From the IMG/VR virus record IMGVR_UViG_3300032321_001270, positions 1 through 64,000 of that record: a stretch of 64,000 nucleotides of DNA. The stretch is one strand, 5' to 3'. Positions 1 to 64,000 of the stretch are shown piece after piece. Every line of letters begins with the position of its first letter. Position 1 is the first letter of the stretch. Source of the stretch: a virus. Taxonomy: Duplodnaviria > Caudoviricetes. Made by a program: the position numbers and the translations under genes. A model generated the notes under the pieces. That model saw nothing but the letters and a program-made list of their open reading frames with translations, searched no databases and had not been told where the DNA came from.

Positions 1-521
1 CCGCTGATCTCCTCGTACTGCACAACGCCGCTAGCGACGTTAGCAACACCAGCAGTCGGCAGGACAGCGTTGAAGGCGGCAATAAACTTGCCGTCCTCTT
101 CCGCCAGCATGTCCTTGATCATGTTGTCCGACAGAACCTGACGGATGTCGATGACATACGTACGCAGCTCGTCGACGTCCTTCACAGCGCGGGGCGACAC
201 GATCCGGTCAAACATGACGCGGTAACGCGGGCCACGGATGTAGAAGTTAATCGGGAGCGTTGCGAACGGAAGCGACACGGCCGCCGGGGAATCGGGCTCT
301 TTGTCCACAACCTTGACGGGCTTGTCAGTATCAACCTGACGGTCAAGCTCGTCGTTGGTGATGGTTAGCGGCGGCATGATCCGCCGATAGAACCCGTCTT
401 CACGCATTTTGGTGCGCGTGAAGTCGTTAACTGCATCAACGGCCTGCTTCTGCATGCCGGGGGTATCAAGCTGCTCAAAAAGCGTCTCGTTGAGCAGTTG
501 GATTTCTTGCTGAGTGGGCAT
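1..521 (-). CDS. Major capsid protein, probable HK97 fold (runs off the window edge; missing from the ORF track)
   Basis: Manual translation: MPTQQEIQLLNETLFEQLDTPGMQKQAVDAVNDFTRTKMREDGFYRRIMPP...DKPVKVVDKEPDSPAAVSLPF...KDVDELRTYVIDIRQVLSDNMIKDMLAEEDGKFI. GGAGG RBS at 530-534. Last gene of a protease-scaffold-decoration series. Confidence 0.7.
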   Translation of the reverse strand, partial: MPTQQEIQLLNETLFEQLDTPGMQKQAVDAVNDFTRTKMREDGFYRRIMPPLTITNDELDRQVDTDKPVKVVDKEPDSPAAVSLPFATLPINFYIRGPRYRVMFDRIVSPRAVKDVDELRTYVIDIRQVLSDNMIKDMLAEEDGKFIAAFNAVLPTAGVANVASGVVQYEEIS

Positions 522-560
522 TTTGGGAACCTCCATGTTCCTTAGTTAGTTAGGGATAGG

Positions 561-1139
561 TCAGTCGATTGTGGCCGCAGTGCCAGCCGGCAGGTACACG
601 CACCAGAAGGAGAGTGTATCCACGCCATTGTGGTTCTTCGACGCGCCACTCGAAACAACACCGCAAACCGGGTTTACGTACTGCACGGCGTTAGCCTTCG
701 TCAGCACACCCTCAACAGCAGCGCCGCCGCTGGTGGGAGCGGTGAGAAGATCACCGGGCGAGTACGTTACCGCGCTACCGCCGGACGTCTTCACGTACTC
801 GGTAGTGGCGATTTCATAACCACCGGTCGCAACAAGACCAGACAGCTTGCCCGAGGGCGAAACAGCCTGATGCATGAAGTTACCGGCCGCTGTGGTACCC
901 GGATTGCTGACGTCAGCATCCGTCGAACCGTTCAGCAAGAAAATAGCGACACCCGTTGCCGAGAGGCCCGGAACGAATACGTCCTTGCCGCTCTCTTTGG
1001 CGAGCGTGACGACGCGACCGCGCGGGACATCATAAGCAACTGTGCTCAGCAGCTTGGCCGAGTAGTCGAGGGACGCCATATCGAACCAGCCCTTTTTGAC
1101 GTCAAGGCCGTGTTCAAACATAAGATCGGGAGCAGGCAT
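561..1139 (-). CDS. Putative head decoration/cement protein
   Basis: 192 aa, beta-rich, Gly/Thr/Val-rich, directly upstream of the capsid gene; GGAGG RBS. Confidence 0.45.
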   Translation of the reverse strand: MPAPDLMFEHGLDVKKGWFDMASLDYSAKLLSTVAYDVPRGRVVTLAKESGKDVFVPGLSATGVAIFLLNGSTDADVSNPGTTAAGNFMHQAVSPSGKLSGLVATGGYEIATTEYVKTSGGSAVTYSPGDLLTAPTSGGAAVEGVLTKANAVQYVNPVCGVVSSGASKNHNGVDTLSFWCVYLPAGTAATID

Positions 1140-1194
1140 TGTTAGACCTCCGTGTCTTTATCAATTGGAAACATGTTCCGGTAAGGGGACAAAC

Positions 1195-1620
1195 TCAGGT
1201 AGTGGGCGGGTTGAGACCAAGGCCCGTAAACAGTTTTACGTCAGAAGCCTTGAGGCGACCATCGCGGGCACCCACATACCCGCTCGTCAGACTGCTCGTC
1301 GGGTCGTAGCCGGCTGTCTTTGTAGACACCGGAGCGCCAAGGCGAGACATTTCAGCAGCGTTTTTATGCGCAGCCAATTTGATCACAAGTTCCATCGCGC
1401 GCACCGGATTTTGAAGCGCTGCAGCGAGTGCTTCCTTCTGGTGAGCTTCGATCCGCTCGTTCTCCACGCACGCCTTAACGGCTTCGGGGATCAGGTGAGC
1501 CAGCTTTTCGCTGGTTTCGACCTGCGCCTTTTCGGCGGCGGCGGCTTTGGTCATCGCGGCATCGGAGTAACCGATGTAGTCGATGATTTTCTGTACGAGC
1601 GCGTTATTTGCAGTAGACAT
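1195..1620 (-). CDS. Hypothetical head-associated protein with K-x-A motifs
   Basis: Start re-called at MSTANN (RBS GGAGG); motifs TKAAA, EKAQ, TKTAG. Confidence 0.55.
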   Translation of the reverse strand: MSTANNALVQKIIDYIGYSDAAMTKAAAAEKAQVETSEKLAHLIPEAVKACVENERIEAHQKEALAAALQNPVRAMELVIKLAAHKNAAEMSRLGAPVSTKTAGYDPTSSLTSGYVGARDGRLKASDVKLFTGLGLNPPTT

Positions 1621-1637
1621 TAAAAACCTCCGTGTAA

Positions 1638-3017
1638 TCAACGGTTTACGAGTTCAAGGACGTGCTGCTTCATCATGTCCCGCAGTTGGCGCGAACGCTT
1701 TGTGCGAGCTTCTTTGACTTGAAACTTGCCGGCACGCTTAAAGTTTACAACAGCACGACCGATAGCATCTAAATCGTTCGCGGCCGCCATCTTCGGCTCA
1801 GCACCCATAGCAGCGGGTTCAGCAGCCGGCGGGGCGCCAGCGGCTTCGGGACCACCCGCAGCACCGCCGCCGTGCGACAGCGCTTGCAGCAGCGCTTCCG
1901 GCGGAATGCCCAGTTCTTCCAGCGCCATGGCCAGCTCTTGAACAGCTTCGTCCTCAGACGGGCCGCCAGCAGCTTCCGGGCCACCAGCCGCTTCCGGGCC
2001 GCCTTCGGCGCCCATCATGGCTTCCAGTCCGGGGGGAGCAGCTTCGGTGGCGGGAGCGTCGCTTGCGCCAGAAGCGGCGTCTTCAGGCGCCGAGTGATCT
2101 TCGCCCTCAGAGGCTTCGTCGGTCGGATCGGCGCCGGCCTGTTTCGAGGTTACAAAACCGATGAACAGATCAGCCATCTCGTCGGCTTCGCGAAGCGTGT
2201 TAGCGCAAACCTCGCGGACTGAAGCTTCAGCGGCTTCTTTGTTAAGACCAAGCTGAGCAGCAAGTTCATACCCGGCCTTGAAAGCAGCAGCTTTACCCGC
2301 GCGCAGCGCAGCAAGGTCAGAACCCTCGATCTTGCCGTCGTTGTCGGTGTCGAGCTTGGACTGGTTGCCCTTTAAGCCGCCGTGTTCGGCTTTTTCGGTA
2401 GCCGGTGATTCAGATGCCTCGTGCTTGGCGGACTCACCGGCTTCATCTTTTTTTCCTTCCATCTTCTCCTTGAGGAAGGCGGGCATCTCAGCAGCCTTCT
2501 CAGCTTGAAGCTTGTCGGCACCAAAGTTGATGAGGTTGGCAAGGATATCGTTACCGAGGGCGCCAGCACGGTCGCGGGCTTCCTTGAACGTTACCGCGCT
2601 GTACTTTTCGCCGTCGTCGGCCTTGACCGGCGACGAAGTGCCCGGGTCATCCTTGTCGCCCTTAAAATCTTTTTCGCTGGAGGGGTCTTCGCCCGTCGCC
2701 TTGGCCGACACACCGATGTTGGTTTGAACATCGTCCTGACGACCTTCTTGCGACATCTCCGGTGTGTTGTCTACAGCGAGAGCGCCCTGCTGCTTCTTGA
2801 TGTCCGACTCATACTCGCTGGCGCGGGCGCCGGTTTGAGCGTTCTGAACGCCGTTATCAGCGCTCGTGGTCGGGTGCGAAGAAGCGCCTTGATATCCACC
2901 CGGATCCGAAGGCACGGGGGCGGCAGACTTTTCAGCGGCAGTTTTTACGGGGCTCTGCGCGATCTCTTCGGCAAGAGCGTTAAGTTGAGCAAACAGTGAA
3001 CGTTGCATCCGTGCCAT
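1638..3017 (-). CDS. Putative scaffold/prohead core protein (acidic, low complexity, EF-hand-like DTDNDGKIEGSD loop)
   Basis: 459 aa, Ala/Glu/Gly-rich, many K-x-A sites; lies between protease-like and capsid genes. Confidence 0.5.
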   Translation of the reverse strand: MARMQRSLFAQLNALAEEIAQSPVKTAAEKSAAPVPSDPGGYQGASSHPTTSADNGVQNAQTGARASEYESDIKKQQGALAVDNTPEMSQEGRQDDVQTNIGVSAKATGEDPSSEKDFKGDKDDPGTSSPVKADDGEKYSAVTFKEARDRAGALGNDILANLINFGADKLQAEKAAEMPAFLKEKMEGKKDEAGESAKHEASESPATEKAEHGGLKGNQSKLDTDNDGKIEGSDLAALRAGKAAAFKAGYELAAQLGLNKEAAEASVREVCANTLREADEMADLFIGFVTSKQAGADPTDEASEGEDHSAPEDAASGASDAPATEAAPPGLEAMMGAEGGPEAAGGPEAAGGPSEDEAVQELAMALEELGIPPEALLQALSHGGGAAGGPEAAGAPPAAEPAAMGAEPKMAAANDLDAIGRAVVNFKRAGKFQVKEARTKRSRQLRDMMKQHVLELVNR

Positions 3018-3060
3018 GACTTTCTCCTTTGGGTTCTAATCGTTGCCGATTAGCTTCCGT

Positions 3061-4521
3061 TCATGTGACATAATTTTGCAATACACAGTGGTTGGCTGTC
3101 AACCAATTGTTTCCATATTTCTCGCAAATCGTGGCGAAGGCAGCAATCTTATACAACGCGTAATGTTGCGCAAGAGCTGTTTCGGCTTTTCCACTCGCTT
3201 GTTTGTTACACGGAAACTCATCAGCCCGAACATCGCGAAGAACCGCTAAGTAAGCGCGCTTCTCTACGTTGTTGGGTAATACGCTATGTGTGTGTGCTAC
3301 TTTTTCCGCCCACACGCGCACGCTTGTTGGTGCAGCATCGGCGGGGTAGTACACGTTGTTCTCAAGCAACGAAACAACATCAACGTCGTTTGCTACTTTT
3401 GAAAATACATTAGGCAGTGCGTAAATCACTGCACTAATAAGTCTCGCGTCGGCTGACTTAACTGTCAACGCCAAAAAATCTCGCACAGGCAAGATTACTC
3501 CGGCGTCGGCCAGCCCTCGCAACACTTCAGACATTTTAACAGATGGGCAGCTATTTACATCAAGAGCCTGTTGCACAGCAGAGTGGCTGGCCAGAGCGGT
3601 CTGCGCCCAACTGCCACTTTCAGCCGCGGACTTCTCGGCCTGCGATAGTTGCGTTAACGCTTCTAACTGAAGTTGCATTCGCTTGCTGGGGATACCGCCG
3701 ACGTCAAATCCAATAGGGGCTGTAATACCCAGTTGTTCAGCTAATTCAACGCCCGATAGGCATGTGCCGCTGGAAGCTACTTTCTGTAGTTGCCCAGAAA
3801 CGTAAGCAATACGGTCAGCCGGGCGGAATACATGGCTGATATCAAAAAAGCTGGGATTCGGGTTGTCGGCGTGCAGTACATGACCGTCAGCCATTACCCG
3901 GCCAATGTTGTGCTTTAATCCGCCAGCCTTGCAGTGGCCGCCGTTTTCAACAGAGTCACAGTACTCAGCCCTTGTTTTGGCTGTATTGCCGCATGACGAG
4001 CACTTGTCGAACGGAATCTTGCAGGCCATCGACACGGCGATTTCTTTATCGTCAGCGAGCTTTTCTAGTTCCTTGTCGGCCACCAGACCACCATTGCGGT
4101 CGGCAGCCTCTTTCGATCCGTTGAGCGCCACCACCAGCTCAATTCGGCGCATTGGTTCGTGGTAGGCGCTGGCTTTTACGATGCCGAATGATTTAGCGGG
4201 GTTTTTATTTGCGTGGTCGCGATAAAACCGGGCGTATTTCTCAAACGTGTGGTGATAATTTCTGCAGCAATCCCGAGTAAAGCCGTCACCGTTGCGATTT
4301 GGGCCGTAGTCTTCGGTGGCGCCGATTGCAATCATGTGAACCGGAACTTCGTCCTTGGCAAACTTGATATTTTCAAGTTTGTGCGCAAATTCTGCACCTG
4401 CACGTTTAACAAGCTCTTGTTTGTCGGTACCGATAATCCCGCGGCTGGAAATCTTGATCAGCGCGGCGACCGGCTCACTAAAGTCTTGGGCGTGCGGCTG
4501 AATTACTTTGATCATGCTCAT
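3061..4521 (-). CDS. Putative prohead (capsid maturation) protease with Cys cluster
   Basis: NGDGF, FYRDH and AVSMACKIPFDKCSSCG motifs resemble phage prohead proteases; position upstream of scaffold/capsid; start re-called at MSMIKV. Confidence 0.6.
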   Translation of the reverse strand: MSMIKVIQPHAQDFSEPVAALIKISSRGIIGTDKQELVKRAGAEFAHKLENIKFAKDEVPVHMIAIGATEDYGPNRNGDGFTRDCCRNYHHTFEKYARFYRDHANKNPAKSFGIVKASAYHEPMRRIELVVALNGSKEAADRNGGLVADKELEKLADDKEIAVSMACKIPFDKCSSCGNTAKTRAEYCDSVENGGHCKAGGLKHNIGRVMADGHVLHADNPNPSFFDISHVFRPADRIAYVSGQLQKVASSGTCLSGVELAEQLGITAPIGFDVGGIPSKRMQLQLEALTQLSQAEKSAAESGSWAQTALASHSAVQQALDVNSCPSVKMSEVLRGLADAGVILPVRDFLALTVKSADARLISAVIYALPNVFSKVANDVDVVSLLENNVYYPADAAPTSVRVWAEKVAHTHSVLPNNVEKRAYLAVLRDVRADEFPCNKQASGKAETALAQHYALYKIAAFATICEKYGNNWLTANHCVLQNYVT

Positions 4522-4523
4522 AG

Positions 4524-5504
4524 TTATTCTCCTGCGGATGAACCGCCGCCAAAGCTGTTTAAGAGCGCCGGAAGTGCAAGAGCGCCGGCAACCGGCAGCC
4601 CGACACCGGCCCACCGACCACCGACTCGCGGCAGCTTACGGAAAGCCTGTCGAAGTTGGGGACCTGTTAATCGTCGGCCTGCGGCTCCGACTCCAGAAGC
4701 AGGCTCAGAGGCGATAGCCGACAGGACGTCAGCAGCCTCGTCAGAATTTCGACCCAGAATGCCGCCGAGGAAGTTACCACGGGCGGCTTGTTCGCCGACA
4801 TGGACCCGGCCGCCTACACTTGCCGGCGTTTTCATTCCGGCGGCTTCGAGTGGCATGCTAACGTCGCGGGGCATGTGTTCAGAGCCGCGCAGTACACCGA
4901 GCATTTGACCCATTACAGAAGGGTCAGACGCGTCGGCGGTATTGCGAACATGCTGTGACAGGTTTTTTGTTATCTTTGACGGCCCGTTGTTCGCGCGCAG
5001 TTGATCGATAGTTGGCTTCAGCTGTTTTGCCAGCGGATCGCCAGACTCAAGAAACCGGTCAAGTTTGCCGTAGGCGTCAAGTGAGTTCGCAACCTGTCGG
5101 CCGCCATAACCGCCAACACCGGCTGCGCCAAGATTAAACAACGCATTACCGGTGTTGCCGTCATGTTTCGCGGCAGCAATTGCCGGCGGCGGTGTCGCTG
5201 GCGTTAGCAAGAAGTTCTTCGCGGCTGTGGCGCCTAAGCCGCCAAGCCCACCCATGAGCGCATAATCAAGTGCGGCGCGACGTTTCTTTTTTCCTTGCAG
5301 CAAGCCAATAAGACCGCCAGCACCAGCGCCAAGCGCCGCGTTCTGCAGATACGGATTACTTAAAGCCTGCTGCAGATCGATTGCGGCCGTTTTGGGTTGC
5401 AGGCTAGCTGTAACCGCAGCAACTTTTTCAGTTGCCGGGTCTTCACGCCGAGCCGCGATAGCAGAAAGTCCGCGGGCAATTTCTTGTGCGTCTACAGTGT
5501 TCAT
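4524..5504 (-). CDS. Gly-rich virion-associated protein with hydrophobic GxxxG segments
   Basis: EKVAA and KTAA followed by AALGAGAGGLIGLL; hydrophobic C-terminus. Confidence 0.5.
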   Translation of the reverse strand: MNTVDAQEIARGLSAIAARREDPATEKVAAVTASLQPKTAAIDLQQALSNPYLQNAALGAGAGGLIGLLQGKKKRRAALDYALMGGLGGLGATAAKNFLLTPATPPPAIAAAKHDGNTGNALFNLGAAGVGGYGGRQVANSLDAYGKLDRFLESGDPLAKQLKPTIDQLRANNGPSKITKNLSQHVRNTADASDPSVMGQMLGVLRGSEHMPRDVSMPLEAAGMKTPASVGGRVHVGEQAARGNFLGGILGRNSDEAADVLSAIASEPASGVGAAGRRLTGPQLRQAFRKLPRVGGRWAGVGLPVAGALALPALLNSFGGGSSAGE

Positions 5505-5507
5505 GAT

Positions 5508-6887
5508 TTATAGCAACTCTCGTGCTTTGGTTTGAGCTTCAATGTTGCTCTTCAAACTCTCGGCGCGCAACTTTTCCATCTCAATCAGCTGCTTCACATC
5601 AAAGTCTGCGAGTTGGCCAGCTTCTAAACGTTTACGGAGCATGGCCTGCATGGCTGCGCCCGAACCAGTAAAATTTGGCGCAATTTCGGCAATCTGGTTG
5701 TAGGCCGAAGCGATCTCGTGGGGGTCGTAACCAGAAATAACCGGGTCGTTCAGGATAAGGTCGTTTAAAACTCCGCGCGACTTGATCTGCTGTAGCTTGT
5801 TTTCGTGGTCCGCATCCGACATGTTTAAGAACGCTTTACGTTTTTGACTTTGCGGATCTGTGGCCTTATCTTCCTGCGCACCCAACTCTGAGGCTAAACC
5901 GCCCGGGCTCATGATCTTGCCAAGATTCCCCATGGTTCCGCTATATGATGTCATCGGCGGGGCGCTGTTTGGTTTTTTTTTAACTACTTCCGCCACTTTG
6001 AGCGCTAACGGAGCTGTTCTGGGGTCGTGGAGGATGGAGCCAGTAACAACAGCCGGCGCCTCTTTTTTCACAGGCACAGACGATGTTTTTTGCGTGGCAA
6101 CCTTGTTTTGTGCGTTGTTATACAGGTCTACGGCGCTGATGACTTTTTCTACCAACGTTACAACCGGCAGGTTACCAAAGTAGTTCTCTTTGGTAGCCGC
6201 TTGTTTTTCAACGTACGGATAGACGGCCGCAACCTTCTTCAATACCGACACGCCCGTATCGCCTAACCGCAGGCCGACTTCGCGCACGGCGTCATTAAAC
6301 GACATGTTGCCCGGGACACGAAAATACTGGCACAGTTCTTCCATCTGGGCGGCAGCCTTCGTGTGCGCCGTGGTGGCCTGTCGGCGCAGTTCTTCAGCTG
6401 CGCGCTTTTCCGCCTGCAACTGGCTGTACATGCGTCGGGCGGCGGAGTGCTCATCACGCGGAGCCGGCGTAAACGTTTTCTCGGGTAACACAGCCCGGGC
6501 GGCGGCTGCCTTCTCAAGCTGCGTGTTATGACGCAAAATGAAACCCTTGGGCGATACGGCATATTCAGTAGAGATAACAGAGTTCCGCACAATCTCGGCC
6601 GATGTCTTTACCTGCGACGGATACAGCGCTGCCATAACAGCCTCTGCGTCCGCTAGTTTAAAATCTGCAGCCTTTTCAAGCGTGTCGTTGCCGTGCTCGC
6701 GTTGCTTGTTCGTGCGGCCGGTGTTGTAGGCGTGCACCATAAGATTGATGTGCCCGGCCGGAATGCTCGCTTCCGATGCGCTTTTAATAATGGCGGCATT
6801 CGGGTCAGCGCCCTCGTTTACAAGAGTCGCCGCACGCTCGATAGCGCCGATCAGTTTTTGCTCAGCTTCTTTACTTAGTGCCCGCAT
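5508..6887 (-). CDS. Hypothetical virion-associated protein with K-x-A motifs
   Basis: Helical; EKAA, KTSA, EKQAA; start re-called at MRALSK with GGAG RBS. Confidence 0.55.
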   Translation of the reverse strand: MRALSKEAEQKLIGAIERAATLVNEGADPNAAIIKSASEASIPAGHINLMVHAYNTGRTNKQREHGNDTLEKAADFKLADAEAVMAALYPSQVKTSAEIVRNSVISTEYAVSPKGFILRHNTQLEKAAAARAVLPEKTFTPAPRDEHSAARRMYSQLQAEKRAAEELRRQATTAHTKAAAQMEELCQYFRVPGNMSFNDAVREVGLRLGDTGVSVLKKVAAVYPYVEKQAATKENYFGNLPVVTLVEKVISAVDLYNNAQNKVATQKTSSVPVKKEAPAVVTGSILHDPRTAPLALKVAEVVKKKPNSAPPMTSYSGTMGNLGKIMSPGGLASELGAQEDKATDPQSQKRKAFLNMSDADHENKLQQIKSRGVLNDLILNDPVISGYDPHEIASAYNQIAEIAPNFTGSGAAMQAMLRKRLEAGQLADFDVKQLIEMEKLRAESLKSNIEAQTKARELL

Positions 6888-7818
6888 CGGTTTTCTCCGG
6901 GAAGTGCAGTTCTTGGATCGAGGCTGTATTCTGCAAAGAACCGCCAGCCGCAATAACCATCATTTCGTCGTTACGTAATTCTGCTGGCCCGTCATCAAAG
7001 GGTAACATTTTTATAGCTACCGAATCCAGTTTCGTCCCCACTTTAAACGGCAAGGACGACAGCATAGCCCCGATATTCTCGACGATAGTGGCGTGTGATT
7101 TAGAGGCGTTATCGCTGTTTTTCTCGATCTCTACATATTTTACAAAAGAATCGATCAGCGGTAACTGGGTATGAGTATTTACATTAATGCTGAGACTGGC
7201 AATGGCCGCTTTGTACTTCATGCAACTCACGGCCATGTCTTGGAAAAAGCCGGAGACGCCATCAGTACCATCCGGCCGAGCAATATCTGCGAACTTTTGG
7301 ATCACAGCGTTTAAAACGTGTGGCCCGCCCTTATACCCGAGCAGTTTCCACAAAAGGTCATAATGACGTTCCTGTAGCCCGCGGGTAACTGCGTCAGACA
7401 GCACAACGTTTATGATGTAATCCGGGTGTCTCAGTTTTTCCCGGACGTCAAAAAACGTGTTTGCGTACGCGCCCACAATTTCAGGGTTTGTGCCAAGTTT
7501 TTCGGCAATTTCGTCGTCTGACTCGCCCGCCAAGATGCGCGCTTCGATACCCCAACGTGTCGGCGCTTTTTCGTCCGACCAGATCGAATGCGCCCAAAAT
7601 AGGTCTCGGTCCCGCTGCAACATTGCGTACATCGCTTCGGGTCGACTGTTCGCGCGTTCAAAATGCCGCTTCAGTCGCACCGCTTTACGAATCCACGTAA
7701 ACCCGTCCGGCCCGTCAATTGCGCGGGACGCACGAAAACCGCCGCCGTCAATTTGTACAGCGCGCAACCAACGCCAGTGCGGAGCACGACGCGGATTGTC
7801 CCGCAGAGCGTTAAGCAT
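6871..7818 (-). CDS. Hypothetical protein
   Basis: Long ORF overlapping both neighbours; start re-called at MLNALR. Confidence 0.55.
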   Translation of the reverse strand: MLNALRDNPRRAPHWRWLRAVQIDGGGFRASRAIDGPDGFTWIRKAVRLKRHFERANSRPEAMYAMLQRDRDLFWAHSIWSDEKAPTRWGIEARILAGESDDEIAEKLGTNPEIVGAYANTFFDVREKLRHPDYIINVVLSDAVTRGLQERHYDLLWKLLGYKGGPHVLNAVIQKFADIARPDGTDGVSGFFQDMAVSCMKYKAAIASLSINVNTHTQLPLIDSFVKYVEIEKNSDNASKSHATIVENIGAMLSSLPFKVGTKLDSVAIKMLPFDDGPAELRNDEMMVIAAGGSLQNTASIQELHFPEKTDAGTK

Positions 7819-8872
7819 TTTGATCAACAAACCCGAAACAGACTGTGCAGTAATTTTCACTGACGGTGTAGTTAAACGTCACACTACTCATTGCGCCGTC
7901 GATGCGAATGATGTTGAAACCTTCTTCGCCGATAAATTGCGTGTACTGGAACTCCGGCCCTGTACCTACTGGATTTTGATATGTTGTTTCTCCGCCTGAC
8001 GCCCAAATCGGCGTAAACGGTTTTGGCGCGCCATTTTCGTCGAGCACAATTACCGTAACTGGCGTTCCGGCTTGACCAACACTCGCGAACGCGACTAGTG
8101 CGTCTGTGACAGGCGAACTAAACACCGCCGTAAACACACCGGCCTGTGTGTTTTTAACTTGCGTGCCAGTCGCTGGCACGCCATATTCTGCCGGGAAATT
8201 TGAAGCCGCGTACATGCCGGGGTGCGGCTCCATACCGCCGCCGGTCTGGGTAATCGCGACTGTGATGTTGTTCTGCCCAATTCCAGACGCCGTGGTGGCA
8301 TCTACGCTAAGCATTCTCATCCACTTGAAACCAGAGTCGCCAGTGCAAGAAAAGTCATCGCAAGTTGCTAACGGGTTGTAATTGTCGGCGGCTGGATTCA
8401 TGCAGCCATAGACGCACGGAATACATGACCCGTCGTCGCACGTTGCGTTGGGGTTGTAGTTAGTGGCCGTGTTATCCATGCAGCCATTAACACACGGCGG
8501 GCAAACCTGCTCAGCCGTAAATGGCGCAGGCCAAGTTACCAACCACGGCCGGGTCGCATAACTGTATGCCCGCGCAAGTTCTCCGTACGTCGCGTTTGTA
8601 TAAAGCCATACGCCCGTCTCATAGCGAACAACTTCATCGCCGTATTTATAAGTTTCTCGCCCCCACGGCGCGTATCCAATAGGAGAAAGAGTGCGCTCGC
8701 CCGCGACCCAGCCAGTCATTTTGACCGGAGCAGTTGACTCGTCGCAACACGAGTCGCCGCGGCAAAACACCAAAATATCGCCTACAAACACACGTTCAAC
8801 GTCGTCATCGCCTATTTTGATAGACGTGATATTAGCGCTGCCTATGTATGTATCGCTGTCTACTCTTGGCAT
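7811..8872 (-). CDS. Putative fibre/surface protein with two GCxD/N-xxA-xNYN-xxAT-CDD-SC repeats
   Basis: GCMDNTATNYNPNATCDDGSC followed by GCMNPAADNYNPLATCDDFSC; beta-rich C-terminal domain. Confidence 0.5.
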   Translation of the reverse strand: MPRVDSDTYIGSANITSIKIGDDDVERVFVGDILVFCRGDSCCDESTAPVKMTGWVAGERTLSPIGYAPWGRETYKYGDEVVRYETGVWLYTNATYGELARAYSYATRPWLVTWPAPFTAEQVCPPCVNGCMDNTATNYNPNATCDDGSCIPCVYGCMNPAADNYNPLATCDDFSCTGDSGFKWMRMLSVDATTASGIGQNNITVAITQTGGGMEPHPGMYAASNFPAEYGVPATGTQVKNTQAGVFTAVFSSPVTDALVAFASVGQAGTPVTVIVLDENGAPKPFTPIWASGGETTYQNPVGTGPEFQYTQFIGEEGFNIIRIDGAMSSVTFNYTVSENYCTVCFGFVDQNA

Positions 8873-8877
8873 AGCGA

Positions 8878-9195
8878 TTACCCGGAAACAATGTAGTACA
8901 CAGTTGCCGGGTCTTTAGTCTGCAGCGCGTTATAACCGGTTTGCGTAATTTTGACGATGTTTGTAATTACCGTTGCGCCCTGAATTTCGGCGACGTCGCT
9001 CTCTACGTGATTGTTATCCGCGCCGCCAATCTGCACAGCCGTTGTGTCTTCAAGCCCGGCATACAGTTTGTTTGCGTTTTCGTCGTACAGTATCTCGCCG
9101 GGCTGCACGTTGATCGGCGTCGGGTCTAACTCGCTAACAACGTCTCGGCGTCGATGCGGGAAATGCAGCGCGCGAAATACACGTGTGTCAGGCAT
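8878..9195 (-). CDS. Small tail-fibre-like module protein
   Basis: PGEILYDENANKLYAG (Mtd N-terminal-like) and TQTGYNALQTKDPATVYYI (common phage fibre repeat). Confidence 0.45.
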   Translation of the reverse strand: MPDTRVFRALHFPHRRRDVVSELDPTPINVQPGEILYDENANKLYAGLEDTTAVQIGGADNNHVESDVAEIQGATVITNIVKITQTGYNALQTKDPATVYYIVSG

Positions 9196-9210
9196 AGTAG
9201 CACTCCTTAC

Positions 9211-9630
9211 TTAGCGCAGCATTGGGGTTTCAACGGTAACGGTCAGCACGAAATCCTTAGAGCCGGAACCGTTCGGTTTGATCCACAGATATAAGAACCG
9301 CTGCGGATTTGACGGAGAACCGTCGCGGTTCAGATATGCCACGTTAATGTTGCTGTTTTCAGCAATCGCCACGACGTGCGGGTCAGATACAACATCGGCA
9401 AAATCGGCAAGGCTGAGAACATGAAACGCCTCGGCCGGCAGCGATGCGTTCGGTTCTGTCTCCTGATTACTTGAATACAGGTCGGCCTCAAACTTGTTGT
9501 TGCCGCCACTTGTTTGCACAAGTGCATAACCGCGCAGGATACCGCGATGCGGCATCTTTACCGGTACGATTGTTTCACTGCCGCTGGTAGCTGTGAATGT
9601 AGTTGTGCCCGACCAAATCGTGCTAGCCAT
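9211..9630 (-). CDS. Hypothetical beta-rich structural protein
   Basis: 139-aa ORF with RBS, within the operon. Confidence 0.5.
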   Translation of the reverse strand: MASTIWSGTTTFTATSGSETIVPVKMPHRGILRGYALVQTSGGNNKFEADLYSSNQETEPNASLPAEAFHVLSLADFADVVSDPHVVAIAENSNINVAYLNRDGSPSNPQRFLYLWIKPNGSGSKDFVLTVTVETPMLR

Positions 9631-9639
9631 ATGTCACCT

Positions 9640-12045
9640 TTAAGCGTTTGCAATAGCGCCAAGATCAATATCTTGCGCGGCCTCTTCCGGGTACGGCTCA
9701 ATCGTCTTTTGCTTGAGGAACAAGATAACGTCGCCGAGCATCTCGAACGCGTTGCGCAGCGAGTCTTCTAGTTCCGGCATATCAGACTTGCCGTACCGCT
9801 CAGCGAATCGATCGCCGTGCCAGTAGAACATGAACAGGATACGGCCGAGCTTGTCGAGGCCCTTGGTCAGCTCGCCCATGTAGCGATCAACAAGAGAGTC
9901 GTCGCGCACGGCGCGCAACATAGCGCCTACCATCGCGGTATCAAATACTTCTCTCTGCCCGCTGCTGGCGGCGTCAACAACGCTGCGTACGTCTTTCTGG
10001 TCGAGCAGCGTGTTCGGGTTGTAAACACTGCGGTCTGTTTGGCTAGCGCTCATACCCGGAACCGGCACGCCGACGTCGATGCCGAGTTGTGTCGGCACGT
10101 TGGCGCCCATGATTGTCTCGCCGCCCATCACCGGGCCCGGATCCGACGGGGCGCCCGGAGCGTCGTTGATCATCATCGGGCCGCCATACGGGTCGGCATA
10201 CTTTACGCGGCACTCAAACTTCCGCTTGGCAGACGCCTGCTTCAAGATCTCGCGGGCGGCTTCTTCGCGAAGGCCGTGGTGCTCAACCAGCGTCACCAGC
10301 GCCTTAATCGGGCTGAGGCCGGCTTCTTTGTTAATAGTGACTTCTGTGCCGTTGTGATACACAGTCAGCGAGGCGGTCTTGCTCATCAAAGCCAACTGGG
10401 CGTCGACAAGATTGCCGGGCATCAGGGCCGGCGGATCACTTTCGCCGCAACCGCACGCACCCTGATCTTCTGCGGTTTCTGCGTCGTCTTCGCCTTTGCT
10501 CACCTTGAGGAGCTTGAAACCTTCCGGCACAAAGATGTCGCCCATGCTCGCGCGCAGGCTGGAACCCTTCTTGCCGTTCAAGTGGATACGCACGCCGTCA
10601 CGCCACTTGTCATAGTTCAGCGGGTCGGTGTAGCAGCTGCCACACACGCTACCGCGCGCCGGGTACTTCGAGTGATCTTCTAGATGCACTTCATATACAA
10701 TGCTATCGTTCGCGTTGCCGTACTCTTTAATGACACGGAACGGGGCGGTGCAGTCACCACGCTTGCTGAGCGCAATGTAGCGAGCGTCTTTGCTAGGCAC
10801 GCTGTTCGCTTCCGGCAGCGCGTCGAACCACTTGTCGAAGTCTTCGCCTTCGATATGGGCAAGCGCAAACACTTGGTCAGCGCGTGTGTTTAACCAGTCG
10901 GGCTTGCCGTCGGTACGGACAACCGTGATGAAGTGCTCGCGCTTAGCAGCGCCTTGCGGGTGCACGGCGACGTAGCAGCGCTCAATATCGCCCGGCTTGA
11001 CGAGGATTTCGTACAGGCCGCTCTCGGTCGGATTAAACAGCTTCTTTTCGACCTGAATGTTGTACGGAATCGAAACGTTATCACGCTCACGCTGGTCTTG
11101 AATTAGCACACCGTCGCGCAGTAACTTTTCCTGATCTTCTTCCGTATACTCGTGCGGCGCCTTGGTCTGCACCGTTGCGTCATACGTGATGACCTTTAGG
11201 CTGGCTTGCGCGGCGGGCTTATTGGGCGCTTCGGACAGCACGCTGGCGATTTTGGTACTGGCAGCGAGTTCACGCTTCTTCGCTTCGGCCATCGCTTCCT
11301 TGATGATATCTAAACCATGGAATTCATCGATGGCGGAAGCGATCTGCGGAGCATGTTTGCAGGTGTTAATAAGCGTGCCGATCATCTGCAGACCGGCTTC
11401 TTTGAGGAACTTCTTCAGGTCGAGACCGGCGCCGATTTCCTGAAACGTCTGCTGCGTGTTTAGCGTGGCACTCTTGGCCAACGCAGGCATAGCGGCCGTC
11501 ATCATTTCCTTGAGGGTCGGTTGGGCGGATCCGAACTTAGCCGGGCTGCGGGAAAGCTGGGTAAAATCGGGCTGGCGCTGGCCGAGACCCGAAAGATTCC
11601 GCTCGACGCCGCTACCCAGAATGTTGGGCTTGCGGTTAACGAGGTAGTTAATCCAGTTTTCCTTGAGCGGCACGAACATGTCCTGATTCTTGATGTACAG
11701 GAGTTCGTGGCCCTTGAGGTCGCCGTTCAGAAAGAACACCGGCGCGTACAGCCAGTTCGAACCGACTTTGAACGCAAACACGCCGACAGCCTTAGTGTTC
11801 TCGCGGTTTCGGTCGAGGAGCTGGAAACCAATTTCGTGGTCGAGGAGCTTTGGGGCCGAGTCGCGGAGATAGGCGTGGGCCAGATTGCTAAAGGACTGCT
11901 CGAAAGAAGTGTCGTCGCCCTTGCCGCCTAAATCGGCATATTTGGTCTGGGTCCGATCGTAGGACCGCATGACGTTGAGCAAGTGCTTAACAGACGACTC
12001 TTTAGCTTTTTTGTTATACACGGCCAGCCTCCATGCTGCGCTCAA
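9640..12045 (-). CDS. Large hypothetical virion-associated protein with K-x-A motifs
   Basis: 801 aa; KYAD twice, KIAS, KTAS; GGAGG RBS. Confidence 0.55.
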   Translation of the reverse strand: MSAAWRLAVYNKKAKESSVKHLLNVMRSYDRTQTKYADLGGKGDDTSFEQSFSNLAHAYLRDSAPKLLDHEIGFQLLDRNRENTKAVGVFAFKVGSNWLYAPVFFLNGDLKGHELLYIKNQDMFVPLKENWINYLVNRKPNILGSGVERNLSGLGQRQPDFTQLSRSPAKFGSAQPTLKEMMTAAMPALAKSATLNTQQTFQEIGAGLDLKKFLKEAGLQMIGTLINTCKHAPQIASAIDEFHGLDIIKEAMAEAKKRELAASTKIASVLSEAPNKPAAQASLKVITYDATVQTKAPHEYTEEDQEKLLRDGVLIQDQRERDNVSIPYNIQVEKKLFNPTESGLYEILVKPGDIERCYVAVHPQGAAKREHFITVVRTDGKPDWLNTRADQVFALAHIEGEDFDKWFDALPEANSVPSKDARYIALSKRGDCTAPFRVIKEYGNANDSIVYEVHLEDHSKYPARGSVCGSCYTDPLNYDKWRDGVRIHLNGKKGSSLRASMGDIFVPEGFKLLKVSKGEDDAETAEDQGACGCGESDPPALMPGNLVDAQLALMSKTASLTVYHNGTEVTINKEAGLSPIKALVTLVEHHGLREEAAREILKQASAKRKFECRVKYADPYGGPMMINDAPGAPSDPGPVMGGETIMGANVPTQLGIDVGVPVPGMSASQTDRSVYNPNTLLDQKDVRSVVDAASSGQREVFDTAMVGAMLRAVRDDSLVDRYMGELTKGLDKLGRILFMFYWHGDRFAERYGKSDMPELEDSLRNAFEMLGDVILFLKQKTIEPYPEEAAQDIDLGAIANA

Positions 12046-12102
12046 ATAATGGCCCGGTATTAATTTACCGTGCCGAAGTCTCTATATCGTACAAAAATAG
12101 CC

Positions 12103-13983
12103 TCAAGGCTTCCACCCGCTTGTTGTCCCGGTCACGCCAAACTGATCGCCCTGCGCTAATGCCGGGACATAACTACTGCCAGCCGCGTCGCTACTTAACC
12201 CGCGCTGGACGCTGTTCATAAGTCCCTTTTCCTGATATGAACCCAACATGCGGGTCATCCAGTCAGGGTCGTTCGAGATATTGGCCATACCACGAACCAT
12301 TTCGGGCTGGAACGGCGGCGGTTCTTTATGCGCCTGTACCGTTTTGATGCCGTACTTGTTTAAGTTTGTCAGCACGTTTTTACCGATCTTCGTGCCGATT
12401 GAATAGTGCAAAACCGGTTTTTCAAGATAATGCCCGGATAATGTCTGCGGCGCACCGGAGACGCTACCTTCGCGCGGGGTCCAGTTTCGTTCTAATGTTG
12501 AATACGGCACGATGTCGTCAGGGGCATAATCACCGTACTCGTCGGTCAGGCGTACGTGGTTTACAAGCCCGCGCGCCAACAGCTCAATATTACGGCGGTG
12601 AGCGGAAATACCGCTGTTGCCCATAACCTGCCGCATAGCGTGTACAAAGTAACGCCGCCCCTCGCCGACGCCTTTGTGTTTGACAATTTCCGACGGGTTA
12701 GGCATGCCGTCAGAGATCACATCGCCGGCTTCGAGTTCGTCGCCTTTTTTAACGGCCAGCTCGCGCTCGGTCGGAATGTAGTGATCTTGCCCGTTGATTT
12801 GCACATAGTGCCCGCCCTGCGCCGCCGGACGAACTTCCTGCACGCGACCGTCGGTCTGCGCGTGCGCTGCGCCGCCGGGATACTTCTTCGGCACCTGCAC
12901 AAGCGCGTTCAGGGCTTTAAACCCAGAGATCGCGCCTGCACCGCCGACACCGCCCGAGTGCTTTGAGCTAATCTGGCTTTGCGTAACAGGCTCGGAAAGA
13001 GCTTGTGCCGCCGCAATGCCTACATAGTCCCCGGCCGGCGGTAGCCGGCCTTTTTCGCGGTATCCGACGTCTTTTGCGTAAACACCGCCGTCGCCGGGAC
13101 CACCGACGATAGGGCTGCGCACTAAGATATCTTTAACGCCCATCTCTTTGATGTCGCGCAAGATCTTCGGTGTCAGTACGGTGTTACGCTTATACGGCCC
13201 GATAGCGCGAGACAGCAACGCGCCCTCATTGTCAGCGTCATCGACATCGCTCGGATAGCCGCGTTCTTCCGACTCAGCTTTTTGGGTCTCGTCGGTGTCG
13301 TCATCGTCGTCGGACGTGACAAGCAGGCGGTGCGTCATCTGCGCTAGCTGCTTGCCGTAAAAACCGGCGTCAGCGGTCGCAGTCTTCAAGTCAATCACAC
13401 CCTTGCGCGTGCCGAATGCTCCGGCAAAGTACTCAACGGGGCGAAGACCTTGGCTGTAGCCGCGCAACACCGGAATTGGTATCGGGTCGCCGCGGTGGTC
13501 AAGATACTGCATGTCCGCGCCGATAATCGAGTTCAGCTGAAACTTGTTGCCGACGCCAGCGCCCGCAATTTGATGCACCAGAGGATTATCTTGCCCCTCG
13601 GCTTCTTTGTAAACTTTGTCAAGCAGTTCTTGCTGCGCACCCTGCGCTAACTCAAGCAATTTTAAGTTTCGCTGTTTCTCGTCAAGCCGCTTGTCAGCGA
13701 GGATGTCTTGCATCTGCCGATGAACCCGCAGTTGAACATTGCGCACAGCCAGCGTTGGGCGAATGTCTTTCAGGCCAAACGACAAACCGTTTGTGGAATA
13801 CCCGGCATCGCGGCCAACGTCATGAAGTTTTTTCATAACTTCACGATATTTTTCAGGATGTCGTTTGGCTAGTTCTGTTGCGACACCGGACATACTCTTT
13901 TTGGTCAACACACGATCGTAGTCGCGCATGTCTGGAGGAAGCGCCTCGTTGATCATGAGTTGTCCAAGCGTCGTTTTAAGCAT
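12103..13983 (-). CDS. rpoC: Phage RNA polymerase beta' subunit, C-terminal half (bridge helix, trigger loop)
   Basis: TTLGQL start; GYSQGLRPVEYFAGAFGTRKGVIDLKTATADAG (bridge helix); GIAAAQALSEPVTQ (trigger helix); GDVISDG...RRNIELLARG; start re-called at MLKTT. Confidence 0.9.
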   Translation of the reverse strand: MLKTTLGQLMINEALPPDMRDYDRVLTKKSMSGVATELAKRHPEKYREVMKKLHDVGRDAGYSTNGLSFGLKDIRPTLAVRNVQLRVHRQMQDILADKRLDEKQRNLKLLELAQGAQQELLDKVYKEAEGQDNPLVHQIAGAGVGNKFQLNSIIGADMQYLDHRGDPIPIPVLRGYSQGLRPVEYFAGAFGTRKGVIDLKTATADAGFYGKQLAQMTHRLLVTSDDDDDTDETQKAESEERGYPSDVDDADNEGALLSRAIGPYKRNTVLTPKILRDIKEMGVKDILVRSPIVGGPGDGGVYAKDVGYREKGRLPPAGDYVGIAAAQALSEPVTQSQISSKHSGGVGGAGAISGFKALNALVQVPKKYPGGAAHAQTDGRVQEVRPAAQGGHYVQINGQDHYIPTERELAVKKGDELEAGDVISDGMPNPSEIVKHKGVGEGRRYFVHAMRQVMGNSGISAHRRNIELLARGLVNHVRLTDEYGDYAPDDIVPYSTLERNWTPREGSVSGAPQTLSGHYLEKPVLHYSIGTKIGKNVLTNLNKYGIKTVQAHKEPPPFQPEMVRGMANISNDPDWMTRMLGSYQEKGLMNSVQRGLSSDAAGSSYVPALAQGDQFGVTGTTSGWKP

Positions 13984-13984
13984 G

Positions 13985-14233
13985 TTATTTTGGCCACACG
14001 ATATTCTGCATCGACTTTGGAGCAAAATCCGACACTACGACAGTTTTCTCGATACCAAGCGCGCGCAACAGTGAATGAAAATCTTTTTCTCCGGGCGTTG
14101 AGTACACAATCGCTTCGTCGACTTGAATAGCAACAAAAATCGGGTTGCCAAGATCGTCTTCGATAACGACGCTGTGCGCTTTTCGCTCAGATGGTTGAAG
14201 ACTGTGTTGGGTTTTAACCAGCATTGCCCGCAA
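13985..14233 (-). CDS. Hypothetical protein between the RNAP genes
   Basis: 82-aa ORF tightly coupled to both neighbours. Confidence 0.5.
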   Translation of the reverse strand: MRAMLVKTQHSLQPSERKAHSVVIEDDLGNPIFVAIQVDEAIVYSTPGEKDFHSLLRALGIEKTVVVSDFAPKSMQNIVWPK

Positions 14234-14942
14234 GACTCCGAATCATAGCTGCGACTGCATTCGCCTTGATTTGCATATCGGTCGGGGCAAACGGGTCGCT
14301 GCTCAATGACGCCGACACTGGTTTGCCGATATACGACGCAGACTTTTCAGGTTCAGAAGATTCCCACCACGCTGCCTTGGCGTTCGGATCTTGTGGCGCT
14401 GCGTTCGGGGGCATCGGACCGCCCGGGGGAAGCGGCCCACCCGGAGGTTGCATGCCACCCTGCGCGTTCGGGTCTTGCGGCGGAGGCGCCATTGGACCGC
14501 CGGGGAGCGCGGTTTCAGCAGGCGGGGCGCCAGTCGTGCCGGGAGGCAGAACCAGCGACTCCGGCGGAACCTGCACGCCCATCGCGTTCATAATTGCCGT
14601 CAGCTGCTGCTGCATGTTGTAAAGACGGTAGTCGAGCATTTGCATCATTTGCTCGGGTTTTAACTTTTGTTGCACGCCAGCAGCGGGGGATGCGCCCGGA
14701 GCGGCGGGTGCGGCGGGCGCTGCTGGAGTAGCAGGCTGCACCATCCCCATAGCCGCGGGATCCATCGGTGGCGCCGCTGCAGCAGCAGCGGGATCGGCCG
14801 GAGGAGCAGCGCCCATGGCAGCTGGATCCATCGGCGGCGCACCACCGGCGGCAGCGGGATCCACCGCCGCTCCGGGCACTAAAGCGGACTTTTCAAATCG
14901 CGCCTTGGCAAGCGCAATCAGTTCGGGATTGACGGTGAACAT
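14214..14942 (-). CDS. Pro/Ala/Gly-rich low-complexity protein between the RNAP genes
   Basis: 242 aa; FEKSA and PEKSAS motifs; PPMDPAAMG repeats; GGAGG RBS. Confidence 0.55.
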   Translation of the reverse strand: MFTVNPELIALAKARFEKSALVPGAAVDPAAAGGAPPMDPAAMGAAPPADPAAAAAAPPMDPAAMGMVQPATPAAPAAPAAPGASPAAGVQQKLKPEQMMQMLDYRLYNMQQQLTAIMNAMGVQVPPESLVLPPGTTGAPPAETALPGGPMAPPPQDPNAQGGMQPPGGPLPPGGPMPPNAAPQDPNAKAAWWESSEPEKSASYIGKPVSASLSSDPFAPTDMQIKANAVAAMIRSLAGNAG

Positions 14943-14963
14943 ACAACCTCCATGTTGAATAGG

Positions 14964-17900
14964 TTAGGTATTATCTTCCACAATATGAACCGGGGTGTCT
15001 ACCTCGATTTCACCACGCCGGTATGCCTGCATTGCGTCTTGCTTGCTGCGATATACCCGCGGTTTGGACTTGTTATTAATCCGACTGGACGCCACATAGA
15101 GCCCAGTTTGATAGTCTTTGTTCGGTACGTAGTGCGCCCGGAACGTCGAGGTTGCAAACAGGTTTTTGCTCGGCAGCATCTTCTCGACGGCTTCCTTGGC
15201 CGCATCTTCTGTGCTGGGAACGTGATACTGCATCGCATCGCCGTCGAAGTCGGCGCCAAAGCCTTTCGTGATCACGGGGTTAACTTCCATGACCTTGTTC
15301 TTCGTCAGCTTTGGATAGAACGCCATCATGCCGTATCTATGTAAAACAGGCGCGCGATTAATAACAATCGGACGCGCACCCATCTGTCGATCCAGTTCTG
15401 CCGCGGCTTCTTTGTTCTTGTCCTCAACGGCTTGCATAGCTTGCATCCGGGGCAAGCCGCGGCGAACTAAACCACGCACAACAAACGGCTTGTAAATGTC
15501 CCACGCCTTCTCTTCCGGCAGGGCAACCTCGTCCATGTCCAGATCGGGGTTGGGGGTGATGACAGCCCGGCCGACAAGATCGACCGTGGAGCTAAGAAGC
15601 TTGCGCTGTACCGTGCCGTACTTGGGCGATGTACCAAACACGTGGCGCAGAAAACCCTTAACGTTGCGCTCGACGTTTTTTGGCTGTTGAGGGTCGCCCA
15701 AACCAGTCACGGCTTTTAACGAGTCATATACCCCAAGGCGCTCTTCGCTGTAATCGGTCAGCGCGCCGGACGCGTCTTTGAGGGCGCCGTTTGCGTCCAG
15801 CAGTTCTTTGTATAAGTAATTTGCATCAGCTACGAGCGGCAGCTTCTTGTTACCCATTGTGCTGACGGGCCGGAAAAGGGGCGGCAGCACTGGTACTTTG
15901 TTGATCATCCAGTCTTTGGGCTGCACGCCGGTTGCTTCAGCGCTCTTCAAAAAACCAAGCCGCCGCACAGCAGCATCACGCAGGGTTTTTCTGCCGGATT
16001 TGATATCTTCACGGGCCTGCTCGATTGCTTTGGGAAGGTTAATCCGCTCCAGAGCTTCTTTGATCGCGCTCGGGCCTGTCTTGTCACCCAGCGACTCTTG
16101 TCCGGCGAGAACGGCTCGGAAGCGTTTTTCCGTCAGGCCCAACACCCGGCGAATCGGATCTTCCATCACGGGATTTGGCATCGGTTCGTGAAGCGTGATC
16201 TTGCTCCACCGATTGCCGCTATGGCCGCCCGTTAATGTCTCATCGAACAGGCCGCCTGCGATTGGTTTGAGCCGGCCTTTCCAATCGACTGTTTCAGAAT
16301 TCTGGAGTTCACGGTTGCCGGCCAGCGCATCGACGTCCTTATCGGTCATCGCCATGATGTTGGACTTGGATCCGCTGCGCACGACGTTAATCCCAGACGC
16401 GCGCAACTGATTGACGAACTTCTCGTAGACGTGCGGGACTTTTGGCAGCGGCGGGGTATATCCAGCCATGAACTGCGACCAGTACTCTGGGTTAGCTTGG
16501 CCACGAACCATCTTGGCGTCGCGGATAACCTTGCCGGCGCCGTGGCTAAGCAACGCGCCAAGGTCAAGCATGCCGACACGCTTGGCACCTTCAGAGCCGC
16601 CCTTGGCCGGTGTGCCTTCGGCGGTATACGCGCCCATCGCCCGGCCTTGCGCCTTGGACTCACTCGTGTGGTGCAGCTTCATGAAGAAACGATTGCCGGT
16701 CAGAACGCCGGGGATCTTACGACCTGTCGTGGGGTCAATGATTTCTTCGGTGTCAGAAAGCCCGTGCTTGGCGAGTTCCTTCTGGGCCATCTCAATTAGG
16801 TCGGTATTGTTATCAAAATCTTTAAGCTTGAACGGTTTGCCTGTTTTTGCCGCAATTTTGCCTAGCGCAGCCTCAATAACCTGCGCCGGATTAATACGGC
16901 TGATCAAACCCAGCGGACTGACAAGTACTTCATATGGGTTGCCGTCTTTGTCATGCGGCATCTCTTCGTCTTTTACGATCTCAGATACAACGCCTTTATC
17001 GCCAAAGCGGCCGGTGAGTTTATCGCCCACGTCCATCTGCGCCTGATTTTTGACGACAACGCTGACGCCCTTCTTGGTGTGCATCACATCGGTCACGATA
17101 CCGGGCGAATGGTGGTCCCACGTCACAGTTTCATTCGTAAAACTACCCGCCCGACCACGATGCACTTTGCCGTAAACCGTGTCTTTCTTTTTGGCAACGA
17201 GCACCAGCGGGTCACCAAAGTGAACTTCTGTGCCTTTTTTAATCGCGCCGACGTCGTCAAAATTTTCAAGTTTCTTCTTGTCGTACTCCGCGGGAAATAA
17301 ACTCACGAACGCCTTCTTGCCAACGTGAGTATTATCATCCCATTCGGCTTCATGCTGGTACATGTGCTCAGACGTCAGGCGCTTGGCGGCAGACTCAGAG
17401 ATCACCACGGCGTCTTCGTAGTTCTTGCCGCGGAACGGCACATAGGCTGTGCGCAGGTTCAGCCCCAGAGCCGCGCTGCCGTTCGAGTCTGTAAAGTTTG
17501 AGCGGGCCAGCAGCTGTCCGGGTTCGACTACATCGCCGGGTTTGACCAGCGGCGTCTGATGCAAGAATGTTTTGCGGTTGTACGGCATCTCGTTGTACAG
17601 ATCGATCGTCTTCTTATTGCCGTCCTTGTCGCGCAGCACAATTCCGTCCGGCGTAACATCAACGACCTGCGAACGGTGGGTAGCACGGGTAGCACCCAGT
17701 TTTTCGCCCATCTCGTCTTCATGCGAAACGCTAGGGTCATCAGCTTTAGCCGACTGTACAAGCGGCGCTTCGGCGCCGACAAGGGGCAGGGCCTGTGTAA
17801 ACATTCGACTACCCATGATCACGCGGTGGCCTTTGATCATAGTTTTGATCGGCACCATGTTGGACAGCGTTGAGAACGTCGAGTCCATGTTCGGCAAGCT

Positions 17901-19379
17901 GAACTGCGCGTCTTTGCGCGGCACATACTTGAGACGGCCGTTGACGAGCGCGGCCACGACGGGAAGCTTGTTGTCTTCTTCGCCCGGGAACACAAGCGGC
18001 GTGTCAGCTAACTCTTGCGGGGTTTTGTACACGCGCTCACCGGTCTTCATGTCGACAACGGGCGTATAAACCTTGCCGTCCGCACCCTTCATGGCGCCGC
18101 GGGCAAACCGCATATCGACACCGACCTTGCCGCTTTCCGGCGTGCGCAAATAGTCGATAAATCCAAGATGGCTGGGCTGTACGCTACGCGACTCAGCCGG
18201 CACAGCGTCGAGCGAACCTATGCCGCCCTCGCCCATGCGAGTTACACGAGTCTGATGATCAAAAATCTCAGCTGGGTTGATTTCTTCTAAGCTCGACCCC
18301 AACCCGCTGCCGATCAACGCGGCCGAAATAGCTTTGTCAAACACACCGCTGGGAATATGGTCGATGGATTTTCGTGCCGTGGCTTTCCATAGCAACTTGT
18401 TTAATCCCTGCCGGTCTTTGGTGAAACGCTCGGCAATCAAGTCTTCGGGGCCGACCACCGACTGATACACCATGTTGTCGCGGTCATCGCTCTCGGCTTC
18501 GCGACGATTCACTGCGATTAATTTCTTAGTAATCGCCAGAATCGTGTCCGGCGTCATGTTCTTGTGCTCGGCGCCAAGCGTTCGGCGAGTGACTTCGGGG
18601 TCGAGTTCGGTCTTGGCAAACTCGTCGGCGATGGCTTTGGCTTTGACGAGTGCGTCAGCGCCGGCAACAGGTTTGTTTACAAGTCGCGCGTAAAGTTTGT
18701 CGAGCGTGCCGGCGTCGCCCTTTTCCATATTGACGGCGGTGATCTCGTTGCCCCACGACGCGCGAATGTCTTGATCCGACACGCCCATGCTCTTGAGCAA
18801 CGGCATGAGCGGGATCTGCGCCTGACCGATGCTAATTTTAAACACGCCGGTTTTTGGGTCGAGAAAGTAGCGATGTGAGCGGCCTTTGCCGGGCAATGTG
18901 TTAACGTGTGCTTCAATCTCGCCGTTGTCTTTCTCGCGGGTGAACACGCCCGGGCGTAACCGCATCTGGTGCGCGAGTGTGTATTCCACGCCGCCGTTGA
19001 CGAACGTGCCGGAGTCTGTGAGATACGGGACATGCGCAATAGTCGCGCGCTTCTGGCCGACCGATTCACCGGTTTTGTTATCAATAAGTGTCCACGTGCC
19101 CTGCAGTCTGCGGGCAAGCGTGCCGCGCGATAGCACAGCTTTCTTTTGATCAGCCCTTGTAAATCTCTCCGGGCCAGAGTATCCAACATCTTGCAACTGA
19201 ATCGTATAAAGATCGTTCTGTAGGGGTTTTAAACCCTGCGCGCTGGTCAGCGCCTGATTGAAAATATTGTCGCGCATTGCGTCTACATCGCCGAACGTGC
19301 GCATAGACGGCACAGGCTGCGGGCCGGGCTGAAAAACCGGCTGCGGCGCTTTCAAAGGCGGCAGGTCAGGCGTCGGCAT
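14964..19379 (-). CDS. rpoB: Phage RNA polymerase: complete beta fused to the N-terminal catalytic half of beta'
   Basis: Beta motifs VPYLTDSGTFVNG, RTPESGKVG, GKNYEDAVVIS, GDKLTGRFGDKGVV, MKLHH; then beta' motifs PVLPPLFRP, VDLVGRAVI, NRAPVLHR and GADFDGD; 1471 aa with no internal stop. Confidence 0.93.
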   Translation of the reverse strand: MPTPDLPPLKAPQPVFQPGPQPVPSMRTFGDVDAMRDNIFNQALTSAQGLKPLQNDLYTIQLQDVGYSGPERFTRADQKKAVLSRGTLARRLQGTWTLIDNKTGESVGQKRATIAHVPYLTDSGTFVNGGVEYTLAHQMRLRPGVFTREKDNGEIEAHVNTLPGKGRSHRYFLDPKTGVFKISIGQAQIPLMPLLKSMGVSDQDIRASWGNEITAVNMEKGDAGTLDKLYARLVNKPVAGADALVKAKAIADEFAKTELDPEVTRRTLGAEHKNMTPDTILAITKKLIAVNRREAESDDRDNMVYQSVVGPEDLIAERFTKDRQGLNKLLWKATARKSIDHIPSGVFDKAISAALIGSGLGSSLEEINPAEIFDHQTRVTRMGEGGIGSLDAVPAESRSVQPSHLGFIDYLRTPESGKVGVDMRFARGAMKGADGKVYTPVVDMKTGERVYKTPQELADTPLVFPGEEDNKLPVVAALVNGRLKYVPRKDAQFSLPNMDSTFSTLSNMVPIKTMIKGHRVIMGSRMFTQALPLVGAEAPLVQSAKADDPSVSHEDEMGEKLGATRATHRSQVVDVTPDGIVLRDKDGNKKTIDLYNEMPYNRKTFLHQTPLVKPGDVVEPGQLLARSNFTDSNGSAALGLNLRTAYVPFRGKNYEDAVVISESAAKRLTSEHMYQHEAEWDDNTHVGKKAFVSLFPAEYDKKKLENFDDVGAIKKGTEVHFGDPLVLVAKKKDTVYGKVHRGRAGSFTNETVTWDHHSPGIVTDVMHTKKGVSVVVKNQAQMDVGDKLTGRFGDKGVVSEIVKDEEMPHDKDGNPYEVLVSPLGLISRINPAQVIEAALGKIAAKTGKPFKLKDFDNNTDLIEMAQKELAKHGLSDTEEIIDPTTGRKIPGVLTGNRFFMKLHHTSESKAQGRAMGAYTAEGTPAKGGSEGAKRVGMLDLGALLSHGAGKVIRDAKMVRGQANPEYWSQFMAGYTPPLPKVPHVYEKFVNQLRASGINVVRSGSKSNIMAMTDKDVDALAGNRELQNSETVDWKGRLKPIAGGLFDETLTGGHSGNRWSKITLHEPMPNPVMEDPIRRVLGLTEKRFRAVLAGQESLGDKTGPSAIKEALERINLPKAIEQAREDIKSGRKTLRDAAVRRLGFLKSAEATGVQPKDWMINKVPVLPPLFRPVSTMGNKKLPLVADANYLYKELLDANGALKDASGALTDYSEERLGVYDSLKAVTGLGDPQQPKNVERNVKGFLRHVFGTSPKYGTVQRKLLSSTVDLVGRAVITPNPDLDMDEVALPEEKAWDIYKPFVVRGLVRRGLPRMQAMQAVEDKNKEAAAELDRQMGARPIVINRAPVLHRYGMMAFYPKLTKNKVMEVNPVITKGFGADFDGDAMQYHVPSTEDAAKEAVEKMLPSKNLFATSTFRAHYVPNKDYQTGLYVASSRINNKSKPRVYRSKQDAMQAYRRGEIEVDTPVHIVEDNT

Positions 19380-19382
19380 GGA

Positions 19383-20255
19383 TCACCCCGCCTGCGCTTG
19401 TTCAGCCCGTTGCTTTAGCGCGACGATTTCGTCTGGGTCGACGTACGCCGGCAGAATACCGGCGATGCGCGCCTTCGACTTCGCGGCCTCTTCGACCGCT
19501 TTAGCCTTCGATCTCTCACGCGCTCGGTCGTACATGACCTTAGCAGCAAGACCGCCGAGTCCAAGTCCCGCGCCGACATACATGCTGCCCAAAGCCGCTG
19601 GTGTACGTTTAGCCACGTCGTATGTGCTCGTCAGCCAATCAAGCAACGCTGTTTTTTCTGTGGCAGCTTTTTCGCTGGCAGAATCGTATACGTCATCGAG
19701 TTTTTTTGCGGGCTCGCCACCGACCAAAGCGTCGTAATATTCTTTTTCAGCGGCGTCGATTTCCTGCTGGCGCTCTTGCTTTTTTTTACGGTTGTGAAGC
19801 GCTTCGATCAGTTTGTAACCGCCGTAAGCGCCAAGTCCGCCAGCCGCCACCGTAGCCACGTTACCGAAAGACGATCGCCACGCGTTGGGATCATAAGAGT
19901 TTGGTTGTTTTGCCGTCTGTGGTGTAAACGGGCGCACAAAACTCATCAACGAATCCGGCAAAGACTTACCGACGCCCTCACTGATGCTGTCGTATAGTCC
20001 AGCTATTTTTGTCTCAGTGATCTTGGGTGTCTCTTCCTCTTCTTCTTCAACTTTGGGCTGATTTAACGCCTGCGAAAGACCGCGAGCCAAGTAATACAAA
20101 CTAGCGGCACCAGCGCCAAGCCCCACACCACCGATGCCACGGCGCAAAATACGATCGCCCCAGAAACGCTGGTAATCTCGGTCCGTAGGTTGACCAACAG
20201 CGGTGGCTGGCTGGGTTGATATCGCATTGGCAGCTGTTTTTTCTGATGTGGTCAT
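19383..20255 (-). CDS. Virion-associated protein with Gly-rich hydrophobic segments
   Basis: EKTAA, KIAG, EKAATEKTA; three GxGxG hydrophobic stretches. Confidence 0.55.
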   Translation of the reverse strand: MTTSEKTAANAISTQPATAVGQPTDRDYQRFWGDRILRRGIGGVGLGAGAASLYYLARGLSQALNQPKVEEEEEETPKITETKIAGLYDSISEGVGKSLPDSLMSFVRPFTPQTAKQPNSYDPNAWRSSFGNVATVAAGGLGAYGGYKLIEALHNRKKKQERQQEIDAAEKEYYDALVGGEPAKKLDDVYDSASEKAATEKTALLDWLTSTYDVAKRTPAALGSMYVGAGLGLGGLAAKVMYDRARERSKAKAVEEAAKSKARIAGILPAYVDPDEIVALKQRAEQAQAG

Positions 20256-20266
20256 GTGTGCGCTCG

Positions 20267-20611
20267 TTACTTGGGCGGGATCATGCCATAAACCTGCGCC
20301 CATTCTAACCAAACGCGCAGGTGATTATGCTGGTCGTCCCAGTTATCCGTTCGTTTTAATAGGCGATACCAGCCGTTTACTATCTTATCATTTATCTCGT
20401 CAAACTCGGCTTTTTGCTGAGGATCCCACAAATCAAACATCTTGGATTTGAAGTCATACTGGATATCGATGTTTTCCAGTTCATCTTGCTTTAAATCGGC
20501 TCGACTTGCGCCGCCGATGACTGGAAAGCCGTCTAGCGTTCCGGGCCAGTTCAGCTGGGCGTTATTGTGCTTTTCGCCGCCGATTTCGCCATGATATTTG
20601 CGCAGGCTCAC
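20267..20611 (-). CDS. Hypothetical protein
   Basis: 114-aa ORF within the operon. Confidence 0.55.
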   Translation of the reverse strand: MSLRKYHGEIGGEKHNNAQLNWPGTLDGFPVIGGASRADLKQDELENIDIQYDFKSKMFDLWDPQQKAEFDEINDKIVNGWYRLLKRTDNWDDQHNHLRVWLEWAQVYGMIPPK

Positions 20612-20614
20612 AAA

Positions 20615-20971
20615 TTACCTTTCTGGCCGATAAAGACGTAACTTCTTGTTTGTCTTTGCCCGCGCGGCGTACGCCTTATACGCTGCCGCCAGTTCGCGAG
20701 CCTTCAGATCCTCTTCGTCGATGTCAGGCTCGGTGAGCTTGCCGGCTGCATGACCGGCTAACCCGCCACCAATCGTTGCCAGCATCAGCGGCGCGTAGGC
20801 CACATTGCTGACGGCTTTCCACGAATCAGACAGGGACGGGAGTTCCAGCGCCGCTTTTACAAATGCTTCCGCGGCGTTAATGCGCTCAGATAGGCCGTTT
20901 CCGGCAAGTTTTTCTTCGGCGCAGCGCTGCAGAAAACCCAGTTTAAAAGCTTCTTTTTCTGTGACATCCAT
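20615..20971 (-). CDS. Small virion-associated protein with a Gly-rich hydrophobic segment
   Basis: Start re-called at MDVTEKEAFKLGF; VKAA; GGGLAGHAAG. Confidence 0.5.
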   Translation of the reverse strand: MDVTEKEAFKLGFLQRCAEEKLAGNGLSERINAAEAFVKAALELPSLSDSWKAVSNVAYAPLMLATIGGGLAGHAAGKLTEPDIDEEDLKARELAAAYKAYAARAKTNKKLRLYRPER

Positions 20972-20972
20972 G

Positions 20973-21467
20973 TCAAAATTCTCCGGGCAGAATAAGTTTT
21001 TTGGGTTGCGCGCCAACGGTAAAATCGGGCGTGACGTGCTTGCCGGTATCCTTACCAAGTGGCAATGCACCCGGCAGCGCTGTTTTAAAGTTAGCGCCGC
21101 TGGCCATCGATATCTTACTCTTTCTGCCCGGGCGGTGTCGCATAAACCATGCGTCCACGGTCGGGTTGTTTCGGTCGCCCTGCTCTTTGGCGTCTTTTGT
21201 CGCCGCAATCATGTTATCAATAGCCTGCTGGAGTTCCGCCCTGTCAGCAGATAACCACGCGGCTTTTGCCGGGTTATCTACGGCAATCGTGCGGAGGCGT
21301 TTGGCCTCGTCGCTAATCGCCCGGGCACGCTCTAAAAATTCCCGGCGCGTCAGCACGAAGAATTCGCCGGTCGCCTCGTCGTGCAGGCATATAAAGCCGT
21401 TTTTGGCGTAAAACTTCAGGCCGCGATAGCTATAGCACTTCCCGGCCGATCCGTGGGCAGCGGACAT
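20973..21467 (-). CDS. Hypothetical protein
   Basis: 164-aa ORF coupled to neighbours. Confidence 0.5.
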   Translation of the reverse strand: MSAAHGSAGKCYSYRGLKFYAKNGFICLHDEATGEFFVLTRREFLERARAISDEAKRLRTIAVDNPAKAAWLSADRAELQQAIDNMIAATKDAKEQGDRNNPTVDAWFMRHRPGRKSKISMASGANFKTALPGALPLGKDTGKHVTPDFTVGAQPKKLILPGEF

Positions 21468-21475
21468 TCAACACC

Positions 21476-21844
21476 TTACGTACGGGGAATTGGGCAGATG
21501 CCGTTTTCGCAGTCGCTCGTTTTTACGGGCGGTAACGGCTTGACCTGTAACCTCATGGAGGGCAGCGGACCGGTTTCTTTTACGCCGCCCTTTAGCGCGC
21601 CGTCTTTCGGCTCGCAGTCGGGGCAGTCGGTCCAGTTTATATCGTCACCGGTACGGATACGCCCAGTGCCGTTGCAACGCTTGCAGTCTTTGGTGTCGAT
21701 GAGCGGCTTGTTTACCGGCGAATCAGGAAGCAAAGCAACATAAGCAGCCTCTGCAGCGACCACGCCGATATAGTCTTTTTTGGGCGGTTCGGCATGTGTC
21801 ACCGGGGCCAAAGCCAAAATCCATTCGAGCATGATCGCACTCAT
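21476..21844 (-). CDS. Exported protein with a DnaJ-type zinc-finger-like motif
   Basis: CKRCNGTG...CPDC; hydrophobic N-terminus; C-terminal CENGICP. Confidence 0.5.
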   Translation of the reverse strand: MSAIMLEWILALAPVTHAEPPKKDYIGVVAAEAAYVALLPDSPVNKPLIDTKDCKRCNGTGRIRTGDDINWTDCPDCEPKDGALKGGVKETGPLPSMRLQVKPLPPVKTSDCENGICPIPRT

Positions 21845-21868
21845 TACCGGTCGTGTGTTGTGTGTGTA

Positions 21869-22894
21869 CTAGATGTGGCCGCGGGCGCCGTAGCTGGCAA
21901 GCTTCTTCGGGGGCCAACCGTTTACTCCCGAGATCGCCACCATGTATCGATTTTTGATATCAGACCATTTAGCCCAGAAAGAGCCAACAGGAATATCAAC
22001 GACAGTGCCAAAAATACGGCGGCTTCCAGCATTCCACGCGCCCCAGCTGTTTTGCACCAATACAAGCGGCTCGCCGTAGAGTTTAATAATTTCTGGGCGG
22101 TCGTCTACAGCAAGATACGCGAGCGCGTGCGCCCATCCCTTTGATGTACGTTTTGAAAAGCCGTTGCTGTCGCGGTCGCTGCTCCACGACTCACCACCGC
22201 AGCTACTTACGCAGTAACCATTGGCGAGTAAGTCACGCAGGACTTCGTAATCTTCAACTTCGGTAATCGTCTGTACGCGGTGGCCTTCGCCGATCTTGCG
22301 CCACGATTCCGGCGGCGTATTGGAGCCGTAAATACCGGCGTTCCGCGAGCTGTATTGCGTGAAGTCGACGTTGATCTCGTCGTACTTCTTCCGCAGCCAG
22401 AGCCCCGAGTCGTTTAGCGCAACTTGCGCAGCTTCCGCACAGCTCCACCCGTCGCCGCCGTGCCGGCGCCAATTGTAAAACGCCTCGGTCGCGAGCACGC
22501 CGTTTAAACGAGCTGTGTCGCTAACTTCCGGCGCACCTTCCAACCGGTTGCTGTTCTGGTCCGGGAGGCCGCTCGTGATCTCGCAGCACATCGTGCCAAG
22601 ACAGGCGTTCCGGGTTGACCAGCTTACGCAGTCACCACGACCTTGCGCTCCACCCGGCAGGGCGTCCGGGTAGAGCTTCAAGATTTCAAGAAACGGCAAA
22701 CTTAACTTGCCCTTGCCCGTCTCTTCAAGTTTAAATGCCGAGCATGCCATGGCGCCGTCGGGGATACCACCGGCGGCCTTGATCTGGTCGCGGAGCGCGG
22801 CCGCGGCTTCGGGGTTGCCATAGGCTCCCACAAAGCCCGTTTCATACGCTGCCACAACGTCATAGACATTGTCGAAAAAGTGTTCTGTCGCCAT
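21869..22894 (-). CDS. Papain-like (C1) cysteine protease
   Basis: QGRGDCVSW (Q and C), WAHAL (H), VQNSWG (N). Confidence 0.8.
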   Translation of the reverse strand: MATEHFFDNVYDVVAAYETGFVGAYGNPEAAAALRDQIKAAGGIPDGAMACSAFKLEETGKGKLSLPFLEILKLYPDALPGGAQGRGDCVSWSTRNACLGTMCCEITSGLPDQNSNRLEGAPEVSDTARLNGVLATEAFYNWRRHGGDGWSCAEAAQVALNDSGLWLRKKYDEINVDFTQYSSRNAGIYGSNTPPESWRKIGEGHRVQTITEVEDYEVLRDLLANGYCVSSCGGESWSSDRDSNGFSKRTSKGWAHALAYLAVDDRPEIIKLYGEPLVLVQNSWGAWNAGSRRIFGTVVDIPVGSFWAKWSDIKNRYMVAISGVNGWPPKKLASYGARGHI

Positions 22895-22914
22895 GACTGC
22901 TCTCCGGCATTACG

Positions 22915-23358
22915 TCAGACATTCGGCTCGTCGGACTGAGTCTCGCTGACCAGTGTGACGCCGAAAGAACCCGGCTGCGCGGGCGGAATCGTATCAACAG
23001 CTGTAAACGACAGCACGGCGGGTTCAGACTTGTTGCCGGCGTCATCGACGTCGACCAGCGTCAGAACTACTTCGTCATTCTGCGTCACGGAAAACACGCT
23101 CAGGTCGGTCGTGTTCGCCGCGAGTTCAGCCGTACCCTGATCTTCGCCGTTGATCACCAGCGTCAGCAGACGGGTGACTACGTCGGCGTCGACGGGGGCC
23201 GCGGCGGAAACACGATACGTTAAAAGATCAGCCATAGTGGAAGTACTCCTAATTTGAAAAATCTCAACACCTGTTGGCATTTCCGGCGCATTTAAAAAAC
23301 GCGCCATTACTACCAATAACACAACAATTAAACACAACAGCACGACAGTAAGCGGCAT
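22915..23358 (-). CDS. Ig/Fn3-like small protein
   Basis: Beta-rich; VDDAGNKSEP...DTIPPAQPG resembles fibronectin-type linkers. Confidence 0.4.
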   Translation of the reverse strand: MPLTVVLLCLIVVLLVVMARFLNAPEMPTGVEIFQIRSTSTMADLLTYRVSAAAPVDADVVTRLLTLVINGEDQGTAELAANTTDLSVFSVTQNDEVVLTLVDVDDAGNKSEPAVLSFTAVDTIPPAQPGSFGVTLVSETQSDEPNV

Positions 23359-23359
23359 G

Positions 23360-23800
23360 TTATTTAGCAGCCGAATTTACAACAGTTTCGCACGCGGTAA
23401 TCAGTTTTTGCAGCGTCTCCGTGTTGCCCGGCAGGACGTCATCTGTGCCGACCGTTCTGGTAAAAACACCTTCGATTGCTTCGTCGAGTCCGGGATATTT
23501 CCCAACCTCGTCCACGGCAATATCGAGCGTATTTTGCTGCAGCTCTTCCCACTTTTCCGTGGTCGAGATACGGCGGTCGGTTGTCTTCTGCAGATCCTTG
23601 TTCAGCACGCGGATCAAACCCGTGTACGTGCCGACAATACGCGCCTTGTCGGCGGCAGTGGCTTTTTCAAGAAGCTTTACAATCGTGGCGTCGGTCGGCC
23701 CTGAAGGCTGAACTACACCCGAGTTTGGCAGCTGCGGGCCGTTTGGAAATACAACCGAAAGCAGCAGAAGCAACCCAGCAACCCAAACGATCTTTTTCAT
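23360..23800 (-). CDS. Exported/membrane-anchored hypothetical protein
   Basis: MKKIVWVAGLLLLLSVVF signal; ATGA overlap with the upstream gene. Confidence 0.55.
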   Translation of the reverse strand: MKKIVWVAGLLLLLSVVFPNGPQLPNSGVVQPSGPTDATIVKLLEKATAADKARIVGTYTGLIRVLNKDLQKTTDRRISTTEKWEELQQNTLDIAVDEVGKYPGLDEAIEGVFTRTVGTDDVLPGNTETLQKLITACETVVNSAAK

Positions 23801-24075
23801 ACAACACCCTTCGACGGTTGTTCGTACTCTACAATTACGCGCAAAAGAGCGGTGCACGCTTCTACGCCGGACTTGCAGTCTTCAGCGGCCAGCTTATCGC
23901 GCAGCTTGGTAACCGCGAGGATGTCGTTGACCAGCGGAACGGCGATTGAGTCGTTGACGGCGGGCGAACTGAGCGGGACGTTTACACCCTTCAACCGAGT
24001 CAACAGTTCTTTGCGATACGCTACCGCCAGAGTCGCTACGAACACCGCGGCGCATAACAGTTGAAATGTAGTCAT
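23797..24075 (-). CDS. Single-TM hypothetical protein
   Basis: N-terminal hydrophobic helix; GGAGG RBS. Confidence 0.5.
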   Translation of the reverse strand: MTTFQLLCAAVFVATLAVAYRKELLTRLKGVNVPLSSPAVNDSIAVPLVNDILAVTKLRDKLAAEDCKSGVEACTALLRVIVEYEQPSKGVV

Positions 24076-24109
24076 GATACCTCCAAGTTAATAACTGTTC
24101 TCTATTTTA

Positions 24110-24943
24110 TCACGTTTGCGGAACAAGTACATACGGCCGACCGTTAATAATAAGCGTGCCGGTAATTTGTAATCCAGCATCTTTTGTAATCGGGTAGGCT
24201 TTTGTGCGTTTGCCGTACAACTTGATGATTTCCGAAATGTCACCTTCTTGCGGTTTTGTAACGTTTGGGTCGTAGTACGGCGCCATGAGGTTGCCGGCAT
24301 TCAGGTGCGGCAGGCCGAGAGCGTGCCCGAGTTCGTGGCAAATTACCGCGACGGCCATGTTGAACGACCAGTCTTCAGCTTCGTCAAACATCTGATCGAG
24401 CTGCACGTTTTCTGCCACACCGCACGGCAGTTCGCTCCACGCCAACGTGCCGCCTTTGTTATCTAAACCGTTCTTCTTACCGGCACCCGAGCGGGCATAG
24501 ATGTTCGCCTTATTGGCTGTATCCACGCGGGTCGGTTCGAGGTTGCACACTTCGGCCCACTGGCTGAAAGCAATGTCATACGCCTCGGCCACCTGCGAGT
24601 TCGTTAAACCCGGCAGGTGAACTTCGTGGTAGTACGTGACATTTGGCATCGGCCATTTGCACGGGTCGCCGCCGGGTGCCGTGATGTTAAAGTCAGGCAG
24701 ACCGCAGCGCCGGCGGTTGATCCGGTGCGCCGTCTTGGGGCCGACAGTACCCGTGGGATTCAGACCGTTGAATTCTTGAAAGGTCCGAATCGCCTTCTGC
24801 AGTTCTGCGCCTTTGATCTTCTTGGCTTGCGCCAGCGTCTTGTCGCCGAAATACCCCAGCGCGTGCAGCCGCTTGAGGATTTCACTGACGGGCAGAACAT
24901 GGGCCTCATCGTGTGCGGTTGGCTTCCGTGCCATAGTGCGCAT
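24110..24943 (-). CDS. Peptidoglycan-binding domain plus matrixin (M10) metallopeptidase
   Basis: AIRTFQEFNGLNPTGTVGPKT (PG_binding_1); RCGLPD cysteine-switch-like; HELGHALGLPH with Met-turn LMAPYY. Confidence 0.8.
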   Translation of the reverse strand: MRTMARKPTAHDEAHVLPVSEILKRLHALGYFGDKTLAQAKKIKGAELQKAIRTFQEFNGLNPTGTVGPKTAHRINRRRCGLPDFNITAPGGDPCKWPMPNVTYYHEVHLPGLTNSQVAEAYDIAFSQWAEVCNLEPTRVDTANKANIYARSGAGKKNGLDNKGGTLAWSELPCGVAENVQLDQMFDEAEDWSFNMAVAVICHELGHALGLPHLNAGNLMAPYYDPNVTKPQEGDISEIIKLYGKRTKAYPITKDAGLQITGTLIINGRPYVLVPQT

Positions 24944-24957
24944 CCTTGCAAAAGAGT

Positions 24958-25362
24958 TTACTGCGCGGCGGCCAGCTCCATCAGGCCATCTGCGGCAGAA
25001 TCCTCAATTGTATCACTTAACTGATAGACGGTGTTAACGATTGGATTCGCGGCGCTATACGTCGTGCCGGTTTTTGCACAATGGTCGCGCCACAGGTTGT
25101 TTAAACGCCGGCGCAGGCGCATGAGTTTACGCGGCGGGAGTGTCCGCAGCTCACGCATGCTTTGCTTGATCGCCTCTTCCGAATTCTGCTCGCGGCAGTG
25201 AATGATCACCTGCACCAGAATCGAGATGATCATGATGATGGTGATCGGATCGAATTGAAACGAGTTGTCAGCCTGAAGCACAAGCTCGTCCGTGAGCTTG
25301 CGTTTCAGGGCAGACAGCGCGGGAGACGCGTCGATACGCTGCTGCAGTTCTTCGGTAGTCAT
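24958..25362 (-). CDS. Single-TM hypothetical protein
   Basis: FDPITIIMIISILVQVII. Confidence 0.5.
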   Translation of the reverse strand: MTTEELQQRIDASPALSALKRKLTDELVLQADNSFQFDPITIIMIISILVQVIIHCREQNSEEAIKQSMRELRTLPPRKLMRLRRRLNNLWRDHCAKTGTTYSAANPIVNTVYQLSDTIEDSAADGLMELAAAQ

Positions 25363-25811
25363 CAGTTCCCCGTCCGCTCAGCGCGCATCTTCTCAACCGC
25401 GACGGCTTCCATGTAGCGGTACCGGGCGTCGATCATCTGAGCACGAAGTTCAGTGCGGCCGGCGAGATACTTCCAGATCAGCGCGCTGTTAAGCACGACA
25501 ATCTGCGTGGCGCCGACAATCGCGGTGATCGCCTTTGTCAGCGTCTCGGCTTGCGACGAATCCACCCAGCCAACAAGTACGCCAACCGCAATCAGGTTCG
25601 TCACGGCGCCAACAGCCATCGTCCAGAATTCCGGCGTCAGCCAGTTGTTCGTATCCACGTTGGCATCGTCAACCGCGGCATTTAAAACGCGCAGTTCTTC
25701 GCGCACAGTTTCAACACTCTTTTTCGTAGCCATAGTAACTCCTTGAGGTTGGGGTACGGGCGTATTGTAGCTAGCCATTAAGTTTGTGCAAGATAGATTG
25801 TCATCGGCCAA
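25362..25811 (-). CDS. Holin-like two-TM membrane protein
   Basis: WLTPEFWTMAVGAVTNLIAVGVLVG and second helix AITAIVGATQIVVL. Confidence 0.45.
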   Translation of the reverse strand: MADDNLSCTNLMASYNTPVPQPQGVTMATKKSVETVREELRVLNAAVDDANVDTNNWLTPEFWTMAVGAVTNLIAVGVLVGWVDSSQAETLTKAITAIVGATQIVVLNSALIWKYLAGRTELRAQMIDARYRYMEAVAVEKMRAERTGN

Positions 25812-26844
25812 AGAGGCTCGGGACCATTGCGTGCATCATGCCGCCCCACAGCCCAAGCTCTTGTAATTTATTCTGTCCTTCCGGCGTCAGACCCGCTAAG
25901 GCAGATAACGCCTTGCCGGCAATATTTGCTGTCGCTAATCCAACGCCGGCTGAAGCAATCCCCCGTACAACGTCAATGGGTCGAATAATCGGGGAGCCAA
26001 CGCTTGTGCTGATCCCAGTCATGAGACCAGTTGTCGCGGCGGCAAACTGCGGCGGCGTGTGGTTCTGGAAACCGTGATACAACCCCCGGTTAACGTCCTG
26101 CCACGCTGCGCTATTGAACTGCGGCACCGATACAGTTGGTGCAAACATCGGCTCATTTAAAAACGCACCTGTTTCACCGCCAGACGGGATGGGGTATGAC
26201 TTTTTCTCGCGAGCTTCCTCGTATGGATAGACCACAGGGGTTTTGTTATTTGTAAACAGACCCGCCAGCATGCTGGTGCGCAACGCCTTAGCGTTGGCGT
26301 ACGAGTTCAACCCAGCCACACCCAACCCACCAAGCGCGCCAATCATGCCAAGCGTCCGACGCAGTTTTCCACGCTGAATATACCGAGACGGAAATAGCTG
26401 TTCGGCGAGCATACCGGCGCCGTAGCCCGCGCCGCCGGCCAGCAAACCGGTCATGATGCCGTTCGAGAGCGGTGTCGGGCCGCCGAGCATCTTATTTCCG
26501 GCGTTCCAGACTGTCGGCAATCCCGGAACGAGCGAGCCGCGCTTGACCAAGATCTCTTCATTCCAGTCGGGGTGCACGGCGTTGTAAGAAACGCTGGCTA
26601 AAATACGTCCGTCGGCGTAAATCTCTTGTTCGTACGCAGCATAAGCGTTTTTATCCAGCTGTTCAGCAGAATACAACGTGATACCGTTGAGTTCTGGCAT
26701 CCACGTCGCCGCGGTTGTCGCAAGCAACCCTGATTTGAGTGCCGCTTGCTCGTGCGCCATCTTTACAACAAGCGCCTGCGGCAGCACTTCGGCAATACGC
26801 GTCGGTACAAGCTGCCACTCGGTGATAGTCGGGGTTGCAGTCAT
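25801..26844 (-). CDS. Virion-associated protein with Gly-rich hydrophobic hairpins
   Basis: VKMA, DKNA; GLLAGGAGYGAGML and MIGALGGLGVAGL. Confidence 0.5.
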   Translation of the reverse strand: MTATPTITEWQLVPTRIAEVLPQALVVKMAHEQAALKSGLLATTAATWMPELNGITLYSAEQLDKNAYAAYEQEIYADGRILASVSYNAVHPDWNEEILVKRGSLVPGLPTVWNAGNKMLGGPTPLSNGIMTGLLAGGAGYGAGMLAEQLFPSRYIQRGKLRRTLGMIGALGGLGVAGLNSYANAKALRTSMLAGLFTNNKTPVVYPYEEAREKKSYPIPSGGETGAFLNEPMFAPTVSVPQFNSAAWQDVNRGLYHGFQNHTPPQFAAATTGLMTGISTSVGSPIIRPIDVVRGIASAGVGLATANIAGKALSALAGLTPEGQNKLQELGLWGGMMHAMVPSLFGR

Positions 26845-26847
26845 GGA

Positions 26848-27114
26848 TTAGTGAATGAGCGACAGTACAAAACGTAAAAACAGTGAGAACCACGCAAGGC
26901 AGCCGCTGATAGCGAAAAAAACGATGACACTGCTCGCACCGACAACGCGGCCAAGCTGCTGGATTTGAATGTTTTTGAGCAGATTCCACGCCTTGAGGTA
27001 GTCAATGGCGCCCGGTTTCTTGGCCGGAACTGGTTCAGGCGCAGGCGCGGGCGTATCGGGCGTTTTTTTGCCGCCCAGTAATTCGCGCAGTTTATCGAGG
27101 AACGGAGTGGACAT
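26848..27114 (-). CDS. Small membrane protein
   Basis: Start re-called at MSTPFL; hydrophobic C-terminal half. Confidence 0.45.
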   Translation of the reverse strand: MSTPFLDKLRELLGGKKTPDTPAPAPEPVPAKKPGAIDYLKAWNLLKNIQIQQLGRVVGASSVIVFFAISGCLAWFSLFLRFVLSLIH

Positions 27115-28534
27115 CTTTTTTACCCCAGTTCTGAATCGTGTCGAACACATCGTTGCCGTACAGCTGCGTGGCTTTGTCAAAACTGTTCATCTGCGGCAAC
27201 GTTCCAGTCGCAGCGGCTTGCGCCATCTGATACCGATAATGCGGGTCGAGCATGGATTTGTACAGATGCGACTTTTGCCGAGACTGTAAAATAAAATCAC
27301 CGCGCCGCTTGGCTTTGTACAGATGTTCCAGCACATTTGCGTAAACGGGCTTGTCGTGGTCGTACACAAACGGCTCGCGGAAGTTCAACAGGTTTTGAAA
27401 CTGCTGCCCGTACACGCTGGGCTGCGCGGCTTTGACCTGCGAGCCAATGACGTCTGCGGGCGCATGAAACTTGAACTTCGTCGGCGTGTGCGTAATCCCC
27501 TTGTGCTTGGGCTTGGGGTCGTCTACGCGCCAGTCTTGCGGTGATTGCGCGATTATTCGCCGCAAGATTTCGTGCTTTCGGTCGTACCTTTTGTTATCAG
27601 AATGCGCTTTCGCTAGCCGAAGCTGCTGCATGACAGCGGCTGTGGCGTCTTTTTCGATTACTTTGACTTTTTCGTAATAGGCGGGGTCTTCGGACAGATG
27701 ATCCTTGGCAATTTCTTTGGCGACTTGATCATTGTTCGTGTGTTCGTGCTCATGTTTAGCTCCTTCGGCTAACGCTGGTGCAGAAATTTCCCGATCGGGA
27801 ACATTATCGGCTTTTCCACCCTGTAACAGGTCGTTTTGTCCCGAGCGGGAAAGTTTTTCTCCCGATCGGGAAAATTCGGCGGCTTTTAGCGCTCCCCTGC
27901 TGATGGGGTTACTAAACCTATGCTCTTCCATCTCTTCGGCAGGGGTTTCGTAACCCTTCGCGACGCCGTTATCGAGCAGGACGCCTTTGCGGCGGGCGGC
28001 GACGGTGATGTGAAACGGCTGGTCTTCATTGGGCAGCGCCGACAGACCATAACTTTTGCGCAGCGCCGACAGTCCCGGGGCGGAAACCTGAATCACCCAG
28101 ACTTTGCTGACGCCATCGACGTTTTTAACGCTGATTTCTTTCAGGCTGCCGAGCGTGTAGCCAAACATGTGCCCGCGCTCGTTGATCTTATCCGCGCCGA
28201 CTTGCTGCACCTCGTCGGCCGTCATGACCGAGATATGCGCGTTAACGAGCTGAGAATCGACGTTGGGTACATTGAACACGCCCGCAGTTGGCAGCTCGAC
28301 GCCGGGCTCAACCATCGCATCAAACACACCGCGCACAAGGGCGTTCGGTACAGATAACAAAAGCCAGCCCGATTTGGCGAGATACAGTCGGCCGGCAAGC
28401 GGATAATTAGTGGCGGCTTGCTTGTTGCCGCTTTGATAGAGCCAGCCGAGCGCGTTGCCGGCGGCGTAAGCGGGGTGTTCCCGCAGATATTCAGGTTCCC
28501 ACGACAGCGGATCTAGCGCGGATAAGCTATCCAT
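27092..28534 (-). CDS. Multi-domain protein: 2H-phosphoesterase-like domain, DUF5661-like module and further modules separated by K-x-A motifs
   Basis: Paired H-x-S/T motifs AHISV and FHITV; GAKHEHEHT...AKEIAKDHLSEDPAYY (DUF5661-like). Confidence 0.6.
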   Translation of the reverse strand: MDSLSALDPLSWEPEYLREHPAYAAGNALGWLYQSGNKQAATNYPLAGRLYLAKSGWLLLSVPNALVRGVFDAMVEPGVELPTAGVFNVPNVDSQLVNAHISVMTADEVQQVGADKINERGHMFGYTLGSLKEISVKNVDGVSKVWVIQVSAPGLSALRKSYGLSALPNEDQPFHITVAARRKGVLLDNGVAKGYETPAEEMEEHRFSNPISRGALKAAEFSRSGEKLSRSGQNDLLQGGKADNVPDREISAPALAEGAKHEHEHTNNDQVAKEIAKDHLSEDPAYYEKVKVIEKDATAAVMQQLRLAKAHSDNKRYDRKHEILRRIIAQSPQDWRVDDPKPKHKGITHTPTKFKFHAPADVIGSQVKAAQPSVYGQQFQNLLNFREPFVYDHDKPVYANVLEHLYKAKRRGDFILQSRQKSHLYKSMLDPHYRYQMAQAAATGTLPQMNSFDKATQLYGNDVFDTIQNWGKKDVHSVPR

Positions 28535-28552
28535 TGCGTGGTCCTGTCCTTA

Positions 28553-28628
28553 TGGCTGCCTGAGTAGGACTCGAACCTACGACCCGGCGATTAACAGTCG
28601 CCTGCTCTACCAACTGAGCTATCAGGCA
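28553..28628 (-). tRNA. tRNA-Asn (GTT), CCA encoded
   Basis: Cloverleaf TGCCTGA...GGCGA-CTGTTAA-TCGCC...GTTCGAGT...TCAGGCA-G-CCA. Confidence 0.95.
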
Positions 28629-28635
28629 ATATGAA

Positions 28636-28785
28636 TCACGGCGTCGAATTAGCGGTTGGCGTATGCGTGTTGGCAATCGCGTGATGCGCGACGGCAGCAT
28701 ACGCTGACACCAACAGCATGAGGCAGAATACAGCGGACGCGCCCCACGCGGCCACACTCAATTGTTTACGAATGGTCATGGTCAT
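28636..28785 (-). CDS. 49-aa single-TM peptide (missing from the ORF track)
   Basis: MTMTIRKQLSVAAWGASAVFCLMLLVSAYAAVAHHAIANTHTPTANSTP; overlaps the end of the holin-like gene. Confidence 0.45.
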   Translation of the reverse strand: MTMTIRKQLSVAAWGASAVFCLMLLVSAYAAVAHHAIANTHTPTANSTP

Positions 28786-29122
28786 GTACGGGGTCTCCGT
28801 CGCGGTCACGTTCGTGCTGAATAATGACTTTGATTCCTGCGCCCGACAACAGCGATATCAAAAGATCCGTGAGCGTCGAGCCACCCATGCCGGCCAGCAC
28901 ACAGATGCCGATCAGGCCGTAGATGTTCTCTGCTTTCCGGTAATTTTGATACCAAATCAGTGCGATTGCCAACCCCAGAAACCCGGCGTTCAGCATGGCA
29001 CTGACCACCGATAGTTTAGACAGTTTCTTGGCAAACCGCAAAAAGGTTGCCAACCCCGCGAACGCCGCGGCGCCAAATGCGCTGAAAAGCACTGACAACG
29101 AATGTAAATTTTCGTTGTCCAT
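28766..29122 (-). CDS. Holin-like three-TM membrane protein
   Basis: Three hydrophobic helices and a charged C-tail. Confidence 0.5.
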   Translation of the reverse strand: MDNENLHSLSVLFSAFGAAAFAGLATFLRFAKKLSKLSVVSAMLNAGFLGLAIALIWYQNYRKAENIYGLIGICVLAGMGGSTLTDLLISLLSGAGIKVIIQHERDRDGDPVHDHDHS

Positions 29123-29406
29123 GATTTTTAACCGCCTGTCCGTGTTGTATTTACGTGCAAAATAAAAATTGTGTCAAAAGCCCCTGCGATCCCCTATCCG
29201 CAGGTCCGTACCCCAACCGAAGTTGAAGTTCCGCAGCAACTTTCAGGGACATAATTTATCCCGTGTGGCATTTGCTGCTCCTCCGCCCGTGAGCCCGACA
29301 AAATCTGACCACGGAACCTGTAACCCCCGCAGCATCCCTGCTTTGGAAGAAACGCCTAACCAGCCGGCCACCACGACTAACTTTTGACACAACACCATTT
29401 TATCAA

Positions 29407-29441
29407 CTTTTATCCGCGCAAGAGCACAGCGCGGATAAAAG
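29407..29441. terminator. Probable (bidirectional) intrinsic terminator
   Basis: Perfect 13-bp inverted repeat CTTTTATCCGCGC / GCGCGGATAAAAG downstream of the 29476 gene. Confidence 0.6.
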
Positions 29442-29475
29442 GATTTCGGCGCTGAATTGTCAAAGAGCGGCGCGG

Positions 29476-29931
29476 CTAAATGTAGCGTGCGGGTTGATTG
29501 CTGCACAGGCCAGCTGGTTCATACTGGTCGAGCCATCCGGGCTGTTCTTCAGGAAACACCGCAATTGAACGCGGCGATAACTCGCGGCCGGGCATTGTCC
29601 AGATAAATTGGGCACTTGTTAACGTTAGCCCATGCTCGTTAGATAGAAATGCGTGACCACCAACATTGCACAGCGCATCCAAAGTGTCAGCGTCGTAGCA
29701 CTGGGACCAAACGCGTTGATTCGAGAAAAAACTGGGCGGGGCGGGATTAAAACCGCCGTCAAAAGGAAGCAAAAAGCTACCTTGATGAAACACCACGTCG
29801 ACACAGACGTGCCAGCCAGCTTTCAGCGCGGCTTGCAAATACTTGAGCCGATTTTCGTGCTCTGGCTGCCGGCCGTCGATGTTGCCGAGATAAGAGATAA
29901 TAATGCCGTCGAAGGCTGCCGTGCGCGCCAT
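29476..29931 (-). CDS. Degenerate glycerophosphodiester-phosphodiesterase-like protein
   Basis: IISYLGN...PEHEN...ALKAGWHVCVDV mirrors the usual IAHRGN...EN...AL..G.DVEIDV pattern. Confidence 0.55.
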   Translation of the reverse strand: MARTAAFDGIIISYLGNIDGRQPEHENRLKYLQAALKAGWHVCVDVVFHQGSFLLPFDGGFNPAPPSFFSNQRVWSQCYDADTLDALCNVGGHAFLSNEHGLTLTSAQFIWTMPGRELSPRSIAVFPEEQPGWLDQYEPAGLCSNQPARYI

Positions 29932-30019
29932 ACATCGTTCCTTGACTTGTTACTAGCCGCCATACGTTTTGCATGCGGCGTATCGTACTCGTGACCCTAA
30001 GCAGTGTCTACGAAACAAG

Positions 30020-31054
30020 TCAAAGAATCTTGGCGGCAATCAGGCAGCCACGCGCGACAGCGTGGAGCGGATCTTTAGCGTGGCGCACTTCTTTCACCGG
30101 CAGTGGAAAACCATTTTCCGCCAGTTTCTTGGTGAACACGTCTACAAAGCCATTAGCTCGTGTCGTTCCGCCGGCTAAAGCTATCAAAATCGGTTCTTTG
30201 AACTTGGGCAACGCCTTGTGGTCGCGCAGCGCAGAAGCTAATTGCTTGGTCGTATAATCAATAAGCCGCTCGTAGTACACGCTCACGGCGGCAAGGATCG
30301 CATTGTCTCCGCCACCTTCGCCGATCACAAAAGTGCCGTGCTCTTTCTCCGCCTGCACGACAGAATCCGGCTCGTTCGTGGCCACGGCGGTCATGCGGTC
30401 GATCCAGTCACCCGATTTGGTCGTGGAAAACAACACCGTGGGTTCACCATTGAGCATCACGCACACATTCACCATGCCGGCGCCCCACGATAAGCCGATA
30501 CCCGTATAGTCGTCGTGCTCCAGTTCCGAATAGCACAGCGCCTCGGCTTCGTTGATGGCCCGCGCGGCATAGCCCTGCTCCGAGAGCACGGTCTTGACTA
30601 CGTCTTCGTGATACGCCACGTCGAAATCGTCGTCTTCTTGGTCGACAGGCTGCGCCGGCACGCAGAAGATCAGCTTTTCGTCGGCTTCGCTCGCACGGCC
30701 TACCACCTCCTTGAGAATGAACGCCAGCACGCGCTTGGCTTCTTTTTCCTTGGGGCTGACCACACCTCGATACATGGGTCGCTTGGCCGAATCATTGCGC
30801 TCGACGGCTTTTTCGATGGCGTCTTGGCCGAGAATGATGAAACTCCCGTCGGCGTCCTTGACGAAGACTTTGCCCTGCAGGCCCTTCTCGATCATCTTCG
30901 TGGCTACGGGTGTCGTCGGCTTGATCACATAGAACGCGTCCCGGAAATCCTTGTATTCCACGTTGCCGACCAGATGCGGATCGGTGGTGGAGTTCGCAGC
31001 GGCGTCTTTTGCCAGAACGATGAACGATGTGCCGACGTCCAAACCTTTAGCCAT
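30020..31054 (-). CDS. Actin-like ATPase (MreB/MamK/ParM superfamily)
   Basis: GLDVGTS (phosphate 1), INEAEA (connect 1), SWGAGMVN (phosphate 2), LAGGTT (adenosine), DPLHAVARG (connect 2). Confidence 0.85.
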   Translation of the reverse strand: MAKGLDVGTSFIVLAKDAAANSTTDPHLVGNVEYKDFRDAFYVIKPTTPVATKMIEKGLQGKVFVKDADGSFIILGQDAIEKAVERNDSAKRPMYRGVVSPKEKEAKRVLAFILKEVVGRASEADEKLIFCVPAQPVDQEDDDFDVAYHEDVVKTVLSEQGYAARAINEAEALCYSELEHDDYTGIGLSWGAGMVNVCVMLNGEPTVLFSTTKSGDWIDRMTAVATNEPDSVVQAEKEHGTFVIGEGGGDNAILAAVSVYYERLIDYTTKQLASALRDHKALPKFKEPILIALAGGTTRANGFVDVFTKKLAENGFPLPVKEVRHAKDPLHAVARGCLIAAKIL

Positions 31055-31056
31055 GA

Positions 31057-31401
31057 TTACTTTCCTTTTAGCTGCGCCAGTTTTGATACGGAAGAATTAA
31101 TATCATCCTGTGTTTGCGTGGTTTTGCCAAGAGCAACGTCCTGCGTCTTCTGCATGCCGCCGGTGTTAATTTCACCGACATATTTGCCAGTATCAATCTC
31201 AATCTTGCCGGCTTTGGGCGTTTTGACGTCCTGCATGGCCGCGCGCAACGTATTGCCCTGTACTGGCGCATACGGTGCTGGTTCGGCGCGCTTGTCACTG
31301 GCCAGTCTCACGTAAAGCAAATCTACGCGGCCGATCACATAGCCAAACGCGAAGCTCAGAAACACCAGCAAAAAGATATTTGAATAGGTCAGGGTAAGCA
31401 T
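31057..31401 (-). CDS. Single-TM protein immediately upstream of the actin-like gene
   Basis: N-terminal TM NIFLLVFLSFAFGYVIG; 2-nt gap to the actin-like gene. Confidence 0.5.
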   Translation of the reverse strand: MLTLTYSNIFLLVFLSFAFGYVIGRVDLLYVRLASDKRAEPAPYAPVQGNTLRAAMQDVKTPKAGKIEIDTGKYVGEINTGGMQKTQDVALGKTTQTQDDINSSVSKLAQLKGK

Positions 31402-31405
31402 GAGT

Positions 31406-32017
31406 CTAGGCGTGCCGGCGCCATCCTTTGTGCGAATGAGACTTTCCATTGGCCACGTCAAACATGTGGCTGTGGGTCAGGGAGTGTTCGCGGCAAAACG
31501 CGCGCATGTTATGAATTATTTTCAGTTTGTTATCCGGTGTGCGCATCTTGTACGTTTTTGCTTTTTTGCGGCGAGTCGTAGCCCCGCCTCGTTTGCGCGC
31601 ATCAGAGAGCTTCGCCGGGGTCATGCCCAACAAGCCGTGACCAAGGGCAATAGCTTTTTTTCCGGCGGCACTCAGTTCGTCGGGTGTGAGAATGAACCTC
31701 CCGGCGATGTTTCTATTTAAGCAAAACTCTGGGCCGTGTTCTTTGTGCGCCGCTTTGATGAGCTTCGTTTCTTGCGCACTAAGCCGGCGGGCGTTGGTTT
31801 TATTCCGACGCTTGTACTCCGCAAACAGAATGACTTTGATGGCGTTTGCTTGATATTCAGGATGCCGCGGCGCGTTATACCGAGCAAACGTTCGAGAAGA
31901 ACCAAAGTATACGTGGTCGTTGTCGGGGTGCTTCGTGGTTATTCGTGAACCGTAATACAACTTGTAGCCAAGGGCTGGATAGATAATTACGTACAAATAG
32001 TGCCAGAAGTATTGCAT
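31406..32017 (-). mobile_element. Free-standing GIY-YIG (Seg-like) homing endonuclease gene
   Basis: YLYVI...LYYGSR...YFGSS N-terminal motif; basic C-terminal NUMOD-like MFDVANGKSHSHKGW. Confidence 0.7.
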
Positions 32018-32081
32018 ACACTGAATCCATTCAGTGCGTTCTGCGGTTAGATCCGTCTAACCGACCAGATATTAATGTAAC

Positions 32082-32459
32082 TTAATTCGGTGGCGTTTCT
32101 AAAATAGGGGACATCTCGCTAATTTTGTCTTCCAGTTCGCGGATCGTACGCCGCAGAGCCGCATGCTCAGCTGCGGAGGCTGTAACCAAATCAGCAATCA
32201 CGGCATTCAGGTGCGCGATTTCTTCATCCGCGGCCGGCACTGTTACCTGCGGCGGCGGTAAAACCTGTACCCTGTCTTCCAGTTCGCGGATCGTACGCCG
32301 TAGGGTGGCGTGTTCTGCCGCGCGGGCGGACACCATACCGGCAATCAGCGCGTTCAATCGGTCAAGTTCGTCTGCTGCGTCGTCGAGCGTTTTGCGGTTG
32401 ACTAAACCGTGCATGGTGCGCAAGGGCCGGCTGAGATGATGACGTTCTTGTTCCGTCAT
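32082..32459 (-). CDS. Coiled-coil protein with an internal 49-aa duplication
   Basis: AEHAxLRRTIRELED occurs twice. Confidence 0.55.
   Translation of the reverse strand: MTEQERHHLSRPLRTMHGLVNRKTLDDAADELDRLNALIAGMVSARAAEHATLRRTIRELEDRVQVLPPPQVTVPAADEEIAHLNAVIADLVTASAAEHAALRRTIRELEDKISEMSPILETPPN
32126..32300. repeat. 28-bp identical direct repeat with 147-bp period
   Basis: TGTCTTCCAGTTCGCGGATCGTACGCCG at 32126-32153 and 32273-32300. Confidence 0.85.
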
Positions 32460-32941
32460 AGTTCGATTTCCTTTCCGTCGCGTAATATCGTCATGCCGAG
32501 TTTTTCCTGCAGCCGACGGTAAATCACGCCAGCTTCTGTAAACATCTGGTCAGCGCAGTCGATGCTGTCCTGCCATGTGCCGTGCGCGGGATCATGTGCT
32601 AACCCCACAACTTCGGTGATACCGGCGCAGATGATCGCCCGGGCGCAATCGGTACAGGCAAACCACGGGCAGTACAGCTTGCCGCCCTTGGTCGAAAGAC
32701 CACGCCGCGCCGCCGTATAAATAGCGTTGCGTTCGGCGTGCTCAATATACATGTACTTCGTCGGTCGTTGGTACCGAGACTGGTCCGGGACGACGCCGTC
32801 CGGGAACGCATTTGCAGCTCCAACCGGCCAGCCGCACGCTGTGACTAACACTGCGCCATTTTGCGTGTGCTGGTCATCAGACTGCGTTTGCGCGATCTCA
32901 ACGGCGAGCCGCAGGTAAAACAAATCAGGATTGGGGTGCAC
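32456..32941 (-). CDS. dCMP deaminase
   Basis: HAERNAI and PWFACTDC zinc motifs; start re-called at GTG after a GAGG RBS. Confidence 0.85.
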   Translation of the reverse strand: MHPNPDLFYLRLAVEIAQTQSDDQHTQNGAVLVTACGWPVGAANAFPDGVVPDQSRYQRPTKYMYIEHAERNAIYTAARRGLSTKGGKLYCPWFACTDCARAIICAGITEVVGLAHDPAHGTWQDSIDCADQMFTEAGVIYRRLQEKLGMTILRDGKEIEL

Positions 32942-33404
32942 AGTAAAAAGCCTCTTCGGGACGGCAGAACCGCACGTACTTTTTATCCACAGTATAGAAG
33001 TCGCACTCGCGGTTTTGTTTCGGATCCCAACGCCGTTCGATCTTCCAGTGCGGGCGCGTATGACCGTATACAACAGCGGCACACGAGCCGTCGCGGTTTT
33101 CGATGACATACGCCAGCGGCGCATCTGTTGCACGATCAACTTTATATTTTTCGTCCACGATCACGGTCGGATACGGATAGCTGGCGGCACACCGAAACAT
33201 CAACTCGCGAACTTTGTGCTCCACGCGGCAACAGATCATAATGTCGCCGCTGTCGCCGTATTTCATCCGTACCGATGAGTCTGGCCGCGTCTGTTGCGGC
33301 GGTACTTCAGCATAAAACCCGACATCACACATCTGCTGCGCAAACGCTGCTACCCGCGATCGACTGGCCGACAAATCACGTAAAAAAGCTGTATCTGACT
33401 TCAT
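32925..33404 (-). CDS. Hypothetical protein, possible PD-(D/E)xK nuclease fold
   Basis: GDIMI...RVEHK spacing. Confidence 0.4.
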   Translation of the reverse strand: MKSDTAFLRDLSASRSRVAAFAQQMCDVGFYAEVPPQQTRPDSSVRMKYGDSGDIMICCRVEHKVRELMFRCAASYPYPTVIVDEKYKVDRATDAPLAYVIENRDGSCAAVVYGHTRPHWKIERRWDPKQNRECDFYTVDKKYVRFCRPEEAFYCAPQS

Positions 33405-33677
33405 CTGGCAGCTCTCCTAAAAATGCGGGCTGGATACTGGCAGCAGATCCGCTCGTGATCTGCTTGTGCTCGTATAACGTAGGGGCGAAGGAGGCGCTTG
33501 GACACGTTTAAAACCCAGCTACCAGTACCCGGCACCACGGCTATCCAAGTGTGGTGCAAACTCTGGGAGGACGACCAGAGTTCTGCGGCGTCACGTCCAA
33601 TTCGGCGCAGAACAGGTGGGAGTACCCTGCTTGCGGCCAGCAACCGGCCACCATGCCGCAACTTTCCCGCAAGTTTT

Positions 33678-34232
33678 TTACTTTGTGTCGCGATCCATCA
33701 TGTTTAACCGTCGGAGCTGCCGCTTGTCGACATCCGCCAGAATGCGTTGGATATGCCGCGCGTCTTCAAAGCTATCTTGCAAATGGTCTTCGTAAAACAC
33801 TTCAAGATACGCGGCTGCAACCCTGTCGTCGAGCGATTTAAGCTGCTGCAGACGTGTTGCATAGTTTGCAACAACTTGGCGTTCCAGCGTGTGCGCCTCG
33901 ATTAAGATATCTTCAACGCGCGTGTATGTTGGAAACGGGTGTCCGCCGGCGCAAGGTTGAACAAAATCAAACCCGTACAGGCAATCCAAAAATTGCTGGA
34001 CATGCTGCAGCTCACCCTTGGCCGCGTCGGTTAAAAACTCTTTGTACTCTTCCGCGTGCAGGCCCGTGACGGCGCTGGCGTGATAGAGATAGAACTGCAG
34101 GTGCGTCCATTCATTCTGCAAATCTTCGTTGATCAGGCTGACAAAATCCGCCAACGTGTACATTCCCGGTTCACCTGCAGGTCCGGGTTCACCGCTATCG
34201 CTCGTCAGTCCGAGATCGTCTTCCGTGCTCAT
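33678..34232 (-). CDS. Ferritin/bacterioferritin-like diiron protein
   Basis: LQNEW...FY, GELQH, LERQVVANY, EDARH four-helix carboxylate/His pattern. Confidence 0.65.
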   Translation of the reverse strand: MSTEDDLGLTSDSGEPGPAGEPGMYTLADFVSLINEDLQNEWTHLQFYLYHASAVTGLHAEEYKEFLTDAAKGELQHVQQFLDCLYGFDFVQPCAGGHPFPTYTRVEDILIEAHTLERQVVANYATRLQQLKSLDDRVAAAYLEVFYEDHLQDSFEDARHIQRILADVDKRQLRRLNMMDRDTK

Positions 34233-34759
34233 AGTGCAAACTCCCTTTTGAGATAATCAGCCAGCCGCTCCGCTTGCGGCGTTTCTTCTTTGATGATGGT
34301 GTCGAAGCAGACTTCACCGTATTGGCAAAACACCTGCACGTTGTTCACAAACCAGCCCATATGGTAGCCAAGGGACATAAACCCGCAAAGGCGAGTTGTC
34401 GCCTCTATGTCGAGCACATAGTTCTGTTTAGCAAATTTGTGTTCCCAGTATTCTTTTGGTTGGCAGTTAATATGTCCGTGCCCGCCCTGACCCGGTTGCG
34501 CGGCGCTAAAAATAATCGTCGGCGCCGTGGCCACGAGCTTGGAAACAAACGTGTCAGCCAGTGACTCGTCGATGTGTTCCGCCACTTCCAAACACAGGCA
34601 GATGTCGTAGTTTCTGTACATCTCAAACTGCGGGTGGAACACGCTCAGTTTGTCATACGGGCAGCGCGGATCGGGGTCGACGCCGTCCGCCTGCAGGCCC
34701 AGCTGGCGTAGCGCGGTAACATAGATTCCGGGGCCGCAACCGACGTCAAGAATCCGCAT
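34229..34759 (-). CDS. Class I SAM-dependent methyltransferase
   Basis: MRILDVGCGPG; CLEVAEH; GHGHINCQ; GGAGG RBS. Confidence 0.8.
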   Translation of the reverse strand: MRILDVGCGPGIYVTALRQLGLQADGVDPDPRCPYDKLSVFHPQFEMYRNYDICLCLEVAEHIDESLADTFVSKLVATAPTIIFSAAQPGQGGHGHINCQPKEYWEHKFAKQNYVLDIEATTRLCGFMSLGYHMGWFVNNVQVFCQYGEVCFDTIIKEETPQAERLADYLKREFAL

Positions 34760-34846
34760 GCTGTCCTCCATTGTGCGACATGCCGCATTAGGTGGGCAAA
34801 GTGTATCGCACCCCCTGAAAGCAGGCAATAGAAACGCACGAACGAG

Positions 34847-35554
34847 TTACAGCTTTTTTAAGATAGCCGCCACGAGTGGATGACGCACGACATCACTGTG
34901 GGCAAACTGCACAACATCAATACCCGAAACACCCTTGAGCTTCGTGACGACTTCATTCATGGGCGGCGGCGAGATTGGTAAATCAGTCTGCTGCGGATCA
35001 CCGGTCACAACGATCTTCGAGTTCTGCCCAAAGCGCGATAAAAATAACTTAAACTGCGTGTACGTGGCATTCTGGGCCTCGTCAAACACGCAGATGCTGT
35101 CGTTGAACGTGCGGCCGCGTAAATAACACAGCGGCGCCAGCACAATGGCTTTATTTACAAATTCGCGCTTGGGGCCTAACTTACCCAAGAGCGCGTCCAT
35201 GGTGTCGTACAGCGGCTGCATGTACGGATTGACCTTCTCGCCGAACGAGCCCGGAAGATAGCCGAGCTTTTCGCCGGCGTCCACGATGGGGCGCGTCAGC
35301 ACAATCTGGCTGGCGCGCTTGGCCAGAATCTCGTTGATGGCAAAGGCCATGGCCAGAAACGTCTTGCCCGAGCCAGCCGAGCCCAGCAAGAACGTGATGT
35401 CGTTCTCTTGCAGCGTTTTCCACGCGCGTTTCTGGGCTTCGGTGCGCCACTCGATATCGCACGGCGTTAATTGGGCTTTTGCTTTTTCCTGTTGATCTTG
35501 TTTTCGCTTAGCCTTCTTCTCGGCTCTCCGCACATTCCTTTGCTTGACAGCCAT
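34847..35554 (-). CDS. phoH: PhoH-like ATPase
   Basis: GSAGSGKT, LTRP, LGYLPG, RGRTF, DEAQN, TGDPQQTD, VVRHPLV. Confidence 0.92.
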   Translation of the reverse strand: MAVKQRNVRRAEKKAKRKQDQQEKAKAQLTPCDIEWRTEAQKRAWKTLQENDITFLLGSAGSGKTFLAMAFAINEILAKRASQIVLTRPIVDAGEKLGYLPGSFGEKVNPYMQPLYDTMDALLGKLGPKREFVNKAIVLAPLCYLRGRTFNDSICVFDEAQNATYTQFKLFLSRFGQNSKIVVTGDPQQTDLPISPPPMNEVVTKLKGVSGIDVVQFAHSDVVRHPLVAAILKKL

Positions 35555-35619
35555 AGCGACTCGCTTTCGTGGTGAAAGTCATCGTGTGATTATGTTACCT
35601 GTATCGGCACGCCTCCTGT

Positions 35620-37845
35620 TTACATCTGCGGACCGGACGGCATGCCCGGCGCCTGATCGTAGTAAAACGGGTTGCGCACATTGGGCACGTACGACCGTGC
35701 CGTTTGCGCTGCGTTGTTCACGCCGCGGCGAACATTGTTTGCGGTGTTAACAACGCTGTTTCGGGCTGTGCCGTATGCGGTACCGGCGGCATCGCCGATT
35801 GCTGAGCCAGCGGTATTGAACGCGCTACCAATCAAATTTCCGGCTGAACTCGCAGCGTTTCCGGCTGAACTTGCGGCGTTGCCAACGGCGTTGCCAGCGG
35901 ACGATATGGCGTTGGTCACGCCCTGCACACCAGCGCCAATGTCGTTTGCGGCTTGATTGTAAATATTACGACCAAACTCTTGCGCGTGATTCACATATGG
36001 CTGCGCAGGCGACGAGTTTCCAAGGCCATATGCGCCAGCCCCGGCTAACATCGTGGCGCCAAGCGGACTCTTGTTTGCGACATACCGCGCACCCGTGCCG
36101 GCCCCGCGGGCCACGGTACCGGCCCCCTGCATACCGTAGCCGAGCGCAGCTTGTGCGCCGCCGGCCATCGTCTTGGCAGCGCCCATGCGTCCGCCCTGCT
36201 GCAGGCCGCTGCGGGCCATGTTTACGCCGCCCTGCGCGAGCGTGTTTCCGCCGCTTGTCATAGCGCCGCCGACCATTTGCGCACCCCGACCGACACCAGA
36301 CACGCCTTTCTGCGCCGCGGCTCCAACCGCGCGGCCTGCGCCGGAAGCCATGCGACCCACCCCGCGAGCAAGTGCCCCAAGCGGTACGGCTACTTTTTCA
36401 TGCGGCTGCTGGTTGTTCTTTGCGTCAGTCGGCACCGGGCTGTTTGTTTCGCGTTGCTTGTCGTCGATCATCTTTTTGCTACCACGCGATGACGGCTCTA
36501 GCGTCATCTGTGTTTTACCGCGAGCAGCACTCGACACAGCTTTCTTCTCTTTCTTGTCTTTCTTCTTCTTGCTACGAGCTGGCCGGCACGAGTCTTCGCT
36601 GTACGGCTTCTTGCCCGGCACCGGTTCGTAACCAGCCCAGCACCGCGCAAACTTCTCGCCAAACTCGCGCGCAGAACCCTGCTTGACGCCATTCGTGCTG
36701 CTGGCCTGTAACTGCGGCATCAGCTGCTCGATGATATTGCGGTTGTGCGTCAGGAAGTCATACGTTTGCCGGCCCTGTTCGCTGCTCATGTTGGGATCGC
36801 GGCCCATGAGCATCGTGGTGCCGAACTCTGGACTTAACTTGCCCAGCGCGTTGATCTGATCCATGGGGTTATTGCTGTTTCCGCCGCCAAGCATGCTGTA
36901 CAGGCCGTTGGCGCCCTGTCCAACCAATCGCCGCGGGCCGTCGCCGAACATACCGGCTCCTGCAGCGCCTAAACCAGCCGCACCCAGACCAAGCGCACCC
37001 ATCGCGCCACCCAGTCCGGCATTGCCGCGGCCGCCCATGTATGCGCCAGCCAAGGCCAGCGGAACACCGGCGCCAATCGCGTAGCGCGCTTCGATCGGCA
37101 GGCTATTCCACATGCCCATCAAGCCGCCGCCGTGCCCAGCTTCAGCGTGCTGGCCCTGCATAAGCTGCGTGTTCAATTGTTGGTTATTGATATTTGCCGT
37201 CGACGGCTCAGCGGCGTCATTGCCGCCCAGACCTAAAGCCTGACCGCCGTAATGCAAACCGGCAGCGCCGGCGCCAGCGCCAACTGCAAGGTTCAGCGGA
37301 TTGCGCGCATTCGTCATCGCCGACGTGCCGCCACCCAGATAGTCAGGAATGTTTTTGGCCATCGCTTGCGTGCGGCCCAGCGTCTGATCGCCGAAACGTT
37401 GTCCGGCGGCGCGCGCATCACGACCCATGGCATACTGCGCCAGATCGTCAGCTTTGTTTAGGCCGCGGCGCGCTGTATTCATGACGCCCTGACCGAGACC
37501 GCCGACAGCGTCCAACGCACCACCAGCTAACTGACCCGGCGTGCCGTGATACAACGACGCGGCCTGTCCACGGACTGCACGGCCCGCCGCTTCCATACGA
37601 CTAGGTGCCGCGGGCTTGGCCGCCAGCGGCACGGCTTTGTAGCGATCTTTCAGCGGAATGGTCAGCGGATCTACAACATTTTTTTGCATACCGCGCGAAA
37701 AACCACGTGTCGCCGCTGTGCCTTTTGCTGCCGCTCGCTGCGCTGTGCGCCTGACGGCATCAACGCCCTTGTTCACGTACTGGCCGACGTTAATTGCGTC
37801 TTTTTCCATTGCACCAGTAAGTTGACCAAATTCATAAGGCGTCAT
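35620..37845 (-). CDS. Large Gly/Ala-rich virion-associated protein with MTPYEFG leader and a CWxGY module
   Basis: MTPYEFGQLTGAMEKDA start; internal SAREFGEKFARCWAGYEPVPGKKPYSEDSCRP; several GxxxG hydrophobic stretches. Confidence 0.6.
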   Translation of the reverse strand: MTPYEFGQLTGAMEKDAINVGQYVNKGVDAVRRTAQRAAAKGTAATRGFSRGMQKNVVDPLTIPLKDRYKAVPLAAKPAAPSRMEAAGRAVRGQAASLYHGTPGQLAGGALDAVGGLGQGVMNTARRGLNKADDLAQYAMGRDARAAGQRFGDQTLGRTQAMAKNIPDYLGGGTSAMTNARNPLNLAVGAGAGAAGLHYGGQALGLGGNDAAEPSTANINNQQLNTQLMQGQHAEAGHGGGLMGMWNSLPIEARYAIGAGVPLALAGAYMGGRGNAGLGGAMGALGLGAAGLGAAGAGMFGDGPRRLVGQGANGLYSMLGGGNSNNPMDQINALGKLSPEFGTTMLMGRDPNMSSEQGRQTYDFLTHNRNIIEQLMPQLQASSTNGVKQGSAREFGEKFARCWAGYEPVPGKKPYSEDSCRPARSKKKKDKKEKKAVSSAARGKTQMTLEPSSRGSKKMIDDKQRETNSPVPTDAKNNQQPHEKVAVPLGALARGVGRMASGAGRAVGAAAQKGVSGVGRGAQMVGGAMTSGGNTLAQGGVNMARSGLQQGGRMGAAKTMAGGAQAALGYGMQGAGTVARGAGTGARYVANKSPLGATMLAGAGAYGLGNSSPAQPYVNHAQEFGRNIYNQAANDIGAGVQGVTNAISSAGNAVGNAASSAGNAASSAGNLIGSAFNTAGSAIGDAAGTAYGTARNSVVNTANNVRRGVNNAAQTARSYVPNVRNPFYYDQAPGMPSGPQM

Positions 37846-37995
37846 GGGTTTGTTCCTGTGTTGCTTCTGGTTTTGATATTTTTTCGGGGTACGTGCAGCG
37901 GCCGCCTTCGCAGCAGGTTTCAAGGATGATGCGGCAAAACGGACACACCAGTTTGCCGCGGATCTCAATCGCCGGGCTTTCGCACAACGGGCACA

Positions 37996-38616
37996 TTACC
38001 ACTCAAACTCAACCGGGTTTTGTGTCTTATAACCAAAGTTAATGTCAATCGGCGACTTTAACTTCACGCCGGGTAGCGGCAGTTTTGGCGCCACAGCGGC
38101 GGTGCCACCCAATAAACCAGCGGCGGCCAAAGTCGGCACGCCATAATGCGCGCCAGCAAGATTCTCAAGCTGCCGGCCGCCAAACTGTAGCGCATCACCG
38201 GCAAAGTTTGTGACGTGACCGGCACCGCGCGCTGTTCGACCGCCCAACCTAACACCGTGCCCAAGCAACGCCATTAGATCGCGCGAGACACCCGATGTGC
38301 CGCCCGAACCGCGGATCATGCGCTCGCCACCCTTCATAGCCTCGCGTCCAGCCGAGAGCGCCAACCCGCCAAGACCCTGCGACGAACCCATGCCAGCCGC
38401 TGTGTTCTGGGCCGCGCCACCGACCAACTGCCCGGCGCCTGTCATACCGCGGCCAAAACCTTTGACGATGTGTTTGGAACCCTGATTCACCGTCTGGGCG
38501 CCGCGGGCAATGCTAGAACCAACGTTCTGCAGTCGCGCGCCAAGGCCACCCCAATTGATCGCCTGTTTTTCGAGCGTTCCAATTTGAAATCCAAAGTCAA
38601 ACGGCGTCATGTGCAT
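37996..38616 (-). CDS. Gly-rich protein with MTPFDFG...EKQA leader
   Basis: Leader similar to neighbours; amphipathic Gly-rich body. Confidence 0.6.
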   Translation of the reverse strand: MHMTPFDFGFQIGTLEKQAINWGGLGARLQNVGSSIARGAQTVNQGSKHIVKGFGRGMTGAGQLVGGAAQNTAAGMGSSQGLGGLALSAGREAMKGGERMIRGSGGTSGVSRDLMALLGHGVRLGGRTARGAGHVTNFAGDALQFGGRQLENLAGAHYGVPTLAAAGLLGGTAAVAPKLPLPGVKLKSPIDINFGYKTQNPVEFEW

Positions 38617-38629
38617 ACCTTTCTGCTAT

Positions 38630-39280
38630 TTAAAAGCTCATCATTGGATTGTTTAACTGCGGCGGCTGCATAGGTTGCATCGGTTGCCCGCCAGCACCCA
38701 TCGCCATTCCCGCCAGCGAGCCAGCTGTTGTAGCCAGCGGCGCCATCTGCATGGTCTGCATAGGATTCTTGATCGCGGCGTTCCAGACTTTGCCGCCCAC
38801 GCCCGGATTCTGAGCCAGCGGCGCCACTTTCTGGACACCCTTGGACATGGCTTGGTTCACGCCGGTCATCATCTTGCGGCCGCGATCCACGAATTGGACC
38901 GAACCCGACGACAACGCGCGGCCGGTTTGTTTCATGCCGGCCCGAGCCAGCGCGCGGCCTGCCGACACGCCAGCGCGGCCGGCAGCTCCAGCAGCAAAAC
39001 CAAATCCCGGCAGAAAGCTCAGGGCGCCATTGAGTACAGACAGCCCGGCTTGCCCAAAGCGGCCGTTGTATAAATGCCGTGTTGTATCGTTTATCGCAGT
39101 GGGCACGCCCGTGATCGGATTGGAATACAACGCCACGTCCTGTACCAAGCCGCGTTGGGTGGGATCAAACTGCCCCATCGCGCCGCCTGTGCCGAACGCA
39201 ATCTCGTCGCCGGTCTCGCCAAACAGTGCGCGCTTCTCTAGCTGCACACCGACACGGTAGCCGAACTCGTAAGGCTGCAT
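38630..39280 (-). CDS. Gly-rich protein with MQPYEFG...EKRA leader
   Basis: Start re-called (GGAG RBS); leader similar to neighbours. Confidence 0.6.
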   Translation of the reverse strand: MQPYEFGYRVGVQLEKRALFGETGDEIAFGTGGAMGQFDPTQRGLVQDVALYSNPITGVPTAINDTTRHLYNGRFGQAGLSVLNGALSFLPGFGFAAGAAGRAGVSAGRALARAGMKQTGRALSSGSVQFVDRGRKMMTGVNQAMSKGVQKVAPLAQNPGVGGKVWNAAIKNPMQTMQMAPLATTAGSLAGMAMGAGGQPMQPMQPPQLNNPMMSF

Positions 39281-39397
39281 AGTTACTTGCTCCAAAAAAC
39301 ACACGCGAACGCCCCACACCTGACTCGGTTCCGCTTCGGTGAGGAGTTTGTGACAGGAAACCGAAAAAACATCCCCTCGCTCGCGTGTGTTATTTTG

Positions 39398-39931
39398 TTA
39401 TTTTTGGCACTCCCGGCTGCAGCGAAACACGAGCGAATACCGCGTGTCCGCCACAGGACAGATTTCATGTTTCCAATTGTAGCGGATTTCGTCGCGCATT
39501 TGTACAAGGCTTCGGGGCGGGAGTTCTACAGAGAATGAGCGCTCTTCGTGCGTAAATACCATTGTAGCCGGAGTGACGAGGCTTAAAACCGTGATTACCG
39601 CGCCGCCTGCAGGGGCATCAATGTGCGGCAGAATAACTTGTTTTTTTAGATACTGATTAAGCGTAATTGAGTCTGGCCGTATCTCTACCAGTTTTTGTTC
39701 TACGAGGCGGTCCAGCAAAAATTCAAAGTGCGCCGGTATTGTAGCTGACAGCCGATCGTTGCTGTACGGCACCGCAGAACCCCAACGTTGAACCACATTG
39801 CGCCCTTTGACGTGGTGCCGTTTATGTCCTGTGGGGATGCCCGCCTCAATACAGGTTATTAATGTCTGTTCTTCTTCTGCCGAGATAAACTCTGGGATCA
39901 ACGCAAGTGTGCCGACGTCCGTGGGAAGCAT
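39398..39931 (-). CDS. AlkB-family 2OG-Fe(II) dioxygenase
   Basis: LNQY...PHID (HxD), WKHEI (distal H), RYSLVFR. Confidence 0.85.
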   Translation of the reverse strand: MLPTDVGTLALIPEFISAEEEQTLITCIEAGIPTGHKRHHVKGRNVVQRWGSAVPYSNDRLSATIPAHFEFLLDRLVEQKLVEIRPDSITLNQYLKKQVILPHIDAPAGGAVITVLSLVTPATMVFTHEERSFSVELPPRSLVQMRDEIRYNWKHEICPVADTRYSLVFRCSRECQK

Positions 39932-39943
39932 AAGGCGCTCCAG

Positions 39944-40324
39944 TCACCGGCGATACTGCGCACAACGGCGATTCCGGTGCATATCTCGCCGAAAGGCCGC
40001 GGCCATCTTGCGCACGTCCTTGTTGTAGCAATGATAATTAAAAAAGTGCCCAAACATGAAATGACACGATGTTTCGCACAACGTAATTAAATTGTGCTCA
40101 ACGAGTTCCAGTTCCGGCGCAATGCTCACTGGATAAATATGATGCACGTTTAAATTCGTCGTGCGACCGCAGACTTCACAAACGGGGTGCTTCGCTAGGT
40201 GTTCAGCCCGCACCCGTCGCCATGCGCCTGCGCGTGCCCGCAAATCGAGGATGTGCCGGGGTCGCAGCCAGAGGGGCAAGAAGCGTTCGACGGCGTGCCA
40301 GCAGGCAAGAAAAATGGCACGCAT
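39944..40324 (-). CDS. HNH endonuclease
   Basis: CEVCG...VHHIYP...NLITLC...CHFMFGH. Confidence 0.85.
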   Translation of the reverse strand: MRAIFLACWHAVERFLPLWLRPRHILDLRARAGAWRRVRAEHLAKHPVCEVCGRTTNLNVHHIYPVSIAPELELVEHNLITLCETSCHFMFGHFFNYHCYNKDVRKMAAAFRRDMHRNRRCAQYRR

Positions 40325-40443
40325 GGCATAACTTTCGTGCTGCCGCAGTGATACGGCGGGTCATACGGGCAGTTCTGGCATTTGCGACCACAACACATTT
40401 GCTGCGCTAGTAAAAACTCCCGGGACAGAGGCTGCGGGCTCAT
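40195..40443 (-). CDS. Small Cys-rich protein (DUF5522-like)
   Basis: CCGRKCQNCPY motif; the C-terminal part overlaps the HNH gene. Confidence 0.45.
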   Translation of the reverse strand: MSPQPLSREFLLAQQMCCGRKCQNCPYDPPYHCGSTKVMPCVPFFLPAGTPSNASCPSGCDPGTSSICGHAQAHGDGCGLNT

Positions 40444-40793
40444 AGCACGGTCGAAGCGTGCGTGAATTTTTTTTCGTAGTGGGCGTAAATGTCAGCGTAG
40501 GCCACACCCCACGCGGCATCATGCGCGAGCTTGTTGAACGCCTCGTCGTCCGCGGCGTTATCCAGCCGGTGGTTCCACGCCCGCGCATGCGCCCACTCGT
40601 GGATTAAAACATCCATGGAACGCGACTCGTCCAGACTCTTGTCGATCTGGATGTGGAACTTCTTGCCCTGTTTCCAGCAGCGGCCCTCTAACTTGGAGAG
40701 CTTGACGCGGCGAACGCTCACGGGAAACGCCGCGGGGCACTCTTTTTTGAGCATCCGCAGGAGGGCGTTGTAATACTTAAATCGAGCCGCCAT
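40440..40793 (-). CDS. Small HExxH zinc metallopeptidase-like protein
   Basis: VLIHEWAHA...HD..WG; start re-called at MAARFK (GGAGG RBS). Confidence 0.6.
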   Translation of the reverse strand: MAARFKYYNALLRMLKKECPAAFPVSVRRVKLSKLEGRCWKQGKKFHIQIDKSLDESRSMDVLIHEWAHARAWNHRLDNAADDEAFNKLAHDAAWGVAYADIYAHYEKKFTHASTVL

Positions 40794-40880
40794 GCTCCGT
40801 CCTCCTGAAGGGCGTCCTTGCCGCAACAGGCTGATTATACAGGGCCGGAGTTACGTTTGTCGCATCAGGTTTTTAGCTTG

Positions 40881-40998
40881 TTTTAGTGCGCTTGAAGCGA
40901 CGCAGCCGTGTGATAGGATCGCCGAAGCAACCTGATCTTTGACGCGAGCGCCGAAGCTTCCGAGTCATTCTGGCGACGTCGCTTCAAAAGCACTAAAA
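40881..40998 (-). ncRNA. Candidate structured RNA element
   Basis: 20/22-bp terminal inverted repeat enclosing two C(UUCG)G hairpins on the minus strand. Confidence 0.4.
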
Positions 40999-41823
40999 CG
41001 TAAATTGAAATTTTGAAAGTTGTCGATACGGGGCTACGCCGGCGGGCGGATTACCGTCGGGCGGCGGTGAAAACGGATCCGGCCACGGTTGAAATATCGG
41101 GCGACATTTTATCGTTTGCGAGGGCGGACCAAACAAGTACGGATGTTTGGCTGTCGTATCTGGGTTTGTCACGGCAAAGCAGAAATAAAACGACAGCGAC
41201 AACGCCGTGCGTTTTTTGTTGCCCATGCGCGGACACACGATAGGAAATTTTCGCCGTTTGCCGTTGCCGGAGCCGCTGTCTGCCCACGGAATGCAATTAA
41301 TCGGAAAATCTTCTTTGGTGGGAATGCGCGCTTCTTCCAACAGCCAATAAAACTCAAAAACGTTAAATGCGTTCAGCAAACATATTTCGTACGGCCTAGG
41401 TTTGCGCGTGAGTCGTTCATCATGCACTTCAAACCGAAACTCAGTGTGGTACGTTTTTAAAACGCTAACAGGCCCGCCGGGTCCCGCGCCTCTGGGCCCA
41501 GCGCCACCCCAAAACGGCGTGCCGTTTGTGCCGTCATAATACCGTGTATAGTGCGGCGGATGTACAAACCGCCGCCGCTTTTGACGCTTACCGCCGCTCT
41601 TGCCGCGTTCGGCACGTTCGGCGAATAGCCAGACTCTGCTTGTCGCCAGCCACTCCTGCGTGCTGGTCTGTTCGTACGAGATGCCGATTTCCGGTACGTC
41701 GGGATGGTCGCGGCGCAATAGCGTCACTTTCGGGGCCGGGATGATCAACGGCAAGCCCGCGAGGTCGTGCGCCGACACGCTGGCGTTCTTGATGTTTCGA
41801 CCGCCAAAATTGATTTCATTCAT
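40993..41823 (-). CDS. Hypothetical protein
   Basis: 276-aa ORF; no recognised motif. Confidence 0.5.
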   Translation of the reverse strand: MNEINFGGRNIKNASVSAHDLAGLPLIIPAPKVTLLRRDHPDVPEIGISYEQTSTQEWLATSRVWLFAERAERGKSGGKRQKRRRFVHPPHYTRYYDGTNGTPFWGGAGPRGAGPGGPVSVLKTYHTEFRFEVHDERLTRKPRPYEICLLNAFNVFEFYWLLEEARIPTKEDFPINCIPWADSGSGNGKRRKFPIVCPRMGNKKRTALSLSFYFCFAVTNPDTTAKHPYLFGPPSQTIKCRPIFQPWPDPFSPPPDGNPPAGVAPYRQLSKFQFTF

Positions 41824-41847
41824 AACACAAACTTTCGGCTATTGTTA

Positions 41848-42615
41848 TTATGCGTTTCCGGCATTTTTCTGCAGCTGCGCTAACACAGCCGCCGCGCTCT
41901 TTTTAACGTCTTCGTCGCCCGAGTCTTCAGACTTTTCTTCTTTTTCGGCCGACTCTTCCTTGGGCTCATCATCTTTCTTTTTCTTGCCAATGCTCGCGCC
42001 GATGTTGCCACCCAGATGCGCGCCGGCCCCGAGGCCCAGTGCGCCGCCCGAGAGCAGGCCAATTCCGGCGCCCGGTCCGCCACCCAAAGCGCCGCCTGTG
42101 AGCGCGCCCATCAGGCCGCCGCCCACACCGCCGGCCAAGCCACCAACACCAGCGCCCAAGCCACCGCCGAGGGAAGAAAGCAGCGAGGCCGTCTTGGGTT
42201 GTTCCCACGACGGTTTGCCTAAAATCGCGCTGGTGCCGGCATAGCCAGCACCGCCCCCGACTGCAGCACCAGCCGGAGCGCCCATGCCGACGGCGGCCAC
42301 CAGCTTGCCAAGGTTCTCGCGGTTGCGCTGATTCATATCAAAACGACGTGGAATTTTAATCCCGCCGCGCGGAACCGGCAGCCGCTTGCCTTTCATCAAC
42401 ATCATCGCCGCCAGAATACCAGCCGGAATACCCGCCACAGCGCCTAAGCTCGTGCCCGTAGCTTTCGCCGCACCACGGCCAGCGCCTTCCATGCGGTGGC
42501 CTTCCGGCGACGTGACTGCGCCCAACCCGGCGCCGATCAGGCCCGGGCCTAAAAACGCCTGCTTGCCCATGGTCTTGCCAATCTGCATGCCAAACTGTTG
42601 CGGAGTTGCGGCCAT
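41848..42615 (-). CDS. Glycine-zipper protein with ATPQQFG...GKQA leader
   Basis: Start re-called at MAATPQ; long GGLGAGVGGLAGG zipper after PKTAS; acidic tail with KKSAA. Confidence 0.6.
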   Translation of the reverse strand: MAATPQQFGMQIGKTMGKQAFLGPGLIGAGLGAVTSPEGHRMEGAGRGAAKATGTSLGAVAGIPAGILAAMMLMKGKRLPVPRGGIKIPRRFDMNQRNRENLGKLVAAVGMGAPAGAAVGGGAGYAGTSAILGKPSWEQPKTASLLSSLGGGLGAGVGGLAGGVGGGLMGALTGGALGGGPGAGIGLLSGGALGLGAGAHLGGNIGASIGKKKKDDEPKEESAEKEEKSEDSGDEDVKKSAAAVLAQLQKNAGNA

Positions 42616-42718
42616 TCTGTCACCTGTGGCTTGAATAGAGTTTTGAATTTTTTTACTGGCTACGTGTTGAACGATCTTCTCGAACAGCTTGCGCCGCGAC
42701 AGCATCAGCGCCGTGAGT

Positions 42719-44881
42719 TTAGCGGTCGGGAGCGGCGGCATCAGCAGGCTCGTCGTCAAGAATACTGGGCGATTTCTTGGGCGTCGCTGTTGGGTATTTT
42801 AACAGCTTGCGGCGTTTCTTTGGAAGCGGCCGATTTGCGGCATCTGTTATTAACTTAAGCGACTTGAAAACCGCGCTTTCTTTCTCTTGGGTTTCAGGCT
42901 CGGGCTGCTGGCGTTTGAGATACTTCTGTAACTCCTGCTCCTGATATGCCTGCAGCATCGTTTTGATATCATCTTTTTTGGCTGGCGATACTAACTTGGC
43001 CGGATCAATGGCCCAGTGCTGCAGCGCCCAACCCCGGCGTGGCGACGGGCTCTTCATAAACGGCCCGCCATGGCGTGCTTTGAAGCTCGCCCAGCGCTTA
43101 ATCTGCCGGGTGTCTTCGTCTGGAATCCTGCGGCCGGAGTTATAGTTCTGATACCACTCCAGCCAGCCCTTGGGATCATGCTCGGTGACCCACTCTGGCT
43201 TCCACTCGCCCAAGCTGGCTAAGCGCGGGCCCTCTTGTTCATAGAGTGACTTGTACACACCCATGCGATGCAATTGGCCGGGTGTAAAATCTGGTTGAAA
43301 GTCCGGCAGCTCGGCGCTGGTCTTTACGCCGTGCTCGTCTTGGTAGCGCGTGCCTTCGTCGCGCAAGATCCGGCGAAACTCCTCGTTGAACTGTTCTTTC
43401 TCGTCGGCCAAGTGCGCCAGTACTTCGTCGCCGGTGCGCTCGCGCTTGTAGCCCAAGAATTTCCCAAGCATGCTGGGATCTTCCGAGGCGCTAAGATATC
43501 TTTGCACGAGCACGTTCTTGAGTTCTTCGGGCAAACCGACGTGCGAGTCAAAGCGCAGACCACGACCACGAGCTTGCTGGCTGCGCGATTCATGCCAGTG
43601 CGGGTCTAAGAGCTGAATAAGACTGGTGCCCTTCGTGGACAAGCCTTCAGCGCCAGCCGGGCCAATGAGCAACGCGCGTAACTTCCCGGCGTTGTATGCG
43701 TCGACCGCTTGCTGGCGAGCTTTGGGAGAAACACCGCCATGAAAGAACCCATAGGGAATCTTGGCTTTCTCTAGGCCGGCTGCGTACGGCGACAAGCCAG
43801 AGTCCACGAAGTTGGAATAGATAATCGCCTTCTTGCGTTTGTCACTCTTGAGCGTGTCCTGCAGGTTTTTGAACGCCGTCTGTAATTTTGCGCTTTGCTG
43901 GAACGCCTTGGCCGGATCTTTGTCGGCGCGAAACGGCTGCGTGGACAGACTTACTTGGCGCAGCCCCGACATGAAGCTGTTTAACTTGGCGAGTTCTTCC
44001 TTGGACAGCGGAAACTCTTGGTCCAGTTTCCATAAGAACCCCGGCGGAATCTTCGTGCGAATCGCTTTCTGGATCTTCTGCTGTTCGCTGCTCAGGGGCA
44101 CGCGCACGACTTGCTCGTTGACGTTCACGCCATCAGGAGTCTTGCTGGGCTGATAATCCACTTTGCCGCGTAACAAGCTGCGCAGTTCAGCTTCGTTCTT
44201 CACCACTGGTTTAACGCCGGGCTTCGCACCCCGCAGCCAACCAAACAGCCCCGGCCGCACGGTCTTCTGACCGACGTAGCGCTTCTCGAATTCTTCCGGT
44301 GTGATCTCTTTGTTATTGAGCATGGACAACAAGTTCGCCAAGTCACTGGGCGAATTGGTGACCGGCGAACCCGTTAATAACAAGAGGCGCTTGGCGTTGG
44401 CGGCGGCTTCGGCAGCACTGTATGAACTGGCGCTGTTGGGATTACGAAGCCTGTGCGCCTCGTCCATGATCAGTGTGTCGGGCTGCTGTTGAAACTTCTT
44501 GCCCAAGGCCAGCCCCGTGTAACTCATGATCTCGGGATTGGAGTTGCGCGTAAACTTGCCGATTTCTTTCTCGAAATTACCCCGCAAGCTAGCTGGAACC
44601 ACGATACCGTAGTCTTCGCCGGTCTCTTCCTTGGCTTTCTCGGCCGCGGCAATGCTAGAGAGCGACTTCCCTGACCCCAAACCGTGATAGACGAGCATGC
44701 GGGGATCGCCACTAGTCAGCCGGTCGGCAATGCGCTGCTGATGTTCCTGCAGCTGGATATTTGGGTCCAGCTCGGCCTGTTTGTCGGCCAAAATGCTCGG
44801 ACTGGCTGACTTATCGGCCCATGTTCGCACGGCGGCCACAAGATCGACCGGTAGCTGCGCCGTTTTGTTATTTGTATCCAT
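42719..44881 (-). CDS. SF2 (SNF2/NPH-I-like) helicase fused to a C-terminal DPKGWLEWY domain
   Basis: HGLGSGKS (I), MDEAH (II), LTGSP (III), GAEGLS (V), QARGRGLR (VI); C-terminal DPKGWLEWY...GRRIPDEDTRQIKRW. Confidence 0.85.
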   Translation of the reverse strand: MDTNNKTAQLPVDLVAAVRTWADKSASPSILADKQAELDPNIQLQEHQQRIADRLTSGDPRMLVYHGLGSGKSLSSIAAAEKAKEETGEDYGIVVPASLRGNFEKEIGKFTRNSNPEIMSYTGLALGKKFQQQPDTLIMDEAHRLRNPNSASSYSAAEAAANAKRLLLLTGSPVTNSPSDLANLLSMLNNKEITPEEFEKRYVGQKTVRPGLFGWLRGAKPGVKPVVKNEAELRSLLRGKVDYQPSKTPDGVNVNEQVVRVPLSSEQQKIQKAIRTKIPPGFLWKLDQEFPLSKEELAKLNSFMSGLRQVSLSTQPFRADKDPAKAFQQSAKLQTAFKNLQDTLKSDKRKKAIIYSNFVDSGLSPYAAGLEKAKIPYGFFHGGVSPKARQQAVDAYNAGKLRALLIGPAGAEGLSTKGTSLIQLLDPHWHESRSQQARGRGLRFDSHVGLPEELKNVLVQRYLSASEDPSMLGKFLGYKRERTGDEVLAHLADEKEQFNEEFRRILRDEGTRYQDEHGVKTSAELPDFQPDFTPGQLHRMGVYKSLYEQEGPRLASLGEWKPEWVTEHDPKGWLEWYQNYNSGRRIPDEDTRQIKRWASFKARHGGPFMKSPSPRRGWALQHWAIDPAKLVSPAKKDDIKTMLQAYQEQELQKYLKRQQPEPETQEKESAVFKSLKLITDAANRPLPKKRRKLLKYPTATPKKSPSILDDEPADAAAPDR

Positions 44882-45752
44882 CCGGCGTCCCTGTCGGTTC
44901 GGCGCGTTGGCTGGCGATAGGATCAGAGCCCGTCGTGGCTTGTGCGGCCAGTGCCAGCTCGTATTGCTTGATCTGCGATTCTACCCAATTCACATACAAA
45001 CTAATACGGGTGAACCCAGACTCGTCGCCGTATGTGCCGTCAGGTTTTTTGTCTTTGGCCATGAGAAACGAGTTAATTCCCGCTAACTTATTGCCAATAA
45101 ACATGCCGCCGCCAGAGTCGCCGGGGGCAATCATAAACTCTAGTGGAAATCGCCCAACGCCGCTGGTGGGAGAGCACACCAGCACGCCGCGCTCTTGGCC
45201 GTCGATCTTATTGTGCCCGGCGCGGCGATGGCCGTCAGACGATGTGCAGCCCGTGTGAAACGTGCCGTGCAGGCCGTAGCCGGAGAACGTAATTGCTTTG
45301 CCCAGCTCGTCGGAATCTCGGTACAGCTCGGGGTAAAACTCGGCCTTGAAGTCTTCCGGCGAATAACCCAGCGCCAGATCATAAAAGCCAAAGTTATCGT
45401 CTTGAAAGTCTTTGTGCGCGATCACGGTCTGGAGCGGAAACGGCTTGTCTCGGCCTTCGCGCAAGATGGCGGGCTCGGTGGTGTCTTTGACCACGTGGGC
45501 TGCGGTCAAAATCCAGTGCGGGCGAATGATCACCGCTGAGCCGTACTGGGGATGTTCTTTTAATTTGCATTCAGGCTTGTCGCACGTGGTATTGGCCCGG
45601 ATGCGCACCACGTTGGGAAACTGCTTGCCAAACTCGACGTATTTTTCATCTGGGGTGTTTGGATCGATCGTTCCCGCGGTCGCAAAGCGCGTGGATACAA
45701 TCACAACGATCACAAAGCGAAGCAGGCGGGCTAGAAATTCTTGCACATCCAT
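44868..45752 (-). CDS. Exported trypsin-like (S1) serine protease
   Basis: WILTAAH, YDLALG, GDSGGG; N-terminal signal/TM. Confidence 0.85.
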   Translation of the reverse strand: MDVQEFLARLLRFVIVVIVSTRFATAGTIDPNTPDEKYVEFGKQFPNVVRIRANTTCDKPECKLKEHPQYGSAVIIRPHWILTAAHVVKDTTEPAILREGRDKPFPLQTVIAHKDFQDDNFGFYDLALGYSPEDFKAEFYPELYRDSDELGKAITFSGYGLHGTFHTGCTSSDGHRRAGHNKIDGQERGVLVCSPTSGVGRFPLEFMIAPGDSGGGMFIGNKLAGINSFLMAKDKKPDGTYGDESGFTRISLYVNWVESQIKQYELALAAQATTGSDPIASQRAEPTGTPDGYK

Positions 45753-45786
45753 GGCAAGCCCCAGTCTATAAATAGTTAGTGTGGTT

Positions 45787-47757
45787 TCATACTCGTTGTG
45801 GTTGGAGGAGTTTCATCGACTTGGCAAACATGGTGGGATCTAACTGTGGCTTGGGTGGAGCTTTGGGAGCGCCCCGGAGGAAAGATTGCCCTAAGCCGGT
45901 GAGGCCGTACCCGGCGGCGCCCATCAGACCGATTGCACCCAAACCAGCTCCAGTGCGCCGAAATGCGCCCTTTGCCAGATCTTTGAGCATCTGCCCTTTG
46001 TGCGTGACAAGTACAGGTTCGAAAATGTCGCTGAGTGCGGCGCGATTGGGCAGCACGGCTTGTACGGGGCCGCCGGGTTTCGCTGCGCCGGCTGCTTCAT
46101 AAACAGCCGGGATGAACGAACCGCAATGATGTCCGGTGCACGCGCCCCCACGCCCAAACAAACCGCGGAGTCGGTTCAGGCCCGTGATTTCGCCGAGCGC
46201 TGTGCCGCCTGCGCCTGTTGCGTTGTAAGGCTTCCATGCTTCTTGCTTGAACGCCTGCAACAAGTTATCAGAATCAATGTTGCCTTTGGGGCGCATCCAA
46301 AGCGTGCCCTTGTGGCCCAGCTCTTTGTTACCCGCACGATAATAACCAAGCGGATTCTGGCTCGACCCTTCAGCCACCGTGTGCTTGTAGACGTTATCAG
46401 CACTGGGATTGAACAATGTTTGCGGGCGTTTGGAAGCTTGCGCGGCGTCACGGGCTGGTTGGTGTTTTGTAAAATTTGAGAAGTCTGCCAACCACTCCCG
46501 CATGGTTTTATAGGCTGAACTTGGGCCTTCTTGCCAGAGTTTTTCACCAGTATCCGCCGCCGCAAACGCTGCATAATCCGTTGGCGACATGCCCTGCACA
46601 GCGTTTGCGTGCATGCCACCGTGGAGCAAGCTGGGCACAAAAGTCTCAAACTGCTTGGGTTTGAACAGCGCGGACCGAGGCAACGCAGACGCATCACCGC
46701 CCGCTGCTTGTAACAAAGCTTCGATGGTCTTTTGTTGCGTGGGAGTCTTTACGCCGCGAGCTTCTAAGTTTTTGGCCAACCGATCCCACATCGTCGGTTG
46801 ATCAAGCCGTAGCTCGTCGGCGATAGCCTTGAGCTTGGGATTCTTCGCACCCATTTCGTCAAAACGGCGGGCAAGCATTTCGTGACGCGACGCACTGTCT
46901 GTCATGTGCTGCAGCTGCCGCTCGAAGTCTTTTGCCGCTGTGTGCGGACCCTCGAAGAACGGCGCTGTTTGCCAGACAGCCTTGGGATTTCCAGTGCGTG
47001 TCGTGCCTACATGGCCTGTCTGTGTATTTCCCGAGTTCTTTTTGATATCTGCAAGTAACGTCTTAAAGTCTGACACTGAACGCGTCTTGGACTTTAACAA
47101 ATCATCAAGTTCATTGGCGCTTGGTCGGGGTGTCGCAGGACGCACCGCAGCCGCATCACCAGACCGTACTGCTTTGTCGTACGTGTCCCATGCTTTCTGG
47201 CGCGCTTGAGCCTTGGCCAACTGGGCTGTTCGAGAGCGCAGACGTTCTTTAGCGTAGCCGTATTGTTCAGTCCCGCGACCGGCGTCTAGCGCGTCGGCAT
47301 CAAGGCGCTTGGCAAACCGCTCGGGGTTCGTGGCCATCTCGGGCGAATATAACTCGCCGCGCTCGTTCATTAAGTATGCCAGCGCCGGGCCTAATTCTCC
47401 CGGTTCGGCTCCGGTGATTTTCCAATGCGGGCGCACATAATGGCCGGCGATCTGGCCGTGCGCGCCCACACCACCAGAGGCGCCATGCGAACCATGGACC
47501 AGCGCATTGGTAAACGTACTGCCGCCGCCCTGCAACCCAGAAACACCAAAGTCACCCGGATTGATCGTGGTCAGTACTTTGCGCAGATCCACGTTGCCGT
47601 TGGGTAGCGTGGCGTCTGGGGCCGCTTCCAGCATCTTGCGATACTGTGGGTATTCCCGCAGCAGATATTCCAGCAGCCCGACCGTCGGCAGACTGGCCCC
47701 GGCAACTGCGCCTACCGGGCGATAGTCAAACGGGGCATTCTGGTCGTTTGCGGGCAT
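45787..47757 (-). CDS. Large hypothetical protein, possible permuted NlpC/P60 (YiiX-like) hydrolase with an insertion and a C-terminal TM
   Basis: KPYN...CGSFIPAVYEAAG near the C-terminus; candidate His in AHGQI near the N-terminus; GAGLGAIGLMGAAGYG tail. Confidence 0.4.
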   Translation of the reverse strand: MPANDQNAPFDYRPVGAVAGASLPTVGLLEYLLREYPQYRKMLEAAPDATLPNGNVDLRKVLTTINPGDFGVSGLQGGGSTFTNALVHGSHGASGGVGAHGQIAGHYVRPHWKITGAEPGELGPALAYLMNERGELYSPEMATNPERFAKRLDADALDAGRGTEQYGYAKERLRSRTAQLAKAQARQKAWDTYDKAVRSGDAAAVRPATPRPSANELDDLLKSKTRSVSDFKTLLADIKKNSGNTQTGHVGTTRTGNPKAVWQTAPFFEGPHTAAKDFERQLQHMTDSASRHEMLARRFDEMGAKNPKLKAIADELRLDQPTMWDRLAKNLEARGVKTPTQQKTIEALLQAAGGDASALPRSALFKPKQFETFVPSLLHGGMHANAVQGMSPTDYAAFAAADTGEKLWQEGPSSAYKTMREWLADFSNFTKHQPARDAAQASKRPQTLFNPSADNVYKHTVAEGSSQNPLGYYRAGNKELGHKGTLWMRPKGNIDSDNLLQAFKQEAWKPYNATGAGGTALGEITGLNRLRGLFGRGGACTGHHCGSFIPAVYEAAGAAKPGGPVQAVLPNRAALSDIFEPVLVTHKGQMLKDLAKGAFRRTGAGLGAIGLMGAAGYGLTGLGQSFLRGAPKAPPKPQLDPTMFAKSMKLLQPQRV

Positions 47758-47875
47758 AACTGAGGCGCCGATTTTGATAGCAATAGCCCAAGTCTACTGA
47801 AGTTTATTCTAGTACAAAAGCAAAGCTGGGCTGAAAAGTTGTTATGGGGCCGAAAAAACAGTTACCAGAGCGCTG

Positions 47876-47940
47876 ATAGCTAAAAAAACGCTTACGCGTG
47901 CGGAGCCGTCGCCTCCGCTGCCGATAGATTGTTACGCCCG
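47876..47940 (-). repeat. Terminator-containing ~65-bp repeat, copy 1
   Basis: 24-bp core TGCGGAGCCGTCGCCTCCGCTGCC (47899-47922) identical to 54912-54935; hairpin plus T-run on the minus strand. Confidence 0.8.
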
Positions 47941-48198
47941 TCATGCGGCCGCCTGCCAGTCTTTTAACTGCGTGGCGACCACACATTCCAGCTGGAAATA
48001 AACCAGCTTTTCCTCTTCGCTTGCCGCGGTCCGTTGACCGGACTGCGCAACAAAGAGAAAATCGTTCCACTTTTCAACCGACGAGCGCCGCGAAACCTTG
48101 TGGCCTTCAAACGGCGTCCAGTACGCATCCATCGCGTCCAGCACCACGTCGCGGACACGCTTGGCCGATTCCAGACTGCGTTCAACGTACGACTGCAT
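47941..48198 (-). CDS. Hypothetical protein
   Basis: Start re-called at MQSYVE with GGAG RBS. Confidence 0.55.
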   Translation of the reverse strand: MQSYVERSLESAKRVRDVVLDAMDAYWTPFEGHKVSRRSSVEKWNDFLFVAQSGQRTAASEEEKLVYFQLECVVATQLKDWQAAA

Positions 48199-48278
48199 GA
48201 TATTTCTCCATGAGCGAAAGAACACGGCTGGAGCCACAACACGTGGCTTACCAGCAAGCAGCTAACACTGCTCATTAG

Positions 48279-48307
48279 ATATGACCGTTTTTTGCCCGAT
48301 ATTTAGC
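48279..48307 (-). promoter_or_regulatory. Phage-specific promoter-like motif, copy 1
   Basis: Minus strand GCTAAATA-N12-CGGTCATAT, 81 nt upstream of the 48198 start. Confidence 0.65.
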
Positions 48308-48324
48308 TCTGGGCTTTGATAGCT

Positions 48325-48383
48325 AAACAAAAGCCTGCAGCCCCGGGGCTTGGGCAGCACCCGGGGACTTGCAGGACTTTGTT
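48325..48383 (-). terminator. Intrinsic terminator
   Basis: CCTGCA..CCCCGGG / CCCGGGG..TGCAGG stem flanked by A/T tracts, downstream of the 48398 gene. Confidence 0.6.
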
Positions 48384-48397
48384 GCCGCACTAGGCGA

Positions 48398-49018
48398 CTA
48401 GGCAGCGGCGAGAGCTTGCTTACGGGCCTCACCGATCACCTCCGCGCGGACGCCGGCCTTGAAGAACGTGTAGCACGTCTCCGCCAGCACGCCGCCGGTA
48501 ATGGCGCTCGTCATGATCGCCACCATCTTGGCGGTCTCCGTCGCAGCGCCGGCCGCGATGGCCACACCGCCGATGGTGGTGCCGACGAGGATGCCGCCCG
48601 TGATGGCGACACCGATCGCAGCCGCGCCACACAGGACGTTCACCGCCGAGACGCTGATGTTCTGGGAGGACACCAGCTCGACGATGTAGCCGCGGGCCGC
48701 CATATAGGCGTCCTTGGCCTTGCCGGTCGCCCAGCTCGCCTGTGCGGACAGCCAGTTCAGCGCCGCCGTGAGGAACTCCTTCATGGAGTTGTACACGTGG
48801 CCCATGAACTCGTACACGACGCCGGCGATCTCGACGACGCTCGACAAGAGCGCCTCCAGCGTTTCCGTCGCGCCGACCACGAGAGCCGTGATCGGGCCCA
48901 TCTCCACCGGCTTGGGGCGACGACGGCCGGTGCCGCCGAGACGGACAACCTTGCCCGTCTTGTTCTTCGCCTTGACGCCGCCGTGACCGCCGACCGTCTT
49001 CTTCGTCTTCGTCTTCAT
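48398..49018 (-). CDS. Membrane protein with a Lys-rich N-terminus
   Basis: MKTKTKKTVG...; long Ala/Gly/Ile hydrophobic hairpin; GGAG RBS. Confidence 0.6.
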   Translation of the reverse strand: MKTKTKKTVGGHGGVKAKNKTGKVVRLGGTGRRRPKPVEMGPITALVVGATETLEALLSSVVEIAGVVYEFMGHVYNSMKEFLTAALNWLSAQASWATGKAKDAYMAARGYIVELVSSQNISVSAVNVLCGAAAIGVAITGGILVGTTIGGVAIAAGAATETAKMVAIMTSAITGGVLAETCYTFFKAGVRAEVIGEARKQALAAA

Positions 49019-49103
49019 CTGAGGTTCTCCCAAAACATGGTTAGTTACACAGAAGCTCGGGTAACTTAGTCCGAGGACGCCAATAACACATTGGCATCAT
49101 TAG

Positions 49104-49132
49104 ATATACCCGCTTTTCGGCTTTTATTTAGC
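49104..49132 (-). promoter_or_regulatory. Phage-specific promoter-like motif, copy 2
   Basis: GCTAAATA-N12-CGGGTATAT. Confidence 0.65.
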
Positions 49133-49134
49133 TA

Positions 49135-50277
49135 TTAGCCGAGATCGCGGGTCTTGAGCACCAGCTTTTCCTGCGCGGGCCATAACAGCATCTGCTGCAT
49201 GGTATCCACGCTGGTGACATCCTTGAGCAGCTTGAGGGCTACCTGCGGATTCGCCTGTATTATCTCTGGAGCTGGCTTCGCTTCCTTGCACGCCAGAGAT
49301 AAGTCTTCATGCCGGGTGAACGTATCCCACTTCCAATCTTTACCGTTCTTGGGGTTGTGCTTTTTCAGCTCCCCATTCAGGTAATGATTAGTTTGCACAA
49401 GGCCGTGTTTCCTTGTGCGAATGTAGGTATGTTCCCCGGTATGTGCTACGACCGTATGTTCCTTGGGTTGCGTGCCAACGACGTGTGCAAAGAATGGCAC
49501 CATCGTTCGCTGCGCGCGTAACCCAAGAATTAACTTCTCGTAGCTTGGCATCTTGTCGCAGACGGCTCTGACCCGGTGCAATGCGGGCCATGCCTGTAGA
49601 AACTGCGGAACCGATGTCACGGCGTTTGTCGCGTTCGCAAACACCGAAGTTAACGTACCCCACCAGCTGTCGTCGTTTTCCTCGTCTTCTTCTTCGTCAA
49701 CGAGGGACTTCACGATTGGAGCTTGGTTCACGACCAGACCCCATTGGTCGCTCATCGCGCTGACCACGCCCACCATGCCCGCAACGCCCACCGAAGTGTA
49801 GCTTTTGCGGCCGCGATGAAACCTGATCAGGCGCGTGTGCTTCCCTGTGGAAGGCGGCGTGACCCAGTCCATGTTGCGCACAATCATGGGGCTGGAATCA
49901 ACATCGAAGCTGGCGGAACTGCACCCACAACCGTACATCTCTGAAAGAGACGTAAAGTCATAGATTAAGTTCCCCAGCAGGAGTTTCCCCACAGGAACTT
50001 CAGCGTGCTGCGCAATGCAACTGAGTTCCTGCGGGTATTCGAGTCCGGCGCGCTCCAAGAGCCACCGGGTGATCGAGCCTCCGCCGCTTGCCAGCATCTT
50101 CACGGCAGCACGTGTGCTTTCGGAAAGATGTGGCAAGATGTCCTCGTCGATGTAATCTTCTACATCTCCGAGGATGGACTGAATTGCATCTCCGTTTTTG
50201 ATAGCAAAATCAGTCCAGCGCTCGTCTGGTGGTTCCTCCAAGTCGATGTCATAGATCTTCCCTGTGTAGAGTTTCAT
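49135..50277 (-). CDS. Acid ceramidase/NAAA-like Ntn hydrolase
   Basis: IDLEEPPDERW N-terminus; nucleophile C-S-S-A after GCG; RNMDW; VQTNH. Confidence 0.75.
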   Translation of the reverse strand: MKLYTGKIYDIDLEEPPDERWTDFAIKNGDAIQSILGDVEDYIDEDILPHLSESTRAAVKMLASGGGSITRWLLERAGLEYPQELSCIAQHAEVPVGKLLLGNLIYDFTSLSEMYGCGCSSASFDVDSSPMIVRNMDWVTPPSTGKHTRLIRFHRGRKSYTSVGVAGMVGVVSAMSDQWGLVVNQAPIVKSLVDEEEDEENDDSWWGTLTSVFANATNAVTSVPQFLQAWPALHRVRAVCDKMPSYEKLILGLRAQRTMVPFFAHVVGTQPKEHTVVAHTGEHTYIRTRKHGLVQTNHYLNGELKKHNPKNGKDWKWDTFTRHEDLSLACKEAKPAPEIIQANPQVALKLLKDVTSVDTMQQMLLWPAQEKLVLKTRDLG

Positions 50278-50552
50278 ATGACACGTACTTTCTGGTTGAA
50301 CCATTCACGCACGAACACTTCGGCCGTGGCCCTGAGCGTGACACCCTGAGCCAAAGCCATTTTCTCGACCGCCGCGAGTTCGGGGCCAAGGATCTTTTTC
50401 CAGTTTTCGACACACATGTCTGTGTGCCGCTGGATCTCTTCTTCCGTCGGGTTCTCTGGCGGAAACTCGGTTGGCGTGCTGATCTTGGCCAGATCCTGCA
50501 CTGCCACGTCACGCCGGTCACGCCGTTCTTCGCTGGTGATGAACCTAACCAT
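50274..50552 (-). CDS. Hypothetical protein
   Basis: AAGGAGG RBS; ATGA overlap with the downstream gene. Confidence 0.6.
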   Translation of the reverse strand: MVRFITSEERRDRRDVAVQDLAKISTPTEFPPENPTEEEIQRHTDMCVENWKKILGPELAAVEKMALAQGVTLRATAEVFVREWFNQKVRVI

Positions 50553-50623
50553 GGCGCACCTCCTTGGCTGCTTTAAGCGCAGCAGGACACAGATCTGCCC
50601 AATACACTACTGGGCGTCACTGA

Positions 50624-50652
50624 ATATGACCGGAATTGAGCTTTTATTTAGC
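50624..50652 (-). promoter_or_regulatory. Phage-specific promoter-like motif, copy 3
   Basis: GCTAAATA-N12-CGGTCATAT. Confidence 0.65.
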
Positions 50653-50654
50653 TA

Positions 50655-52148
50655 TCAGCGCTGGGCCGCCGGAACGATGCCCTGCAGCTGGCCCCACGTT
50701 CTGGCGTCGGTTGTCGGGCCGCCCCACGCAGTCAGATTTGTGCGAATCTTGTCGCCGGTGATCGTGTTGCTCATGTTTCGGCGCCCCATGCCGGCCATAA
50801 CGCGCTCGAACCTAGCACTTGCGTCAGCCAATGCCTGCTGGGCTTGTTGCGTATCGCCAAAGCGCGGAAAACCACCGGGAGCAGCGCCGGGCATACGCAT
50901 CCGTGCCGTAGGCGCTTGTGCCGGGCGCTTGTTTGCGCGCATGAGATAATTATGCACGTTTTCCATGATGTCTGGGTGGCGCATTAAGCTCTCACCGCGG
51001 GCTGCAGCGAGCGGGCCAGCCACAGACGGATGCACGTTGGCGATGTTTAACTTGGGGGCTACAGCCTTGGCCGCCGTATTAGCTACGGCCTTTGCGCCAC
51101 CACCAAATAACCGACCAAGGCCGCCAAAGTTGAGCCCGGCTTCTTTGCCAAACTCATACGCGCTGGAGCACTTGCAGTTCCATTTGCGCAGGGATTTATT
51201 AATGCGCGAGTCTGGGTCTTTCTTTGTATCGGCGCCAGTGTTTACGCGTTTCATGCCACACATCCGGGAGCAAAAAGAGTTCTGGCGCTTGGCCCGATCG
51301 CCTTTAGGATTGCTCTCGGTGACGGGTGCTTTCAGGTGGCCGCCCGTGGCTTTGTTATAGCTGGCGCGCCCCTTGGCGTTGAGGCCGCCTTCGTCATTCT
51401 TGCCGGCAGATCGTTGCCACGCAGGTGTGCCGGCCAGCTTTTCGCCGCCTGCTGAGTTCGCTGTACCAAGGGCGGCATTGCCATTGATATCACCCGTCGT
51501 GGACAGCCCGCCAAAGGCATTGATCGGGTTGGCGTTAGCCGAGTTTCCACCGCCTACAGGTGGCAGTTGACCCTCGGCGCCGGTGGGAGCAGGGGTAGCC
51601 GGGCTGGCGGCCTGCTGGGGCGCCTGTGGAGCTTGTGACTGCATCCCCATGGGCAGGGGCGTACCCATCGCGGGCATGGCGTATCGCTTAATTCCGGCGT
51701 TTGCAGGCACCATGGCGGCATCGCGGGCCTCCTGTTCAGCCTTTTCGTTCTCTAAAGCCTGCTGGATGGATTGCGATAACACTGCAGAAAGCTTCGCCAT
51801 CAAGCTGTTTACGCCGGTTTTGGGCATATTTCCACACCCACACGAATCCTGCTTGGTTTTCTTTACTTCTGTCTGTTCTTGGCCCGCATACGTTGGCTTT
51901 TCCCCCTGCGGCATAGCGACTCGGACCTCTGTAACCCCACTTTTCTTCAAGAACTTGGCGTAAATATCGAGGGCGACGGAGTTTACAGCAGATTGTTTAT
52001 TGTTTGTTTCCACAGGTTCGTCCTTTTTATTCTTATGCGCATACAGGGGGAGCTTTTTCTGGTTTGGATACTCATGCGCCCAGCGTTTCGCAATATCTGG
52101 ATGCTCGGCCCAGAGAAATCTGCGCTGCTTTTCTGACTTGAATGGCAT
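50655..52148 (-). CDS. Modular virion-associated protein (MPFKS N-terminal module, DUF6321-like module, K-x-A motifs)
   Basis: MPFKSEKQRRFLWAEHPDIAKRW; EKLA then AWQRSAGKNDEGGLNAKGRASY...SFCSRM...SRINKSLRKWNC; SAYEFGKEAG. Confidence 0.6.
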   Translation of the reverse strand: MPFKSEKQRRFLWAEHPDIAKRWAHEYPNQKKLPLYAHKNKKDEPVETNNKQSAVNSVALDIYAKFLKKSGVTEVRVAMPQGEKPTYAGQEQTEVKKTKQDSCGCGNMPKTGVNSLMAKLSAVLSQSIQQALENEKAEQEARDAAMVPANAGIKRYAMPAMGTPLPMGMQSQAPQAPQQAASPATPAPTGAEGQLPPVGGGNSANANPINAFGGLSTTGDINGNAALGTANSAGGEKLAGTPAWQRSAGKNDEGGLNAKGRASYNKATGGHLKAPVTESNPKGDRAKRQNSFCSRMCGMKRVNTGADTKKDPDSRINKSLRKWNCKCSSAYEFGKEAGLNFGGLGRLFGGGAKAVANTAAKAVAPKLNIANVHPSVAGPLAAARGESLMRHPDIMENVHNYLMRANKRPAQAPTARMRMPGAAPGGFPRFGDTQQAQQALADASARFERVMAGMGRRNMSNTITGDKIRTNLTAWGGPTTDARTWGQLQGIVPAAQR

Positions 52149-52337
52149 GGCGTAGCTCGTGATGGCGTGAACTTAAAGGAAATACCGAATAGTTCACGGA
52201 GTGCGGCTGTTCCCAAGCTGAATACGCCCATTTTGGCAGAAGAGGCGTGTGAAGAAAAGGGCGGGTAAGTGTGTCTGGTATAGTGAAGTTGATTTGTTAC
52301 ACACATCACGTCACTGAATGGTGACAAGGAGGGCGCC

Positions 52338-52661
52338 ATGCGGCTGCTATGGATTAGTTTACTTGCCCTAAGCTGCGTGATTGGTGCGGGAAGTGCTTTT
52401 GGTGAGAGCTTGTTGATGTTTTCTGCTGACTGGTGCAAATACTGTCAGAAAGCCAAGGCTGATCTGCTGGAGAAGCAAGACAGCGTACAGGAATGGAACT
52501 TGGATATTGTCGATATTGAACAAGAGCGCGAGTTAGCCCGGCAGTTTGCGCTCAAGAGTCTGCCCACGTTTATCGTACTGGACGACGACGGCCGGGAAAT
52601 GCGCCGGCTCGTTGGGTACCACGGTTTTGATAACTTAAAAGCGTGGGTCGAGAAGCGCTGA
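52338..52661 (+). CDS. Exported thioredoxin-like protein
   Basis: Signal peptide; FSADWCKYC; LPTFIV...GRE; AAGGAGG RBS; only convincing plus-strand gene in the window. Confidence 0.8.
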   Translation: MRLLWISLLALSCVIGAGSAFGESLLMFSADWCKYCQKAKADLLEKQDSVQEWNLDIVDIEQERELARQFALKSLPTFIVLDDDGREMRRLVGYHGFDNLKAWVEKR

Positions 52662-52691
52662 TAGCTAAAAAAAACGGAGAGTAGGTTTGCC

Positions 52692-53084
52692 CTATCTCTC
52701 CGTTTTAATTCCAGTATTTTTCTCGCGAAATATGGGCGCTTCAAGTAACGTGACAACGATAAACTCCTCGTTACTAGATAAACTACAGTCGTAATAAATA
52801 GAAAGCACCGGGGTGTCCAACACAGCGAAAAAAGATTTAGTGAAATAATCTGCTCCAGCATTCACCATGAGACACCGGCGCACAGATTTCAATAAGTCAC
52901 TGTCGATGGCGGGTGTAGCGGCAAACCGTTTTTCGGTCTCTGTTAACATGCCCGAAATACGGACAACGAACATATCAGCTATGATGCACGTTTTTATGTT
53001 ACTTGCGCCTTTTCCCATGTATTGCTGCATGAACTTGTTTACTGCAACACATATGGCAGCTTCGGCTTCTCCTTGCGTATACAT
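52692..53084 (-). CDS. DUF2294 (MpsC-like) family protein
   Basis: TQGEAEAAI...MGKGASNIKT...GMLTETEK...SIYYDCS...EEFIVVTL pattern. Confidence 0.65.
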   Translation of the reverse strand: MYTQGEAEAAICVAVNKFMQQYMGKGASNIKTCIIADMFVVRISGMLTETEKRFAATPAIDSDLLKSVRRCLMVNAGADYFTKSFFAVLDTPVLSIYYDCSLSSNEEFIVVTLLEAPIFREKNTGIKTER

Positions 53085-53124
53085 ATAGGCTCCACGAAGA
53101 GTGATAAAGACCAGCGGACATGTA

Positions 53125-53153
53125 ATATGCCCGGGTTTTGATAACTATTCAGC
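53125..53153 (-). promoter_or_regulatory. Phage-specific promoter-like motif, copy 4
   Basis: GCTGAATA-N12-CGGGCATAT. Confidence 0.6.
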
Positions 53154-53169
53154 CAGAGAGCTAATAGCT

Positions 53170-53215
53170 AAAAAAAGCGCACGCAGGGTCAGGGAAGAAT
53201 ACCTGCGTGCGCTTT
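53170..53215 (-). terminator. Intrinsic terminator
   Basis: AAAGCGCACGCAGG / CCTGCGTGCGCTTT stem with a T7 run on the minus strand. Confidence 0.75.
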
Positions 53216-53236
53216 CGCCTACTTCGAGAACTAGCA

Positions 53237-53437
53237 TCAAGCCAGTACTTCGTCGTAGGTCTGTTCCAACGGGTTGATGATGAGCCGGGGCTTGGGCTCG
53301 GGAGCTGGTTTGGGAGGCGCAACTACAGGAGCCTGCCAGCGTTCAGTCAGGTCGGTCCACGCAGGATCGATCTTGACCTTCTCGCACACCCAGCCCACGA
53401 ACGCCAGACCACCAAAGACCATGCAGGCCGTGGCCAT
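53237..53437 (-). CDS. Small single-TM protein
   Basis: 66 aa; hydrophobic N-terminus; Pro-rich tail; AAAGGA RBS. Confidence 0.5.
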   Translation of the reverse strand: MATACMVFGGLAFVGWVCEKVKIDPAWTDLTERWQAPVVAPPKPAPEPKPRLIINPLEQTYDEVLA

Positions 53438-53505
53438 GCTATTTCCTTTCTATAAAGCAGATAGAGGCCAGACGTAATTTTTGGCTTACGCCTCTCTATC
53501 ATCAA

Positions 53506-53534
53506 ATATGCCCGACTTTAGGGCAGTATTTAGC
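53506..53534 (-). promoter_or_regulatory. Phage-specific promoter-like motif, copy 5
   Basis: GCTAAATA-N12-CGGGCATAT. Confidence 0.65.
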
Positions 53535-53535
53535 T

Positions 53536-53622
53536 TCACAGAAAGACAACGATGCTCAGGTCGTCATCATCATCGTCAAAGTCAAACTCGATGCCGTAGA
53601 TATGCTTGGATGCGTTTGTCAT
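53536..53622 (-). CDS. 28-aa acidic peptide (missing from the ORF track)
   Basis: GAGG RBS then MTNASKHIYGIEFDFDDDDDDLSIVVFL-TGA. Confidence 0.45.
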   Translation of the reverse strand: MTNASKHIYGIEFDFDDDDDDLSIVVFL

Positions 53623-53769
53623 ATCTGTACCTCGCGACGACAGGTTTCAAAAACGTGTCGCTATTATATCGTTTTGATAACAATTCCCTTTCTGTAAGAA
53701 AACCGTATACGGCTTTCTTACAAAAGAAATGACGTAACATGTTGTCAAATAACAAGTTACGTCTAATAG

Positions 53770-54441
53770 CTAAAAAAATCCTGCACGGTGGGCCCGAAGG
53801 CCGCCCGCGGCGTCGTACTGCTGAGCGCAACCCAGCAGCCGTACGCCTCCGATGTGGCGGACTTGGTAGTCCGAGCCCCGTGTGTGGATTAAACACGTAG
53901 GGGCTTTTTAGTTCGTCCTCGGGTTGCGGCGTTCCTTGGGAACGACTTAGACAACCTGTAACAAACCATATCCACGTAACTCTCCTGACGATAAAGACGT
54001 TTCAGGAGAGCCAATGCGTCGGCGCTCTAAAGCAGTACACCGACGGCAGAGAATTCGCGCACCAAAGAGGCGCGTTCCCGGGCTACGTTGCCATAGCTCC
54101 AGCACACACAATTACGGATTGTTACTGCCGTGGCGCCTCCGTATGGTGTTGTGCAGTACACCGGGCGTCCACGAGCAGGCCGAAGTTTCATCGGCACCCT
54201 ATTGTTTAACGTGATAGGTTGGCACGGTACGTTCTTGCGCTGGCAGCAGCTTTCACGGCTTCTTCAGTTACGATTCCTCGCAACTTTATTACCGTGTGGA
54301 CTGTACATACGCAGCCCGAACCTCCCATGGAAGCAGCATGGACGGGGGAGGCTCCATGCCGCGCTATGACCAACCATCAACCGCCGCTGGCTGTCACACT
54401 CAGCCAGCGGAAGACGCAGAGTCTCACACAAACTCTGCGTC
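53770..54441 (-). ncRNA. Candidate large structured non-coding RNA
   Basis: No convincing ORF; about ten hairpins including a C(UUCG)G loop; ends in a T7 run. Confidence 0.35.
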
Positions 54442-54669
54442 GATGACGGTGTAGCTGTCGTACTCTTCCTGCAGAAGAGCCGCAGCATCACCGTCAAGAA
54501 TTGCAGCCTCGGCGGGAATGCAAACGCAGACGCCGAGTTCCAGCCCGCAGTGCAGGCAGTGTTCAATGTCCGTGTCGGGCGGCGCAATGGCCACGGCGAA
54601 CACAAACAGCATGTCCCGGCAGTCGTCCACGTTGACCTTCACCGCCGGGTTGTTACGGAGCTGACTCAT
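54424..54669 (-). CDS. Hypothetical protein
   Basis: 81 aa; AAGGAGG RBS; CxxC (CLHC). Confidence 0.55.
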   Translation of the reverse strand: MSQLRNNPAVKVNVDDCRDMLFVFAVAIAPPDTDIEHCLHCGLELGVCVCIPAEAAILDGDAAALLQEEYDSYTVIDAEFV

Positions 54670-54850
54670 TTCAATCCTCCTTGAAGAAATAAAACAACCG
54701 CCGTCTCGTGGCGGCTCACGCTAATGGTCTCTCGCCATTAGACGGCCCCACCTATCACCGGGCAGGGGGTACGGCGAGGGGTGCTATAACTTCATGCGTA
54801 AAGCCAGTGGATGTACCACTGCCGCGGCAAGAGCTATAGGCCCTCAATAG

Positions 54851-54879
54851 ATATGCCGCGTTTTTGGCAGATATTTAGC
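54851..54879 (-). promoter_or_regulatory. Phage-specific promoter-like motif, copy 6
   Basis: GCTAAATA-N12-GCGGCATAT. Confidence 0.6.
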
Positions 54880-54888
54880 TACTGGCTA

Positions 54889-54953
54889 ATAGCTAAAGAA
54901 AGCGTACGCTTTGCGGAGCCGTCGCCTCCGCTGCCCACAAATTAATAACGCCC
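54889..54953 (-). repeat. Terminator-containing ~65-bp repeat, copy 2
   Basis: Shares the 24-bp identical core and flanks with 47876-47940. Confidence 0.8.
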
Positions 54954-55448
54954 GGCCTCTTCTTCGTCGGCCTCGTGCTCGGCTTCCGCCCATTCAGCCT
55001 GCCGCTCTGCCAGCGCTTTATCATCCAGCCCGAACGTTTCAAGTTCCAGCTTTTTCCTGCGCGCTTCGCGCTCAGCCTCCGCCTCTGCCTCTTCATATTG
55101 CATACGATCCTCGCGCATGCGATCTTCAAATTCAAGATCTTCAAGAGAGATGTCGTGCGCCTCGGCTTCAAGCTCTTCTTTCTTTTCACGGTCTATGGCG
55201 ATGTAAAGCTCCGCCTTGACCGCGTCAAGTGAAAACGCGCCCTGCGGGCAAAAGCAATTGCGGCTACCGTACGTAGCGTCACTCAGATGCACGTACTTGT
55301 AGCCGCGCAACTCAAGCAGCTCAACCAGCGCCATTGCCGTATAAGGATCGGCAGCCGTACCAACGTACTGGCGACCCACGCTGTATACACCATCATCGGC
55401 GTTCTTAATGCCGTGAACGCGCATGCTACCGTCGGGGAAGGTAATCAT
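54942..55448 (-). CDS. Hypothetical protein with an acidic coiled C-terminus
   Basis: Start re-called at MITFPD (AAAGG RBS); Glu-rich. Confidence 0.55.
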   Translation of the reverse strand: MITFPDGSMRVHGIKNADDGVYSVGRQYVGTAADPYTAMALVELLELRGYKYVHLSDATYGSRNCFCPQGAFSLDAVKAELYIAIDREKKEELEAEAHDISLEDLEFEDRMREDRMQYEEAEAEAEREARRKKLELETFGLDDKALAERQAEWAEAEHEADEEEAGRY

Positions 55449-55713
55449 GTGAACCTTTCTAAAAAAAATTACAAGCTTAAATTGAGATAGCAAAAAGTCT
55501 GCTGGGCCTTAGCCAGCTTTGTGCAATACAAGCATCCCGGGCAGACTTATGCCCGAACAGCTTCACCGCCCCGCGGCAAGGCCGGCAAACCGAAGTTTGC
55601 CGCTAAGGTGTCTGAAGGAGAGCTGATATCCTCGGCGTTCTTTTAGTCGGGCTCATGAGACCCGCCGTTCAAATAGAGGGGCTATTTGCGCGAAACGCCT
55701 CGTACTGTGAATT

Positions 55714-55751
55714 AAAAAAAGCCGGCAGGGAAACGCGTCCCTACCGGCTTT
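55714..55751 (-). terminator. Intrinsic terminator
   Basis: GCCGG.AGGG / CCCT.CCGGC stem plus T7. Confidence 0.65.
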
Positions 55752-55873
55752 GTGGGGTTAACGAGGCCCACGCTCGTGCCGAAGCGACCAACCGGTCGCC
55801 AAGAAAGCTTGTTAGCACAAGAAACGCTCGCGAGGACAGGTATCACTACCCACCTACGCCCTGCAGCCGTTTG

Positions 55874-56077
55874 TTAGGTCACAGACAAATCTGCGTTGTA
55901 CGGACGCAAATCTTCGTTACTGAAAACGTCGTCTGGCAGGTCTTTCACCTGCACCGCCCGCTCCCCTAGCCATATGTAGTGTAGTCGAGCGGAGTCACTT
56001 GAAGCAGCCACGAGGCCCGGGCAGGGCTTGCCCGCTGCTTCGCCATCTACCCTAACGGTTCCTGCAAAACATTTCAC
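55874..56077 (-). CDS. Hypothetical protein
   Basis: 67-aa ORF in the gene-sense direction. Confidence 0.4.
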   Translation of the reverse strand: MKCFAGTVRVDGEAAGKPCPGLVAASSDSARLHYIWLGERAVQVKDLPDDVFSNEDLRPYNADLSVT

Positions 56078-56179
56078 GAAGTCTGCTCGTTACAGCCCTC
56101 TGCATGCACCTAGAGATAGGTTCATACACATGCTTCTCACGAGCGCTTCTTGTGCCAACAGCAGTGACAGTTTAGTAAC

Positions 56180-56467
56180 TTAGCTGATCTGGTCAATCGC
56201 CCGCACAATCGAGGCGGCATAGCGCTGGCTGATCTCGTCTGCCTCGCCGCCGTCATACTGCACGTGAATCTCGCGTTCCCATTTCAGGACCGCTGCCCGG
56301 ATCTGCGCCAGAGATTTACGCATTGATTTCAGCTCAATCTCCGGTTCGGTCTTGTACCTCGTCCCGCTCTTCGTGTTCACTGTCGGTTCCAACGCTGCTT
56401 TCTCCTTGTGGACTACTTCCTGCCACCATTGGTTGTTCCAGTTCGTCGCCGTCCGTGTCGCTGGCAT
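56180..56467 (-). CDS. Hypothetical protein (start uncertain)
   Basis: Overlaps the upstream ORF; the true start may be MRKSLA. Confidence 0.4.
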   Translation of the reverse strand: MPATRTATNWNNQWWQEVVHKEKAALEPTVNTKSGTRYKTEPEIELKSMRKSLAQIRAAVLKWEREIHVQYDGGEADEISQRYAASIVRAIDQIS

Positions 56468-56648
56468 CTGTATACGCTATTAACAGCGCTTCCTTGAGGG
56501 TGTCGATCAGGGTGTTAGCGCAATCATCCACGACTTTACGCAGATGATCCATTCTGTCAATCGTTTCGCGCATCTCGTCTCTGGTTTTCACCAGTACCTC
56601 AGCGAGTTTGAGCAGTCCTTGCGCCATTGCTAACGGTAGTTCTTCCAC
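56334..56648 (-). CDS. Hypothetical protein with an acidic tail
   Basis: 104 aa; GGAG RBS. Confidence 0.5.
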   Translation of the reverse strand: MEELPLAMAQGLLKLAEVLVKTRDEMRETIDRMDHLRKVVDDCANTLIDTLKEALLIAYTDASDTDGDELEQPMVAGSSPQGESSVGTDSEHEERDEVQDRTGD

Positions 56649-56660
56649 GCAGTTCTCCTT

Positions 56661-56990
56661 TTACCGTAGGTCATCGAACGATTCTTTTAAGCCCACTGCC
56701 CGGTCTGCCAAGTACTGGGCGACAAGAGTCATCACGTCAATAATGCCTTGGTTCTCGTGTACACGCCGGGCTTCCGTGGGCGAGTACGCGCCAAAACACG
56801 TCACGCTAAGCAAGATAGGGCGAACCTTTTCTAGCGCTTTTACATCTGTCAGATCTGCAGGCGAGAAACCAGCGTCGGTCACCTCGATTGACTCGATGTG
56901 GCCTAGTTGGTCACCAATCATGCCGTCTTCCAGCGCGTGATTGCAGGCATCACGCAACGCTTCCACGAACCAGCGGCAGTTCTGGTTCAT
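56661..56990 (-). CDS. Hypothetical protein
   Basis: ATGA coupling with the upstream gene. Confidence 0.55.
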   Translation of the reverse strand: MNQNCRWFVEALRDACNHALEDGMIGDQLGHIESIEVTDAGFSPADLTDVKALEKVRPILLSVTCFGAYSPTEARRVHENQGIIDVMTLVAQYLADRAVGLKESFDDLR

Positions 56991-57289
56991 GACGCCACCT
57001 TCTCAGCGGGTTTGACGCTATCAGCAATCTGGTCGCGCAGCTGGCCCTCAGCCTCGGCCCACTTGTCGAGAATGAGGTTGGCGAGCGGGCTGTTGACCTT
57101 CTGCAAAAACTCCTCGATCTCAGGGGCCAACGCCGCCAGCGCCAGCAGCTTCGGCTCACACTCACAAGTGTTGCCGATCTCCAGCACATAGTGTCCGGCC
57201 TCGTCCGCGATGGAGCCGCGGACGTGGTGGTGGCTGGGCATCGAACCCAGCGCGCGCAGTGCAGCAAAAAGCATAGATTGCTCCTTCAA
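56987..57289 (-). CDS. Hypothetical protein
   Basis: 100 aa, coupled to neighbours. Confidence 0.5.
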   Translation of the reverse strand: MKEQSMLFAALRALGSMPSHHHVRGSIADEAGHYVLEIGNTCECEPKLLALAALAPEIEEFLQKVNSPLANLILDKWAEAEGQLRDQIADSVKPAEKVAS

Positions 57290-57483
57290 GGGTAAATGGG
57301 GTAAATCTTCTCATTGAACGCCACGAACGCCGGTATTCCGTGCTCGTTTGGCAGCCGGGCTGCCGGATCATCAACGACATGATCGTCGACCTTTACACGA
57401 CCCTCAACGATCGCGCGCCGGGCCATAGACGTGTCGATGTTGGCGCACTTTGACAATACATCAACCAGTGGTGTGGTAGCCAT
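57286..57483 (-). CDS. Small S4-like RNA-binding domain protein
   Basis: SMARRAIVEGRVKVDDHVVDDP. Confidence 0.6.
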   Translation of the reverse strand: MATTPLVDVLSKCANIDTSMARRAIVEGRVKVDDHVVDDPAARLPNEHGIPAFVAFNEKIYPIYP

Positions 57484-57485
57484 AA

Positions 57486-58103
57486 TTAGTCCCACAGGGC
57501 TTGGTAGTACTTACCGAACAGAGTCGTTCCACGGCGGATACGCTCCTCGTGGGCCTGAAGACCGTCATAATCGCATTTCAGCTTTCTGAAGCCTTCGGGC
57601 CACTTATCAACATCGGGCAAATCGTCGCGGCCTTCCCAGAACTTATCGTCATGATTTGAGTCGTTCAACTGCTCGAATGCCCAAATCATTTCGCCCATGA
57701 TCCACTCCCACCGCTTGTCATGAAGCTGGTCGGGAGTACCGCAATTCTTTTCTTCTTCTTCGGTCAACGCCGGTGCAGCGCTGGACCGAAGTTCTTCCGG
57801 GACGTCCGTGTCGTCTGTGAAAGGATAACCGTGCTGGGTCGCCTGCAGCTGCTTGAGCAACGGCAGAATGATGGGCGCCAGCGTGCTATCGATATTCCAC
57901 GTGTCATAGTCGTGGATTTTGATAGCAATACGCCGCGTCCGAAACCGCGAATGAAACCACTCGCAAAACGCGTTCAGCCACGTCTTGCTCAGCCGCTTTC
58001 CGATCTCGTGGCAGCGGTCCTCGGACACGCCCACATACTGCAGCAGGTCAGCCAGCTGATACGGACCAGTCCAGCCCGGATAGGGGCCAATGTAAACCTT
58101 CAT
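57486..58103 (-). CDS. Conserved phage hypothetical protein
   Basis: MKVYIGPYP...GPYQLA...YDTWNIDSTLAPIILPLLKQL...FGKYYQALWD, a pattern recalled from large myoviruses. Confidence 0.65.
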   Translation of the reverse strand: MKVYIGPYPGWTGPYQLADLLQYVGVSEDRCHEIGKRLSKTWLNAFCEWFHSRFRTRRIAIKIHDYDTWNIDSTLAPIILPLLKQLQATQHGYPFTDDTDVPEELRSSAAPALTEEEEKNCGTPDQLHDKRWEWIMGEMIWAFEQLNDSNHDDKFWEGRDDLPDVDKWPEGFRKLKCDYDGLQAHEERIRRGTTLFGKYYQALWD

Positions 58104-58396
58104 GAATCCTCCCTGAAACGAGGCCAATCGTGCGCACAACTCGGACAACGCCAGAAACTCACGCCGTCGTAATGATCTGGATGGTCATACGACAACTGCA
58201 CACCAATGAGACGGCTAAACTTATACGGGGGTGAATAATGCTCCCGTATCCACGCGTGCAGCTCCTCATCACTCTTATTGTCGCACCACGCTTGCGAACG
58301 TAGCGCGTCAAAGACATCGCCGGCATCCCAGTTAACACCGCATTCCGGGCACCGGCCGAATGGGTCCAACTTTGCTGTCTCTTCATTAAGTCGCAT
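58100..58396 (-). CDS. Zinc-ribbon hypothetical protein
   Basis: RCPECG...WRCPSC. Confidence 0.55.
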   Translation of the reverse strand: MRLNEETAKLDPFGRCPECGVNWDAGDVFDALRSQAWCDNKSDEELHAWIREHYSPPYKFSRLIGVQLSYDHPDHYDGVSFWRCPSCAHDWPRFREDS

Positions 58397-58637
58397 CGGC
58401 AAGCTCCTTCTGCGTGACGACGATAAACGAATCTTTCCCCGGCAACAGCGCCAAGCCGCGGCCGTTATCCCAGCGCACTGAGATCTGATGCCACTCTCGC
58501 GGGCCTTCAAAATTAACGGCGATAATCGTACCTTCCAATCCGACTGGCATATCCTTTTCAATAGGCATCCAATCAGAGTTCGGGTTGAGCATCGGTCCAG
58601 TTAATTTAACTCGCTGGCCGACTGCGTACGGTTCCAT
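58386..58637 (-). CDS. DUF4314-like protein
   Basis: VGQRVKL...MPVGLEGTI...ISVRWDNGRGLALLPGKD. Confidence 0.65.
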   Translation of the reverse strand: MEPYAVGQRVKLTGPMLNPNSDWMPIEKDMPVGLEGTIIAVNFEGPREWHQISVRWDNGRGLALLPGKDSFIVVTQKELADAT

Positions 58638-58663
58638 AACTGACTCCTGGGTGAGTAGATATC

Positions 58664-58721
58664 AAAAAAACAGGCGAGCCGGGCTGAGGCATGGCGAAAC
58701 ATACCCCAGCCCGGCTACGCC
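58664..58721 (-). terminator. Intrinsic terminator
   Basis: GGCG.AGCCGGGCTG / CAGCCCGGCT.CGCC stem plus T7. Confidence 0.65.
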
Positions 58722-58733
58722 AACAACACGCCG

Positions 58734-59333
58734 TCAGTCGTTCAGCAGCTCGGCGAGACGTTTGATCCCGCCGTGCCGCAGCACGAGACGGGTCACCGGG
58801 GCACGCTTCTTCTTGACAATCCGCGTAGCCAACTTCTTCACCGACACCTTGAACTTGTGCACAGCCGCCTTGGCCTTGCGCTTCTTCTTGCCCTGTGGGC
58901 TGGCCTGCTCCCGATGACTTTCCGACATCGGATTCAGCCTGTACAAGCCCGGGGGCAGCTTCCATCGGCCGTTGGGCCGATCGAACTTCCTGATCTGCGC
59001 ACGCAGACAGCCGGGCGTGGTGAACCGCACCTCGATCTTCTTTTTGACGTCGAAGATCTTGGTGATACCAGCGCCGATCTGGTAATCGAACTGACTGCCT
59101 GTTGCTTCGTCGAGCGCAAGCGCGACGACGCAGTAGCGGGCATCACCCGGCACAGCGTCAGCGATGTGCTGCGCTGAGATGTTGAACCAGAACGGTTCTC
59201 GGGCCAGCACGATCGTCCAGCTGGGATCGACCTCGTCCTTGAACGAGTCGCCCATCGCCCGAAGCGGCGAAGACGTATAACGATGTCGCTTGTGCACACC
59301 GTCCTTACGCGTCTTCTTATTATTAACAGCCAT
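58734..59333 (-). CDS. Basic hypothetical protein
   Basis: 199 aa, Lys/Arg-rich termini; GGAG RBS. Confidence 0.55.
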   Translation of the reverse strand: MAVNNKKTRKDGVHKRHRYTSSPLRAMGDSFKDEVDPSWTIVLAREPFWFNISAQHIADAVPGDARYCVVALALDEATGSQFDYQIGAGITKIFDVKKKIEVRFTTPGCLRAQIRKFDRPNGRWKLPPGLYRLNPMSESHREQASPQGKKKRKAKAAVHKFKVSVKKLATRIVKKKRAPVTRLVLRHGGIKRLAELLND

Positions 59334-59398
59334 GACAGAACGTCTCCCTACGTTTCATCGAACCACTGAACAACCCACGACAACGTGCCGAGGGCAAG

Positions 59399-59433
59399 AA
59401 AAAAAACCGGGCGGGCCCTTTACGGTCCGACCC
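59399..59433 (-). terminator. Intrinsic terminator closing the tmRNA/ncRNA unit
   Basis: GC-rich hairpin with GTAA loop followed by T8. Confidence 0.6.
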
Positions 59434-59434
59434 T

Positions 59435-59767
59435 ATAACCCAAGACTAGCTGCAGCTCTTCTTGGAACCCCTCCACGTCGGCAGCACGCCACGAGATTCC
59501 CCGCAACGATAGCCAAAGGTAAGGAGTACCCGGTTAAACAACGTTGTGACGGACACGCAGGCCGTCACGGGATATAGGACTTCGGGCTCATGCGTGAATA
59601 TTTGCCCCAGTTTCCCGGCTAACCTTTTTGAGGCGCCTTCGTCCACTACGTTGTTGTTCGAGACCCGGCTGTTAATTCAGCAATCTTACCCGTTGAAAGA
59701 TAAGACGCGGACGCAATGCCGCGGTGTTAATTCACTTCACTACCCGATGAAGGATAGTTCCGGGCTA
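59435..59767 (-). ncRNA. Candidate ~330-nt structured RNA downstream of tmRNA
   Basis: No credible ORF; nested long-range helices, GAAA tetraloop, own terminator. Confidence 0.45.
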
Positions 59768-60112
59768 TGGAGGCGGCGGGAGTCGAACCCGCGTCCAGAG
59801 ATATCTCCAGAAAGAACGTCTACGTGTGTAGGCAGTTGTTGTTTACACTCTTGCCAAAGTTAGCCGATTATCGGCGTCAGGTGGGCTACCACCATCTTGC
59901 CCTTTCTTACTGGGCCAGATCAGCCGATTATCGGCGTCAACCTGATTGGGCAATAAGGCTCAGGTCGCCTCACTCACTGGCCTATTAACTAGGCAGCGAG
60001 GGCCGGTGCAAAAGCGCCAGCTAGAAACGTAATCGGCTTTTAACGTGGCCAACCGATCAACCACGACACGCAGTCCTAACCTTCCTTATCCTGTCGATAC
60101 CAGTACGCCCCC
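59768..60112 (-). ncRNA. ssrA: tmRNA
   Basis: 5' GGGGGCGTACTGGTATCGAC and 3' GGACGCGGGTTCGACTCCCGCCGCCTCCA with a G3.U wobble; pk1; tag ORF ending ALAA-TAG (59989-60021); CCA not encoded. Confidence 0.92.
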
Positions 60113-60336
60113 GTATTGTTGTTGGCCATATTCCCATTGTGAGGCTGCGGCGCTGGTGGGCGCCTGCGTTTACCGCCAGCTCTTTTTAACGTAATTTATC
60201 TGGCGGCACCAACAACAAATTGAAAATCTCGCCGCAGGGATGTGGTGATTACACGTAGTTGCTACGCTCCCACGCACATTGAGGCTCATAACTTCCCCCT
60301 GCATTTCGCATCGCTGTACACACGCTGCCGAGACAA

Positions 60337-60410
60337 TAACCCGGGTGGGAGTCGAACCCACAACAAGTAGATCCTAAGTCTACCGCCTCTGCCAGTTGTG
60401 CTACCGAGTT
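60337..60410 (-). tRNA. tRNA-Leu (TAG) with a short variable loop
   Basis: GTAGA-CTTAGGA-TCTAC; T-loop TTCGACT; 5-nt variable region. Confidence 0.85.
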
Positions 60411-60547
60411 AAAAATTGATGAGTGTCGATTAGGGGTCGCTTCCGATATACGAGCCACGTGGATAGGCATACCGGGAAATCGAACTTAAAACCTCACTAC
60501 CTCCTGCCGGGGATCAGCCGGAACAGTTCAATGGTTTTACTCATCAA

Positions 60548-60620
60548 TGACCCCACGGGGATTCGAACCCCGGTAAACGGAACGAAAATCCGTTGTCCTA
60601 GGCCACTAGACGATGGGGCC
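60548..60620 (-). tRNA. tRNA-Glu (TTC)
   Basis: ACGGA-TTTTCGT-TCCGT; full cloverleaf. Confidence 0.92.
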
Positions 60621-60629
60621 ATTGTCGTC

Positions 60630-60815
60630 TCAGTCTACCTTCTCGACGTTTAGCGCGATAAGAAAACCACACATTTGCGCGAACGTGATCAGCTGCTTCT
60701 CTTTGAGTTTGAAGAAATCTGCAAAGTGAGTAAACAGATCACAAGGCGACAGATCTGTCGGGTTTTGCGTTTCGCGCAACTTAGATATCAATTCAGCGGC
60801 TCTTTCCAGCGTCAT
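60630..60815 (-). CDS. Hypothetical protein
   Basis: Start re-called at MTLERA (AAGGAG RBS). Confidence 0.5.
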   Translation of the reverse strand: MTLERAAELISKLRETQNPTDLSPCDLFTHFADFFKLKEKQLITFAQMCGFLIALNVEKVD

Positions 60816-60851
60816 CTTCTTGCTCCTTCGTGTAAAGATAACAAAACTCAT

Positions 60852-60922
60852 TGGGCCGCCAAGGAATCGAACCTTGCGTCGCGAGTTAATAAGACTCGCT
60901 TGCCTACCAGTTTCCGCGGCCC
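60852..60922 (-). tRNA. tRNA-Ile (TAT) with a reduced D-arm
   Basis: Perfect acceptor, T and anticodon stems (CGAGT-CTTATTA-ACTCG); only 17 nt between acceptor and anticodon stems. Confidence 0.75.
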
Positions 60923-60985
60923 GCGTGGGCGGGGCGCCAGCAGCTTGGGCTACTGCCAGCGCCCCGCCGTCAGCGAGTCTAACGC

Positions 60986-61330
60986 TTACCGATAGCGCTT
61001 GCACGCATACCAGCGGCCATCCCTGCCTCGCGCGACCCCTTGATCAACAACCCTCATTCCGCTGCGGCTGTAGCAGCAGTTATTCAGAGCCTGCTCGGGC
61101 GTGGAACCGGCGCCAACACCCTCGTAGCCTGAATTACCACCACAGTGCCCCATAGCACCGCGACTTGCCTGCATCTCTGCGACGCCTTGCGCCGTAGAGT
61201 TAGTGTAGGCATAGCTGCGCACAGACGGGATTGGCGTCGAACTGGTATAGCGTCGTACTACAACAGGGCCGTCGGCATGCGCAACGCCGACAACAGAGAG
61301 CGCCAATAGCGAAAGAAAAACGCGAATCAT
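60986..61330 (-). CDS. Exported small protein, CAP/SCP-like C-terminus
   Basis: Signal peptide; GHCGG..GYEGVG...ALNNCCY...GVARGRDGRWYACKRY. Confidence 0.55.
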   Translation of the reverse strand: MIRVFLSLLALSVVGVAHADGPVVVRRYTSSTPIPSVRSYAYTNSTAQGVAEMQASRGAMGHCGGNSGYEGVGAGSTPEQALNNCCYSRSGMRVVDQGVARGRDGRWYACKRYR

Positions 61331-61392
61331 ACGATCCTCCGTGACAAACCAAACAAACCACAGCCCGGAACATTTCTGCGCCGGGCTGACAG

Positions 61393-61466
61393 TAGGCGCA
61401 AAGGGACTCGAACCCCTAACCCCCTGCGTGTAAAACAGGTGCTCTGACCAATTGAGCTATGCGCCT
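61393..61466 (-). tRNA. tRNA-Val (TAC)
   Basis: CCTGT-TTTACAC-GCAGG; full cloverleaf. Confidence 0.92.
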
Positions 61467-61472
61467 GCGAGT

Positions 61473-61829
61473 CTAACCCGCGTGTTCTAACTCTCGACGA
61501 CGACGTGCTCGTGCCCAAGGCGACCGATTCCAATACCAGCCCCGCCAACGATTGCAATATCCACGCCACCGCCGGCGCAACTTGTGATACCACTTGTTGC
61601 GGCCGATGGTGGTTAAATAATGCTGCGTCCAGAAGCTCATCGACTCGTCCGATGTTCCGTCGATATAGCTTTCCCCGCAATCGAAGCACCGATTCGCCGG
61701 TACGCGAAACACCGGAACTTGGTGTTGCTGTCCGTCAATCAGCATCGACATGACGTCATTGAATTCAACGGCTTCAATACGCCCACCGCAGTGCATGCAC
61801 TTTAACGACTTGTAAATTGGCTTACCCAT
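61473..61829 (-). CDS. YgiT/MqsA-type zinc-finger protein
   Basis: CMHCGG...VPANRCFDCGESYID; GGAGG RBS. Confidence 0.6.
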   Translation of the reverse strand: MGKPIYKSLKCMHCGGRIEAVEFNDVMSMLIDGQQHQVPVFRVPANRCFDCGESYIDGTSDESMSFWTQHYLTTIGRNKWYHKLRRRWRGYCNRWRGWYWNRSPWARARRRRELEHAG

Positions 61830-61841
61830 GTCGCCCTCCAA

Positions 61842-61926
61842 TGGCCAAGGCGGGAATCGAACCCGCACGGGAAGTTATTCCCAGCGGATTTTAAGTCCGC
61901 TGCGTCTGCCGTTTCGCCACTCGGCC
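61842..61926 (-). tRNA. tRNA-Leu (TAA)
   Basis: GCGGA-CTTAAAA-TCCGC with a long variable arm. Confidence 0.95.
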
Positions 61927-61935
61927 AACCGCCTG

Positions 61936-62232
61936 CTAAACCAGCGCCGGATCTTCCCGCTCGGCGGGAGCAGGATACTTGTCGGGGTGACCGATGTGCA
62001 TGAACTTATCGCGCCCCGACCGACTATGCGTGCCGCATCCTGATCGCAAAATCATTGCTTCCTTGAAGTACTGATACACGCGATCGATGTCCAGATACTC
62101 ACGATACGTCAACCCAGCCTCCAATTGCCGCGGCCGATCCAGCATTTCTCGCAGCGTATTCAAATGCTCGGCGATCTTGTCGTTGTAGTACTCGGCCGTC
62201 GTTTCCAGATCATCTTTGCCGTTGTTGATCAT
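61936..62232 (-). CDS. Hypothetical protein
   Basis: Start re-called at MINNGK (GAGG RBS). Confidence 0.5.
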   Translation of the reverse strand: MINNGKDDLETTAEYYNDKIAEHLNTLREMLDRPRQLEAGLTYREYLDIDRVYQYFKEAMILRSGCGTHSRSGRDKFMHIGHPDKYPAPAEREDPALV

Positions 62233-62440
62233 ACACGTACCTCTTGTCCCCAATTTGACACCACCAACGCTGCCCATCATTCCAGTAGATGGGTGTAACA
62301 GACGCTGACGGGGGTTGCAACTCGGTCGGTTTCGGGTGGGCTTTTTGATACTCTTCGTAGCTTTCCCACGCGATTCCGGCCAACATCAGCAACGCCGTGA
62401 TCAACCCGATTAAGTTACCTTTAATCTCGATCCCCTTCAT
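62210..62440 (-). CDS. Small single-TM protein
   Basis: AAGGAGG RBS; LIGLITALLMLAGIAW. Confidence 0.55.
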   Translation of the reverse strand: MKGIEIKGNLIGLITALLMLAGIAWESYEEYQKAHPKPTELQPPSASVTPIYWNDGQRWWCQIGDKRYVYDQQRQR

Positions 62441-62486
62441 TTCAAACCTCCTTGTTTAGAAATGAAACCCAAAAAGAATCCCCCAA

Positions 62487-62560
62487 TGCCTCCTCTAGGA
62501 TTCGAACCTAGGACCAACGGATTAAAAGTCCGATGCTCTAACCAGCTGAGCTAAGGAGGC
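62487..62560 (-). tRNA. tRNA-Lys (TTT)
   Basis: TCGGA-CTTTTAA-TCCGT; full cloverleaf. Confidence 0.95.
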
Positions 62561-62593
62561 CCAACGTTTAACGCCTGTTGGTGGCGAAGCGCT

Positions 62594-63157
62594 TTACCGT
62601 GCGCCAGCGTTCGTGAGGCGGCATGAGCCGTCTTGGCACGCAGGACCGGCCTGCAATTCCTCACGAGTTACCTCACGGACGTTGCCGCCCATCAGGTGTG
62701 CTTTCCACTTGCCGCGCACTTTGTGCAGGACAAGTTCAAACTCGCACAACTCCCACGGCGGAAGCATAGCTGAGCGCGAGCGAAACTCGGAGTACGGGAG
62801 GTCTTTGTCATCTTCTCCGCCGGCAAGAGTTTCTTGCACGACTTTGACGGTGACTGTTTGTCCGTACTCGGTCATCTCGGCAGAAACGAAGTCAACAGAT
62901 ATAAGCCGCGCATACACGTCAACCTCGTCAAAAAACTGTTTGAGTTCTTTGACAAAAGTTTCTCGATTAGGTGTGTAGGGCGTCATCGTATCCATTACCG
63001 CGTCAACATCCTCGGCGTTGCTAGCGGCGAGGTTTTGTTGAACGACCGTCTCGATGAGCTGCATTTCTTTTTTGCCGCGAGCGTTTAAACCCGCAGCGGA
63101 AGCAATGCCGGCCATCATCAGAACAGTCAAAATTACAGAGGTCACAACTTTAATCAT
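62594..63157 (-). CDS. Exported NTF2/SnoaL-like protein
   Basis: Signal peptide; NAEDVDAVMDTM...HKVRGKWK pattern. Confidence 0.5.
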   Translation of the reverse strand: MIKVVTSVILTVLMMAGIASAAGLNARGKKEMQLIETVVQQNLAASNAEDVDAVMDTMTPYTPNRETFVKELKQFFDEVDVYARLISVDFVSAEMTEYGQTVTVKVVQETLAGGEDDKDLPYSEFRSRSAMLPPWELCEFELVLHKVRGKWKAHLMGGNVREVTREELQAGPACQDGSCRLTNAGAR

Positions 63158-63338
63158 CTCGCTGACTCCTTGTTAAACAGATGTGAGCAAAGCCGCCGCA
63201 AAGCGCCCAGCCCACAAATGCGCCCGTTACGTCTACCGCTTCTCCCATTTGGAAGGACCGCGCTGCTTCTAGCCCAAGAACAGCGCCGGCCACGGTACAC
63301 GCAACGATCAAGATTTCACGGACAATCGGGTATGGCAT
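63150..63338 (-). CDS. Two-TM small membrane protein
   Basis: AAGGAGG RBS; two hydrophobic helices. Confidence 0.55.
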   Translation of the reverse strand: MPYPIVREILIVACTVAGAVLGLEAARSFQMGEAVDVTGAFVGWALCGGFAHICLTRSQRDD

Positions 63339-63404
63339 GTCATCCTCCTTGCACCGCCCGAATGTGTGCTATATCCACGAACACATATTCGCGGGGCACA
63401 AGGA

Positions 63405-63433
63405 ATATGCCCGATAATTAGCAGAAATTTAGC
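63405..63433 (-). promoter_or_regulatory. Phage-specific promoter-like motif, copy 7
   Basis: GCTAAATT-N12-CGGGCATAT, 67 nt upstream of the 63338 start. Confidence 0.6.
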
Positions 63434-63437
63434 ACGT

Positions 63438-64000
63438 TTATCGACTGCAAAAAGTGGGTATATCCCAGTCTTTTTTTTCGTGCTTTTCGGGCAATGTGTA
63501 CCAACCTTTGTCGTATAGCTGATAGATCTTCTGAAATGCCTCGTCATATCTAGCGCCACACGCCTGAAGGCTGTACGTATCACGAGCCGCTTTGGCTATG
63601 GCGGCGCGGTCAAGTGAACCAACCTTGCCCAGAGCTGTCAACCAGTCGGCCAGCGTCTTACAGCGAAAGCCGTTGAAACCGGGCTGGACGGTTTCCGTGA
63701 AAGCTCCGTAGTCAGTTGTGATCAGCGGCGTACCGCACAGCAGACCTTCGACACCAGAACCGCCAAACGGCTCAATGAAGTTGGTCGGCATGAGCGAGCA
63801 GATGGCGTTGCGCATGAAATCGCTGCGCTCTGTACCGGCGAGCGGACCTTTGTAGATGATATTTGGATGCGCCCAGCGCTCGTGGTCGCCCTGTCCGCAC
63901 AACACGATTTTCGGCCCGTCGGTATGTATGTGTTTGGCAATCTCTTGAATCGTGTCGAGACCCTTGCAGGCATCAATACGACCGAGAAACGCATAGTAGC
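63438..64000 (-). CDS. GT-B (family 4) glycosyltransferase, 5' part outside the window
   Basis: FLGRIDACKG...EPFGGSGVEGLLCGTPLITTDYGAFTE. Confidence 0.85.
   Translation of the reverse strand, partial: YYAFLGRIDACKGLDTIQEIAKHIHTDGPKIVLCGQGDHERWAHPNIIYKGPLAGTERSDFMRNAICSLMPTNFIEPFGGSGVEGLLCGTPLITTDYGAFTETVQPGFNGFRCKTLADWLTALGKVGSLDRAAIAKAARDTYSLQACGARYDEAFQKIYQLYDKGWYTLPEKHEKKDWDIPTFCSR

Follow-up and report, generated by a model that had tools for sequence, protein, structure and literature searches.

Sigma-28-register promoter motifs in a phage family that encodes both a multisubunit RNA polymerase and a sigma factor

Seven near-identical copies of a two-box motif lie in the 64,000-nt stretch of phage DNA analyzed here (the window) and raise the question of which RNA polymerase reads them. 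Reviews describe two groups of giant phages, one that encodes a multisubunit polymerase but no sigma factor and one that encodes sigma factors but no polymerase (PMC7824862, PMC13282480). The family to which this phage belongs has both, together with a clean, rigid class of putative promoters in the sigma-28 register.

Nine intergenic sites in the phage genome

An initial annotation had placed seven minus-strand copies in the window. All seven are where it put them, three as exact matches and four with one or two mismatches, compared with an average of 0.51 matches in dinucleotide-preserving shuffles of the window. We then scanned the whole 205,188-bp phage genome with a weight matrix trained on the same nine sites that it recovered. 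These scored 40 to 51 bits and the next best sequence 10 bits, so that no weak copies were found in the genome, and the first 47 kb is free of the motif, as originally noted. All nine sites overlap no called gene, are on the minus strand, and lie 33 to 277 nt upstream of a minus-strand start (41 to 182 nt for the seven copies by the original way of counting). Since the minus strand holds 231 of the 240 genes in our own gene calls, this co-orientation is less striking than it sounds. Several copies had been described as following a terminator or stop codon. Indeed, stop codons adjoin the copies at 49104 and 50624, and a hairpin with a T-tract precedes those at 48279, 53125, and 54851. The features are as follows; positions are those of the window unless marked as genome.

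48273–48307, minus strand: candidate promoter copy 1 (boxes plus conserved TG); heads an 85-aa gene (47941–48198), then a terminator
49098–49132, minus strand: candidate promoter copy 2; adjoins the upstream gene's stop codon; the gene that it heads (48398–49018) encodes 206 aa
50618–50652, minus strand: candidate promoter copy 3; adjoins a stop codon and heads 92-aa and 380-aa NAAA/acid-ceramidase-like genes (49135–50552)
53119–53153, minus strand: candidate promoter copy 4, exact match; lies behind a terminator; the gene that it heads (52692–53084) encodes 130 aa
53500–53534, minus strand: candidate promoter copy 5, exact match; heads a 66-aa gene (53237–53437)
54845–54879, minus strand: candidate promoter copy 6; follows a terminator and heads a structured leader of ~170 nt, then an 81-aa gene (54424–54669)
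63399–63433, minus strand: candidate promoter copy 7, exact match; heads small genes as well as those for five tRNAs and a tmRNA
59765–62560, minus strand: RNA-gene cluster downstream of copy 7 (tRNA-Lys, Leu, Val, Glu, Leu, and tmRNA)
47873–47928 (approximate limits), minus strand: intrinsic terminator with the tail T-tract-AGCTATYAG
About 48316–48371, 52658–52713, 53161–53216, 53763–53818, and 54886–54941: five more terminators sharing this tail
Genome 97444–97472 and 162850–162878, minus strand: the two motif sites beyond the seven, from the weight-matrix scan

The nine sites head small terminator-bounded cassettes, the tRNA/tmRNA operon (its tmRNA scores 119.7 bits, where the gathering score is 47), and two other operons. 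Read as promoters, they split the accessory region of these phage genomes into single-gene cassettes.

The motif has the design of a sigma-28-register promoter

The −35 box reads (A)GCTAAAT, with CTAAA invariant at motif positions 2 to 6, and GGCATAT(T) supplies G-14 of an extended −10, A-11, T-10, A-9, and T-7. The register was fixed by setting the conserved A of CATAT to −11, which puts CTAAA at −35 to −31. In this numbering the motif runs G-36 C T A A A T-30 ... S-15 G G C A-11 T A T-8 T-7. The gap between the boxes had been described as 12 variable nucleotides; its length is always 12, but its sequence is not free, with an A-tract preferred (CAAAA in columns 14 to 18). Downstream of the second box, T30, A32, and T34-G35 are conserved in 86 distinct copies from relatives. 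The T-G, 4 to 5 nt past the second box, is probably the start site, with a pyrimidine at −1 and a purine at +1, and most transcripts would carry a stable hairpin at the 5′ end.

The published sigma-28 consensus is TAAAGTTT-n11-GCCGATAA (PMC2859248), and the Pseudomonas aeruginosa fliC promoter has (−36)TCTAAAG(−30) and (−15)GCCGATAA(−8), with A-11 flipped out (PMC12784957). The phage motif shares with this class the position of CTAAA relative to the −10 adenine, identical to that in fliC; the distance between boxes, 11 nt between octamers and 15 nt after TAAA at nine of nine sites; and a composite −10 with G/C-rich bases upstream of ATA. It differs in the −10 box itself, GGCATAT(T) against GCCGATAA: the consensus SGGCATAT matches at 3 to 4 of 8 positions, with GCA replacing the CGA core, and is not a FliA-class −10. 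Other differences are the preferred A-tract in the spacer, the TG conserved near the start, and that no flagellar genes are involved. Judged by its sequence, the motif is a two-box sigma-70-family promoter in the sigma-28/FliA register and not an exotic signal. The original label was "non-sigma70": sites with the sigma-70 consensus are not enriched in the region (7 matches, 9.5 expected), but the design is of the sigma-70 family.

We also considered an N4-type hairpin promoter and rejected it, since only 23 of the 86 copies form three or four of the four candidate pairs. Stems of at least four pairs occur in 21 of 86 copies and in 8 of 86 shuffled controls.

The motif is kept across a family of uncultured phages

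The motif recurs in a large family of uncultured ~200-kb phages, although the proteins of motif-bearing relatives are only 40 to 85% identical. Five complete relatives have 8 to 13 copies each, on one strand and with an invariant gap. When a gap of 11 to 20 nt was allowed between CTAAAT and GGCATAT, all 30 exact sites in these five genomes shared a single spacing, and controls gave no matches. An exact-pattern scan of IMG/VR found at least 119 loci, 63 of them in relatives of the phage studied. In relatives, the copies occupy syntenic positions at core genes and also stand upstream of variable cargo genes, 39 of 86 preceding genes without a homologue in the studied genome.

The case for a promoter is strong because of position, orientation, rigid spacing, conservation in relatives, and the lack of sigma-70-consensus enrichment. 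Instead, a regulator might bind the motif, or it might serve mobile gene cassettes as a recombination or boundary element. The −35 box forms one half of the palindrome TTTAGCTAAA, and its inverse stands behind seven terminators, so the cassettes are flanked by inverted copies; the many copies in front of genes without homologues fit as well. However, the orientation relative to genes is strictly one-way, the copies lie 33 to 277 nt before start codons and behind terminators or stop codons, the second box looks like a −10 element, and conserved copies are also found at syntenic core genes. We regard a nonpromoter role as extremely unlikely. Since a promoter can double as a cassette boundary, such a role is in part compatible with transcription initiation by a phage sigma factor, the reading that we favor.

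The phage sigma factor is a good candidate for reading these promoters

The genome has a single sigma-70-family gene.

Genome 183119–183973, outside the window: three-domain phage sigma factor (Pfam, profile, and fold matches)

The protein matches Pfam Sigma70_r3 with 38 bits, above the cut-off, and region 4 weakly. A profile of its family, compared with the PDB, matched SigA from region 2.2 to region 4.2 (E = 1e-8), and Foldseek aligned its predicted fold (mean pLDDT only 67) with SigA, SigS, SigB, and WhiG chains over 225 to 265 columns. Sigma2, sigma3, and sigma4 follow one another in that order. The gene sits in a conserved block of structural genes and its product is 65 to 87% identical across the family, compared with 40 to 70% for many other proteins.

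Like FliA, the phage protein has three domains without region 1.1, and VSQ, common to it and Escherichia coli FliA, opens the recognition helix of region 4.2. It is not a FliA orthologue by the searches that we used: NCBIfam scores were far below cut-offs, and hhalign against E. coli FliA gave a probability of 19%. For its homologue in the cultured relative Arash, gp10, the best NCBIfam match was FliA/WhiG at E = 7e-12, again far below the cut-off of that family. Regions 2.3/2.4 read VRTHLLSQLQ in the phage protein, FSTYATWWIRQ in SigA, and FTTYAVQRIRG in E. coli FliA. T-H thus replaces T-Y, and there are no tryptophans, which are absent from FliA too. The missing region 2.3 aromatics, which open the −10 in group 1 sigmas, count against our favored explanation. 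There is a good case for linking these promoters to the phage sigma factor. With GAVSQRAAK, the helix of its region 4.2, the protein would recognize the −35 box, and with regions 2 and 3 the −10 box.

The promoters and the sigma factor may also covary, but the evidence is suggestive only. The region 4.2 helix is kept in relatives down to 36% sigma identity, and CTAAA-N18-CATA sites are still present in two of five distant relatives (G006 and G008). Three others with the same helix (G007, G009, and G010) have no exact CTAAA-N18-CATAW site; G007 and G009 each have three intergenic sites, picked by eye and few in number, with CTAAA at the same spacing and a different −10. Arash has a different helix and lacks the CTAAA box, yet keeps a GGTATAA core and the downstream TG. 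Because the distant relatives were retrieved with peptide patterns that include the 4.2 helix, this comparison of helix and motif is biased.

Could the host's own FliA, on host polymerase, read these promoters and so key the first phage genes to motile cells? Both in its −35 box and in the distance between boxes the motif agrees with sigma-28 promoters, and sites with TAAATTTT agree with the TAAAGTTT octamer at 7 of 8 positions. Against this stand the poor agreement of the −10 octamer, in which GGC replaces the CCG core, the uniformity of the motif across many metagenomic relatives, and the presence of a phage sigma that is better conserved than many other proteins. Moreover, when the same CCG core was altered in the aer promoter of E. 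coli, activity fell from 223 to 12 units (PMC2859248). A role for host FliA is unlikely, and the phage sigma remains our preferred candidate.

A sigma factor might not be needed at all. The promoters of phiKZ-like and AR9 polymerases are single short elements near the start. The present motif is not of that type: it has two boxes 15 nt apart at a fixed sigma-type spacing, with equivalents of A-11 and T-7, and the genome has a highly conserved sigma gene that includes regions 2, 3, and 4. These points argue against the literal reading of the initial annotation, that the phage polymerase recognizes the motif without a sigma-70-family factor, as the phiKZ and AR9 enzymes do. The phage does encode a multisubunit polymerase, and according to reviews none of the known phage enzymes of its class works with a sigma homologue (PMC7824862, PMC13282480). 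Still, we hold this to be very unlikely.

The phage polymerase is the probable partner of the sigma factor

The window encodes the only polymerase set of the phage.

14964–19379, minus strand: RNA polymerase chain 1 (1471 aa), a fusion of beta with the N-terminal half of beta′ and its catalytic DFDGD
12103–14025, minus strand: RNA polymerase chain 2, the C-terminal half of beta′

The enzyme is bacterial-like, with 31% identity to residues 160 to 540 of E. coli beta′. The clamp helices are kept, with E295 and R297 retained; R275 of the sigma-binding helices of E. coli beta′ is alanine in the phage enzyme, which counts against sigma binding as we propose it. The flap-tip region did not align with that of the E. 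coli enzyme. None of the nine sites precedes the polymerase or sigma genes. Public metagenome data show the family to be very large, with >2000 polymerase protein clusters at E ≤ 1e-10 and 363 sigma clusters at E ≤ 0.001.

To our knowledge, all characterized phage-encoded sigma-70-family factors redirect the host core enzyme. The phage sigma might therefore read these promoters on host core RNA polymerase, leaving the phage polymerase to other signals, and SPO1 gp28, T4 gp55, and phiEco32 gp36 are precedents. The lost clamp-helix contact fits this, as do reviews, according to which polymerase-bearing jumbo phages lack a sigma factor and the sigmas of phages recruit the polymerase of the host (PMC7824862, PMC13282480). 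However, we found no other overrepresented intergenic motif for the phage polymerase to use, and that polymerase is unusually bacterial-like, with its clamp helices kept. Arash virion preparations, in addition, contain homologues of both polymerase chains and of the sigma (PMC10585845). The spectra, 3516, 1210, and 467 for proteins of 1525, 606, and 234 aa, come to ~2 per residue for each, so polymerase and sigma are found together at similar length-normalized levels; the same proteome also has metabolic enzymes such as ribonucleotide reductase, and its authors allow for carry-over of abundant proteins (PMC10585845). Use of the host core is a serious contender, if a doubtful one.

On the whole, we lean toward the view that the sigma encoded by the phage reads the promoters, probably on the phage polymerase delivered with the virion. 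The initial annotation had proposed a cognate polymerase-promoter pair; given a motif in sigma-28 register and a phage-encoded sigma, such a pair is plausible only as a holoenzyme of the phage sigma with a core enzyme, phage or host. It seems somewhat more probable than the contrary that the sigma works on the phage beta-beta′ polymerase, that both arrive with the virion, and that they start infection from the nine sites. The sigma would join the phage core, the components of the holoenzyme would enter with the virion, and infection would begin with transcription from these sites. The analysis establishes the motif, its rigid geometry and conservation, and that the genome has one polymerase and one sigma; we infer which sigma reads the motif, its core enzyme, virion delivery, the start site, and early timing, the last from gene content and from virion proteomics of Arash, a distant relative. 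A bolder proposal, that the family packages a complete holoenzyme of its own beta-beta′ and a sigma-70-family factor and starts infection without host polymerase, is tentative and may well be wrong.

The combination of polymerase, sigma, and sigma-28-like promoters suggests a phage polymerase able to work with a true sigma factor. If true, it would be the first multisubunit polymerase of a phage for which this has been demonstrated. The family would offer a tractable system for how phage polymerases find promoters and for asking if a sigma factor can travel inside the virion. The DNA target is a defined 36 nt, the three genes involved could be expressed, and together they would give an orthogonal polymerase/sigma/promoter set.

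Comparison with known phage systems

SPO1, T4, and phiEco32 likewise bring their own sigma (gp28, gp55, and gp36, respectively), and a few near-identical nonhost promoters head their transcription units. Unlike the phage studied here, none of them encodes a polymerase, and their sigmas direct the host core during the middle or late phases. Our phage adds a beta-beta′ polymerase and has its sigma gene in the structural block, and the sigma homologue of its relative Arash is found in virion preparations. The systems of phiKZ-like phages and AR9 are similar in the split or fused beta/beta′ of a giant phage, probably injected, and in a few dozen or fewer phage-specific promoters heading small early genes. 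They differ in that their enzymes have no sigma-70-family subunit; our phage, in turn, has a single polymerase set rather than two, and its promoter consists of two boxes.

The cassettes appear to resemble the PeSL cassettes of T4-type phages, in which an early promoter and a stem-loop flank small accessory genes. In both, a promoter and a terminator hairpin would enclose each of the small, variable genes, and the promoter is often directly behind the previous terminator. The promoter sequences are unrelated, and in our phage the terminator tail bears the inverse −35 box. As a weaker possibility, this inverse box may act on the same sigma, releasing or recycling the enzyme at cassette ends.

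Nine copies of a two-box element in a nearly one-stranded genome

The phage is a single IMG/VR record of 205,188 bp (CheckV completeness, 100%; G+C content, 54%) whose first 64 kb form the window, and a simple codon-usage gene call over the whole genome places 231 of 240 genes on the minus strand. We found no near-identical phage record in the phage collection; the sole DNA matches were to tRNA-Lys. The initial annotation had described seven minus-strand copies of a bipartite motif in the window and none in the 1- to 47-kb block, and had proposed scanning the genome for more. Pattern matching of the window with GCTRAATW-N12-CGGGCATAT recovered all seven where they had been placed (3 exact, 7 at up to three mismatches, all on the minus strand), with 0.51 expected from shuffles. 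A weight-matrix scan of the whole genome returned nine sites, none of them in the first 47 kb:

48.3 to 63.4 kb, minus strand: seven motif copies
97,444: motif copy
162,850: motif copy

All nine lie outside called genes, with a minus-strand start 33 to 277 nt downstream of each. The matrix, trained on the same nine sites that it scores, gives them 40 to 51 bits; the next best position in the genome reaches 10, and there is no tail of weak copies below the nine.

An exact scan of IMG/VR with GCTAAATW-N14-GGCATAT returned at least 119 loci. Among the loci listed, 63 are from clear relatives, whose encoded proteins are 25 to 100% (mostly 40 to 85%) identical to those of this phage, and from these we gathered 86 distinct motif copies. 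Outside the search pattern, the conserved columns are W at 8, CAAAA at 14 to 18, and C at 20, followed downstream by T30, A32, T34 (78/86), and G35 (67/86). Since conservation falls to background immediately on either side, the element is about 36 nt long. Copies recur in synteny, for example, 21 of them upstream of homologues of genome genes 162413 and 161820, and 39 of the 86 precede genes that have no homologue in this genome. Five complete relatives (~200 kb) carry 8 to 13 copies each at up to two mismatches, nearly all on one strand; a reversed control pattern gave 0 to 2 matches. Allowing any gap of 11 to 20 nt gave 30 exact matches in these five genomes, every one with the same spacing. 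We consider the sites very probably promoters.

The motif has the register of a sigma-28 promoter

The motif had been said not to resemble standard promoters, and this holds in part. A sigma-70 consensus scan of 47 to 64 kb found 7 sites with 9.5 expected and thus no enrichment. The claim is only partly right, however, because the CTAAA box, the spacing, and A-11/T-7 fit the sigma-70 family. For E. coli sigma-28, the published consensus is TAAAGTTT-n11-GCCGATAA (PMC2859248), and the P. aeruginosa fliC open complex has (-36)TCTAAAG(-30) and (-15)GCCGATAA(-8), with A-11 flipped out (PMC12784957). With the invariant A of CATAT set at -11, the first box reads G-36 C-35 T A A A-31 T-30, and the second reads S-15 G-14 G-13 C-12 A-11 T-10 A-9 T-8 T-7. 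In this register, the CTAAA core and the distance between the boxes agree exactly with the sigma-28 class, and the second box retains A-11 and T-7, which are captured by all sigma-70-family factors, plus G at -14. Judged by its sequence, the motif is of sigma-70-family geometry. It differs from promoters of FliA, the flagellar sigma-28, in the GC-rich part of the second box, which is GGC rather than CCG. FliA cannot do without this part: in the aer206 mutant, activity drops from 223 to 12 units (PMC2859248). An N4-like hairpin promoter was also considered for the motif and rejected.

The conserved T34-G35 would fit a start with a pyrimidine at -1 and a purine at +1. In minimum-free-energy folds, a hairpin begins at motif position 35 to 38 in seven of the nine sites, with z-scores against shuffles of -0.75 to -4.7 (five below -2); this leader-hairpin trend is weaker in relatives (mean z, -1.2). 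We infer a predicted transcription start at motif positions 35 to 37.

The phage sigma factor as the likely reader of the motif

Outside the window, the genome encodes a predicted sigma-70-family factor:

183,119 to 183,973 (genome): phage sigma

This protein scores above the Pfam cutoff for sigma region 3, with region 4 weak. The family profile (28 members) aligns with SigA from region 2.2 to 4.2 (E 1e-8), and the structure predicted for the phage protein (mean pLDDT, 67) matches sigma chains, SigS, SigB, and WhiG among them. The phage sigma is 30% identical (E 6e-19) to Gp10 of the cultured distant relative Arash, whose best NCBIfam match is FliA/WhiG, far under the family cutoff; profile comparison of the family with E. 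coli FliA gave 19% probability. Region 4.2 reads PGAVSQRAAKIQ in the phage sigma and ESRVSQLHSQAI in E. coli FliA, and the region 2.3 tryptophans are lacking in the phage protein. In the P. aeruginosa structure, Q228 contacts -36/-35 (PMC12784957); the VSQ glutamine of the phage sigma would be its equivalent if the residue numbering is as we infer. The gene lies within a structural block syntenic with Arash gp10-gp13-gp14, and its product is 65 to 87% identical across 120 listed of 363 clusters.

We then considered whether sigma and motif covary. Relatives at 36 to 54% sigma identity keep the 4.2 helix GAVSQRAA(K/R), a comparison biased by their having been retrieved partly through this very peptide. 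In two of these distant relatives (G006 and G008), CTAAA-N18-CATA occurs at three or four sites per genome, where the flanks are altered, with 0 control matches; de novo k-mer enrichment in both gave nothing clear. Exact sites of this form are absent from G007, G009, and G010. Three intergenic sites each in G007 and G009, few and chosen with a loose pattern, keep CTAAA and the spacing and have a different -10 (CATTAT, CAATAG; TACAAT, TAGTAT, TACCAT). In Arash, the 4.2 helix differs from that of the phage sigma, and the CTAAA motif is absent from the first 100 kb. Arash has a motif of its own, tgGTATAAGtaannTGTAA, in about 20 co-oriented copies at 18 to 100 kb of record OQ632216, before small genes and tRNA genes. 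It shares with the studied motif a GGYATAW core and a downstream TG but has no -35 box, and G takes the place of the T-7 that sigma-70 needs; this motif is probably the Arash counterpart. In this small sample, the direction of the contrasts fits recognition by the phage sigma, and we think it likely that this factor reads the sites.

Phage core or host core

The genome has only one polymerase set, in the window:

14,964 to 19,379, minus strand: chain 1, 1,471 aa, beta fused to the N-terminal half of beta' (Pfam Rpb2_6, 180 bits; Rpb1_2, 87 bits)
12,103 to 14,025, minus strand: chain 2, C-terminal half of beta' on a separate gene

No alpha homologue was found in the genome with families PF01000 and PF01193. 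The nearest named phages by polymerase are Salmonella phage Arash and Vibrio phages D69, D148, and D181 (~32% identity). For ten genes around those of the polymerase, PHROG annotation yielded almost nothing. The window also encodes a 720-aa SNF2-family helicase (42,719 to 44,881, minus strand), 33% identical to Arash Gp217, which is abundant in Arash virion preparations together with the polymerase; this helicase may assist the phage enzyme in the manner of RapA.

The sigma could work on this core or on that of the host. To our knowledge, all phage sigmas characterised so far act on host core, which counts against the phage enzyme. The phage polymerase is bacterial-like: it has 31% identity to residues 160 to 540 of E. 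coli beta', and the clamp helices are present. E295 and R297 are conserved in it; alanine replaces R275, a known sigma-contact residue, which is a further point against the phage core. We nevertheless lean toward the phage core, because its enzyme keeps the bacterial sigma-binding architecture, the searches gave no alternative signal that the phage polymerase might use, the polymerase and sigma genes have no motif promoter in front, and their homologues co-occur in Arash virion preparations. There, polymerase beta Gp206 is the most detected protein, and beta' Gp216 and the "sigma factor RpoS" Gp10 are likewise detected; metabolic enzymes are present in the same preparation, and the authors allow for carry-over (PMC10585845). 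Gp206, Gp216, and Gp10 (1,525, 606, and 234 aa) gave 3,516, 1,210, and 467 spectra, or ~2.3, 2.0, and 2.0 per residue, which is compatible with equal amounts of the three. The lack of a motif before the polymerase and sigma genes is what would be expected if their products were made late in infection and delivered to the next cell.

K-mer enrichment and a crude EM, run on this genome to look for a further promoter class, picked out only the Shine-Dalgarno sequence, T-tracts, the studied motif, and its terminator tail. The label "early" would rest on gene content, namely small cassettes with their own terminators and a tRNA/tmRNA operon. The nine promoters could also feed later genes by read-through, the genome being nearly one-stranded.

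According to two reviews, a sigma homologue is missing from giant phages that have a multisubunit polymerase of their own, and the phages in which sigmas occur lack a polymerase (PMC7824862, PMC13282480). Beyond the Arash annotation, the literature search turned up no account of a phage polymerase that acts together with a sigma-70-family factor and, beyond the Arash paper (PMC10585845), none of one with a packaged sigma; it likewise turned up no paper on the studied motif.

Terminators, RNA genes, and other signals

Seven intrinsic terminators share a tail:

47,873 to 47,928 (window)
48,316 to 48,371 (window)
52,658 to 52,713 (window)
53,161 to 53,216 (window)
53,763 to 53,818 (window)
54,886 to 54,941 (window)
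~95,633 to 95,690 (genome)

The tail, T5-7-AGCTATYAG, repeats the (A)TAGCTAAA box of the promoter as its inverse complement, and TTTAGCTAAA forms a perfect palindrome. A gap of 10 to 16 nt separates three of the terminators from the next promoter, so that cassettes have the same word at both ends, in opposite orientations. Counted over the loci of relatives, TTTAGCTA is found 41 times on the promoter strand and 17 times on the other.

Further elements are as follows:

59,765 to 60,112, minus strand: full-length tmRNA gene (Rfam RF00023, 119.7 bits; gathering score, 47), within the tRNA cluster of the phage and downstream of promoter copy 7
47,775 to 47,830, minus strand: single-copy block TTTTGTACTAGAATAAACTTCAGTAGAC, upstream of the 656-aa gene opening the 47-kb block
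53,438 to 54,423, minus strand: 986 nt without a called gene, holding the terminator at ~53,770
54,670 to 54,845, minus strand: structured leader of ~170 nt between promoter copy 6 and its 81-aa gene

The TTTTGTACTAGAATAAACTTCAGTAGAC block follows the last cassette terminator and is conserved in two relatives (L039 and L092); it could act as another promoter (with TAGAAT resembling a -10) or as a leader element for the polymerase/virion-protein block. TATACT is 5.9-fold enriched in intergenic DNA, where 5 of its 11 minus-strand occurrences in the genome lie, upstream of the following gene starts:

~31,449 (in the window), at ~460 nt
~74,139, ~150,314, ~199,739, and ~203,021, at 29 to 58 nt

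One site has a TTGGCG-N17 partner. Structural operons could have a second, sigma-70-like class of promoter, with TATACT as its -10. The stretches at 53,438 to 54,423 and 54,670 to 54,845 had no Rfam match at E ≤ 0.1; they may be noncoding RNAs or an attenuator.

Follow-up and report, generated by a model that had tools for sequence, protein, structure and literature searches.

Stable RNAs without known purpose have long been recognised in the tRNA arrays of phages, among them RNAs C and D of T4, GOLLD, and ROOL. The locus described here raises the question of what stands directly behind a phage tmRNA gene and, if it is an RNA, how it might be made and what it might do. The window, that is, the whole stretch of DNA analysed, comprises the first 64 kb of an IMG/VR virus record of 205,188 bp from an uncultivated lake phage. 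A preliminary description had placed an undescribed structured RNA at 59435-59767, next to the tmRNA. The adjacency was correct; the tmRNA lies on the minus strand, so the interval is its 3′ side. Comparison with nine homologous loci showed the region to be a conserved, non-coding RNA at the 3′ end of the tRNA-tmRNA array, with a predicted structure of three modules, S, D1, and D2 (Table 1).

Table 1. Features of the tmRNA locus, in the numbering of the window
Feature	Position	Strand	Basis or remark
tmRNA, one-piece	59768..60112	minus	Rfam RF00023, 119.7 bits, full length; ARAGORN
tmRNA tag frame AGAFAPALAA*	59989-60021	minus	read from sequence
Module S, optional six-way junction	59663..59765	minus	comparison, z -2.92
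S closing stem GCCCG/CGGGU		minus	around five hairpins ordered A-B-C-A′-B′
S hairpin A	59739-59758	minus	
S hairpin B	59724-59735	minus	
S hairpin C	59706-59723	minus	
S hairpin A′	59684-59705	minus	
S hairpin B′	59668-59681	minus	
Module D1, three-way junction	59538..59654	minus	manual structural alignment, 10 sequences
D1 P1, 7 bp	59648-59654 with 59538-59544	minus	
D1 P2, 4 bp	59641-59644 with 59570-59573	minus	
D1 Px, optional stem	59617-59637	minus	absent in L076, L358, L401, L403
D1 P2b	59614-59615 with 59577-59578	minus	GG/CC; AA/UU and longer in L358; CAGG/CCUG in L076, L403
D1 internal loop AAACUG opposite GAAGU	59608-59613 opposite 59579-59583	minus	invariant AAACUR opposite NAAGN
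D1 Py, 4 bp	59604-59607 with 59584-59587	minus	16-nt loop 59588-59603
D1 Pz, 7 bp and bulge	59562-59568 with 59546-59552	minus	9-nt loop 59553-59561
Loop-loop (kissing) contact, Py loop with Pz loop, 6 bp	59553..59603	minus	covariation
Module D2, four-way junction	59399..59537	minus	RNAalifold and covariance model R1; z -2.86
D2 closing stem AACCGGGU with GCCCGGUU	59528-59535 with 59405-59412	minus	
D2 helix A, long, GAAU tip	59467-59527 (tip 59487-59508)	minus	
D2 helix B, inner hairpin with UGCA loop	59439-59466	minus	
D2 linker UUAUA	59434-59438	minus	
D2 helix C	59413-59433	minus	11-13-nt loop ending CGUAAA
U-tract	59399-59406	minus	

Genomic context of the locus

Five tRNA genes lie upstream of the tmRNA gene on the same strand (60336-62560). 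The tmRNA 3′ end reads ...CCUCCA followed by UAG, and CCA is not encoded; the phage tmRNAs of all relatives are likewise without an encoded CCA. ARAGORN prints a 25-residue tag (ADYVSSWRF...) in the wrong frame, and the plausible tag, AGAFAPALAA*, ends with the usual ALAA degron. The tags of two relatives are AGAYAPALAA (L003) and ALNSAPALAA (L403). Genes for SmpB, Ro60/TROVE, a CCA-adding enzyme, and a reverse transcriptase were sought in the 205-kb genome and none was found. Since the phage has neither a CCA-adding enzyme gene nor an smpB gene, the maturation and function of its tmRNA must depend on host factors. The first 80 nt of the tmRNA (60033-60112, minus strand) were closest, among 120 sampled bacterial loci, to the tmRNAs of three Planctomycetota MAGs (L166, L197, and L183; 78-80%), which gives a weak hint of a planctomycete host.

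A 199-aa basic protein without a Pfam match is encoded just past the RNA (58734-59333, minus strand), and its gene is present in only some of the relatives (L002, L003, and probably L396, in addition to the window). The next gene (58386-58637, minus strand) encodes a DUF4314 protein; on inspection of the sequences by eye, this gene appears to come directly after the RNA in L006, L076, and L358.

Homologues of the RNA

A protein-anchored search, DNA-pattern scans, and nhmmer yielded nine homologues (L002, L003, L006, L074, L076, L358, L396, L401, and L403), making ten sequences with the window. The IMG/VR records among them are 150-205 kb long where complete, and three further loci, L075, L077, and L126, were duplicates. 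Pattern scans of viral, metagenome, and genome collections returned these ten members only; the 14-mer and the AT-rich loop patterns gave nothing but chance matches.

The core formed by D1 and D2 (59399-59654) was present in all ten sequences, each time directly after a CCA-less tmRNA, and the order tRNA-Glu, tRNA-Leu(UAG), tmRNA, RNA was the same in all of them. The gene downstream of the RNA varies by locus, which indicates that the RNA travels with the tmRNA and not with any downstream gene. This linkage may come from shared ancestry rather than function, because the members belong to one clade with a conserved gene order.

Two contigs deserve mention beside these members. L126 (RGVZ01000259.1, "bacterium isolate WB9_2_064") is a 5.2-kb contig filed in a bacterial MAG. 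Its sequence agrees with L074 from the tmRNA 3′ end through the spacer and the core, with the same nhmmer score for the core and 100% identity in the 38-nt spacer. Probably this is DNA of a phage that was binned into the MAG, or else it hints at the host. L387 (1100-1650, minus strand) is an AT-rich viral contig with a tmRNA 69% identical to that of the window and also CCA-less, and no RNA trails it. A sigma-70-like promoter and a small gene stand in its place.

A structured, non-coding RNA

The minus strand of 59395-59767 folds better than shuffled sequences (z -2.69), in contrast to the plus strand (z -0.58), and the modules folded singly gave z values of -2.4 to -2.9 each. D2 contains many G-U pairs, which would read A-C on the plus strand. 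The minus strand was assigned on account of these G-U pairs and the z-scores of the two strands.

Standard pairs make up about 97-98% of the modelled pairs, and both sides have changed in 7 pairs of D2, 11 of D1, and 5 of S. Compensatory changes were found in every variable helix as well as in the loop-loop contact. The claim of an undescribed structured non-coding RNA is thus borne out, both by the compensatory changes and by the absence of an Rfam match or a published description. Its outline required revision in two respects. The region is structured as claimed, and the boundary is not at 59435, as the feature reaches the U-tract at 59399; in place of a single fold of about 330 nt, there are three separately folded modules. 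The invariant letters in unpaired loops exceed what a terminator needs.

The earlier view that the region holds no credible ORF agrees with the comparison: stop-free runs vary in frame and length among the homologues, and the indels are not multiples of 3. A 66-codon ORF with a GTG start is present at 59446-59646 (minus strand) of the window and is not kept in the homologues.

Module D2 and the U-tract

D2 was modelled with 43 pairs in nine sequences, in which 97.9% of the cells are paired. When the partners were moved by 1-3 columns as a control, the paired fraction fell to 35-52%, and only 0-1 pairs had changed on both sides. The closing stem is invariant, and it is therefore supported by its invariance and position, without covariation. 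In all ten members, a run of 3-8 U comes directly after the stem AACCGGG(U)/(G)CCCGGUU. A terminator had been proposed at 59399-59433. A stem followed by U8 is indeed present, and what does not hold is the simple hairpin: the letters comprise helix C and the 3′ strand of the D2 closing stem. The "loop" of this stem is the whole D2 fold of about 120 nt, and a consensus terminator scan gives no call.

Covariance model R1 gave 139-160 bits for the nine members searched, and no score elsewhere exceeded 18 bits; L403, the tenth member, was found later and was left out of the R1 scoring. Neither the remainder of the phage genome nor 48 further viral tmRNA-end loci yielded another D2 in this search, and no D2-like RNA was found beside 100 bacterial tmRNA genes with the same 3′ end. 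An 18-bit match downstream of a tmRNA end in L393 was judged a false positive, since it lies inside the integrase gene of a prophage att site.

Module D1 and its loop-loop contact

The D1 alignment was segmented by hand and each segment was checked on the raw sequence, as MAFFT fails across members with and without Px. The resulting model has 24 pairs, with 96.7% of the cells paired in the ten sequences. RNAalifold, applied to four Px-less members, gave the same nested helices plus a possible CU/AG pair inside the internal loop. Covariance model R2, built on Px-less D1, misaligns the Px-bearing members from inside Px, and it was excluded from the pair counts.

The letters of the kissing contact fall into two versions: the window and L396 share CACGCA/UGCGUG, and the remaining eight members have GUAUGC/GCAUAC. 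All six positions have changed on both partners, with complementarity kept. When the loops were shuffled, a strict 6-bp run was reached in 0.5% and 1.6% of cases for the two versions. The change in this predicted contact is one evolutionary switch and not many, yet all twelve letters are coherently altered.

Several pairings noted earlier can be placed in this model. The nested pairing AACAACGT/ACGTTGTT corresponds to helix P1 and the 7-bp hairpin at 59546-59568 to helix Pz, both upheld by comparison with the nine homologues. Three others did not survive. Sequence changes disrupt the CCGG-GAAA-CTGG tetraloop hairpin in L396 and weaken it in five other members (L002, L006, L074, L076, and L403); its letters belong to Px (CC), to P2b (GG with CC; AA/UU in L358), and to the invariant internal loop AAACUR. 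The CTCA/TGAG pairing is lost in L003 (CUCA vs CGAU). The GGAC/GTCC pairing was probably in the wrong register, because L396 (GGGU/ACCC), L074 (GGAU/AUCC), and L076 (GGAC/GUCC) pair with the AUCC beside Pz.

Two further pairings were considered and rejected. The alternative Py suggested by RNAalifold (GGG of GGGAAAC with CCC, inner GGGUG/UGCCC) contains mismatches in the window and in L076, and it would clash with the kissing contact. A pseudoknot GUCCUAUA/UAUAGGGU linking D1 and D2 is disrupted in both L074 and L076. Possible tertiary contacts between D1 and D2 were also sought by testing all pairs of columns for covariation; with ten related sequences, the outcome was far too noisy.

Module S and the spacer

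The further 5′ hairpins of the preliminary description turned out to be module S, a conserved six-way junction. S is built of tandem double hairpins, in which the A-type loops (UUCAUC / YYUCAWC) and B-type loops (AAUUAA) are invariant. The module is 100% identical in the window, L002, and L006, and absent from L003, L358, and L396. L403 carries a diverged copy that keeps all 32 pairs, 5 of them changed on both sides; its central hairpin has been swapped outright, with the A-type (UUCAUC-like) and B-type (AAUUAA) loops unchanged.

The members differ in how far D1 lies from the tmRNA. The gap is 1-3 nt in L003, L358, and L396, and 112-114 nt in the window, L002, L006, and L403; L074 and L076 have a hairpin of 36-38 nt, and L401 has a spacer of 103 nt. 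The hairpin of L074 and L076 covaries (CUAGC/GCUAG vs UUAGC/GCUAA). Judging from these arrangements, different small RNA modules can be exchanged in the spacer position. The modules other than S are the hairpin in L074 (1751-1788) and L076 (4969-5004), of the form GAGGG.../...CCCUC with the covarying inner stem, and the L401 spacer (619-721), which has a further structured insert of about 70 nt.

Three ideas about S were discarded. It is no repeated mobile element, being single-copy in the genome and without another copy among about 400 loci. An H-type pseudoknot between the hairpin A loop and GUGAAG within S is not kept in L403. Pairing of the AAUUAA loops with a UUAAU of the tmRNA fails as well, because L403 has S without the motif and L003 has the motif without S.

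Mosaic evolution

The sequence identities to the window differ among the parts of the locus. L002, L003, and L006 have tmRNAs that are 98% identical, with only 67-68% identity in D1 and 81-87% in D2. In L074 and L076, conversely, the tmRNA is 54-57% identical and D2 is 92-94% identical. L396 combines a tmRNA of 65% identity with a D1 of 90%, and it shares the kissing-loop version of the window. From these discordant identities, it appears that tmRNA, spacer, D1, and D2 recombine as cassettes, which points to frequent recombination between related phages at the module borders. D1 and D2 are nevertheless always found together behind the tmRNA, despite their discordant histories.

Search for known RNA families

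At the gathering threshold, Rfam 15 (4227 models) identified only the tmRNA and tRNAs in the window. Relaxing the search to E≤10 on 901 nt and 276 nt gave just a 13.7-bit chance match to a snoRNA, and a search of the homologues L358, L401, L075, and L403 found nothing inside D1 or D2. GOLLD, ROOL, OLE, raiA, and HEARO gave no match at E≤10, neither ARAGORN nor RF00005 found a tRNA in 59399-59767, and a blastn search of the RNA against 50,697 phage genomes found no match. No description of an RNA behind a phage tmRNA was found in the literature searched; a paper on jumbo phages and tmRNA genomic islands deals with islands that integrate at the ssrA of bacteria and has no bearing on the present RNA (PMC12595487).

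The absence of RNase P signatures, noticed earlier, was confirmed by cmscan, which gave no RF00010 or RF00011 match. The P4-like letters do not covary: "AAGUCC" and "AACCGGGUAC" are superficially alike to RNase P, and the U of AAGUCC varies (U/A/C) opposite an invariant GGGUAC without compensation. The permuted two-piece tmRNA RF04321 matched with 13-25 bits (E 0.007-3) against the 47 required, and these matches extend into the trailer from an anchor on the T-arm of the real tmRNA, which, unlike RF04321, is a complete one-piece molecule. Matches to YrlA (RF02553) reached 14-28 bits against a threshold of 69 and lie on tRNA and tmRNA parts; the phage genome has no TROVE gene. A group I intron (RF00028) gave no cmscan match; a complete tmRNA stands upstream, and no exon-like sequence comes after the U-tract. 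The RNA is a new family that matches no catalogued one.

Proposed biogenesis and role

Co-transcription with ssrA seems close to forced, because in three members the spacer, at 1-3 nt, is too short to hold a promoter, and a consensus scan predicted no sigma-70-like promoter between the tmRNA and the RNA in the window. The RNA would form the last part of the tRNA-tmRNA precursor transcript. The endonuclease cut by which the CCA-less tmRNA acquires its mature 3′ end would create the 5′ end of the RNA, and termination at the U-tract right after the GC-rich closing stem of D2 would create its 3′ end, so that D2 may double as the operon terminator and as a block to 3′ exonucleases. The compact RNA thus released might act in trans by its shape, which is the weakest step of the proposal. 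A candidate recognition surface, for a protein or for other copies of the RNA, consists of the invariant unpaired letters, namely CGUAAA, the GAAU and UGCA loops, and the internal loop AAACUR/NAAGN. We give about an even chance to this reading as a whole, a stable RNA released from the tRNA-tmRNA precursor and acting in trans, with D2 also ending the operon.

The RNA could instead be a purely cis-acting 3′ module of the tmRNA operon, with roles in termination behind a very strongly transcribed gene, in 3′ maturation of the CCA-less tmRNA, and as an exonuclease shield, and with no life after processing. Such a module would be expected to adjoin the tmRNA and to end in a stem and U-tract, as the RNA always does, and the variable or absent spacer and the absence of a partner protein gene in the genome are in keeping with it. 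Read-through from ssrA into downstream genes is reported to matter in Streptococcus pyogenes M1UK (PMC9951164). Termination or protection, however, would require far less than two domains with a covarying kissing contact and so many invariant unpaired letters. Moreover, the related phage L387, with a CCA-less tmRNA, manages without the RNA, and a D2-like RNA was found at 0 of 100 bacterial tmRNA loci. We regard a purely cis-acting module as rather unlikely.

A more specific form of action in trans appears doubtful. The RNA might be a dedicated partner of the phage tmRNA, for example by capturing or replacing a host trans-translation factor such as SmpB, which the phage does not encode, or by otherwise re-programming ribosome rescue during infection. 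Or it might be a self-assembling oligomer, in which the loop-loop contact and the palindromic UGCA and AAUUAA loops would act between molecules, by analogy with phi29 pRNA, ROOL, and GOLLD.

A new catalytic RNA, for instance a ribozyme that cleaves itself to release the tmRNA 3′ end or to split D1 from D2, is improbable. The multi-way junctions, the loop-loop contact, and the strictly conserved asymmetric internal loop do recall small ribozymes, and the RNA is located at a processing site. Yet there is no Rfam ribozyme match even at E≤10, and the distance of 1 to 114 nt between the tmRNA end and D1 disfavours precise cleavage at the tmRNA terminus. Self-cleavage would also be expected to interfere with tmRNA maturation, as a 2′,3′-cyclic phosphate end blocks CCA addition.

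It is likewise improbable that the locus is a riboswitch-like attenuator, in which D1 would be a ligand-sensing aptamer that controls the D2 closing stem and hence termination ahead of the downstream genes. D1 is aptamer-like in its P1-closed junction, its optional variable stem, and the conserved letters of its internal loop; its kissing loops resemble those of purine and lysine riboswitches, and a terminator-like end follows D1 and D2. A regulator of this kind is difficult to reconcile with downstream genes that vary among the loci, with the absence of any Rfam riboswitch match and of any alternative anti-terminator pairing in our models, and with D2, a large conserved fold unlike an expression platform. 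The reading of the region as chance hairpins between genes, or as a gene for a small protein, is already refuted, despite the 66-codon ORF of the window, by the loss of that ORF in the homologues, by the compensatory changes and the slid controls, and by a conservation of the region as high as that of the adjoining tmRNA or higher.

Under the preferred reading of a released, trans-acting RNA, the locus would show that large phages carry a ribosome-rescue RNA together with a companion RNA. If the companion interacts with the trans-translation machinery, it would represent a new viral way of manipulating translation quality control. Its minimal form, 93+135 nt in L358, is a small target for work on structure and function.

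Comparison with known RNAs

Among the RNAs hidden in phage tRNA arrays, the present one is a compact case that is well defined by comparison, with two obligatory domains, a covarying kissing contact, exchangeable extra modules, and a fixed place behind a phage tmRNA. RNAs C and D of T4 are made from tRNA precursors and released by tRNA-processing enzymes, and their role has been unexplained for about 50 years. Mazzara, Plunkett and McClain are said to have described these small stable RNAs (species 1 and 2) of the tRNA gene region in 1981, in PNAS 78:889. Like them, the present RNA is phage-encoded and non-coding and lies in, or ends, a phage tRNA cluster. Its length is roughly double theirs, optional modules accompany its two obligatory domains, and it goes with a tmRNA, which T4 is not known to have. 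There is no sequence similarity between the two, on the assumption that the 50,697 phage genomes searched include T4.

GOLLD and ROOL are ornate RNAs of phages and prophages, often beside tRNA genes and without a known role, in which kissing loops matter; GOLLD is known from lake metagenomes (PMC12286853). At 260-370 nt, the present RNA is smaller than these RNAs of about 580-800 nt.

D2 and tRNA have only topology in common: a closing stem of 7-8 bp, three arms, and a linker of 5-6 nt before a 5-bp arm, which in both stands one nt from the 3′ strand. For D1, the closest parallels are two. The "tuning fork" aptamers of purine riboswitches have a P1-closed three-way junction with arms joined at their tips by loop-loop pairing. 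D1 shares the P1 junction and the tip-joined arms, but it has none of the junction letters of the class, no Rfam match, arms of unequal length, and no consistent downstream gene. The pRNA of phi29 also has a three-way junction, and two of its loops stay complementary by concerted change between phages; they pair between molecules and thereby form a ring on the portal. D1 resembles it in the junction and the covarying loops, whereas pRNA lies outside tRNA arrays and has no sequence similarity to D1. The contact in pRNA is intermolecular, and that predicted in D1 could be intra- or intermolecular.

The proposed biogenesis has parallels in E. coli 3′ETS-leuZ and mammalian MALAT1/mascRNA, in which the endonuclease acting on a neighbouring tRNA-like molecule during its maturation generates one end of the RNA. 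The 3′ETS is short or unstructured and MALAT1/mascRNA is eukaryotic, whereas the present RNA is a large conserved fold behind a tmRNA.
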